Assembly (NCBI GenBank): GCA_043812975.1
Contig: JBDRLP010000014.1
Location: 1-34,170 of the forward strand
DNA length: 34,170 nucleotides
Reading direction: 5' to 3'
From: Candidatus Iainarchaeum sp.
GTDB lineage: Archaea; Iainarchaeota; Iainarchaeia; Iainarchaeales; Iainarchaeaceae
The translations under genes and the position numbers were made by a program. Shown piece by piece: positions 1 to 34,170 of the stretch (its first letter is position 1; every line of letters starts with the position of its first letter). The notes below the pieces were generated by a model, which did no database searches, was not told the origin of the DNA, and worked only from the letters and a program-made list of their open reading frames with translations.

Positions 1-3000
1 AGTGTTCAGACACTCACAAATATTCAGTCTTCCGTCTCCGAAAGTATTGAACTCCCGGTCAATATTTTCAACAGACTCTAACAATGACCAGTAATCCTTT
101 ATTACCATTGGGAAATTGGTTGTTCTCTGTTCTCCGCTTGGGGTTGTAAAGTTAACTCTAAGGTTTGTTCTTCCTTCTGCAGTGAACATTCCTGATGAAA
201 GGAAATACCTTAAGTTTCCAATATTTGCATAATCGTTAGCTGAAAAGAACTCAGCTGCAGGAGCATTGTTCTTGTATCTTTTTAGTGCTTTAACAAGTTC
301 AAATGTCATTACTTGTGTTGCTCTTCCGTTTGGGCCTGTAATAAATTCTTCATTTAGTACGCCCCAGCTTTCAATCATTTCTCTGAAACCAGAACCAGCA
401 TCTGTTGGTGTTGTTACTCCGGTTCCTCCAAACATTATTGCGTTGTTGCTGAACGGCAAAAATACTCCTTGGTCGAAGCAGGAGTTAATAACTTTTAATT
501 CAACTGGTTTTCCAAAGAAATTATTAAAGTTAAGAGTTCTTGAAGGGCTTACTGAAATACAATCCCTGTAATTCTTTGCCTGTTCATTGGTAATGTTAAC
601 ATTAAGTGTTGCAATGTCAATTGATTTTTCATTGCTTTCGCTTGGCTTAGCTTTAATTCCTAATTGGTATTTTCCAAAGAAGTTTGTTGGTTCTATTTTA
701 ATTGTTTCTTCTTCTCCGGGTTCAATAGTAATTGTTTTTTCTGCAACTGTAATTCCAGGTTGTGGATCAAAGCTCAAATCAATTGGGCTTTCACAGTTAT
801 TTCTTACTTCAAAGCCGCCTTCGTTACAGTTCCATGAATTATTGAATGACGCGTTGTAAGCTCCTCCTGAATAACCTCCGACTCCGCCGTAACCGCCACT
901 TATTCCGCCAAGGTTTCCACCATAGCCCCCTCCGTAATAGCCACTGCCATAAGAAGGGTTATTGTAAGAACCGCCATAATTACCATTTAAGTACGGAGCA
1001 GCATAACCTGCTGAAGGATAATAACTGTTCTGATAATTATTGATTGAGTTAGCTCCTTGGTAATCGTAATAAGAGTCTCCTGCTATTGGTCCCTGTCTGT
1101 AATCAGAACCGATGTATGGAGGCAATCCTGTCCCATAACCATACTGGCTTGAGTAAGGGTCATAAGCTGAGTACTGTGAATTATTGTACTGTGAAAACTG
1201 ACCTCCGCCGTAATTTCCATATCCTGTGTTGAATGGACAACTGTTAATCACAATCTCCCTGTTGGTTAGTATTTCCACACATTCGGATAGATTATTGATA
1301 TTCAAACTAACATCTATCTTTTGGGTTAGTTCTTCTTCTCCGTTTGCTGTTAAGTGAATAGCTTTAATTTCTACCTTTACTTCTGATGCGCCTGAAATAA
1401 TATTGTCTGGTTTGAATTCAAGTGTAATTGTTTCTTCAGCACTTTCATTCAAAAGAGGTGCAAGTTCTTTGTAGAGATTATCAACAGGAACAGCAGTTCC
1501 ATTTTCTATTGTACTGCTTGCTCTGAAAGTTCCAAACAAATTATCGTTTCCTGAAACAAGTCTTACACTTGGGCTTCTCAAACTAACTTTTTCACCGTTA
1601 ACTTTACAATTATTTGTAACTGTGAAGTTCATTGTTTTGGTTTCTGTTGTTGAACCAAATATTCCCCATTCTCCCGGGAACACATTGAAACAACCTGAAT
1701 CATCAACTTCATCTCCGAAACCAATTCTTAGTTCCATTGGGATTGAAGCTAACCAAGTTTGTTCAAAGCTTGAGTTTGAAACATAAATATTAATAGAACC
1801 CTGCAGTTTTAGTGGTTCTGCAATTATTTTTCCAAGAGAACCTAAGCTTATTTTTCCTGCAAGCACTGAATTTCCATCAACATTAATTCTTGTGCCTTCT
1901 GTTGGTTCATCAAACCTGATATCAGCAAATCCTTCAAAGTCTCTGCTCATTGAAACACTGTCAACATCAAGTGGTATTTGTGAAAGATTCAGTAAGTCAG
2001 CATCTATTGTTTTGAAATCAGTGCCTCCAACAGATAATGAAAGCTTTATTGTTTCTGGGTTAGCAACCAGTATGTTTGAAGTAATTTTCAATTGTTTTTC
2101 TGTTGGCTTGTAACCTGTTTTTTCAACAAGAACCCCAACAACAGTTCCTTCTGCCGGGGAAAGTAATGTGTAAGCAAATACTCCTTCTGCATTTGTCTGA
2201 CCTGAAGCAATTATTTCAGCATTCTTTTTAATGCTAACAAATGCGTTTGAAATTGTGTTTGTGGAGTTATCATCAGTAACTCTCACTAATAAGTTGTTGT
2301 TGATTAATGGTACAATTATTTTTGGTAAAACATCGATATTAAGTTCCTCTGCAGGAAGTATCTTTACAAAGATTGTTTTCTTGTAAACCTCAATTGCATT
2401 TTCTGTTCCGGAAATAACTGAAATTTCAAGCGGAATTGTTCCTTCTTTTTTTGTCTCAAAAATAATTTCTCCGCCCACAACAGAATCTTTTCTTAGTTCT
2501 CCGACCGCTACTGAAACCTCAGACCCGACTCCCTGGCCTTCTCTTTCTTCACCAAGAGCTGTTTTGATTTTGTAAGAGTCAATAGAAATACCACTGCTTC
2601 TGTCCTTAATGCTCAATTGGGTTGCGCTTAATGGTGTTTCTGAAACACTGGAAATATCAAATATCAATCTGTACTTGTTGCTGATTTGGGCAGTGTAATC
2701 ATCCAAAATACTGGATGTCAGGTTTTCTCTCAAATCAGTTATTGAATAGTTTGAACAGAATTCTTCTCCGCATAAGGATGAAGGTCCTGCTGTATAAGTT
2801 CTTTTTGAAGCATTAGCGTACAATCCTTGTTTTTCTCCTTTTGAAGCAGAGGTTCCTAAAACTGCATCACTAGGCACTCTGATATAACCGCCGCTTTTTC
2901 CATAAGCCCTGTACCAAATATCCAATAATGAACCGATTTTTGCTTCACTTTTAATCTGAATATCAGCTTCTATTTCAATAATGCCCCCAACAACATTGCT

Positions 3001-5136
3001 GAAAGCAATGTTCGCCCATTTAGCGTTTCCGGTTGTCTGATGCTGGAAATCAGTTGTTTCTCCTGTTGGGGCGGTGTAAGATGTTCCTTTTGCAATTGAA
3101 TCATAAGCAGCCATAACATTGGTAATGTAAAGCAGATCTTTTTCCATTACTTGGTTATCTTCCTTGCCGGTTCTGATGTGGACTCCTGCTTCTTCAAAGC
3201 TTGAATTACTTGGAACAAGCATTCTAAGTTTAGCAGTATAAGTCTGGCCAGGGTTTAGAGCTCTGTCTGATTCTGAAACACTTTCACCCCCTACATACAA
3301 ACCATCAAGTTCAATACCAAATGTCTGAATGTCGGTTGTTAAAGTAATTCTTTTTTGAATTGTAACATCTTTCTGTAAACCAATCGGGGTTGTTGTTGTA
3401 CTAGCCAAATCATTTGCTGAAACAATAAGGAAAACAACCTTGTCAGCTCTTACAGTAATGTTTTTTTTACCGTCAGAATCTGTTGAAACTTCCTGTAATA
3501 ATTGTCCTGAAAAAAAGTCAACTACTTTTATGGTTGCAGCAGTAACAGGTTTTCCCTGATCATCACTTACAGTTGCTTCAATTTTTCCTGAACCAATAGA
3601 GAGTCTGATTTCGAGAACGTTTTCACTTCTATTATCAAGATTTATTGGGTCGCTTGTGTTTTCTGCAAAACCAGGCTTAACTGCATAAACATAATACAAA
3701 CCGTTTTCTACTCTGTCAAAGATTCCTCTTCCATCTAATCCTGTTACAAGTTCCTGTCCAACCTGTGTTCCGTCAGAGTTCGCTTTTAGTTTTAATCTCA
3801 CATTCTCAACAGGCTTACCAGTCTCATCAATAACTGTAACAAGTAAACTTTCACTGTTTTCAAGAGTTGCCTGTTCCAACTCAACCTGCCTGAAATCAGT
3901 TGATGGTCTCATATTTAATGTTTCAATTAAGTAACCTGCTTTATCAATCATTAAATCGTATTCAACATCTTCTCCTACACTGAATTCTACTTTTCCATCT
4001 GCTCCTGTGTAATTACTTGTTATTTTAGTTTCTCCTTTTGAAAGAGTAACCAAAGCATTCTGAACAGTATCTCCTGTGTCTTTATCTTTTACTAAAAGTT
4101 TAATTGAACCAACAACATTATCTGCAAGTAAAACAGCAAACTCTGTGCTTTCGTTTTCAAGAACTTCCTGAATAATCCCTAAGGCTTTTCCATCATATTC
4201 TCCGTAAACTCCGCTTCGGTCATAAGCGACAATGTAAAACCTTCCTGAAGGAATTGAATTGAAAATTGCTGTTCCTGAAGCACTTGTCTGTTTTGAATCT
4301 AAAATAGTTCCTACTCCTCCTGTTTCAGAAGCAAGGTAAAGAGAAACATCAATTGCTGCAAGGGTTTCACTTCTGCTGTTCATAACAGTTACAAACACGC
4401 TTCCATGTCCCTGTTCGGGTTCTTCTAGGAAAAGATCAAATGATGTTTCTGATGAAAGAGAAATTGAATCATCACTTAAAGTATAATTCCCAAAAACTCT
4501 TGTTGTTAATGTTACACAATTACTCGGAACATCTAATTCAATTATTCCATTGGAAGTGCTTTCAATTGTTGTGAAGCTTGTCCCTGTACAGGAAAACTCT
4601 ACTTCTAAAAATTCATCAATCAATCTTGTTGTGCCTGCTTTCATCAGATTAATTGTTTTTCTTAGTGTAACAAGTTCTTTTTGCATTGTTATTGTTAGTT
4701 CTTCCCCGCTTTCTTTAGCAGTGTAAAAAACAGTTTTATCATTCATGCCTACTGCGATTACATTAATTTCAACTTCTTCATTAAGCGGTAATTGTAAATC
4801 AGCTATTCCAACAGCATTTGTTGTTGTTTCATCAACAAGTTCTCCATTAAGAGTTGCTTTTATTGCTGCAGCACTTACAACCGCTCCGGTATTATCCTGA
4901 ACAAATATTTCTATATTTGCTGCTCCGAAAAATAAGGAACTTATTCCCCAGACAATAAGTAAAAGAACAACGAGTGAAAATAAAATTGCTATTGGAAATG
5001 AAGGTATGTTCTGGGCTTCTATTGCATCAACAACCTTGTAAACAGGTAATCCTTTGTCATCAAGCCAGTCAAGAACAGAATAATATTTTTCCTCTGCTTT
5101 ACTATAAAAGTCCTTAATCGAGTCAGACAAGCCCAT
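1..5136 (-). CDS. Giant membrane-anchored surface protein (>=1712 aa, C-terminus beyond the left window edge); paralog of 6395..14797; carboxypeptidase-regulatory/Ig-like repeats
   Basis: Manual translation from ATG at 5136: MGLSDSIKDFYSKAEEKYYSVLDWLDDKGLPVYKVVDAIEAQNIPSFPIAILFSLVVLLLIVWG. The frame was open at every point checked down to base 1 (...DREFNTFGDGRLNICECLNT). Absence from the ORF track is consistent with no in-window stop. Beta-sandwich motifs such as VTVIDETGKPVENVRLKL and IDKAGY. Confidence 0.92.
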   Translation of the reverse strand, partial: MGLSDSIKDFYSKAEEKYYSVLDWLDDKGLPVYKVVDAIEAQNIPSFPIAILFSLVVLLLIVWGISSLFFGAANIEIFVQDNTGAVVSAAAIKATLNGELVDETTTNAVGIADLQLPLNEEVEINVIAVGMNDKTVFYTAKESGEELTITMQKELVTLRKTINLMKAGTTRLIDEFLEVEFSCTGTSFTTIESTSNGIIELDVPSNCVTLTTRVFGNYTLSDDSISLSSETSFDLFLEEPEQGHGSVFVTVMNSRSETLAAIDVSLYLASETGGVGTILDSKQTSASGTAIFNSIPSGRFYIVAYDRSGVYGEYDGKALGIIQEVLENESTEFAVLLADNVVGSIKLLVKDKDTGDTVQNALVTLSKGETKITSNYTGADGKVEFSVGEDVEYDLMIDKAGYLIETLNMRPSTDFRQVELEQATLENSESLLVTVIDETGKPVENVRLKLKANSDGTQVGQELVTGLDGRGIFDRVENGLYYVYAVKPGFAENTSDPINLDNRSENVLEIRLSIGSGKIEATVSDDQGKPVTAATIKVVDFFSGQLLQEVSTDSDGKKNITVRADKVVFLIVSANDLASTTTTPIGLQKDVTIQKRITLTTDIQTFGIELDGLYVGGESVSESDRALNPGQTYTAKLRMLVPSNSSFEEAGVHIRTGKEDNQVMEKDLLYITNVMAAYDSIAKGTSYTAPTGETTDFQHQTTGNAKWANIAFSNVVGGIIEIEADIQIKSEAKIGSLLDIWYRAYGKSGGYIRVPSDAVLGTSASKGEKQGLYANASKRTYTAGPSSLCGEEFCSNYSITDLRENLTSSILDDYTAQISNKYRLIFDISSVSETPLSATQLSIKDRSSGISIDSYKIKTALGEEREGQGVGSEVSVAVGELRKDSVVGGEIIFETKKEGTIPLEISVISGTENAIEVYKKTIFVKILPAEELNIDVLPKIIVPLINNNLLVRVTDDNSTNTISNAFVSIKKNAEIIASGQTNAEGVFAYTLLSPAEGTVVGVLVEKTGYKPTEKQLKITSNILVANPETIKLSLSVGGTDFKTIDADLLNLSQIPLDVDSVSMSRDFEGFADIRFDEPTEGTRINVDGNSVLAGKISLGSLGKIIAEPLKLQGSINIYVSNSSFEQTWLASIPMELRIGFGDEVDDSGCFNVFPGEWGIFGSTTETKTMNFTVTNNCKVNGEKVSLRSPSVRLVSGNDNLFGTFRASSTIENGTAVPVDNLYKELAPLLNESAEETITLEFKPDNIISGASEVKVEIKAIHLTANGEEELTQKIDVSLNINNLSECVEILTNREIVINSCPFNTGYGNYGGGQFSQYNNSQYSAYDPYSSQYGYGTGLPPYIGSDYRQGPIAGDSYYDYQGANSINNYQNSYYPSAGYAAPYLNGNYGGSYNNPSYGSGYYGGGYGGNLGGISGGYGGVGGYSGGAYNASFNNSWNCNEGGFEVRNNCESPIDLSFDPQPGITVAEKTITIEPGEEETIKIEPTNFFGKYQLGIKAKPSESNEKSIDIATLNVNITNEQAKNYRDCISVSPSRTLNFNNFFGKPVELKVINSCFDQGVFLPFSNNAIMFGGTGVTTPTDAGSGFREMIESWGVLNEEFITGPNGRATQVMTFELVKALKRYKNNAPAAEFFSANDYANIGNLRYFLSSGMFTAEGRTNLRVNFTTPSGEQRTTNFPMVIKDYWSLLESVENIDREFNTFGDGRLNICECLNT

Positions 5137-5223
5137 CAAATCACTGAATCATTAAATGCAATTAATGTATATATTATTAATTGTATTACGTCTTTCCATT
5201 TAAAGATATCTATTCTACTTAAA

Positions 5224-5287
5224 TTTGTTTGCTAATTTAGGAATTTTTTCAGACTTTTGTTTGCTAATTTAGGAATTTTTTCAGGCT
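5224..5287. repeat. Tandem 32-bp duplication covering the stop codon of 5264..6358
   Basis: tttgtttgctaatttaggaattttttcag(a/g)ct at 5224-5255 and 5256-5287, 31/32 identical. Confidence 0.92.
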
Positions 5288-6358
5288 TACTCCGTAAATA
5301 TGATTGTTTGGATCTCCTGATTCACCGTCGCCGCTCACCATGTATTTTGGATCCTTTTCCTTAAAATAAATTTTCACTTCATAATTATCAATTTCAGGAA
5401 TAATACTTGGGTCAGCTCCGGAAAGAGGAATTGCTCTAACTCTAAGCTCAACAAATTCAAAGTCAGGGTCACTATCAAGACCGGCATCACGAATAATCTG
5501 CCTAACTTCGCCTTCTAAAAGGCTTTCAGCATCACCTTTTTCTTTGATTTTTATTTTTCCATCTTCCAATCTAGGATTGTTTCTAATTCGGTTGCCGACT
5601 TCCTTTGCAGCAGCCAAAGCTTTGAATAATCTTAACGGAACATAAACCCTGAATCTTCCTCTTGGAAGAATTGCTTCTTTCAAAACTTTTCCTGTTTGCG
5701 AATTTTCAACTTTTACAAGAGGGAACTTTTCATATTCCTCATCAGTCATAATGTCAGGACTTAAATCCATTGTGAGATAAAATGTTCCTGTGCAGTTTCC
5801 AAAGTTTCCGTTTTCGCAGTCAATTACCTCAAAAAAGTTTTCCAGATGACCTCCTTGAATCTGTTTGTTAAGGTTGGTTTGTAAAGTTACTTCCAGTGCT
5901 TCCTGATTAGTTTGTTCTAAATCAATCAAAAAACCTCTTGCATCAGGAGTTTTTTGAAGAATAGAATTCAGGTGTCTTGCTGCTCTTAATGCAAAATTGT
6001 TTTTTCCATCAGCCCCAACACCAAACCTGTCTGCAACAAATTCAGCTTGAAGTTCATCCCAGTCTATTGGTATGTTAATAAATTTTGTATAAACATCATC
6101 CGGCAGACCATCACTTGGTTCCCTGTCTCTTGTTGAAAAATCTTCGATGCTGTATCTTATTCCGTAATTAAAAACCTGTAATGCATCAGCCCTTGCAAGA
6201 TCAGCTACTGCCTGCATTTCTTCCTGTCCTGAAATATCAGAAATAATATCAGAAACAGTTCTCTCTGTTGAAATCATTGACTGAACAAGTAACAATGAAA
6301 GCATTATCAGTACAAAAGCAATCAATGCAGTAAAAAGTGTGAAACCTTTTGAATTCAT
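5264..6358 (-). CDS. Large pilin-like protein with class III signal peptide (364 aa)
   Basis: MNSKG|FTLFTALIAFVLIMLSLLLVQ: short basic leader, KG cleavage site, hydrophobic helix, then a soluble domain with a Cys pair. Confidence 0.75.
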   Translation of the reverse strand: MNSKGFTLFTALIAFVLIMLSLLLVQSMISTERTVSDIISDISGQEEMQAVADLARADALQVFNYGIRYSIEDFSTRDREPSDGLPDDVYTKFINIPIDWDELQAEFVADRFGVGADGKNNFALRAARHLNSILQKTPDARGFLIDLEQTNQEALEVTLQTNLNKQIQGGHLENFFEVIDCENGNFGNCTGTFYLTMDLSPDIMTDEEYEKFPLVKVENSQTGKVLKEAILPRGRFRVYVPLRLFKALAAAKEVGNRIRNNPRLEDGKIKIKEKGDAESLLEGEVRQIIRDAGLDSDPDFEFVELRVRAIPLSGADPSIIPEIDNYEVKIYFKEKDPKYMVSGDGESGDPNNHIYGVSLKKFLN

Positions 6359-6381
6359 GTTTTATTAATAGTTAAAAGAGA

Positions 6382-6389
6382 TATATAAA
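6382..6389 (-). promoter_or_regulatory. Archaeal TATA box for 5264..6358 (probably leaderless transcript)
   Basis: TTTATATA on the minus strand, 23 nt upstream of ATG 6358; the same octamer precedes two other pilin genes. Confidence 0.55.
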
Positions 6390-6394
6390 TAACT

Positions 6395-9300
6395 CTAGGG
6401 TGATGTAATTCCGAATTTATACCCTTCCCAGGCAGTATAAACTTCTGCAAATTCAGTTGGCTTTAAGTCTATGAAATTTGAAGGCATATTGCTTGTGTCC
6501 TGATTGTACTTTGCAAAGTAACATTCAGGCGTATCTACACATTCTTCCTGATAAGAAACAAGTTTGTTCATAGCACATGTTGCATTATTGAAAGGGCTTC
6601 TTGTTGTCTGATTTGTTGAGTTACAACCAAACATGTACTGGTTTTGTAAATTAGGATCTAAACCTAAACCGCTTTTTGCTATTCCAAGTGAAGTTAATAA
6701 TGCTTCAAAGTTCAGTGGCTGAGTAATTTCGCTTTGTTTAGCTTCTACAGCCTGAGCAATTAAACCGCCATACCTATCCCCGTTTGCCTGCTCTTCTAAG
6801 TAACTCTTTGCAATAGCAACATGCTGGTTCTTTGTTGAACTATTTCTTAGGAATGGTTTCGGGAATTCGCTTTCATTTTCAACTTCTGGGATTAAACCAG
6901 GGAATGATCCCCCGATTCCTTTATTGAAGTTAGGGGCTTTACAATCGTTTAACACAAATTTTTCTATGTCAGGTTCTTTTGGAATTGTATCTCTTAATCC
7001 TAATGTAAACAATGTACTTTGATCATCAGCAACCGAAACAGCTACACTATAAGTTCTGTAATTTCTGATTGTTGCTGTTGATGGTTCTAATTCAAAAGTT
7101 GGTCCAAAGAAGTCTAATTGTGCTTTCTTCAGATCATCCTCTCTTGTGCTTATGGTTCCTGTGTTTGTCAATTTATCAAGTTCTTTGTCAAGTACAAAAT
7201 CGTATGCTTTTAGTCCGACCCAGTTTGAAAGTAATCCGAATGCTCCTTCTTTAACAACATTCCATGCAAGTTTTCCTAAACTTCTGAAACTAAAAAGCCT
7301 TGGTCTTGCGCTTGATGGATCAAATGCCTCAGTAGCAGCCTGAGTAAGTCTTCCTGCTGAAAGTTTGTTTGTTTTTTTAGCAACTGCTTCAATAAAGTCA
7401 TCTGCTGCGTTCGCTGCGCCTGCAGTGGCTCTTGGGAATGCTGAACTGCCATCAGTTAATGCTTGTTTAGTGTATCTTGTTAAGATTTCTTCCATTTCCT
7501 GCAGTGCTTGTGTTTGCTGTGCCTGACTTACCTTTGCAGTATATGAAGTTACTGTTCTTGATCCTTTACCCACACTTTTTACATCAGTTTCGGCAATTTT
7601 AATTTTTACTTGTTTAAGTTCATCAAGAATGTCTATTGGAAGGTTAGCCCTGTCAACACCGATTTCAGTCAAGTATCTTCCAATTGCTCTTTCCCTTAAT
7701 GGCCCTGTTACTGAAGTTTCAAGTTTTCTTGTAAGTGCCCCTCCTGTATTATTGAATTGATTTTCTGTAATTCCAAATGGCAGATTATCGCTTGCAAGAC
7801 TTCCCAAATTCATTTTTCCTGAAATTTCTCCAGCTACTTCATCTGCAAGTTCTGATGCTTTTATTGGAGAACCTGGGGCAATGTTTCCTCTCATCTGAAC
7901 AAACTCGCTTAGAATTTTTTCATTCTGTCCTGTTTTTTGTATTGCTGCTTCAACAGCCGCGCCTATTTCTTCCTGAGTTACTGATTTTCCAACACGTGCA
8001 AGTCTTGATTTTTGTTTAAGTGTTTCAGTAATGTTTGCTTTAATGTTTTTTTGTAAGTCAGAGTTAAGGTTTCTGATAAATTTACTTCTTAAAAATGCAT
8101 TTCCTCCTGCTCCCTCAAACACTTGCGTGTTAAACTTGTTTGCAATGGTTGTGGCTATATTATCTGAAAGGCCCCCGACCTGTGAAGCATTAATTGCTTT
8201 GGCTCCGTAAGTCTGGCTTGCAGCAAGTATCGAATCATTCACAACTGCTGCTGGCACAAATGCATCAATAATATTTTCAGGAACACTTTCCCCAGATGGA
8301 GCATTTAATGCCGCAGCAGTATCATCTAAGCCTTCAACCCCTAGGAAAGAGAACACTGTCTTTACTGTGTCTCCCAAATAACCCATTGCATCTTTAATGT
8401 ATTCAGTGGCTTTTCCTAATAAAGATGAAGCAAAATCAAAAACATCAGAAATATACGGTAAGTCTCTTCCTAAAAGTGTAAAGTACGGGATTCCACAATC
8501 AAACAATAGATTGAACACTGCTCCGCCCCAACCAATAATAGGTCTTGCAAGGGAAGTTGCTAAACTTGTTGCACTGCACGCTCCCATGTAGAAATGTGAT
8601 GCTTTATCTTTTGCGTTTGCAACAGGTTCAGAATCGCCTTTGCGTGTTGATGCAGTTCCGCCCAGGATTTCATCAGCTGTACTGGAAACCTTAGCCGATC
8701 TTGACATTTTCAGGAAATCATCCAAAGTCAATTCTTCATCAGGCTTACCATTCCACACAAATGTTGCGTAATAAGTTTTTCCCTGTTCTAAATCAGCAAG
8801 TTTTTCAGTAAACTCAAGCGGATGTATTCCGCAAACTTCAAGAGGAATTTCTTTAGGTATCGGTTTCTTCCCTTCACCTTCAATTCTTTTTACTTCCACA
8901 ACAACTGTTTTTCCCTGAGCATTCTGTAATTGTGAATCTCCTTCAACACAAATCCTTGCTTTTCCTGTGAAGTTGTTTTTCTCCTCATCTAATTCTGAAA
9001 TTGAAACCTCAGTAATCCTGTTATCAGATTCTTCTTCAAAAAAGAACGGGCTTTCTTTTGTAATTCCGCTTATTGGTGTTGATTGCTTTCCTTCAAGGCT
9101 TACTCTTTCCTTGATGCTGCTTGTAATTGTTAAATCAGTACACTGAGCACTACCATAACCAACCTGTATTTTATCGCCAGGAACAACGTCTATAGTTCCA
9201 AAGTCAAGTTTGCCTTTTAATAAGAAATAACTTTCATCCTCAGAAATACAACCATCAATTGCATTATCCCTTAAACCTGCAATTGCATCTGCTGCTTCCG

Positions 9301-12300
9301 AAGCAATATCTCCTTGTAATGTATTATCAGCGCCAATTGCTTCTCTGATAAATGCATCAATCTGGTAAGGAGAATCAGAAGCAACTTTATCCATTTCAAC
9401 CTTTACAATGTAGCCTTCTTCGCTTCCTAATTTTAGATTAAGTTTGTTGGTTCCACTTGAACCGTTTGTGAATCTTTCCTCATCACTGAAAAGTTTCTTT
9501 GCAACATTCTTTCCAACTTCTTCTAATACTGGTTCATTAGTTTCAACAACACCAATCCATGGTTTTGATGACTGGTTAATTCCCACGCCTTTATCAACCG
9601 GTAAAAAGTTTCCAATGTTTTGTATAAGCGGAGTACACTGTTCAGTAACCTGTCTGACTTTAGCATCTTTATCATCATCAGATGTTAGGTCTATGACTAT
9701 GTTCATTAAATCCGGAAGAACTCTTGCTCCTTGTACACGTGCAGAACCATTTAATGTTATCTGGTATCTTCCGCAGCCTCTGAAATTACTGTTCATGAAA
9801 ACCTGCTTTGAATAACCTCCAAGAAGTCCTCCTGCATAATCGTTTTCAATAAAATCAGAAGTATAACTTTTGATTGAACTTTGTCTTGTTGCAAATTCTT
9901 TCTCAAGCATCTGCGGAGTCAAATTATCATGGCTCATGTAAACATAGAAAGTATCGCTCACCAATCCTAACTCATCAAAGTTACAGAAACCCCTTGCAAG
10001 ATTGCCCTGACCACAGCTTGTTTGGCTTACGCTTCCACTGTTGTTCTGGATTTGTTTTTCAGCATCCCTGATTTTTTGTTCAACCCTGTCAGTTAAGTAT
10101 TTTGAAAGCTGTACTGCGTCACAATAAGAATTGTCACACTGAGGGCTTGTTGAATCAGCAATCACCGGGAACCTTACTTCTTTCTCAGAGTTGCCTCCGC
10201 ATATTGAAATGTTTCTTGCTTCACTTGCCGCAACTCCTGATTCAACATTTTGTCCAAGTTTTACATCCACAATTATAGGGCTTGAATCAATCGGGTTTCC
10301 GCTTCTTGGTAAAAATCCTTTAACATAAACCGGTGCCGGGCTTCCCTGGAAGTCTTCATTCTTTTCTAGTATTAAGTTGAATTTTGCTCGGGCTCCAGGA
10401 GCAATAAATGCATTGATTGGAGCTATTGCAAGTTTGTTGTTTCCAATAGGCGCCTCTGAAAGACCAACCACCCTTACTTCTTCTGCACAGGTGTTTCTAA
10501 GAGTAATTTCTTTAGAAATTGCCCCCTCGTTGCTTTTAGTGCTTATGTAAACAAGGTTTCCAGGAATTGCTATAAGGCACTGGTCGCCTGAAGCATGAGC
10601 GGTTATAATCACTGGTCCAAAGCTGAATGATTGTCCGTCTATTACTCCGGTAATATCAAGTTCCTTAACCTCAACCAGAGTTGTTTTTTCATTCCTTGTT
10701 ACCTGTGCTACTAGTGTTTTTGGTGGAAGAATCGCCTGTCCTTTTTTCAGGAACTGTATAGGGAAATCAGGAACAACTCGAATATCTACATTGCCGCTTC
10801 CCTTTGTGTTCCTTACACTAAACCTCACGTCCTCAATGTCTGCTTCTCCGATATTTCTCACAAACAAAGGAACCTGTGCACTTAATCTTCCCTGATTATC
10901 AGGGCCCAAAAATAATTCAATATTCCTTGTTACCTGTAATGCATACCTAGGGTTCCAGATGTAAACATCCAAAGGAATGCTTTTCTCAAAGCCGTCAGTC
11001 TTAAACACTAAATCGAAACCGAACTTTTCTTTACCCGGGTAATTTCTCAGTATTTTGTTTGTAATGGTAACAGTAATCTCATCTATATCCTTTCTTCGTT
11101 CAGTGCTTGTTAGTTCAGGTGCAAGGTTAATTGTTTCTGCTTCAACCTCTAAACCTTCATTCTTTTTACCTTCAGGAATAATTTCAGGAATCAATTCAAG
11201 ATCAAGACCCTGACATTCTGGTCTATCTGCAAGTTTTGCTGTAAAGCTTGTGCTTGTTGAGGCAGAGAAATTATTGTAAGTATAATAATTGGTTGATTGC
11301 TGTGGAGGCAAGGTCCCATAGGTGCTATCATAGTAACCCCTGTCTTCTAATCCTGATGCAACATAAACAGCCAGCTTGTTTTTGCTGAACTCAACACAGC
11401 TGCTGTCAATAGTAGGATTAAATTCAACATTTACTTTTGTTTCTGCTGAAACACTGAAGCCTGTCTGGGTTCTGCCTCTTGCAATTATTCTTACTTCTCC
11501 GTGTGCATTTTCTTTGTCTCCAATGTACTCAGCAACCACTACAAGCCTCTGAGTTGAGTTAGGGCTTAAAACTGAAATAGGAGTTACCTGTATTTCCATT
11601 CCCTGCGGAAGTGTTCCAATAGGAATTACTTCAAAGCTTAATTGTTCAACCCCTTGTTTGGAACTGTTTTGAATCTCAATAAACTTTTCAGCCGAGGTTT
11701 GTCCTTTTCTGATGACCATGAATGATTCGTCTTCATTAAACTGAATAACTCCGTCTTTGGTTATTTCGATTGCTCCTTTTAGTGACTTAAACTTCGGAAC
11801 ATTAACTTCGAAAAGTAAAGTGCCGGCATCAAAGGAATTTCTCACAGAGTATCTTCCATTTCCTCCGTTGTTTGCAGAACCGTTTCCTTTAATTGTTTCT
11901 AAGTGTTCGTTGGAAGTGTTTCTCAGAATTATTTCTGCATTCTCTATTGCGTTTCCTGCTTCATCCTCAAGAATAATTACAAAGTCTTCTCCCAGAACGA
12001 CATTGTCAGGAATTGTTTTCAAAACTAAATTTCTTTCCTCATAAATCTCAAAATAAAATTGTTCATTAATAACTGTTTCTCCGGAAATAATCTGAAGAGT
12101 TATTGATGAGTTTTCTGTTTTGTATGGTTTAAAGAAAAGTCTCACACTTGTTGGTTCTCCCTGTAAAGCAGAAACATTATCTACCTGAATACTGGTGTCA
12201 GTGCTGTTGCTGTCAGGGAAATTTGTATAATCATTAATTCCAAATCCCTGGAAACCAATTTTTGGTTTTTGTCTTTGGGTTGAACCTTTCACGGTTACTT

Positions 12301-14797
12301 CTGAAGCAAGGTCAGGCGAAAGATTAACTTCAAGTGCATAAACGTTTCCTAAAACCGCGGAAAAGTTTTCAACTCCGAATTCAGAACCGTCACTTCTCAC
12401 AAACTGGTAAGAAGCGCATAAATCATTTTCACAGGAAGCAGTCTGTTCTAAAATCTTAATCCTGTCTTTTTTGGTTTCAGCATACAAACTTGTTTTGTTT
12501 GAAGAAAATTCTTCCAATCCAAGTTCAGGATCATCAGGTGTCCTGTACTTCATGTTGCTGATTTTTGCCCATGCCCTGTACTGCAATAATGCATCGGGGT
12601 TAGAAGCGGTTTCTTTTGCTTTTACCCTGACCTTAACAACCTTTTCTCCACCACTTTCAAACTTAACTTCAATCCATTTGTTGTATTTGCCTTCTTCTCC
12701 CTGATTATCAAAATCAAGCGCTTCAAAACCAGGGCTTGGTTCAGGAGAATAACTTCTTCCGTAAAAAGCGCGCCCTCCGGAAGCTGAATAACCAATTATT
12801 CCAGCATCCTGTGAATCAACAAATCTTACATTATCTTCTCCAAGCCTTACATGTAAACCATTTTCATTTGCCCCTTCAGGATAAACAACTCTGAATTTCA
12901 GGAAATAATCAATTCCTTTAGCAAGCCCTTGTGCTTCTGTTCCATCAACAGTGTAAACTCCTAAAAATTCAACTTCAGGATTTGTTCCTACTCCTGTTTT
13001 TCCGTTAGGAGAAACACTGACTTGATCTAATCCTTCAACAAAGATTTCTTCTTCGAAAACATTTCCCTCTTCATCAGTAATCTTAACTGTTACATAACTA
13101 TTATCCTTCGGATCAAAAACAATCCCGCCCTTTGTGTATTCTCCTTCAAACAGCAAATCATTTCCCGCGGTTATTGTAACTAAACCTGCACTAATTTCAT
13201 TGCCGCTTTTGTCAAGAACAGTTAAGCCAACCTGTGAAAATGGTTTTATTAGTGTGATGAATGCTTCGTTTTCAAAAGTATCGAGGATTTTTATTGTTTT
13301 TCGTCCTTCCAGCCCATTTTTGGTTGCAGTAATAAATAAGGTAGAGTTTAATGGTGCAAGCATTGAAAACTTTCCTGTAATATCAGTTTTCTGCGGAGGC
13401 AAACCCAAAGGAACAAAACCTTCTTCCTCAGTTTCTTCCATAAAGTTTAATGTAGCATCATTGATTGCTTTGCTTTGGTCATCAACAGTGTAAACAATCA
13501 GTGAACCGGAATTATCCGCGGTTGCTCTTTCCATTACAAGATTAATGTTGTTTCCTTCGCTCAGCAAAACACTTTGTCTTGCAGGAACATATTTTTCATC
13601 CCATGCACTAACAAAGTAAAGATCTTCGCTTGAAAGATTCTCAAAATTAACTTCTCCTGCAAGTGTTGTTCTTTTTGTATCGAGAAGTTCTCCGAATTCA
13701 TTGAAAAGGAAAACATCAATTGAAGTTAATGGTCTTCCTGTAACATCAAGAATTCCAACAGTAAGTGCATTTGCACCTGGTTTCATGTAAACTTCCCAAG
13801 GGTACTCATCAGCTCTCAGAGTAATTGCTTCTCCTAAAATGCTTGAATCATAAGTTAAGTAATCTTCTTTTTCAACAACAATCCTGACTGATGTTCCTTT
13901 TGAAATTTTTGTTATCTGTTCTCCATCCTCATCGGTTTCGGTTAATTCAGTAATTAATTCGTTATCCTTGAAATCATAAACGCGAAGAGTAAAGTTTCCA
14001 AGCCTTTGCTGTGAATCAAAATCAAAAGCTCTTACAATCAGATTTGTTTGTCCTGATGAAGCTCCTGCTTTTGGTGTTAATGCTATTTCATCAATTGAAT
14101 CAGAACCAAAAATAGTTTCAAAAATTTTCTGTTCATAATTAGGATGATCAATTGTTAACTGAACTCCGTCCTCAAGAATAATTCCGGCACAGGTGTAAAT
14201 TCCTCTTGATCCTTCAAAACAGTCAATGGAAGCATCTTCATTAAGCTTTGCAGTTACTTTTGCCCCTTCGATAAGATCACCGGTTTCAGCATCAATTAAT
14301 CTTAGAGCTCCTTCAGCAAATGCAACTATTTTCTGAAGCCTTATTGATACATCCATTGCCTCAGAATTAATAGTAAGAGTTCTTGTAAATGGTTCAAAAT
14401 CATCTTTTGTAGCTTCAATAATAAGTTTCGAACCAATTCCCCGCGGAATTGATATTGATTGTTGATCACGGAAAGTGTTTGAACTAATATCAATTTCCTT
14501 TTCTGTGTCCGCGTCAATAAAAGTAATGCTGACTCCTCTTAATGTAGCTCCTTGGTTATCAGTAATATCGAGGATTAAAGTTGCACCTGAACTTGAAAGA
14601 AACAAGAAACCATAAACTAAGAATAAAATTGCAAGCAAACCTGCAATTGCTACAGGAAAAGCAGGAATACCCCGGTCTTCTAATGGATCAATTATTGCAT
14701 AAACAGGAATTCCTTTATCGCTTATGAAATCCATAGCGGCAAAGAACTTGTCTTCCATCGCTGTATAAACGCCACCTATCTGCTCTGACAAACTCAT
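6395..14797 (-). CDS. Giant membrane-anchored surface protein (2800 aa): N-terminal TM anchor, carboxypeptidase-regulatory/Ig-like repeats, Cys-rich modules, helical/hydrophobic region, lysozyme-like C-terminus
   Basis: ORF track; single TM near aa 48-68; repeats such as LTVGILDVTGRPLTSIDVFL and VEKEDY; many paired Cys; Ala/Gly-rich helical segment at ~aa 2070-2550. Confidence 0.9.
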   Translation of the reverse strand: MSLSEQIGGVYTAMEDKFFAAMDFISDKGIPVYAIIDPLEDRGIPAFPVAIAGLLAILFLVYGFLFLSSSGATLILDITDNQGATLRGVSITFIDADTEKEIDISSNTFRDQQSISIPRGIGSKLIIEATKDDFEPFTRTLTINSEAMDVSIRLQKIVAFAEGALRLIDAETGDLIEGAKVTAKLNEDASIDCFEGSRGIYTCAGIILEDGVQLTIDHPNYEQKIFETIFGSDSIDEIALTPKAGASSGQTNLIVRAFDFDSQQRLGNFTLRVYDFKDNELITELTETDEDGEQITKISKGTSVRIVVEKEDYLTYDSSILGEAITLRADEYPWEVYMKPGANALTVGILDVTGRPLTSIDVFLFNEFGELLDTKRTTLAGEVNFENLSSEDLYFVSAWDEKYVPARQSVLLSEGNNINLVMERATADNSGSLIVYTVDDQSKAINDATLNFMEETEEEGFVPLGLPPQKTDITGKFSMLAPLNSTLFITATKNGLEGRKTIKILDTFENEAFITLIKPFSQVGLTVLDKSGNEISAGLVTITAGNDLLFEGEYTKGGIVFDPKDNSYVTVKITDEEGNVFEEEIFVEGLDQVSVSPNGKTGVGTNPEVEFLGVYTVDGTEAQGLAKGIDYFLKFRVVYPEGANENGLHVRLGEDNVRFVDSQDAGIIGYSASGGRAFYGRSYSPEPSPGFEALDFDNQGEEGKYNKWIEVKFESGGEKVVKVRVKAKETASNPDALLQYRAWAKISNMKYRTPDDPELGLEEFSSNKTSLYAETKKDRIKILEQTASCENDLCASYQFVRSDGSEFGVENFSAVLGNVYALEVNLSPDLASEVTVKGSTQRQKPKIGFQGFGINDYTNFPDSNSTDTSIQVDNVSALQGEPTSVRLFFKPYKTENSSITLQIISGETVINEQFYFEIYEERNLVLKTIPDNVVLGEDFVIILEDEAGNAIENAEIILRNTSNEHLETIKGNGSANNGGNGRYSVRNSFDAGTLLFEVNVPKFKSLKGAIEITKDGVIQFNEDESFMVIRKGQTSAEKFIEIQNSSKQGVEQLSFEVIPIGTLPQGMEIQVTPISVLSPNSTQRLVVVAEYIGDKENAHGEVRIIARGRTQTGFSVSAETKVNVEFNPTIDSSCVEFSKNKLAVYVASGLEDRGYYDSTYGTLPPQQSTNYYTYNNFSASTSTSFTAKLADRPECQGLDLELIPEIIPEGKKNEGLEVEAETINLAPELTSTERRKDIDEITVTITNKILRNYPGKEKFGFDLVFKTDGFEKSIPLDVYIWNPRYALQVTRNIELFLGPDNQGRLSAQVPLFVRNIGEADIEDVRFSVRNTKGSGNVDIRVVPDFPIQFLKKGQAILPPKTLVAQVTRNEKTTLVEVKELDITGVIDGQSFSFGPVIITAHASGDQCLIAIPGNLVYISTKSNEGAISKEITLRNTCAEEVRVVGLSEAPIGNNKLAIAPINAFIAPGARAKFNLILEKNEDFQGSPAPVYVKGFLPRSGNPIDSSPIIVDVKLGQNVESGVAASEARNISICGGNSEKEVRFPVIADSTSPQCDNSYCDAVQLSKYLTDRVEQKIRDAEKQIQNNSGSVSQTSCGQGNLARGFCNFDELGLVSDTFYVYMSHDNLTPQMLEKEFATRQSSIKSYTSDFIENDYAGGLLGGYSKQVFMNSNFRGCGRYQITLNGSARVQGARVLPDLMNIVIDLTSDDDKDAKVRQVTEQCTPLIQNIGNFLPVDKGVGINQSSKPWIGVVETNEPVLEEVGKNVAKKLFSDEERFTNGSSGTNKLNLKLGSEEGYIVKVEMDKVASDSPYQIDAFIREAIGADNTLQGDIASEAADAIAGLRDNAIDGCISEDESYFLLKGKLDFGTIDVVPGDKIQVGYGSAQCTDLTITSSIKERVSLEGKQSTPISGITKESPFFFEEESDNRITEVSISELDEEKNNFTGKARICVEGDSQLQNAQGKTVVVEVKRIEGEGKKPIPKEIPLEVCGIHPLEFTEKLADLEQGKTYYATFVWNGKPDEELTLDDFLKMSRSAKVSSTADEILGGTASTRKGDSEPVANAKDKASHFYMGACSATSLATSLARPIIGWGGAVFNLLFDCGIPYFTLLGRDLPYISDVFDFASSLLGKATEYIKDAMGYLGDTVKTVFSFLGVEGLDDTAAALNAPSGESVPENIIDAFVPAAVVNDSILAASQTYGAKAINASQVGGLSDNIATTIANKFNTQVFEGAGGNAFLRSKFIRNLNSDLQKNIKANITETLKQKSRLARVGKSVTQEEIGAAVEAAIQKTGQNEKILSEFVQMRGNIAPGSPIKASELADEVAGEISGKMNLGSLASDNLPFGITENQFNNTGGALTRKLETSVTGPLRERAIGRYLTEIGVDRANLPIDILDELKQVKIKIAETDVKSVGKGSRTVTSYTAKVSQAQQTQALQEMEEILTRYTKQALTDGSSAFPRATAGAANAADDFIEAVAKKTNKLSAGRLTQAATEAFDPSSARPRLFSFRSLGKLAWNVVKEGAFGLLSNWVGLKAYDFVLDKELDKLTNTGTISTREDDLKKAQLDFFGPTFELEPSTATIRNYRTYSVAVSVADDQSTLFTLGLRDTIPKEPDIEKFVLNDCKAPNFNKGIGGSFPGLIPEVENESEFPKPFLRNSSTKNQHVAIAKSYLEEQANGDRYGGLIAQAVEAKQSEITQPLNFEALLTSLGIAKSGLGLDPNLQNQYMFGCNSTNQTTRSPFNNATCAMNKLVSYQEECVDTPECYFAKYNQDTSNMPSNFIDLKPTEFAEVYTAWEGYKFGITSP

Positions 14798-14959
14798 GAT
14801 TAAACCCTTTAACGGTATAAGATTAATTCCCTCTATTCTAATATAATGTTTATGATTAGTAGAATTGAAGTAATATATTAAGATATATTAATGAATTTAA
14901 TAAAAACCAGATTTTGCGACAGTTTTTATAGCTAAAAAGCATCTTTATTCAGTGGTTCA

Positions 14960-15232
14960 ATGGTTAATTTTCTTCTCATAAAACTAAGGACTGTATTCTA
15001 CGTTTTTACAGTAACAGCCCTCAGCAGTTTTGGATTGTTTGCTATTATAACAGGAATAACCCTTCACCTTGAAGGCCAGTTCGCCGAAGCTTTTGCACTT
15101 TATTTAGCAGGTTTCACAGCAATAATCTTTGACATCTGGTGTAGTTACAGAGTAACTCAATTGGTAGAAATCTGGTCAAGTAAAGGTGTTTTAATGAACA
15201 TCCAGAGTTCCATGAAGAACAGAAAAAATTAA
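14960..15232 (+). CDS. Small two-TM membrane protein (90 aa), unknown function
   Basis: Two hydrophobic segments and a basic C-terminal tail; TTTTTATA about 30 nt upstream; fills the gap between the flanking genes. Confidence 0.65.
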   Translation: MVNFLLIKLRTVFYVFTVTALSSFGLFAIITGITLHLEGQFAEAFALYLAGFTAIIFDIWCSYRVTQLVEIWSSKGVLMNIQSSMKNRKN

Positions 15233-15786
15233 ACAACCAAAACTAACTTATTTCTTAATTTTTTTGTTTTTTTGCTTTGTTTAGTACTCCATTTAAACCA
15301 GATAAAATAAAACCCTGCAATTGTTACAAACAAAAACACCCTGAATAATAAGTCATGTGAAAAGTTTCCCGCATCCAAACCAAACCACGCAATCACAAGA
15401 ACGCTTGCAATGATTCTGAAAAAATTAAAAGCAACAAGAACAATTGTTCCGACTAAAGAACCAATAATTCTTTTTTTCAATTCAATTCCGAATGATGCAA
15501 GAGTTGCAGCCCACACAAGAGCCAGTTCAAGCAAACCAGTGCAGAGATAACTAAACCCGAGAGGTATAGAAAAAGTTTCAAGATAAACAAGCACTGGTTC
15601 CTGAAATTCTATTGTTCCGGAAAAACCAATTAATTTCAAAAACTCCAAAGTAAAAAAAGCATAAAAAAATTCGAACCATTCAATAGGTACAAGTGAAAAT
15701 AAGAAATAAAACAACAAAAAAAGCACTGCTATTCCTGCAAGAAATTTTCCTGTTTTTATGTTTTCTTTTTGTGAATTTTTTTCCAT
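15229..15786 (-). CDS. Exosortase/archaeosortase-family transpeptidase
   Basis: Multi-pass membrane protein with the family triad in order: Cys (YLCTG), Arg (FNFFRI), His (FSHD). ATG 15786 preferred over the track's TTG 15795. Confidence 0.85.
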   Translation of the reverse strand: MEKNSQKENIKTGKFLAGIAVLFLLFYFLFSLVPIEWFEFFYAFFTLEFLKLIGFSGTIEFQEPVLVYLETFSIPLGFSYLCTGLLELALVWAATLASFGIELKKRIIGSLVGTIVLVAFNFFRIIASVLVIAWFGLDAGNFSHDLLFRVFLFVTIAGFYFIWFKWSTKQSKKTKKLRNKLVLVV

Positions 15787-15886
15787 ACAAAACAATTCAT
15801 TTTCAGAAATTTATTGGTTCTCTTTAGTCCCAAGTAAAGTATAATAAGAACAATACTCTAATTATTGTCAAAAATAGGGGTGTATT

Positions 15887-18169
15887 ATGAAAGCAGGCCA
15901 GTTTAAGCTTAGTCCGTACGTTGTCAAGGATGAGGGTGGAAAACGCTATTTGATTATTGATGCACGTGACTCTTATTATGTTCCTTCAATTTCAGATGAC
16001 CGAAATGCGCGTTATCAGGTTCTGAAAATTCTTTCAGAAGTTGAGGCAGACCTTGTTGTTCTGGCTGAAGTTTACGAAAGAGTTTATGATGAAATCCAGA
16101 CAAAAATGCTGAACGAAATTTCAACTTTACATGAAAAATTTGAAGTTGAAAGCATCTGGAGTTACTCTCATTTAGGCGACCCGGAGGTTGAGGAAGAAAA
16201 AGATTTTGGCACAAGGCATAATGCAATAGTAAAAATTGCTCATGATGAAATCCTTTTCGATCCGATTAATTCTTACATTATTCTTTTGCAGGAAATAAAA
16301 AAAGAAGAGATGAGATTAAGTGCAGTTCCGGAAGAAAAGAAAAGCCAGATTTATTCGAAAACCCTTCTGGATATAAAAGCAAAGTTTGAAAACACAGAAC
16401 TGATAAGAAAAGCAAGAGTATTACTTTCAAAATTAGAACATGTCCCGGAAACAACAGATCTTTACAGGAGTTTTTTTGAAGCTCAGGTTAAACCAAGTTT
16501 TATTGGTTCAAGACTTGTTTTTGGAGACGAAGAAAAACTGGAATTGCTGGATGAGTATTCTGTAAAAGATGCTACTGTTCAGATTTTTAAGCATCCAACC
16601 AGAACAGAAAAAATGTATTTCATTAATCTTCCTGAATATTCTTTGTCGCCGCAAAAATATTTCCTTCTTAGTAAAACAAAAGAAACAGTTGCAGCATTCA
16701 AACCAGGAAGGGCTTCCTTATCAGACCTTGCGAAAAGCCGAAGATATTTTGAAAGGATTTACCAGTCAACAATAAAAGATATTGCAAGAAAGGAAAGGAT
16801 TGATGTTTCCAATGATGAAATAATTGAATTAAGCCAGATAGTTGCGCGTTATACAGTAGGTTATGGGGTTCTTGAGGTTTTACTGACAGATAGAAGAATA
16901 ACAGATATTTACATTGATGCTCCAATTGGAAACAAAGCAATCTACTTGGTACATTCAGAGTTTGGCCAGTGTCAGACAAATGTTATTTACACTCAGGACG
17001 AAGCTGATTCATTTGTTTCAAAGTTAAGGGCAATGTCAGGAAGGCCGTTTGATGAAGCACACCCGATTTTAGATTATGATTTGCCTGAAATGGAAACAAG
17101 AATTGCCGCAATAGGCAAGCCTTTGTCTCCTGACGGAACTGCTTTTGCATTCAGACTTCACAAGACAACTCCCTGGACTTTGCCGCAGTTCATTAATGTA
17201 AAATATATTAGTCCCCTTGGAGCTGGGTTGCTTTCTTTTTTCATTGATTCCCAGTCAACAATGATTGTTACAGGTTCAAGAGGATCAGGAAAAACTTCTC
17301 TTTTGGGTTCACTCATGCTTGAGATTCTGCAGAATTCAAGGATTATTGTTCAGGAAGACACCTTGGAACTTCCTGTTGAATACCTTAAAAGTGTCGGTTT
17401 TAACATTCAGAGATTAAAGACAAGAAGCCCTATCGGAGAAAGTAAGGAAACAACCAATGAGGTTTCTCCGCAGGATGCTTTGAGAACAGCATTAAGGCTG
17501 GGAGATTCTGCTTTAGTTGTCGGGGAAGTAAGAAGCAAAGAAGCAAAAGTTTTGTATGAAGCAATGCGTGTTGGTGCTGCGGGAAACATTGTAATGGGAA
17601 CAATCCACGGGGATTCAGCTTATTCTGTATGGGATCGTATTGTAAATGACTTAGAAGTTCCTACTACTTCTTTCAAGGCAACGGATGTTGTTTGTGTTGC
17701 AAGACCAATTCGTTTTAAGGGTTCGCTTGAAAGGCACAGGAGAGTTGTACAGATAACTGAAGTAAAAAAGCATTGGCGTGATGACCCTTCTGATGAAGGC
17801 GGTCTTTTGGATTTAATGAATTATAATGCAAAAAAAGATGAATTGGAATTGATTGAAGATAATTTAAAAGACAGTGATTTGTTTTCAAAAGTAAGCAATT
17901 TATCAGGATTAACTCTTGATCAAATTTGGAAAAGCATCAGGGCAAGTGCTGAATCAAAAAGTTTTCTTGTTGAAACCGCGAATGAATTCAAAATGCCGGA
18001 ACTTCTTGAAGCAGAGAACACTGTTTTAGCAAACAACAAATTTATTCTGCTTAAAGAAGATCAGTTGGAAGAGTTCGGAAGTGTTGATTATAGTGAAGTT
18101 CTTGGTATGTGGAAAAACTGGACGAAAAATTATTTGATTAAACGTCTGAAATCCAGAAGAGGTAAGTGA
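15887..18169 (+). CDS. Type II/IV secretion / pilus assembly ATPase (VirB11/CpaF/FlaI family) with long N-terminal extension
   Basis: Walker A GSRGSGKT, Asp box QEDTLEL, ALRLGDSALVVGEVR (Walker B), His box GTIHG; GGGGTG SD-like site upstream. Confidence 0.95.
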   Translation: MKAGQFKLSPYVVKDEGGKRYLIIDARDSYYVPSISDDRNARYQVLKILSEVEADLVVLAEVYERVYDEIQTKMLNEISTLHEKFEVESIWSYSHLGDPEVEEEKDFGTRHNAIVKIAHDEILFDPINSYIILLQEIKKEEMRLSAVPEEKKSQIYSKTLLDIKAKFENTELIRKARVLLSKLEHVPETTDLYRSFFEAQVKPSFIGSRLVFGDEEKLELLDEYSVKDATVQIFKHPTRTEKMYFINLPEYSLSPQKYFLLSKTKETVAAFKPGRASLSDLAKSRRYFERIYQSTIKDIARKERIDVSNDEIIELSQIVARYTVGYGVLEVLLTDRRITDIYIDAPIGNKAIYLVHSEFGQCQTNVIYTQDEADSFVSKLRAMSGRPFDEAHPILDYDLPEMETRIAAIGKPLSPDGTAFAFRLHKTTPWTLPQFINVKYISPLGAGLLSFFIDSQSTMIVTGSRGSGKTSLLGSLMLEILQNSRIIVQEDTLELPVEYLKSVGFNIQRLKTRSPIGESKETTNEVSPQDALRTALRLGDSALVVGEVRSKEAKVLYEAMRVGAAGNIVMGTIHGDSAYSVWDRIVNDLEVPTTSFKATDVVCVARPIRFKGSLERHRRVVQITEVKKHWRDDPSDEGGLLDLMNYNAKKDELELIEDNLKDSDLFSKVSNLSGLTLDQIWKSIRASAESKSFLVETANEFKMPELLEAENTVLANNKFILLKEDQLEEFGSVDYSEVLGMWKNWTKNYLIKRLKSRRGK

Positions 18170-20515
18170 ATGATTAAAAAAGTGAGGCGAAGGAAATCCA
18201 TCGGAGAACTGTATGGGAAAATATCTATTTCTGGAAGAGATTTTGAAAGCGGTGACAGAAAACTTGTCATGGAAATAGAGCCTCCGTTTGTAAGGCTTTG
18301 TAAAAAACTTGCAAAAATGTCTCCTGGCATGGGAAAGGGAGGCATATTCACTAAGGAAAACAAAGAAGCAATAGAGTATTTAGACTGGAAATTAACTCCG
18401 CAGGATTTTACTGCTGCTTCAAAAATTGTACTGTTAATTTCTTTTTTCCTTGCTTTTGCTGCAGGGATAATTGTGTATATTTCTCCATTACAGGAAATGC
18501 TTGCACTATTCACGAATGATGCTATCACTGCATTAGTATACTCATTTTTTCCTTTTTTGATTACTGCAGTTGGAATCATTTATTATTTTCAGTCTTATCC
18601 GGTTAACGCTGCTAAAAAAGAACAAACAAAATCCCTCACTTATGTGCCTGAAATAATGGGTTACATGATTATGTCAATCAAACTTGTACCGAATCTTGAA
18701 AAGGCAGTCGAGTTTGCAGCAGCACATGGAAAAGGAAAAATCGCAAAAGACTTCAAAAATCTTATTTGGGGTACACAAATCGGGGTTTATAATTCTCTTA
18801 GTGAAGGACTAGATACTCTTGCTTATCGCTGGGGAAAATACAGTGAGGAATTCAAAAGAGGCCTAATGAGAATTCGTGCTTCTGTTATTGAAAATACTGA
18901 AGCAAAAAGATACGCTTTGCTTGACCAAACAATGAGTGAAATGCTGGAATCAATCCGCAATAAGATGGAATTATATGCACGAGATCTTTCCCAGCCAAGT
19001 ACAATGCTCTTTTACATAGGAGTTCTATTGCCATTGCTGCTTATAATTATCCTTCCTGTTGGAAGTTCTTTTTCAGGCGCTCCGTTAGCAAATCCACTAG
19101 TTCTTTTCATGATTTACAATATAATTATCCCTCTTGTAACAATAGTTTTTGCTTACAACTTACTTCAGACAAGACCTCCGACTTATTCTCCGCCAATAAT
19201 TCCTGATGATTATCCTGGCCTTCCTCCAAAATGGAAAATTCCCATTGGTGGTTCAAATGTAGATGCAAGATTTTTAGCAATTCTTGTTCTTGTTTTTGGT
19301 CTTGTTTTTACTTCTGTTCTTTCAACACAGGGGCTTCCCCCAAAAATACTCAATGAAATAGACGGGATTGATATTGAATTAGACGATCAGATTCTTGCAC
19401 CTGACCGAACCAAAGAGGATATTTTAATTTCCGCAGGAAGAGATCCTGATTACTTTGCAACAGATTATCCAGCGCATACAGGTAAGCGTTTTAATGAAAA
19501 ATTATCAAGACTTCGTCCGCGTATAGAAGATGATGAGGAATTAGAACTTGCAATTACAACAATAACACAGGAAATAAGAAGTGAAGAACAGCTTTTCTTT
19601 TCAAAGGGAGAAAATGATGTTTCTCCTTACAAACTTGTATTTGGTTTTTTGATTTCATTTTCATTAGCACTTTACATTTTATTTTTCCTTGCCAACAAGG
19701 CAAAAAGAAAAGCACAGTTAGATGTTCAGGAAATGGAAGTGGAATTTAAGGACTCATTATATGTTATTGCTTCAAGGATGGGTGAAAACAAGCCAATCGA
19801 AGATGCGATGAAACATGTGCAGGAATTTTTACCTGACTTTAAAATTTCCAGAGTTGTTTTTGCAAAAACACTTGACAACATTAAACTTTTGGGAATGCCT
19901 CTTGAACAAGCGGTTTTTGATAAAACAAGCGGAAGCGTTTCAAGGATTCCTTCAACAATAATAAAAAGTTCAATGAGAATGCTTATTGATTCAGTACAGC
20001 TGGGTGTTAATGTTGCTGCGCGAACAATGATTTCGCTTTCAATACAATTACAGAATGCGGAAAAAGTAAATAATACTTTGAAAATTCTTGTTAGTGATGT
20101 TATAGGCACCATGAAAACAATGACGATGTTCATTGCGCCAATAGTTTTAGGAATAACAACTTCTCTTCAGAGAATTGTGATAGTAACAATTTCTTCACTT
20201 GCTTCTTCCAGTGTTCTGGATAGTGCATCAAATTCAGGTTCTGCTCTCGGGGATAGTTTTTCAAGTTTCAGTGTTTCGGGTTTTATTTCTCCTGAAGCAA
20301 TTGCCGGAATCGCTTCACCTACCCAATTCATCCTTATTGTTGCAATTTATATTATTGAATTAGTTGCAATAATGACGTACTTCACGACAAAAATCGAAGA
20401 AGACAATGATTTGCTTGTTCAAATGAATATTGCGCAGTACATGCCTATAGCAATAACTATGTTTGTTATCAGCATGATTATCTCAAATGTATTTCTTGCA
20501 GTAGGAACTGGATAA
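18170..20515 (+). CDS. Pilus assembly membrane platform protein (FlaJ/TadC/GspF-like, two fused units)
   Basis: Directly abuts the ATPase; two helical cytoplasmic units (VPNLEKAVEFAA; ENKPIEDAMKHV...PLEQAV), each followed by TM helices. Confidence 0.85.
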   Translation: MIKKVRRRKSIGELYGKISISGRDFESGDRKLVMEIEPPFVRLCKKLAKMSPGMGKGGIFTKENKEAIEYLDWKLTPQDFTAASKIVLLISFFLAFAAGIIVYISPLQEMLALFTNDAITALVYSFFPFLITAVGIIYYFQSYPVNAAKKEQTKSLTYVPEIMGYMIMSIKLVPNLEKAVEFAAAHGKGKIAKDFKNLIWGTQIGVYNSLSEGLDTLAYRWGKYSEEFKRGLMRIRASVIENTEAKRYALLDQTMSEMLESIRNKMELYARDLSQPSTMLFYIGVLLPLLLIIILPVGSSFSGAPLANPLVLFMIYNIIIPLVTIVFAYNLLQTRPPTYSPPIIPDDYPGLPPKWKIPIGGSNVDARFLAILVLVFGLVFTSVLSTQGLPPKILNEIDGIDIELDDQILAPDRTKEDILISAGRDPDYFATDYPAHTGKRFNEKLSRLRPRIEDDEELELAITTITQEIRSEEQLFFSKGENDVSPYKLVFGFLISFSLALYILFFLANKAKRKAQLDVQEMEVEFKDSLYVIASRMGENKPIEDAMKHVQEFLPDFKISRVVFAKTLDNIKLLGMPLEQAVFDKTSGSVSRIPSTIIKSSMRMLIDSVQLGVNVAARTMISLSIQLQNAEKVNNTLKILVSDVIGTMKTMTMFIAPIVLGITTSLQRIVIVTISSLASSSVLDSASNSGSALGDSFSSFSVSGFISPEAIAGIASPTQFILIVAIYIIELVAIMTYFTTKIEEDNDLLVQMNIAQYMPIAITMFVISMIISNVFLAVGTG

Positions 20516-20516
20516 A

Positions 20517-20945
20517 ATGGATTCAAAAGCTCAGGCCTTTGCTCCGTTCAAAATGTTAATAGGTGCAATTATGGCTATGCTTATTTTAGTCATTATTATT
20601 GGAGCAATAAATTATTTTGAGGATCTCAGAGTTGATGTTTCAAGACAGAGGTTTTATGATGGATTAAATAATGCTATTCATCAGCCTAATGAAACTATTC
20701 TTCAGGTTGAGGATGCGCAATTTGCTGAAGGAACGACATTTTCTACTTTGGGGCTTTCAAAAAAATCAGGTCTCGATCCAGAGTGTTTAGAATTTGTTGA
20801 TACTGATTCCCCGACTTTTGTGGTGGAAGATGAGCTTATAACAATAAAAGAAAATGTGCTTACTGATGTTTTCATAAAATGCGAAACAGAAAGTGCTGGT
20901 TGTGTTATTTTTTGTGAAATCTCGTTCGGAACCGATTTCGACTGA
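20517..20945 (+). CDS. Pilin-like protein, class III signal peptide (142 aa)
   Basis: MDSKA|QAFAPFKMLIGAIMAMLILVIIIG; 4 Cys in the head domain. Confidence 0.8.
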   Translation: MDSKAQAFAPFKMLIGAIMAMLILVIIIGAINYFEDLRVDVSRQRFYDGLNNAIHQPNETILQVEDAQFAEGTTFSTLGLSKKSGLDPECLEFVDTDSPTFVVEDELITIKENVLTDVFIKCETESAGCVIFCEISFGTDFD

Positions 20946-20952
20946 ACCTTGT

Positions 20953-20972
20953 GAAAGAATAAAGTTTATATA
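20953..20972 (+). promoter_or_regulatory. BRE/TATA internal promoter upstream of pilin 21005..21547
   Basis: Purine-rich run followed by TTTATATA (20965-20972), in the first real intergenic gap of the operon. Confidence 0.6.
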
Positions 20973-21004
20973 TGGGTTAAACTCTTAACTTTAGAGTGAT
21001 TAAA

Positions 21005-21547
21005 ATGGATTCAAAAGGTCAAGCGTATAGTGTATTCAAACTTCTGATTGCGGCTGTTGTTGCAGGAGCAATTTTACTTATTTTATTACAGGTACTTCAG
21101 GTTTTGCCGAACATTGGTTCACAAAACCCGAACAGTGTTTCTTCAGAAATAGTTAAAAGCCAGATAAACAGCCCTGGGGAAGAAAGAATAATCAAAGATG
21201 TTTCTTTCAACAATGGAGATTCACTTAATGCTAAAACAATTGCAGCAGGTTCAGGCGGACTATCAACACAACAAATTTGTGTTTTTGCAAGTGACTTTGC
21301 ACCTAATTTAGAATCATTTATAGATCCTGGTGAAAATGGGAAAGTTGTTATTTATGAAGGCTCATTTGCGCAGAAAACAAGATTATTCATAATGTGTGAC
21401 AGGTGGAATGATCTTATTGAGACTGATGGATCACTTGAAGTTTATAACGTTGAAGAAAGGTTTGGTATTGATGAGGGTCTTGATGGTTGTGAAGCACCAG
21501 AACCAGAAACTTCAAACTACTGTGTAGTAGCAATAATCTCAGATTAA
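21005..21547 (+). CDS. Pilin-like protein, class III signal peptide (180 aa; candidate major pilin)
   Basis: MDSKG|QAYSVFKLLIAAVVAGAILLILL; 4 Cys; own TATA box; GTGAT SD-like site before ATG 21005 (alternative GTG start at 20996). Confidence 0.82.
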   Translation: MDSKGQAYSVFKLLIAAVVAGAILLILLQVLQVLPNIGSQNPNSVSSEIVKSQINSPGEERIIKDVSFNNGDSLNAKTIAAGSGGLSTQQICVFASDFAPNLESFIDPGENGKVVIYEGSFAQKTRLFIMCDRWNDLIETDGSLEVYNVEERFGIDEGLDGCEAPEPETSNYCVVAIISD

Positions 21548-21548
21548 A

Positions 21549-21623
21549 CACAGTTGCACCCTTCGGGCACCTTCGGCGGCTGTGGGGTACCGTCCACTTC
21601 GTCCCGAAGGGACTCAGTAGGAC
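21549..21623. other. GC-rich intergenic double-hairpin element (75 bp)
   Basis: CACAGTTG...CGGCTGTG stem enclosing CCC-TTC-GGG and CC-TTC-GG mini-hairpins, followed by GTCC-ACT-tc-GTCCC-GAA-GGGAC-tc-AGT-a-GGAC. Confidence 0.7.
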
Positions 21624-21665
21624 TAAATCCACAACATTAAATACTAGTTTTCCCAATAGTTTTTA

Positions 21666-21830
21666 ATGTTTGAAAGTATTCTTGCTGAAGAAAAAGCCCA
21701 GGGAGAATGGAGCTCAGTCTACTTACTAATTGTATTCGTTATTGCCGCAATTTTAATCATTGCCCTGATAAAACCAATGTTCAAACAAAGCCAGGAAATA
21801 GTAAAAAGACAGCCAATAATAGGTGAGTAA
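21666..21830 (+). CDS. Very short pilin with class III signal peptide (54 aa), not in ORF track
   Basis: MFESILAEEKA|QGEWSSVYLLIVFVIAAILIIALIKPMFKQSQEIVKRQPIIGE*; in the pilin cluster, on the same strand. Confidence 0.8.
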   Translation: MFESILAEEKAQGEWSSVYLLIVFVIAAILIIALIKPMFKQSQEIVKRQPIIGE

Positions 21831-21847
21831 ACTCAATAATCTAATGC

Positions 21848-22016
21848 TGTTTTTCGCATTATTTATATAGTTCTTTTACGTATTTTGAATGATGCCACAG
21901 TTTCGGCTGTGGGCAACGACGGTTATCTCATCGCCTTTGGCGACGATGAGATAAGCCAGAAGTCAAAGTTGTTTTTCGCATTATTTATATAGTTCTTTTA
22001 CGTATTTTGATTGATG
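21848..22016. repeat. 47-bp direct repeat (promoter plus start codon) flanking a 75-bp hairpin insert
   Basis: tgtttttcgcattatttatatagttcttttacgtattttga(a/t)tgatg at 21848-21894 and 21970-22016 (46/47). The insert at 21895-21969 holds hairpins 21895-21912 and 21923-21954. Confidence 0.93.
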
Positions 22017-22592
22017 TTTTCAGAGAAAGGACAGGAATCCGCGCCGTTTGAATTATTAATTGCAATAATAATAATGACTTTTGTAATTGTTGTCGGTTTT
22101 AACGCATTAGAAACTCTTAACAGGGAAACGTGTAAGGGGCAAATAAACAAAAATCTTGAAGATATTAAAACATCTATTGAATCAGTTGTAAAAAATAAGT
22201 CAAAAACAAATGTTGCTTATGACTTACCAACCTGTTTCCGTGAAAGCGAAAGCGGACTTATAATCATTGAAAGGAATGACACAACATATTGTTCGAATGT
22301 CTGCGGTGGAAGCCTTGCACAATGTACTGTGCTGCAGTTTTCTTCAAGCGATCCATCTTACACTGAAACAAAATGTCTAAGGATTTCTTCAGCAACAACT
22401 TTTCCAGATGAAGATGTTACTTGTCCATCAAATCTTTTAGAACCTGAGGAGGGTTATAAAGCAGTTGACTGGAAAGCTATTGGTGATGATTCAGGGTTCA
22501 GGACATCAATTCTTCCGGGGCAATATACATTAATTCGGCAGTCAAATCTGTTCAGTAATGCCCCAATAATTTGTGTTTACAGGAGGGAATAG
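22014..22592 (+). CDS. Pilin-like protein, class III signal peptide, Cys-rich head
   Basis: MFSEKG|QESAPFELLIAIIIMTFVIVVGF; 8 Cys; TTTATATA at 21984-21991. Confidence 0.82.
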   Translation: MFSEKGQESAPFELLIAIIIMTFVIVVGFNALETLNRETCKGQINKNLEDIKTSIESVVKNKSKTNVAYDLPTCFRESESGLIIIERNDTTYCSNVCGGSLAQCTVLQFSSSDPSYTETKCLRISSATTFPDEDVTCPSNLLEPEEGYKAVDWKAIGDDSGFRTSILPGQYTLIRQSNLFSNAPIICVYRRE

Positions 22593-22593
22593 T

Positions 22594-23262
22594 ATGCTTG
22601 GATATATTTTGAGCAAGTTAAATCTATTGATTCTTGTTACTGCGATTTTTGCAATTATTGGTTTTTTTGCAATAGGTTTAGCAGATATTACAAAAGTAAA
22701 TGAGGCTAAAGAATTAGCATTTTTGATTAATGAAAAAACATTTGCACTTGTTTCTGCTTCGGCTTATTGCTTAAGTGATTCTCATATTGTTTCTGATGAC
22801 TTGAGTGTTGCAGGCGGGAGATTTTATTATGTGATATCCATTTCCAAAGAAGAAGTATATATTGATGGGGATACTGAGCCTACAAATATTGTGATATTTT
22901 CTGTTTTTCCAAGAGATGAAATCAAGCGGTCTGTTACTGATTCAGGTTATACTCCAAAATCAATTGCTGCTGAAAGCTTCAGGACAAAGGCAGAGGTACA
23001 TCTTTATTCAAGAATCTATAATGGCACAGATTATGAAGGGGCATTTCGGGAACACACAGGAACACTTGATGAACCTGTTTATATTGACCCGCAGGCAATC
23101 ACAAGAGGAAACGGTATTGAATTTATTAAAGAAGTTGAATTAGGTAAACCAAAATTATATTTGATTATATGTAATGATGCGGTTTGTAAGGCCAACAAAA
23201 CCGAAATAGGAGAACAAGTACATGCGCCCTTGCCATCAAATGAAGGAGGGTTCAAATGTTAA
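22594..23262 (+). CDS. Minor pilin-like / N-terminally anchored exported protein (222 aa)
   Basis: ATG 22594 preceded by AGGAGG (22581-22586); MLGYILSKLNLLILVTAIFAIIGFFAIG followed by a long helix; no canonical KG/Q leader. Confidence 0.68.
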   Translation: MLGYILSKLNLLILVTAIFAIIGFFAIGLADITKVNEAKELAFLINEKTFALVSASAYCLSDSHIVSDDLSVAGGRFYYVISISKEEVYIDGDTEPTNIVIFSVFPRDEIKRSVTDSGYTPKSIAAESFRTKAEVHLYSRIYNGTDYEGAFREHTGTLDEPVYIDPQAITRGNGIEFIKEVELGKPKLYLIICNDAVCKANKTEIGEQVHAPLPSNEGGFKC

Positions 23263-23777
23263 ACAAAGGTTTTATCGGGCCGATAGGAGATGACTTGCCG
23301 TCTTTAATCCCTTTACTTTTTGGATTAGTGATGTTCTTCTCAATATTCACTTTAACCTTCAATTCTTTTGATGCAAGGAACACAGAATTTAATAATGATA
23401 TTTCTGTAATGAGAATTTCAAGGGTTCTGCAGTCAAACAGCTACATTTATGGTTATAATCATTTTGAACGTTTATGTGATGAACTTGGTGTTGTTAATCT
23501 TAAATTTGTTGCAGGAATTTCCTCACAGGGAACTGATTCTTCTTCTGATATTGCTGAGAACATTTTTCAAATACAATTTTTCAAAAACGAGGACAATGAT
23601 ATATTTTACTGCACCAATACAGAATCTTCTCCCAGCCCAGTAAAGCCTATGATTTCTGATTTTATTAGTTTACAGGAAGCAACCCAGACAAATGTTGTTT
23701 CAAGAATATTCCCTATTGTAGTGGAAGATGAAAAAATTGTAAAACCAATGCACTTGTTTGTGGTGGCGTGGAAATGA
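23256..23777 (+). CDS. Pilin-like protein, class III-like signal (173 aa)
   Basis: MLNKG|FIGPIGDDLPSLIPLLFGLVMFFSIF; overlaps both neighbours (translational coupling). Confidence 0.72.
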   Translation: MLNKGFIGPIGDDLPSLIPLLFGLVMFFSIFTLTFNSFDARNTEFNNDISVMRISRVLQSNSYIYGYNHFERLCDELGVVNLKFVAGISSQGTDSSSDIAENIFQIQFFKNEDNDIFYCTNTESSPSPVKPMISDFISLQEATQTNVVSRIFPIVVEDEKIVKPMHLFVVAWK

Positions 23778-24592
23778 ACCAAAAAGGACAGGCAGCAGTA
23801 ACAGATGCATTATACTTTTTACTAATAGTTACTTTTCTTTCAGTGTTCCTGTTTGGTTTTGCAAACAGTTATGGAAATACTGTAAGAGAACTTATTTCTG
23901 ATGAATACAATTCTACTTTTGCAACTAACGCATTAAAATCAATCCTTTATACTTCAACCCCGAGGGATCCTAACTATGATGTTTTTGATGATGAAGCAGA
24001 AATAGATTATCTCCTAGCAATACTGAAAGAGGATTATGCTGATGATCAGGATATAGATGAAATTGAAAGAAAAGTTCTTGGAAAAACAATCCTTTCAATC
24101 CTGAGCCCTGTAGGGGATACATTTGATTATATTTTTACTATTCAGACTTCCGGAGAATCAAAGAATTTTGTTTACATTTTTTTTCACACGACGAACTTTA
24201 AACAGGAACGTGCTGATCTTGTTCTGGCAAGAGATTTTTATATTTACTCAGCTGAACCAGATAATCCAAGTACTGATGAGGATGAAACTCACGTAAATTA
24301 TTTCTGCGGAATAGGTTCCGATTATGATCGCCTTGAAATCTTCCTAACTAGGTTGAGGGCAAATGTAGGTCCGACTTCAGAGGCAACTGCTCCTATAAAA
24401 CTTATTAAGGAGCAGTTAGGAACCAGTGATATTGACAGTTTTAATGCACAGGTTGATCTTATTTTGTGGGATGCTGTATGGTTAGGTAAAACAGGGGATC
24501 GGACATCCAATTTGTTTTATGCTGATGACCCTGACGAGGAAAGCAATATTCCTCTTGACTGGGGCTGTGAAAAAGCAGAATTATTCAGCTAA
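23774..24592 (+). CDS. Pilin-like protein, class III signal peptide (272 aa)
   Basis: ATGA overlap with the upstream stop; MNQKG|QAAVTDALYFLLIVTFLSVFLF. Confidence 0.8.
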   Translation: MNQKGQAAVTDALYFLLIVTFLSVFLFGFANSYGNTVRELISDEYNSTFATNALKSILYTSTPRDPNYDVFDDEAEIDYLLAILKEDYADDQDIDEIERKVLGKTILSILSPVGDTFDYIFTIQTSGESKNFVYIFFHTTNFKQERADLVLARDFYIYSAEPDNPSTDEDETHVNYFCGIGSDYDRLEIFLTRLRANVGPTSEATAPIKLIKEQLGTSDIDSFNAQVDLILWDAVWLGKTGDRTSNLFYADDPDEESNIPLDWGCEKAELFS

Positions 24593-24632
24593 TGCTTTTT
24601 CAAAAGCAGAATTATTTAGTTAGTGCTTTTTC
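24571..24632. repeat. Tandem 31-bp duplication at the junction of two convergent genes
   Basis: aaaagcagaattattcagctaatgctttttc (24571-24601) vs aaaagcagaattatttagttagtgctttttc (24602-24632), 28/31 identical. Confidence 0.85.
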
Positions 24633-25386
24633 TTTTTTTGAATTCGTTGGAACATTTAGGGCAGGTATAATCCAAAGAATCTATCTTAACCTCGACTTTT
24701 TTTGCACAATGGTCGCAAAAAGCCTCGCCGCAGTTAGGACAGTAAATAAAGTCCTTTGTTTTGTTGTTGCAGGTCGGACAATTATTTTCTGTTGTTTCAG
24801 TTTCCTTTTCAATTAAATCAAAATCATCAACATCTTCTAATTTGTTTTCAAGCGAACCTAGTTCGTCTACTGAAGAAAGTTTTTTTACTTCTTCAGAGGA
24901 TTCTAATTGGGATAAGTCATCGTTTTTTTCCAGTAAATCAGGCATTTCACCAGAATCATTTATTTTAGGCATTTCAATTTTTTGTTTCTCTTGTTTTGGA
25001 ATTTCTGTTTTTTCTTCTTGTTCAGTTTCTTTGTGACCATGATGTCCTTTTGCTTTTCGTTTTTCCAAAAAGCTCATTTTTTTCATGTTATCATCAAGAT
25101 CAGTTTCAAGATTTTCCAGTTCTTCTTCAGGTTCCCCTAAATCAATCTGTGAAGAAACTTCTTTTTTTTCTTCTCTATCCTGTTTTATTTCATTTTTCAA
25201 CTGAATAAAAACACTTTCACTTATTTCATCCAATTCATCTTTCTGAGGATACCTTGCGTGCGTATCTTTAAACTTATCAACTTCTTTAATTGCCAGTTCT
25301 GTGCTTCGGTCATCGACATCTTCCTGAGTTGGAAGTTCATCTCGATGTAATCTTTTCAACCTTCTAGGAACTTCTTCATCGCTCAT
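24616..25386 (-). CDS. Acidic, largely disordered protein with C-terminal 8-Cys zinc finger
   Basis: E/D/K-rich body; CPTC-x9-CPNC-x4-CDHC-x14-CPKC. Confidence 0.8.
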   Translation of the reverse strand: MSDEEVPRRLKRLHRDELPTQEDVDDRSTELAIKEVDKFKDTHARYPQKDELDEISESVFIQLKNEIKQDREEKKEVSSQIDLGEPEEELENLETDLDDNMKKMSFLEKRKAKGHHGHKETEQEEKTEIPKQEKQKIEMPKINDSGEMPDLLEKNDDLSQLESSEEVKKLSSVDELGSLENKLEDVDDFDLIEKETETTENNCPTCNNKTKDFIYCPNCGEAFCDHCAKKVEVKIDSLDYTCPKCSNEFKKRKSTN

Positions 25387-26279
25387 TTTGTATCCTCTGT
25401 TTCTTTTAGCAATTCTTTCAGTAATTTTGCTGACCTTGGCATTTCTTTTTCAAGATTGTTCTCTTCAGGTTTTTTTTCAATAGAGACTTTTGCCCTAAGA
25501 TTTTCAGTAATATATCTTTTTCTGGCTTCTGTTTGCTGGTCCATTTCCTGTCTTGTGACAATACTTTGATTGTCTTTTGCCGTCTGATTTTCTTCTAAAT
25601 TCTGAATTATTTTGTCAAGCCTTTTGGTTTTTTCAGGGGAAATCGGTTCAGGTTTACTTGGTTGAAACTGTTTCATGCTCACTTCAGCAGGTTTCATGTT
25701 TGGTTGAGTAGATTTCATGTCCTTTAAAGGGCTCTGGATTGTTTTTTTCATAAAAGGAGTTGCTTTTACTGCAGTAGGTACAGGAGCAGCTTGCTGTATT
25801 GGCTTAATATTTTCCAGCCGATCTTTTAGTTCATTAATCCTGTGCTGGCGGTCAGTATAAGTCGGAGCGTAACTTTCTTCAGGAAGTTTCTTAACTGCTT
25901 TTTTTGCAACAACATTTGCACTAATAACTCTTTTAGGAACTGAAACTTTTACTTTTTTTGTTCCTAAAAATTTTCTTTTCAGAGTAAAAAGAATTATTCC
26001 TGCACTTAGAAAAATAATTGAGTTTAATAAAACTATTTTAAAGAAAGCCATTCCTGTTAGTTCAAGGAAAAAAACTATTGCTGAAGAAACCAGAACAAGC
26101 ATTGAAAAAATTATTCCAAAAACTATGCTCCAGCCTTTTTTATAAGCAGGCTCTAATGACCTTATATTAGGCCAGCCGATTCTTAGGAGAATATACCCCC
26201 ATGTAGAAGATCCTAGAATTAAGTATAGAGATATTACTCCATCCAGAATTTGATTGATTAAACTCATGTTAGTAAACAT
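25383..26279 (-). CDS. Membrane protein with 3 N-terminal TMs and a long Lys/Pro-rich tail
   Basis: Three hydrophobic segments in the first ~100 aa; 4-nt overlap with the downstream zinc-finger gene. Confidence 0.78.
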   Translation of the reverse strand: MFTNMSLINQILDGVISLYLILGSSTWGYILLRIGWPNIRSLEPAYKKGWSIVFGIIFSMLVLVSSAIVFFLELTGMAFFKIVLLNSIIFLSAGIILFTLKRKFLGTKKVKVSVPKRVISANVVAKKAVKKLPEESYAPTYTDRQHRINELKDRLENIKPIQQAAPVPTAVKATPFMKKTIQSPLKDMKSTQPNMKPAEVSMKQFQPSKPEPISPEKTKRLDKIIQNLEENQTAKDNQSIVTRQEMDQQTEARKRYITENLRAKVSIEKKPEENNLEKEMPRSAKLLKELLKETEDTK

Positions 26280-26308
26280 ATTTATAGTACTTAATAAATT
26301 ATTGTTTC

Positions 26309-26848
26309 ATGCCAATTAATCCATTAGAAAACCTGTTATTTTCAATTATTGGCTTACTTCAAGGATCGATTATTGTTTGCGTTCCTGTTTTTATTTTGGT
26401 TTTGTTTGGACAGGAATTAAGGGAAAAAATTGAAGAAGAAACAAAAAAAACCTGGATGACAACCGCGTTCATTGCAACAATAATAATGGTTTACATTTTA
26501 CTTTTGATAGCTTATTTTTTACCGTTCATTACTGCTTCTCAGGAAATAGGTCTCGGAGAAGTCCCTTCGATTTTTGCTCCTGATCCATTAACACTTTTGA
26601 TTTCATTCATCGCAGGAGTTCTCTGGGTTGGTGTGGTTACAATAGTTGTTTCATTGCTTTTAATGCCGTTTGAATTTGTAGGTGCTTATATTCATGAGGT
26701 AGTTTCAAAAAAACTCGGGAAAAAACCAGAATGGCTCAAACTCCTGATAACCTCTTACCTAATCAGTGTTTTTGCCTCAGCAATAATACTTTTCCTTGTT
26801 CCTGAAGTAATAACCGGAATATTTTATTTTCTTTATTATGGGCTCTAA
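26309..26848 (+). CDS. Multi-pass membrane protein (179 aa), unknown function
   Basis: 4-5 hydrophobic segments; divergent from 25383..26279 across a 29-nt AT-rich gap. Confidence 0.75.
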   Translation: MPINPLENLLFSIIGLLQGSIIVCVPVFILVLFGQELREKIEEETKKTWMTTAFIATIIMVYILLLIAYFLPFITASQEIGLGEVPSIFAPDPLTLLISFIAGVLWVGVVTIVVSLLLMPFEFVGAYIHEVVSKKLGKKPEWLKLLITSYLISVFASAIILFLVPEVITGIFYFLYYGL

Positions 26849-26947
26849 TTTTCTTAATTAGGAGTGCTGTCACCCCCCTACAAAAGAAATATATAAGATA
26901 GATTCTTACTAATTATTACTATATATAGTGATTAAGCAGGGTTCTGA

Positions 26948-29900
26948 ATGAAAAAGATATACAGCATTTTCCTAATTTACATGTTCATTTTTCCGTTATT
27001 TGGTTCAGTAGCACTTGCTGATTCTCCTGATACGGAAATCGATCCAAGAGTTCTTATTGAAACCCCTGAAGAAACAGATGCAAGAGAAGAAGGAGTGCCT
27101 CTTCCAGAACCAGAACCTCCTGTTGAACAGGTTAATGAATATGTTTGTGATTCTTCGCAATTATCTCCTGAAGAAAGCCAAGGGATAATTGATTTGTTGA
27201 AAGATGGTTTTACCGGAGATGAAATTGCAGGAGAAACCAAGAAAGACACTGAAAGAGAAGAATTGAACGCAAATGAACTTGTTCTTATAGATCCGCAGGA
27301 TGCAAACTCTGCAGTAAAAACAGAAGTACCAAACAAAAAATTTGCCCCAATAGAACTTTCACAATTTTTAAATTCTTATATTAACGGTCCATTTGCATTT
27401 GGAGTTATCTTGGAAGATTCTTTGAGAACAGGAAGATGCGAGTCTTATGATGGCAACTGCACATTAATGGGTCCTAATTTAAAATACAGAAATTCAGGTG
27501 TAGGAATAATTTCTGATTTAAAACCAGTGAAAGAAGTTTTTTCCGGTTTCCTTGATGGAAACAAAAACATTTCTCAATTCTCAAATGAAGAAAATGAAGT
27601 GTTAAGAACTGCAATGATAACTGATACAACTTTAAACGATGATGGTTCAGTTGAGGAAGCACAAATCAAAACAGCAAAAAGGCTTGAAAAAGATTTGATT
27701 CCGAACTCGATTCTAACTGATCAGTTTGATGCAAGGTTGCAAACAAACTGTAATAATTCGGCCTGCGTAATAAGCACTTATTCATTGTTTGATAAATATT
27801 TCAATTCCTGGATGTCAACTGAAATGGTTGTATCAACATTCGGTCCAAGCTTATTGTACCAGACAAAAAAATTATTCGGCTGGACAGGAAGAAGAGGATT
27901 CCTTTCAGGAGTAAGAGAAAGTTATCAGGACTTCCTTGATAGATTCAGAAAAGATTTTATTAAACCTGAGAGTTTCCTTGGAAAATTAAGAGCCAAAAGA
28001 GTCCAGAACAGAATAGACAAATATGGTTGGAGAGACTGGTTCCATGACATGACCGGAGGATCCAGTGATGGTTCTGGTTATTACTTATTCAAAACAGAGG
28101 AATTCCAAACATGGTGGGGAAAAGCACAGGCAAAAGGAGGCTGGCTTGAAAACATCAAGACTGCAGAGGAAAGAGCAGAATTAATCAGAACCTTTAAAGA
28201 TATGCGTTCGGTTTTAAAAGCAGCAGAATCCAGAAATAAAGTAGCTAAGGAATCCTATGATACTGCTTTGAGAGTACTTGGTGCGGATAATGCAGTTACA
28301 AAACAAAAATACATTGAATGGGGTCAGGATACTGTAAACTGGATGGACTCTACTTACGACGATTTGTTCGGAGCAGATTATATTGAATGGATTGCAAGAC
28401 ATCCAAATACGGGCTTTTACAATAAAGGAGTTTTACAGGTCAGACCAGATGGCGGTTCTGAAGTACTTAGTCTGTTCCACGAGCACAGAAATCTTCAGAG
28501 GATTCTGAGAAAGTTTGGAAATGATGGTTCATTTGCCGGATTTGATTCTGCTGCGGATTTATCAAAATATGGATCAGGATTCCAGACCAGTGGTGATGAC
28601 TTAGTTTATTTTGTATTCGACAGGGAAAACGCAATCAATTACCGAGGGCTATCTTATAGTAATCTTGAAAGAGCAGCTACAGGTCAAAGAGATACTTTTG
28701 CACTTACAGATTACGGAGATTATGTTCCATACACCTCACAGTCAGTTCCTTTCATACAGAACAGGATAGGAGCAAACGCACAGTTATTTGAAGGAAGCTG
28801 GAAACAGGCAGGTGTTTTGACTCCTGCTGATATAACCGCAAGAATAACAAATGCAAGAACAGGACCAACAGCAAACATGAAGTTCGGAACCTTAAACACA
28901 CAGCAAATGATTGATACTTTACAGGAAAGAAACTGGGTTTCAAGAAGATACTGGAATTCTCTGGATAAATTAATGGCTCAGGAAGATGAACTAATAAGAA
29001 GTTACTTTACAGTTAAAGGCGGAGCTAAATGGACTGCACTTCCTTTTGGTTACTGGTGGGCAAAAAAAGGATTCGGAATAGAAGGAATTTCACAATACCA
29101 GCTGCCTGACACCTGGCATGATTTAAAATTCACCCATGGTTCTGAAAACATTTATGATTTTGCTTACATAGATTTCTTTGCAAACGAAGGCTCTGATCAG
29201 GGAGATTTATTCATACAGGTAATCAACAAACTTCCTTGGAAATTAATTCTGGATGAACTTTCAGAAAAATACAATCCCGTGAAAAACCTTTATAATTCCT
29301 TAACTAAAAATGAATTGCGCAATGAAACTGAAGACCTTGCATTCTATTTAACAGGCCCGGAAGAATGTGAAAATTGTTCAATGGTACTAAGAAGCTCAAG
29401 TGATTTAACAGAATTCAAGCCGTTCTTTTTTGTTGAGGATAAGCAGCTTGTTTCCTATATTTTAGAGGACACAAGAAGTGAGGAAGCAAGAGCCAAAGGA
29501 CAAACCCTAATAGCTTTTGCAGGCCACACAAATCTTGTGGGGGAGAGCGGAAGAGAAGAAGGAGAACCAATTGATCTTGTTGCGGCAATCAGAGAAGAAG
29601 ATATCAAAACCTGCTCGGAAGCAATAGCAGAACTGAATTTTTACGGGCTTAATGTCGGGAAAATTCTTCCAAAGGATGCCAGTGTTGGTGCTGTTCTTGG
29701 AGGTCTTGAATCAATTACTTATGGTGTTTTCTTCTGGGCTGGAATATTCAGCACTGCGGCAATCCAGATAGTTGTCGCTCCGCAGTTGCACGGATGTGTG
29801 GATGTGGATGAGGGGTATTATGCGCATTACTTTGCACCAACACAGACAGAAGAGGATTCAGAAAGTGATGCTTCAGTTCAGTCAACGGAAAAGGTTTCAC

Positions 29901-31471
29901 AAATAGTTGATAATTTCAGGGACACTTTTGTACAGGGCTTTGAAGGATCAGATGAGAACACTTTCACAAAAGAAGCAGCGGAAGAACTCGGAATTGAAAT
30001 TGATAAATTTGTGAGGGACTCAAAGCAGAACGATATTGTACAGGCTACTTTAACGATGGATGGTTTGAGCAGTGGCCAGATTGATTCCAGAACATTATTT
30101 TATTTCTGGTGCGGCCGCGGCTGTGTAACAAATGCAGCTACTTATAGAACTGAAGGAAAAGAACAAGTAAGAGGAACCAATGGAACTAATGTTGATATTG
30201 ACTTTGAAAAAGGAGAAATAAGTGTTGACGGAGAGCCAATAGTTCAGAGTGAAGACAATGTAAGGCTTATTTCAACAAACCTTAATATTCCCGCAATCGA
30301 AATCCCAAAAACAATAACAGAAACCTGTTTGGAAAATACTTCAGAGGTTGCTGTTGAAATTAATGCTCAGGGAGAAGTAAGAGTACTGAACAATGATCTG
30401 CTCAATTGCATAAGGCAGGGTGTTTTGGAACAAACTGGTTTGCCTATGGAATCAGGAACCATGAAACTGAACGATGTTTTCGGTCCTTTGGAAGCGGTTG
30501 TAACAAGCACCCATCCAAATGTAAGGTTCTTTGATGACAAGATTATTGCAGAAGGAATCCCAAGAAAAGTAGCCGAAGGAAAAGATGCAAAGCTTTCCAT
30601 ACTGGCTAATAAGGATGTTAATATTTCTGTTTCAAACGACGGAGAAACTTCACTGGGAAAACTTGAATCAATACAGTTTGCTAATGGTTCTATTGTTGTA
30701 AAACCTAACGGGTGTTTCTTAACCTGGTTAAAGCATCATGAGGATGGAAAATTATCCAAAGACCTTGTTGAGGGAATTGATGCAAAGCTTAATCGTGAAT
30801 TCAATGAAGAAACCCAGTGTGAAGAACCAGTAGTAGACTTTTCATTATTTGCAGATGAAGCCTCTGATTACAAAACCGACAAGGTTGATAAATTCAACCA
30901 GTCATTACAGCATTTAGGCCCGTTCCAGGTATTTGAAACACCAACTCAAAGGTTTGTGATTTCTGCTGAAAAAAACGAAAGCGGCGTCTGTGAAGACCAT
31001 TTAAGAATAGTTGACAAGGAAACCGGAGAAGTACAGGACTTTGTAGGAGATATAACTCCAACTCCTGACGGTTTCAAAATCACAACTCCTGACGGTACGC
31101 AACATGAAATTTCATTTGATACTAAAGACGGAGCTCCGATAGTACAATTAGATGACCAGAAACCAGAACTTTTAACCGCGGCTCAGGGAAAGAATGGTTC
31201 GTTCTATTATGATCCGGATAAAGGTTTGTGGTTTGCAGAAAATGCACAGCTTCTTCCTTTGATTGAAGCGTTCCGTGAAGGTATTGCTGCTAAAGTACAG
31301 CCTAACGGAGAAACAACAGCCACGGCTTCAGGAAACGTACTTAATGTTGATCTTGGAGCAGATGATTCAGGATTCCTGAATCTGCCATCACTTCCGGAAG
31401 AAAGAATATTGTTGGCATTAATACTTGGATTGTTAGTTGCAACCTTCGCAATAGTGCAGAGAAGAAATTGA
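26948..31471 (+). CDS. Large exported protein (1507 aa) with signal peptide and sortase-type C-terminal anchor
   Basis: N-terminus MKKIYSIFLIYMFIFPLFGSVALA|D; C-terminus FLNLPSLPEERILLALILGLLVATFAIVQRRN (motif + TM + basic tail). Confidence 0.88.
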   Translation: MKKIYSIFLIYMFIFPLFGSVALADSPDTEIDPRVLIETPEETDAREEGVPLPEPEPPVEQVNEYVCDSSQLSPEESQGIIDLLKDGFTGDEIAGETKKDTEREELNANELVLIDPQDANSAVKTEVPNKKFAPIELSQFLNSYINGPFAFGVILEDSLRTGRCESYDGNCTLMGPNLKYRNSGVGIISDLKPVKEVFSGFLDGNKNISQFSNEENEVLRTAMITDTTLNDDGSVEEAQIKTAKRLEKDLIPNSILTDQFDARLQTNCNNSACVISTYSLFDKYFNSWMSTEMVVSTFGPSLLYQTKKLFGWTGRRGFLSGVRESYQDFLDRFRKDFIKPESFLGKLRAKRVQNRIDKYGWRDWFHDMTGGSSDGSGYYLFKTEEFQTWWGKAQAKGGWLENIKTAEERAELIRTFKDMRSVLKAAESRNKVAKESYDTALRVLGADNAVTKQKYIEWGQDTVNWMDSTYDDLFGADYIEWIARHPNTGFYNKGVLQVRPDGGSEVLSLFHEHRNLQRILRKFGNDGSFAGFDSAADLSKYGSGFQTSGDDLVYFVFDRENAINYRGLSYSNLERAATGQRDTFALTDYGDYVPYTSQSVPFIQNRIGANAQLFEGSWKQAGVLTPADITARITNARTGPTANMKFGTLNTQQMIDTLQERNWVSRRYWNSLDKLMAQEDELIRSYFTVKGGAKWTALPFGYWWAKKGFGIEGISQYQLPDTWHDLKFTHGSENIYDFAYIDFFANEGSDQGDLFIQVINKLPWKLILDELSEKYNPVKNLYNSLTKNELRNETEDLAFYLTGPEECENCSMVLRSSSDLTEFKPFFFVEDKQLVSYILEDTRSEEARAKGQTLIAFAGHTNLVGESGREEGEPIDLVAAIREEDIKTCSEAIAELNFYGLNVGKILPKDASVGAVLGGLESITYGVFFWAGIFSTAAIQIVVAPQLHGCVDVDEGYYAHYFAPTQTEEDSESDASVQSTEKVSQIVDNFRDTFVQGFEGSDENTFTKEAAEELGIEIDKFVRDSKQNDIVQATLTMDGLSSGQIDSRTLFYFWCGRGCVTNAATYRTEGKEQVRGTNGTNVDIDFEKGEISVDGEPIVQSEDNVRLISTNLNIPAIEIPKTITETCLENTSEVAVEINAQGEVRVLNNDLLNCIRQGVLEQTGLPMESGTMKLNDVFGPLEAVVTSTHPNVRFFDDKIIAEGIPRKVAEGKDAKLSILANKDVNISVSNDGETSLGKLESIQFANGSIVVKPNGCFLTWLKHHEDGKLSKDLVEGIDAKLNREFNEETQCEEPVVDFSLFADEASDYKTDKVDKFNQSLQHLGPFQVFETPTQRFVISAEKNESGVCEDHLRIVDKETGEVQDFVGDITPTPDGFKITTPDGTQHEISFDTKDGAPIVQLDDQKPELLTAAQGKNGSFYYDPDKGLWFAENAQLLPLIEAFREGIAAKVQPNGETTATASGNVLNVDLGADDSGFLNLPSLPEERILLALILGLLVATFAIVQRRN

Positions 31472-31484
31472 TTCTAATTTAATT

Positions 31485-32306
31485 TTACAAATCAGAACCA
31501 GCTCTTACTCTTTCAGGGAATCCTTTACCTCCATAAGCGTCTCTTTTTGTGGTTCTTAATTTGTAATAACGCTGTCTTGCAACCCATTCAATCTGAAGCT
31601 TCTTTAGTAAGCCTCCGTAATCAGTTGCCATTTTTCTAAGACTTCTTGATCTTTCTAATAATTCACGTTCAGCTTTAATCAGTTCCGGAGTTCTTCCTTT
31701 GGAAAGCATCTGTCTTGTTAAGAAGCCATACTCTGCCAATAAATGTTCTCTTTGATTAATTATTGCTTCAAGTGTCTGTGCTTGGCTTACATTAATCAAA
31801 CCATCTTCAAAATATTTTCTTTCCCCTTCTTTCATTACTCCGGCGAGAACTTCAAGTTTATCTGCATCAGCAGGTTTAACATTGCTATTCGGATCTCTTC
31901 TTGCAATACTGTCTTTACTTCCCATTAATGCCTGCATCTGATGCACAGGATCAAGTTGGATTGAACCACGGGAATTATCTAATCCTAATAATTGATCCAT
32001 CGCTTTAATTTCTTTTGGAAAAATAGCTCCGGTTAATGCATTATGCCCAATTTCCCTAATATCTGGGCTTTCGTTTTTTAATCTTTCATAACCGTCATTT
32101 GCTCTTCTGAGACTTTTAACAAGTTTTCTCTGGCGGTTTAATCTATGTCCTATATTATACCATTGGATAGGATTCCATGCTCCTCCTTGAGCAGCCCAGC
32201 TTACTCCGTAAAAGTTTTCTCTTACAAGCTGATCACCTTTCCACTTGCCAAAGTTGTGTTTAATAACCCCTCTTGTTGAGAAATCTTTGGTTCCAGCATG
32301 TGCCAT
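31485..32306 (-). CDS. Basic helical hypothetical protein (273 aa)
   Basis: Long ORF filling the gap; R/K-rich; no signal peptide or recognised motif. Confidence 0.7.
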   Translation of the reverse strand: MAHAGTKDFSTRGVIKHNFGKWKGDQLVRENFYGVSWAAQGGAWNPIQWYNIGHRLNRQRKLVKSLRRANDGYERLKNESPDIREIGHNALTGAIFPKEIKAMDQLLGLDNSRGSIQLDPVHQMQALMGSKDSIARRDPNSNVKPADADKLEVLAGVMKEGERKYFEDGLINVSQAQTLEAIINQREHLLAEYGFLTRQMLSKGRTPELIKAERELLERSRSLRKMATDYGGLLKKLQIEWVARQRYYKLRTTKRDAYGGKGFPERVRAGSDL

Positions 32307-32343
32307 AGTAATTCTTTCACTCTAATACTATAAAAACCTTTTT

Positions 32344-33216
32344 TTAGCTGTAAAAATAGTCCAAATCATCCAGACAACTCTGGGCTTCTGCTCCTGACTG
32401 GAAACAAAGCTGTCTGTTATTGGTGTTTAAGGCCACCCATGCAACACAATTATCCCTTGAATCTGTTAACTGTTCACAGATAGCAGCATTATTAGTTGTT
32501 GTTGCTACTTTGAAAATACAAGTGTCTCTTGATGGGCCTGATTTACTGCAAAGCGAAACACTTCCTGTTTCTGTTGCAATTGAATAATAACAAATCTGGC
32601 TGTAATCAGTTATGTTTTCGCAAATCGCAGGGTCATTAGCAACAATAGCATCATTGCAAAAACGTCTTTCAAAACCGTCTGCGCAATCACTGAAATTTCC
32701 TGAAGCAACTGCTTTCAAACAAGCATCTTTTTCAGATTTTCCTTTATCACAAAGACTTGCCTGATTAGTTTCAATAGCAATTGAAGTATAACATTCCGGC
32801 AAACCAACTTTTACTTTTTCACAAAGAGTTGCATCTTTTTGCATATAAGCAATCTGTGCAAAACAATCATCCCGTAAACTCTGGTCTTCAGTGGCTTCAC
32901 ATCCTTGTGAATCATTATGGAAAATAGAATAAATCGCAAGGCAATCATCCTTTTCAAGACCCTCTTTTGAATTACACTCATCAACACTTTCAGCAACCTC
33001 AAAATCTACGGTTATCTGACTTTCATCAAATTCACCAATGCCTTCTTCATCCGGAGAAATATAATCGAGATCTAAATATTCATCTCCATCAACATCAACA
33101 AAATCCTGAGGGCCAGCATCACTCACTTCCGGCTGGCTTATAAAAAAAGCAATTAAAAAAACAAGTATAAGCCCAGCTATTAGTGCCAGAGGGATGGTTA
33201 ACCATTTTTGTGCCAT
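32344..33216 (-). CDS. Membrane-anchored protein with ~9 two-Cys helical repeats
   Basis: N-terminal TM, acidic linker (DFVDVDGDEYLD), 18 Cys in ~24-aa units of the form C..(R/K)D.C...(I/V)A....(D/N)..(L/I)C. Confidence 0.85.
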   Translation of the reverse strand: MAQKWLTIPLALIAGLILVFLIAFFISQPEVSDAGPQDFVDVDGDEYLDLDYISPDEEGIGEFDESQITVDFEVAESVDECNSKEGLEKDDCLAIYSIFHNDSQGCEATEDQSLRDDCFAQIAYMQKDATLCEKVKVGLPECYTSIAIETNQASLCDKGKSEKDACLKAVASGNFSDCADGFERRFCNDAIVANDPAICENITDYSQICYYSIATETGSVSLCSKSGPSRDTCIFKVATTTNNAAICEQLTDSRDNCVAWVALNTNNRQLCFQSGAEAQSCLDDLDYFYS

Positions 33217-33264
33217 GGAATAAAATAGTGTTTTCTGATTAATAAGGTTTTAGGGGTAGAAAAA

Positions 33265-33403
33265 TTAGGTTATTACTGGAGTTCTTGTTTCAAACAACCT
33301 TTTTCTTTTTTGCGCCCTTTGGGCGAAAGAAAAAGCTTGGACAAAAAGAAAAAACAAATTTATTATTTAATTTCAGGTTATTACTGGGGTTCTTGTTTCA
33401 AAC
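33265..33403. repeat. 31-bp direct repeat of the PAC2 gene 3' end flanking a 77-bp hairpin insert
   Basis: t(t/c)aggttattactgg(a/g)gttcttgtttcaaac at 33265-33295 and 33373-33403 (29/31). The insert contains CTTTTCTTT-tttg-CGCCC-TTT-GGGCG-AAAGAAAAAG. Confidence 0.9.
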
Positions 33404-34116
33404 TTTTCAGAACTATCCTTGGTTTCCTTTAATTTTTGCAGCTGCTGTATTAGTTGCTTTTCTGTTTCTTTAGCTTCTTTTAGCAAAGGAGCTATATCAA
33501 GTTTTAAACCAATTATTTCATTAAGTTTTTTCAAAACTTCAGCTGCTGCCTTGTAATCTGCAGTCATTTGTACATTTCCAAGAATTGAAATAGCCTTGTT
33601 TTGGGATCTTTTTAATTCAAGCAAAATCAAAGCAGTTATTCCGGTTGTAATTCCTTCGCCGATTTCAGTTAGACCATATTTTTTCAGCAATGGTCTTGAT
33701 TTTTCATTAGCTGCAATTCCATAAATTAATTCTCTTTTTGGAGAATCTCCTGAAGCATGAACTCCTGAAAGAGAAATAATCTCTGTAATTCCTTTTGCCT
33801 TAATCCATTCTACTGTTTTTTTTGCAACCATGTAGGTGTATTGCTTTGCAATAACCTGTTCAGCAATAAGTACAGCGAGTTTTCTTTTTTTGTTAACATA
33901 AACCCTTGCAGGTCTTACCGGAAGTCCTTTGTGGATTCTTATTATTGGCATAAAAATGTTTGAATCGACATAGCCAACATAATCAAAAGTTAACTTATCA
34001 ACCAAATACTTGGCTGCGATTGTGCCGACCAAACCCATTCCGGGAAAACCCTCAATAAGAGTGTAATCTTTCATAGAGGTTTTTTCAAATTCTACAAATT
34101 CAAATTCAGGTTTCAT
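33373..34116 (-). CDS. PAC2-family proteasome assembly chaperone homolog
   Basis: Signature LIEGFPGMGLVGTIAAKYLVDKL, IISLSG, GITTGITALIL, DYKAAAEVL...L.EA; typical length. Confidence 0.92.
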   Translation of the reverse strand: MKPEFEFVEFEKTSMKDYTLIEGFPGMGLVGTIAAKYLVDKLTFDYVGYVDSNIFMPIIRIHKGLPVRPARVYVNKKRKLAVLIAEQVIAKQYTYMVAKKTVEWIKAKGITEIISLSGVHASGDSPKRELIYGIAANEKSRPLLKKYGLTEIGEGITTGITALILLELKRSQNKAISILGNVQMTADYKAAAEVLKKLNEIIGLKLDIAPLLKEAKETEKQLIQQLQKLKETKDSSEKFETRTPVIT

Positions 34117-34170
34117 TTTAATCAGTATAAAAAAGGAATAACTGGTTTAAAATGGTTTTGTCGCGCCGCA

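Follow-up and report, generated by a model that had tools for sequence, protein, structure and literature searches.

A phylum-conserved surface locus of Iainarchaeota, with pilus-type machinery, an archaeosortase and giant proteins, is a probable cell-contact apparatus

Results

A conserved cell-surface locus

We propose that the window, the whole 34,170-nucleotide stretch analysed here, is the core of a phylum-conserved Iainarchaeota cell-surface super-locus whose three modules jointly form a contact apparatus, a reading to which we assign a probability of roughly 0.55. The window is an entire contig of a 1.24-Mb, 94%-complete genome from the Iainarchaeota, a phylum of tiny-genome DPANN archaea formerly called Diapherotrites. 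It encodes an assembly ATPase, a platform protein, eight pilin-like proteins, an archaeosortase-family protein, a 1,507-aa surface protein and two giant proteins. The first-pass annotation had listed the ATPase, the platform, about eight pilin-like genes and exported proteins of >1712, 2800 and 1507 aa, and every gene that it named was found where it had placed it.

Across families, and as far as each relative’s contigs extend, 12 of 13 relatives share the gene order giant A, pilin-like gene, giant B, archaeosortase, then ATPase, platform, pilin-like genes and, further on, the 1,507-aa protein; the clustering is thus beyond chance. Both order and orientation persist between families whose giants share only 23-35% identity. 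The thirteenth relative is the complete genome G024, in which the ATPase, platform, archaeosortase and giants were sought: all are retained but dispersed (ATPase at 709 kb, platform at 340 kb, archaeosortase at 73 kb and giants at 233-250 kb), and linkage is thus not obligatory. In every case, G024 included, giant B and giant A have a pilin-like gene between them. The earlier reading had been staked on the giants and the sortase-like gene accompanying this ATPase clade in related genomes, where they do both co-occur and co-localize with it. Since every gene of the locus belongs to the core set of the phylum, finding them together does not by itself discriminate between readings.

Three accessory genes share the synteny:

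24616..25386, minus strand: acidic 256-aa protein with a C-terminal zinc ribbon (family match and synteny)
25383..26279, minus strand: 298-aa membrane protein (TM prediction and synteny)
26309..26848, plus strand: 179-aa polytopic membrane protein, directly upstream of the 1,507-aa protein (TM prediction and synteny)

Filament assembly machinery and pilin-like proteins

The first module, a machine of the type IV filament kind, comprises the following genes, in which ↓ marks the putative cut site:

15887..18169, plus strand: assembly ATPase, 760 aa, with a clade-specific N-domain (aa 1-~290) and a FlaI/CpaF/GspE2-type core (PF00437)
18170..20515, plus strand: platform protein, 781 aa, two T2SSF-like halves fused (TM count, Pfam, hhalign)
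20517..20945, plus strand: pilin-like, 142 aa, KA↓QAF... (synteny, N-terminus)
20996..21547, plus strand: pilin-like, 183 aa, KG↓QAY..., probable ATG at 21005 (synteny, N-terminus)
21666..21830, plus strand: mini-pilin-like, 54 aa, EEKA↓QGEW... (synteny, N-terminus)
22011..22592, plus strand: pilin-like, 193 aa, KG↓QESAPFELL... (synteny, N-terminus)
22573..23262, plus strand: N-anchored protein, 229 aa, probable start MLGYILSK at 22594 (synteny, N-terminus)
23256..23777, plus strand: pilin-like, 173 aa, KG↓FIGPIGDDLPSLIPL... (synteny, N-terminus)
23768..24592, plus strand: pilin-like, 274 aa, KG↓QAAVTDA... (synteny, N-terminus)
5264..6358, minus strand: pilin-like, 364 aa, KG↓FTLFTAL..., between giant B and giant A (synteny, N-terminus, AF2)

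The ATPase scores 67.2 bits against PF00437 (cut-off 24.9), which places it among the PilB/FlaI/GspE-family hexameric ATPases, and its closest solved structures in a PDB search are A. fulgidus GspE2 (2OAP, E 9.5e-32), CpaF and FlaI. Orthologues are present in 36 of 40 relatives; of 215 genomes from the phylum, 186 carry the N-domain, as do 57 of the 58 high-quality ones. The platform has about 9 TM segments. It is sub-threshold against Pfam T2SSF (19.9 bits, cut-off 25.2); hhalign against five unambiguous T2SSF proteins from the window’s own genome gives 94.9% for the first half (E 4.2e-8) and 89.4% for the second (E 2e-6). By these profile matches the platform is a polytopic protein of the T2SSF/TadC/FlaJ family. 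As the first-pass annotation held, an archaellum is ruled out: archaellin (PF01917) returned 0 matches across the 94%-complete genome, and the ATPase scores 152 bits against the FlaI equivalog NF058587, far below its cut-off of 550.

Each of the eight pilin-like genes has a 1:1 orthologue, and the N-terminus is conserved as [KR][GA]↓Q/F followed by a hydrophobic helix. Inspection of these conserved N-termini shows that seven of the eight fit a class III signal well, with a short leader, a [KR][GA] cut site and a hydrophobic helix; the 229-aa protein is the least certain as a pilin because its leader is atypical. Pfam searches matched none of the eight to a pilin family model, and DPANN pilins are described as too divergent for standard models in the accessible text of Makarova et al. 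2019 (PMC6393860). The best conserved member of the set is the 54-aa mini-pilin-like protein, which shares 81% identity with its G038 counterpart over 42 aa. The AF2 model of the 364-aa protein (pLDDT 81.4) has a helix at residues 4-76 and a globular α/β head, and its N-terminus matches ComGF weakly (E 4.8e-4).

We infer that the ATPase, the fused platform and the eight pilin-like proteins would build a short pilus or pseudopilus. Two A24 prepilin peptidase genes (PF01478) are present in the genome, both on contig C27 and none within the locus.

An archaeosortase and its candidate substrate

The second module pairs a small archaeosortase-family protein with one exported protein:

15229..15795, minus strand: small exosortase/archaeosortase-family protein, 188 aa (TIGR04178)
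26948..31471, plus strand: Sec-exported surface protein, 1,507 aa, no family match (Pfam/NCBIfam searches, synteny)
31373..31468, plus strand: C-terminal sorting signal of that protein, NLPSLPE, hydrophobic helix and RRN (alignment)

The first of these genes had been called a sortase, a name that does not hold in the strict sense of the Gram-positive transpeptidase: Pfam gave no Sortase family match, and the protein scores 39.2 bits against the exosortase/archaeosortase model TIGR04178 (cut-off 23; 41.2 bits in the genome-wide search). Pfam returned no family at E<=0.01; relaxing the limit to E<=10 added YajC and DUF1385 alone, at E 0.1 and 0.8, no better than chance. Cys85, Arg127 and His147 show no substitution in 10 orthologues; the exosortase/archaeosortase family uses Cys, Arg and His as its catalytic residues. 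Scores against the named subfamilies ArtB, ArtD, ArtF, XrtG, XrtH, XrtP and XrtX are 18-29 bits, where the cut-offs are 86-200.

The tripartite tail of the 1,507-aa protein, NLPSLPE followed by a TM helix and basic residues, is conserved in all nine sequences compared (the window protein and 8 orthologues). It is the sole tail of its type in the genome, leaving a single candidate substrate for the archaeosortase, which would cleave the signal and re-anchor the protein on the cell surface. The PSLPE motif matched no NCBIfam model at E<=0.01 and is a previously unlisted C-terminal signal.

Giant proteins with a shared tag and variable tips

The third module consists of the giants:

1..5139, minus strand: the initial ~1,712 aa of giant A, probably starting at the ATG at 5136, with a tag, one TM segment and CarboxypepD_reg/Ig-like repeats
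4996..5136, minus strand: N-terminal cytoplasmic tag of giant A, ~47 aa, whose last residues before the TM segment are IPSFP
6395..14797, minus strand: giant B, 2,800 aa, with a tag, a TM segment, a conserved stalk (aa 1-2100) and a variable distal part
14657..14797, minus strand: N-terminal cytoplasmic tag of giant B
6398..6895, minus strand: C-terminal domain of giant B, aa ~2635-2800, Cys-rich, with a predicted lysozyme-like fold (AF2 and structure search)

Giant A, which matches PF13620 at 104 bits, is cut at the window start; an exact 141-bp overlap with contig C61 adds ~816 aa, giving ~2,530 aa in total and a tail that matches the A-type tail profile. The two giants had been described as paralogues with a pilin-like gene between them. 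The position of that gene stands; the paralogy holds for the first ~850 residues, to which similarity is confined (28% identity across 179 aa with E 6e-18, and 22% across 449 aa), and not beyond. The N-terminal 900 aa of giant B have a match in 40 of 41 genomes. With further giants on contigs C5, C23 and C13, the genome encodes at least seven. These proteins form a tandem family of 2,300-3,400 aa, most of which begin with a conserved 42-residue cytoplasmic tag, reduced to a stump in giant D and lacking in two others; a [GN]-IP[SA]FP boundary is conserved directly ahead of the TM helix. In public data the tag profile matches 960 protein cluster representatives at E<=1e-3. Among the best 150 of these, 146 have the match beginning no later than residue 10, and 74 are at least 1,800 aa long.

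The last ~165 aa of giant B are modelled by AF2 with pLDDT 84-97 (10-residue block means). In an all-against-all structure search the top match is MltF (rmsd 3.1 over 120 aa) with Z 10.3, in a range that the tool flags as doubtful for helical domains, and the 35 best rows are, judged by their entry titles, almost exclusively wall hydrolases of the lysozyme superfamily. Residue E2698 is a near-invariant Glu (Asp in 1 of 19 alignment rows) and a candidate catalytic residue. Sequence-level searches and Foldseek returned no counterpart: nothing for the tail in Pfam at E<=10, SLT included; 1.5% in hhalign against an SLT alignment; no SLT/lysozyme-like match in a PDB profile search; and no Foldseek match at E<=0.001. 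The tip in the window genome is accordingly described here as lysozyme-like by predicted fold. The membrane-active tips of the earlier reading were not found, as each window giant has an N-terminal TM segment only and giant B ends in this predicted lysozyme-like domain.

Giant B orthologues of other families carry murein hydrolase domains recognizable by Pfam: SLT in G033 (40.5 bits) and Amidase_2 in G037 (100 bits). SLT was found in reading frames of at least 1,900 aa in 8 genomes, and four of seven Amidase_2 matches lie in frames of 2,321-3,447 aa. These domains point to murein-walled bacteria as the target. Among the 74 tagged giants of at least 1,800 aa from the best 150 representatives, only 11 have a giant B-type tip and 2 an SLT-type tip.

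Discussion

A probable cell-contact apparatus and its alternatives

The locus is probably a cell-contact apparatus. Each giant would be held in the membrane by its one N-terminal helix, with a long Ig-like stalk reaching outward and an exchangeable tip at the end: in giant B lysozyme-like in the window genome, and an SLT or MurNAc-L-Ala amidase domain in other families. The filament and the anchored proteins together would attach the cell to a partner or surface, and giant B, if its tip is enzymatically active, would cut the glycan wall of that partner, probably a murein-walled bacterium. As in the earlier reading, the pilus may deploy the giants, and the organism may be an episymbiont. Some observations count against the contact reading: the parts are unlinked in G024, the call on the giant B tip is one of fold, and few tagged giants carry a giant B-type or SLT-type tip.

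The modules may instead be independent envelope genes, neighbours only through retained synteny, with an ordinary adhesion pilus and with the 1,507-aa protein and the giants forming the cell’s own S-layer-like or sheath-like coat, no host being involved. We consider this unlikely, although it deserves serious weight. The S-layer glycoprotein of Haloferax is an archaeosortase substrate; the parts are near-universal in the phylum, as expected for housekeeping envelope genes, and they stay in the G024 genome though unlinked. Diapherotrites are, moreover, counted among the metabolically richer, possibly free-living DPANN in the accessible part of PMC8561730, which weighs against contact with a partner. 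What speaks for a contact apparatus over a self-coat is the survival of order and orientation between such divergent giants, the pilin-like gene that invariably separates giant B from giant A, and the variable distal tips and murein hydrolase domains, which would be odd in the coat of a murein-free organism.

The strict 1:1 orthology and fixed order of the eight pilin-like genes resemble T2SS pseudopilins, unlike variable adhesin pilins. The bioRxiv preprint 10.1101/2023.11.21.568195 offers a bacterial parallel in Omnitrophota, where T2SS/T4P-like loci containing class III-signal genes stand ahead of the giant genes. The machine could thus be a type II secretion-like pseudopilus that drives either the giants or the 1,507-aa protein across the envelope or out of it, in place of an external pilus. 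This seems improbable to us. With an N-terminal anchor that looks uncleaved on the giants and a Sec signal on the 1,507-aa protein, there is no obvious call for a piston in either case, nor is an outer barrier known for these archaea. More improbable still would be giants that are themselves modular pilins, entering or decorating the filament after prepilin peptidase cuts the 42-residue tag as a long class III leader. The giants do share the N-in topology of pilins and have a conserved boundary directly before the helix, and large tip proteins are described for archaeal T4P loci in the text of Makarova, Koonin & Albers 2016 (PMC4858521). Yet the residues preceding the putative cut are inconsistent (RG, KN, QN, AN, NG), giant D has a stump of the tag and two more giants have none. 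We know of no precedent for a class III leader of 42 strongly conserved residues.

Comparison with known systems

Exosortase/archaeosortase sorting with a dedicated adjacent target was reportedly described by Haft and colleagues in 2012; ArtA/PGF-CTERM of Haloferax is another such system. The present pair shares with such systems the TIGR04178 family, the conserved Cys/Arg/His and a target with a motif, TM helix and basic tail; it differs in falling far below every named subfamily cut-off, in a PSLPE motif without an NCBIfam model and in having a single candidate substrate in its genome.

Archaeal T4P loci, among them the DPANN islands of PMC6393860, combine in the accessible texts of PMC4858521 and PMC6393860 an ATPase of the FlaI type, a platform of the TadC/FlaJ type, series of genes for class III-signal proteins and one or two large surface proteins, all features shared with the Iainarchaeota locus. 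Here, unlike in those loci, a clade-specific N-domain of 290 aa extends the ATPase, the two platform halves are fused into one 781-aa protein, the giants are N-anchored, tagged proteins of 2,300-3,400 aa in tandem arrays, and the block includes an archaeosortase and its putative substrate. The words DPANN, Diapherotrites and archaeosortase are all absent from PMC4858521; the FTP tables of both papers and Figure 2A of PMC6393860 may show such a locus.

Woesearchaeota and Pacearchaeota have proteins of up to ~3,000 aa resembling murein lytic transglycosylases, which Castelle et al. 2021 (PMC8204110) read as serving attachment to, or attack on, bacterial walls; the main text calls them specific to those two lineages and leaves Diapherotrites unnamed. 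Giants bearing a murein hydrolase domain in DPANN are common to both cases. As far as that text goes, links to a pilus machine, an archaeosortase and an N-terminal tag are found only here, and the predicted tip in the window genome is recognizable by fold alone.

In the available part of West-Roberts et al. 2023 (10.1101/2023.11.21.568195), the giants of Omnitrophota carry attachment and wall-degrading domains and are read as mediating prey adhesion and wall digestion; upstream of their genes lies a conserved locus with a secretion ATPase, a platform and numerous small genes bearing class III signals. Giant surface proteins beside an ATPase/platform pair and class III-signal genes are thus shared with the Iainarchaeota locus, whereas the loci described there are bacterial, include a gspD secretin, encode far larger proteins and have no archaeosortase. 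The resemblance between the two would be convergent.

Organization and conservation of the locus

The window makes up all of contig C14 (34,170 bp) of a genome (G000) of 1.24 Mb in 68 contigs that is 94% complete, and close homologues of its ATPase bear the label ‘Candidatus Diapherotrites archaeon’. This places the organism among the DPANN archaea, in the phylum now named Iainarchaeota. The genes of the window can be sorted into three modules: a type IV filament machine, an archaeosortase with a putative 1,507-aa substrate, and giants, by which we mean long N-anchored surface proteins. The features are arranged as follows:

Minus strand, from the centre to the left: 188-aa archaeosortase-family protein
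14960-15232, plus strand: two-TM open reading frame of 90 aa, between giant B and the archaeosortase
Minus strand: giant B, 2,800 aa
Minus strand: 364-aa pilin-like protein
Minus strand: giant A, its first 1,713 aa only, as the gene runs off the left end of the window
Plus strand, from the centre to the right: 760-aa ATPase
Plus strand: 781-aa polytopic protein
Plus strand: seven small N-anchored proteins
To the right of these: three small accessory genes (one on the plus strand, two on the minus strand)
Plus strand: 1,507-aa exported protein
Past 31.5 kb: three additional genes, among them the following two
32344-33216, minus strand: 290-aa Cys-rich N-anchored protein
33373-34116, minus strand: PAC2 proteasome-assembly chaperone (140 bits), the last gene, flanking the locus

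Rfam and tRNA scans detected no RNA genes in the window. Three groundwater DNA runs contain small shares of the stretch, and no RNA dataset is listed as containing it.

Conservation of this layout was assessed by tblastn searches of 21 window proteins against 40-80 kb around the ATPase in 13 relatives. Gene order and orientation are the same in 12 of the 13 as far as the contigs reach, and these 12 include different families whose ATPases are 58-68% and whose giants are 23-36% identical to those of the window. The archaeosortase and giant B are separated by a spacer of variable length, about 0.1 to 22 kb. In G024, the one relative that departs from this order and a complete genome of 840 kb, the ATPase lies at 709 kb, the platform at 340 kb and the archaeosortase at 73 kb; the giant B-pilin-giant A triad is kept together there at 233-250 kb. 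The components are widespread as well: 36 of 40 relatives have an ATPase orthologue (three intein-interrupted, two fragments), the four lacking one being 76-89% complete, and the N-terminal domain of the ATPase occurs in 186 of 215 genomes across the phylum, among them 57 of the 58 of high quality. For giant B, matches to the N-terminal 900 aa were obtained in 40 of 41 genomes and matches to the C-terminal 1,300 aa in 34 of 41.

Some of the smaller genes were also followed into the relatives. The 90-aa frame has no counterpart at E<1e-5 in any of the 13 and may therefore not be a gene. The 290-aa Cys-rich protein, which matches no family, is kept near the locus in G038, G035 and G007, and six relatives (G038, G037, G023, G035, G032, G030) likewise have a PAC2 gene on the far side of the 1,507-aa gene, a linkage that is probably conserved neighbourhood only.

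The filament machine and the archaeosortase

The ATPase is above the PF00437 cut-off (67 bits) and reaches the cut-off of no named NCBIfam subfamily (FlaI 152/550, TadA 137/373, BasE 73/1000). Its closest solved relatives, A. fulgidus GspE2, CpaF and FlaI, cover only residues ~290-650, and residues 1-~290 form a clade-specific N-domain. The genome as a whole encodes six PF00437 ATPases and two A24 peptidases, and no archaellin was found in it at 94% completeness. In several relatives (G011, G017, G030; proteins P0024, P0029, P0033, P0055 and others) the ATPase orthologue is ~1,270-1,300 aa long, and intein/LAGLIDADG domains (PF14528, PF14890) interrupt it at about residue 490.

The 781-aa protein, with about nine TM segments, matches nothing significantly in Pfam or NCBIfam; its profile returned nothing relevant from the PDB or NCBIfam, and it reached a sub-threshold 19.9 bits in a genome-wide T2SSF search. 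Profile-profile comparison with T2SSF, for which five true T2SSF proteins from the same genome served as the comparison set, matched both the first half (94.9%, E 4.2e-8, 293 columns) and the second half (89.4%, E 2e-6, 138 columns). On this evidence the protein is a platform made of two fused T2SSF halves.

The small proteins and the 364-aa protein share an N-terminus of the form [KR][GA]|Q/F followed by a hydrophobic helix, the 229-aa member having an atypical start. In the relatives, every one of them is matched by a separate orthologue that shares its N-terminus, and the best conserved, of 54 aa, is 81% identical to that of G038 over 42 aa. Modelled with AF2 (pLDDT 81.4, pTM 0.74), the 364-aa protein folds into a helix at residues 4-76 and an alpha/beta head. 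Foldseek gave no match to this model at E<=0.001, and the best hit of a structure search, a T6SS baseplate gp25-like chain at Z 5.8, is not significant; the long helix aligns with coiled coils in general, including those of archaellins.

The 188-aa protein is above the exosortase/archaeosortase signature cut-off (39 bits vs 23) and fits none of the named archaeosortase subfamilies, with Cys85, Arg127 and His147 invariant across ten orthologues. The 1,507-aa protein begins with a Sec-type signal peptide and ends in FLNLPSLPEE, a hydrophobic helix and RRN. This tail (NLPSLPE, helix, basic residues) is kept in the window protein and in all eight recovered orthologues, and is the only one of its type in the genome. 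Searches with the protein gave nothing above noise in Pfam and NCBIfam and no usable match in the ESM Atlas. Two further archaeosortase-family genes lie elsewhere in the genome, on contigs C27 (C27:131584-131844) and C34 (C34:10997-11260). The former adjoins a 538-aa protein (C27:132671-134284) whose hydrophobic, basic C-terminal tail is different, which suggests a second enzyme-target pair.

Giants and their tips

Giant A continues beyond the window: an exact 141-bp overlap between C14 and C61 extends it by ~816 aa onto C61, which in turn has an exact contig-end overlap with C5. C5 has a same-strand tandem of three more giants, of 2,514 aa, 2,553 aa and, for the one that runs off the contig end, at least 1,570 aa. 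C23 begins with an 836-aa giant tail followed by a giant of 2,433 aa, and C13 carries a single tagged giant of 2,413 aa. Altogether, seven or more giants occupy roughly 50 kb of the 1.24-Mb genome by summed frame lengths, with the machine extra.

Giants A and B are alike only in their first ~850 residues, where a conserved cytoplasmic N-terminus is followed by one TM helix and then by CarboxypepD_reg/Ig-like repeats. The first-pass annotation had given the giants membrane-active tips; we reject this, since the N-terminal helix is the sole one that a hydropathy scan detects in either. The cytoplasmic N-terminus forms a tag of ~42 residues with the consensus ...Y-x3-E-[DE]-K-[FYW]-[FY]-x3-D...KG-[IV]-P-V-Y...[GN]-I-P-[SA]-F-P, reduced to a stump in a giant outside the window (giant D) and absent in two giants. 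A 50-position tag profile searched against 1.84 billion proteins returned 960 cluster representatives at E<=1e-3, of which 377 remain at the stricter threshold of <=1e-10. Among the best 150 matches, 146 begin within the first ten residues, and 74 proteins are at least 1,800 aa long, nine are 1,000-1,799 aa and 67 are shorter, the last being taken to be contig-end fragments. Complex prediction for the ATPase N-domain (aa 1-300) and the tag (aa 1-47) gave no answer (score 0.00) and speaks neither for nor against binding.

In a comparison of 13 sequences, residues 1-2100 of giant B are conserved and the part distal to them varies. The last ~170 residues of the protein are a Cys-rich domain with a near-invariant Glu, common to 19 sequences of four families and modelled by AF2 at pLDDT 84-97 (10-residue block means). 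Foldseek found no match to this tip at E<=0.001, its weak top rows being GH73, GH23 and SLT enzymes. A structure search of 48,161 representative chains placed MltF at the top (Z 10.3, rmsd 3.1, 120 aa), followed by fungal muramidases (8.9, 8.4), g-type lysozyme (8.2), a T6SS effector (7.9), MltE (7.8) and MltC (7.5), values to be read in the light of Z below about 13 being sometimes commonplace for helical domains. Going by their titles, almost every entry among the top 35 is a wall or chitin hydrolase of the lysozyme superfamily. Because of this warning on Z, and because sequence-level support is lacking, the modelled lysozyme-like fold is only suggestive. The idea, prompted by motifs, of a diverged SLT domain in the tail finds no support at the sequence level: BLASTP against an SLT-bearing tail from the relative G033 gave E 0.1, hhalign against SLT gave 1.5%, and Pfam and PDB profile searches returned nothing.

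Domain matches in two relatives lend independent support to a wall-hydrolase reading of the tip. The giant B orthologue of G033 ends in Pfam SLT (40.5 bits) and that of G037 in Amidase_2 (100 bits), with a cupredoxin domain also present. SLT occurs in 62 of the 215 genomes of the phylum, mostly in frames of ~300 aa and in eight genomes in frames of at least 1,900 aa. Amidase_2 occurs in 5 of 215, and four of its seven matches are in frames of 2,321-3,447 aa, two of which also have SLT. Of the 74 long tagged proteins, 11 have the lysozyme-like domain, in every case as their very C-terminal end; counted regardless of position, the SLT alignment is matched by two and the giant A tail type by 26. 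This giant A tail type, with its ‘VC...WN’ ending, has no family match. A word-based homologue search with giant B returned 33 proteins, all unnamed or named only for CarboxypepD_reg, and none has a hydrolase domain on record. The genome also has a stand-alone SLT-domain protein of ~277 aa (C26:16667-16963, 57.6 bits), and similar small SLT genes are present in many genomes of the phylum.

Discussion

We regard the annotation of the individual parts as solid. That the three modules probably cooperate is suggested by the deep synteny and by the pilin-like gene staying with the giants even when the machine is elsewhere. Wall-hydrolase tips in a murein-free organism argue for an outward-facing target, probably bacterial; such tips are predicted on a minority of the giants, and in this genome by fold only. 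A bolder joint reading would make the machine a dedicated giant-deployment system in which the tag docks the giants and the wedged pilin-like gene supplies an adaptor, the whole being a grappling and wall-breaching organelle for attaching to and feeding on bacteria. We consider this unlikely as a whole, at a probability of roughly 15%.

To our knowledge, Iainarchaeota have no cultured member, and whether they are free-living or host-bound is unsettled. Giants and machine amount to a heavy investment in the cell surface for a small genome, and the distal murein-cutting domains of some giants suggest a testable host hypothesis, namely that the targets are bacteria. The archaeosortase-substrate pair can be tested in a model archaeon, and the tag (960 clusters) and PSLPE signal are simple markers for annotation and for detecting the apparatus in metagenomes and metaproteomes. 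According to one account (PMC11291902), every cultivated DPANN archaeon reported to date lives on an archaeal host.

Among titles and abstracts retrieved for Iainarchaeota or Iainarchaeum with pili, and for DPANN and Diapherotrites with type IV pili, none describes the locus. Large proteins are part of type IV pilus loci of Methanococci and Thermoproteales in the survey of Makarova et al. (2016, PMC4858521), where the words DPANN, Diapherotrites and archaeosortase are absent. In DPANN, Makarova et al. (2019, PMC6393860) describe type IV pilus islands that encode FlaI and TadC together with ‘specific surface proteins’ and pilins too divergent to recognise, and for Woese- and Pacearchaeota, Castelle et al. 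(2021, PMC8204110) describe SLT-domain proteins of up to 3,000 aa and suggest bacterial hosts. In Omnitrophota, T2SS/T4P-like loci precede giant genes (West-Roberts et al. 2023). If the deployment reading is true, the locus would point to cross-domain episymbiosis or predation, convergent with these giant-protein/T2SS loci of Omnitrophota.

What the first reader, a model, noticed from the sequence alone, without database searches (positions are those of the whole stretch)
826..1239. Cys-bracketed prion-like (G/Y/S/N/Q) low-complexity loop inside an extracellular archaeal giant protein
Between C1300 and C1437 lie 136 aa: PFNTGYGNYGGGQFSQYNNSQYSAYDPYSSQYGYGTGLPPY...YLNGNYGGSYNNPSYGSGYYGGGYGGNLGGISGGYGGVGGYSGGAYNASFNNSWN. 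By manual count this has 27 Tyr, 33 Gly, no Lys or Glu and one Arg. The composition and [G/S]Y[G/S] motifs resemble FUS/hnRNPA1 prion-like domains and Gly/Tyr-rich adhesive proteins. It is inserted in one of the protein's C...(F/L)xVxNxC modules and is not a simple DNA tandem repeat. Inference: a disulfide-closed sticky loop for adhesion, condensation or amyloid-like cross-linking at the cell surface.
Basis: partly seen in the sequence, partly recalled or inferred. Interest (0 to 1): 0.75.

Follow-up and report, generated by a model that had tools for sequence, protein, structure and literature searches.

The report
Sticky tyrosine-glycine loop on archaeal giant
A giant, likely surface-exposed protein of tiny Iainarchaeota archaea carries an uncharged tyrosine- and glycine-rich loop, predicted to be floppy, whose make-up and even tyrosine spacing are kept in relatives across the order, and which likely forms a reversible sticky mesh where these cells touch other cells.

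Summary
Observation confirmed: 136 aa (33 Gly, 27 Tyr, no Lys/Glu) between two Cys. The gene is a ~2,535-aa N-anchored giant of an Iainarchaeota (DPANN) archaeon, one of several collinear paralogs beside pilus-type genes. AlphaFold places the loop, disordered, inside one ASH/PapD/MSP-like Ig module.

Every positional ortholog checked has it (28 of 28 loci; 127 distinct loops, 37-216 aa). Aromatic fraction stays near 0.20, charge is low and aromatics are evenly spaced (116 of 127; controls 84 of 150). That grammar fits the PEX13 YG domain closely. The first 44 residues are more conserved in the family than the folded flanks. The two Cys come and go together (58 both, 68 neither, 1 single): a likely but optional staple. 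Neighbouring paralog B has a Tyr-rich insert at the equivalent site in 4 of 7 genomes.

Best reading: a reversible aromatic sticker mesh on a cell-contact apparatus (0.5). Amyloid is disfavoured. Bold reading: a PEX13/nuclear-pore-like selective gel in a host junction (0.12). Function is untested. This scan noted the same loop earlier in other genomes; my paper searches found no description.

The parts
829..1236 (-). G/Y/N/S-rich low-complexity loop, A1302-1437 (136 aa), predicted disordered
1105..1236 (-). Sequence-conserved proximal part of the loop (A1302-1345), starting with the order-wide motif P-[YF]-N-x-G-[YF]-G-x-Y (1210-1236; G1306 in 65 of 65)
829..1104 (-). Length-variable distal part of the loop (A1346-1437), with a recurring Y-P motif (991-1020) and a Gly-rich stretch (862-987) that most relatives lack
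1237..1239 (-). C1301, N-side Cys of the optional staple
826..828 (-). C1438, C-side Cys of the optional staple
562..1281 (-). Host module 2 (A1287-1526), predicted ASH/PapD/MSP-like Ig domain, with invariant C1287 (1279-1281) and N-x-C1449 (793-795)
1282..1692 (-). Module 1 (A1150-1286), predicted ASH/PapD-like Ig domain
40..561 (-). Module 3 (A1527-1700); the equivalent module of paralogs C and D carries long inserts flanked by Gly-rich hydrophobic segments
4942..5001 (-). Single N-terminal hydrophobic segment (A47-66), predicted membrane anchor
1..5139 (-). Giant A gene, 1,713 codons in the window; continues on contig C61 through a 141-nt overlap to about 2,535 aa; CarboxypepD_reg domains in the N-terminal half
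5264..6358 (-). 364-aa protein with a pilin-like N-terminus (weak ComGF hit, E 5e-4, below cut-off); same position between giants B and A in 7 of 7 genomes read
6395..14797 (-). Giant paralog B (2,800 aa)
11261..11347 (-). Short Tyr-rich insert of paralog B at the equivalent loop position of its module 1; longer in three relatives, absent in three
15229..15795 (-). Exosortase/archaeosortase family protein (TIGR04178, above cut-off)
15887..18169 (+). Type II/IV secretion ATPase (T2SSE; FlaI/TadA-like)
18170..24592 (+). Probable membrane platform gene plus small genes with pilin-like N-termini (read by eye and position; only one weak class III signal hit)
   Evidence: inference

Best explanation
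The loop is a conserved, uncharged, evenly tyrosine-studded segment, predicted to be disordered and to stick out of one Ig-like module of a likely extracellular giant protein, and it most likely works as a reversible sticky mesh: many weak aromatic contacts would join it to the same loop on neighbouring copies, to the similar loop of paralog B and to the facing cell surface. Shown: composition, position, conservation, even aromatic spacing, joint gain or loss of the two Cys. Predicted: disorder, host fold, N-in/C-out topology. Inferred: the Cys pair staples the loop's two ends so that the split Ig domain folds and resists pulling; the conserved first 44 residues dock on a specific partner and root the loop; the variable distal part adds stickers by in-frame expansion; the collinear paralogs stand side by side in one cell-contact apparatus.
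For: Insert present in 28 of 28 loci with both flanks, out of 30, and in the A-position gene of 7 of 7 genomes read in gene order. 127 distinct loops of 37-216 aa keep aromatic fraction 0.202 +/- 0.045 and K+E 0.011; aromatic count scales with length (Spearman 0.74, 44 loops). Aromatics more even than shuffles in 116 of 127 loops and 18 of 20 distant ones, against 84 of 150 control windows. Tyr-Gly is the most enriched dipeptide (227 against 135). Purifying selection inside the loop: no amino-acid-changing difference over 43 proximal codons at pS 0.11 in the closest pair. pLDDT below 50 in the loop, ordered flanks; an MSP domain aligns across the insert (Z 11.8, rmsd 2.1 A, 94 residues). Paralog B has a Tyr-rich insert at the equivalent site in 4 of 7 genomes. 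Paralogs are collinear. Published: even aromatic spacing gives dynamic rather than solid assemblies (PMC8638251, passages); Tyr-driven extracellular agglutination by galectin-3 (PMC7060198, abstract); five such giants proposed for cell-cell interaction (PMC5905446, passages).
Against: No binding, gelation or adhesion has been measured. Only one or two of at least six paralogs carry such a loop, which limits local sticker density. Strong sequence conservation of the proximal part is more than a generic sticker mesh needs. Some distant orthologs have few aromatics (minimum fraction 0.09; 16 of 127 have fewer than 11). Orthologs are kin, so the counts overstate independence. The only cell-wall-related archaeal prion-like domain tested in 10.1101/2020.07.20.212902 was negative in both amyloid and prion assays (passages), which shows that a high score does not guarantee self-assembly.
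Confidence: 0.5

Rival explanations
1. Assembly tether: the conserved motifs fold on binding to a neighbouring giant subunit or a pilin (as aromatic motifs dock on MSP/PapD-type domains, recalled), and the rest is a tolerated flexible linker.
For: Proximal 44 aa are 70% identical in the family against 48% and 57% for the flanking modules; G1306 is invariant in 65 of 65 and the first nine residues form an order-wide motif; a 12-residue family-conserved segment has its aromatics on one helical face (moment 0.56-0.83 at 100 degrees against 0.19-0.51 at 170; no shuffle control).
Against: Does not explain why aromatic fraction and even spacing are kept along the variable part at any length; beyond the first nine residues the family motifs are found in about half of the 44 loops scored (22-25 of 44). 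It can be true together with the best reading.
Confidence: 0.2
2. Selective gel plug: several paralogs form a ring, the hydrophobic Gly-rich hairpins of paralogs C and D open a pore in a target membrane, and the YG loops of A and B fill its mouth as a PEX13- or nuclear-pore-like permeability barrier between symbiont and host.
For: Loop grammar matches the PEX13 YG domain as described in PMC9795577 (passages): aromatics separated by about 4 small uncharged residues, variable number and position, at least 11 Tyr needed. Mean spacer 3.6 here against 3.8 in yeast PEX13; aromatic fraction 0.20-0.22 against 0.215 Tyr. In collinear paralogs the B loop, A loop and C/D hydrophobic inserts fall in consecutive modules 1, 2 and 3. 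A barrier-like density interrupts the 22-nm portal of the Nanobdella attachment organelle, proteins unidentified (PMC11104419, passages).
Against: No evidence that the giants form a ring or a pore. The loop is followed by a beta-strand, not by PEX13's amphipathic helix, and lies about 1,230 residues from its own membrane anchor. The hydrophobic hairpin is weak or missing in several C/D orthologs. Nanobdella belongs to another phylum; the family was matched here only in genomes marked same order and was not sought in Nanobdella.
Confidence: 0.12
3. Inert or decoy loop: a tolerated insertion, glycan carrier or virus decoy with no sticker role.
For: Length varies nearly six-fold; the family tolerates other low-complexity inserts; distal expansion by in-frame tandem repeats occurs (L003).
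Against: Present in every positional ortholog checked; purifying selection; costly aromatics kept at fixed density and spacing; N-x-S/T sequons are fewer than chance (172 against 206 +/- 12).
Confidence: 0.1
4. Functional amyloid: loops of neighbouring molecules stack as cross-beta and cross-link the surface.
For: Highest prion-like score in the genome; three Pro/Gly-free N/Q/S/Y stretches of 11-14 residues; Tyr/Phe-rich archaeal candidates were more often amyloid-positive in 10.1101/2020.07.20.212902 (passages).
Against: Adjacent aromatics are depleted (118 of 127), Pro makes up 9% and Gly 24% of the spacers, several prolines are conserved, no repeating register is kept across relatives, and both ends are tethered to one domain.
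Confidence: 0.08

Closest known systems
PEX13 YG domain (Gao et al. 2022, PMC9795577; passages read)
   Same: Uncharged Tyr/Gly/Ser-rich disordered segment of similar length; aromatics about 4 residues apart; number and position vary between species; membrane-anchored protein.
   Different: PEX13's domain is N-terminal and followed by an amphipathic helix in the peroxisomal membrane; this one is a closed loop inside an Ig module far from the anchor, richer in Asn/Pro, with conserved end motifs. No homology is implied; gelation and selectivity untested.
FUS / hnRNPA1 prion-like low-complexity domains (sticker-and-spacer; PMC8638251 passages; FUS composition recalled)
   Same: G/S/Y/N/Q composition, charge depletion, evenly spaced aromatics, high prion-like score.
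   Different: Those are terminal domains of intracellular RNA-binding proteins with a lower aromatic density (about 0.13-0.15, recalled); this is likely extracellular, tethered at both ends and optionally Cys-stapled.
Galectin-3 N-terminal domain (PMC7060198; abstract read)
   Same: Extracellular aromatic-driven multivalent self-association that bridges surfaces.
   Different: Soluble lectin with a free Pro-rich tail; here no lectin domain was identified and the loop is part of a membrane-anchored giant.
Five >1,800-aa membrane-anchored proteins of Ca. Forterrea multitransposorum (PMC5905446; passages read)
   Same: Clustered giant membrane-anchored proteins of a Diapherotrites archaeon, proposed for cell-cell interaction; very likely this family (inferred from size, number and clustering; not aligned by name).
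   Different: The passages I read give no domain anatomy and do not mention the loop; supplements were not read.
ASH / PapD-like / MSP Ig domains (CEP192 SPD-2, Hydin, MSP, PapD chaperones)
   Same: Predicted fold of modules 1-2 (Z 10-12; Foldseek E about 1e-11 to ciliary central-pair proteins).
   Different: Sequence identity about 10%; Cys-bracketed archaeal modules; a 37-216-aa insert in one loop.

Membership tests
Prion-like LCD of FUS/hnRNPA1 type | G/S/Y/N/Q-rich, charge-poor composition with high prion-like score | tested here: met
   (score computed with recalled PLAAC frequencies, not the program)
Prion-like LCD of FUS/hnRNPA1 type | Intrinsic disorder | tested here: met
   pLDDT below 50 for model residues 164-298; a proxy, monomer only
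Prion-like LCD of FUS/hnRNPA1 type | Evenly spaced aromatic stickers | tested here: met
Prion-like LCD of FUS/hnRNPA1 type | Part of an RNA-binding protein (RRM, RGG, zinc finger) | tested here: not met
   Pfam shows only CarboxypepD_reg/Ig-type domains and there is an N-terminal membrane anchor
Prion-like LCD of FUS/hnRNPA1 type | Phase separation or fibrils in vitro | not testable with these tools
   needs bench work
PEX13 YG domain | Aromatics separated by about 4 small uncharged residues; at least 11 Tyr/aromatics | tested here: met
   mean spacer 3.6; 111 of 127 loops have 11 or more aromatics; criteria
PEX13 YG domain | Followed directly by a long amphipathic membrane helix | tested here: not met
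   followed by strand E302-308 of an Ig module
PEX13 YG domain | Tyr-dependent hydrogel with selective permeability | not testable with these tools
   needs bench work
ASH/PapD/MSP-like Ig fold (host module) | Structural match over the whole domain, across the insert | tested here: met
   1row Z 11.8, rmsd 2.1, 94 aligned over model 149-379; 7ptb Z 12.2, rmsd 5.5, 218 aligned; predicted model
ASH/PapD/MSP-like Ig fold (host module) | Sequence-profile match to an ASH/PapD/MSP family | tested here: inconclusive
   no such Pfam or NCBIfam hit; identity about 10% is below profile reach
Disulfide-stapled loop | The two Cys co-occur | tested here: met
   58 both, 68 neither, 1 single of 127; 31/34/0 of 65; 4 joint changes on a quick tree
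Disulfide-stapled loop | S-S distance or bond observed | not testable with these tools
Functional amyloid | Conserved repeating beta-register, few prolines | tested here: not met
   conserved prolines, 9% Pro in spacers, no kept repeat unit

The most novel reading that the evidence does not exclude
The Iainarchaeota giants assemble a heteromeric ring whose Gly-rich hydrophobic hairpins open a target membrane while the YG loops of paralogs A and B fill the opening with a PEX13/nuclear-pore-like selective hydrogel: a prokaryotic, convergent 'aromatic phase' gate controlling what passes between a DPANN symbiont and its host.
Probability: 0.12. Interest if true: 0.92.

Novelty: new variant of a known kind. 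Interest (0 to 1): 0.52.

Why it matters
The proteins that build DPANN contact structures are unidentified in the papers I read (PMC11420986, PMC11104419; passages). This family is matched in 55 of 58 high-quality genomes sampled from the phylum, so the loop is a core surface feature. It gives a small, expressible piece with a clear prediction: Tyr-dependent reversible cohesion. It can be tested with existing assays, including swapping it for the yeast PEX13 YG domain. If it gels, sticker-and-spacer phases are used on archaeal cell surfaces; if it also gates a pore, selective aromatic phases would not be a eukaryote-only device.

Tried and rejected
Complex prediction (three copies of the loop-bearing module) was not available, so oligomer formation is open. 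The ESM Atlas gave no result. C-terminal region A1700-2535: confident model (mean pLDDT 81.6) but no Foldseek match at E 0.001 and best Z 6.3, for its first 130 residues only; the weak rows for viral fusion proteins and beta-pore toxins (TM-score about 0.04) were rejected as noise, so a fusexin or pore-toxin assignment has no support here, and domains were not searched singly. Fusion-loop idea (HAP2-like): the only HAP2 row (Z 8.7) covers the Ig module alone, and the loop is long and polar; rejected. DNA tandem-repeat origin in this genome: rejected. Glycan-carrier idea: sequons below chance. Sequencing runs: no RNA holder listed; DNA contigs cover only 718-875 near the loop, so strain length variation could not be seen. 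The careful tree did not finish; the quick tree was used. Within-loop column conservation away from the ends in the order-wide alignment is inflated by aligning Tyr and Gly and was not used. 42 of 166 proteins could not be parsed for both flanks and 5 with almost no insert (weak flank scores, matching module 1 only, taken as other paralogs) were set aside. The one single-Cys loop (P0061) may be a parse that ended early (not checked further). Paper searches found no description of this loop or of ASH-like modules in Diapherotrites; the library lacks most subscription papers, the Youssef 2015 Diapherotrites paper was not held, and no supplements were read (those of the archaeal prion preprint, which list all PLAAC-positive proteins, are closed and may include a relative). 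The giant-gene preprint 10.1101/2023.11.21.568195 has no mention of Diapherotrites or DPANN in its main text.

Full report
Observation. The finding is accurate. On the minus-strand ORF 5139-1, Cys codons at 1239-1237 and 828-826 enclose 136 residues with 33 Gly, 27 Tyr, 17 Asn, 17 Ser, one Arg, four Asp and no Lys or Glu. A PLAAC-style score, computed with frequencies recalled from memory, ranks it first among 931 ORFs of the genome. It is not a DNA tandem array here.

The protein and its setting. The gene runs on to contig C61 through an exact 141-nt overlap and encodes about 2,535 aa. It has one hydrophobic segment at residues 47-66, five Lys/Arg before it and one in the 33 residues after it, then CarboxypepD_reg domains; N-in/C-out topology is inferred from this and from the paired Cys. 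An ortholog at 51% identity lies in Ca. Iainarchaeum andersonii, so this is an Iainarchaeota (Diapherotrites, DPANN) archaeon. The order giant B, pilin-like gene, giant A, then further giants was seen in this genome and six relatives. A T2SS/T4P-type ATPase, an archaeosortase-family gene and pilin-like genes lie beside it in the window. Profile alignments show A, C and D collinear over their length (E 9e-194 and 3e-166) and B more loosely (1e-75). The profile matches 161 of 201 genomes drawn from the phylum and 55 of 58 high-quality ones; all listed matches are marked same order. A published Diapherotrites genome has five such giants in 42 kb, proposed for cell-cell interaction (PMC5905446, passages).

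Structure. AlphaFold2 on A1140-1700 with 26 sequences gives three ordered beta-sandwich modules and pLDDT below 50 for the whole loop. The modules match ASH/PapD/MSP-like domains (ciliary central-pair proteins, Foldseek E 4e-11; CEP192 SPD-2 Z 12.2; an MSP domain Z 11.8, rmsd 2.1 A, aligned across the insert). C1301 follows a short strand and C1438 precedes the next strand by three residues, at a place where paralogs have a turn of a few residues, so the two Cys are likely neighbours in space; the distance was not measured.

Conservation. The insert is present in 28 of 28 loci with both flanks (30 examined). Pooling genome loci and protein searches gave 127 distinct long loops of 37-216 aa (median 94); 42 of 166 proteins could not be parsed and 5 with almost no insert were taken as other paralogs. 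Aromatic fraction is 0.202 +/- 0.045, Lys+Glu 0.011, all charge 0.054. Aromatics are spaced more evenly than shuffles in 116 of 127 and avoid adjacency in 118 of 127; in 20 distant loops the counts are 18 and 20, against 84 and 66 of 150 control windows (150 drawn from 230) from ordinary proteins of this genome. Kinship inflates these counts. Tyr-Gly is the top dipeptide. The loop is two-part: in 13 family members the first 44 residues average 70% identity, above the folded flanks (48%, 57%), while the distal part averages 44% and changes length, in one relative by 9-residue tandem repeats. Across the order the first nine residues and an aromatic near the end are kept; G1306 is invariant in 65 of 65.

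The cysteines. Both are present in 58 loops, both absent in 68, one alone in 1 (31/34/0 in the 65-genome alignment). On a quick tree of 44 flank sequences the pair changes four times, at least two forced by well-supported branches. This supports a disulfide but shows that it is dispensable; loop length is similar with and without it (medians 104 and 99).

Paralogs. Giant B carries a Tyr-rich, Cys-free insert at the equivalent loop of module 1 in 4 of 7 genomes. Giants C and D have no insert in module 2 but long inserts in module 3 flanked by Gly-rich hydrophobic segments, weak or absent in some orthologs. The inserts therefore fall in consecutive modules of collinear chains. The C-terminal 835 residues of A fold confidently but match no solved structure well.

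Mechanism. A constant density of evenly spaced aromatics among Gly/Ser/Asn/Gln spacers is what sticker-and-spacer polymers use for reversible, non-aggregating cohesion (PMC8638251, passages). I therefore commit to a reversible aromatic mesh on a cell-contact apparatus (0.5), rooted by a sequence-specific proximal motif and optionally stapled. A pure assembly tether (0.2), a selective gel gate (0.12), an inert or decoy loop (0.1) and amyloid (0.08) are the rivals. The gate reading rests on the match to the PEX13 YG grammar (spacer 3.6 against 3.8; aromatic fraction 0.20-0.22 against 0.215), the register of the paralog inserts, and a barrier seen in the Nanobdella portal (PMC11104419, passages); against it, no ring or pore is shown, the amphipathic helix of PEX13 is missing, and Nanobdella is another phylum where the family was not sought.

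Novelty. It works like a prion-like or YG low-complexity domain but is a member of neither family: no RNA-binding context, no PEX13 architecture. Six paper searches found no description, within the library's limits. This scan's earlier notes report the same loop in other genomes; I treated them as leads and tested the claims myself. What this report tested beyond the summary lines I saw of those notes: spacing statistics with controls, Cys co-variation on a tree, the two-part conservation and the PEX13 comparison. Verdict: real, conserved, new variant of a known kind, function untested; interest 0.52.

Noticed in passing
G000:C5 19999-12452 (-), 12412-4754 (-); G000:C23 2553-9851 (+): Paralogs C and D carry long inserts in module 3 bracketed by Gly-rich hydrophobic segments (glycine-zipper-like); paralog C also has four Q-P-G-Y-N repeats there, the second-highest prion-like score in the genome (19.8).
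   Followed up: partly
L051:100-2610 (C61; A1700-2535): C-terminal 835 aa of giant A fold with mean pLDDT 81.6 but give no Foldseek match at E 0.001 and best Z 6.3; may hold undescribed folds; domains were not searched singly.
   Followed up: partly
L004, L010, L012, L016, L022, L023, L026, L029 (alignment A1, columns about 690-780): Several A orthologs have a second low-complexity insert (G/P/Q/T/Y-rich) in module 3 that the window's protein lacks.
   Followed up: no
window 6395-14797, B residues about 2075-2150 and 2510-2545: Giant B has two Gly-rich, moderately hydrophobic helical-looking segments with conserved Cys, kept in 7 of 7 genomes aligned.
   Followed up: partly
window 26948-31471 (+): 1,507-aa protein with a signal-like N-terminus, no Pfam hit, and a C-terminal hydrophobic segment plus basic tail; possible substrate of the nearby archaeosortase-family gene.
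   Followed up: no
window 5224-5288: 32-bp direct duplication (96% match) overlapping the stop of the 364-aa pilin-like gene.
   Followed up: no
G000:C1 25723-23918 (-); G000:C56 3876-3331 (-): Two unrelated ORFs with Tyr- or Gly/Met/Tyr-rich uncharged segments (36 Tyr in 100 residues in the first).
   Followed up: no
window 32344-33216 (-): 290-aa membrane-anchored protein with many short Cys-bearing repeats and no Pfam or NCBIfam hit.
   Followed up: no
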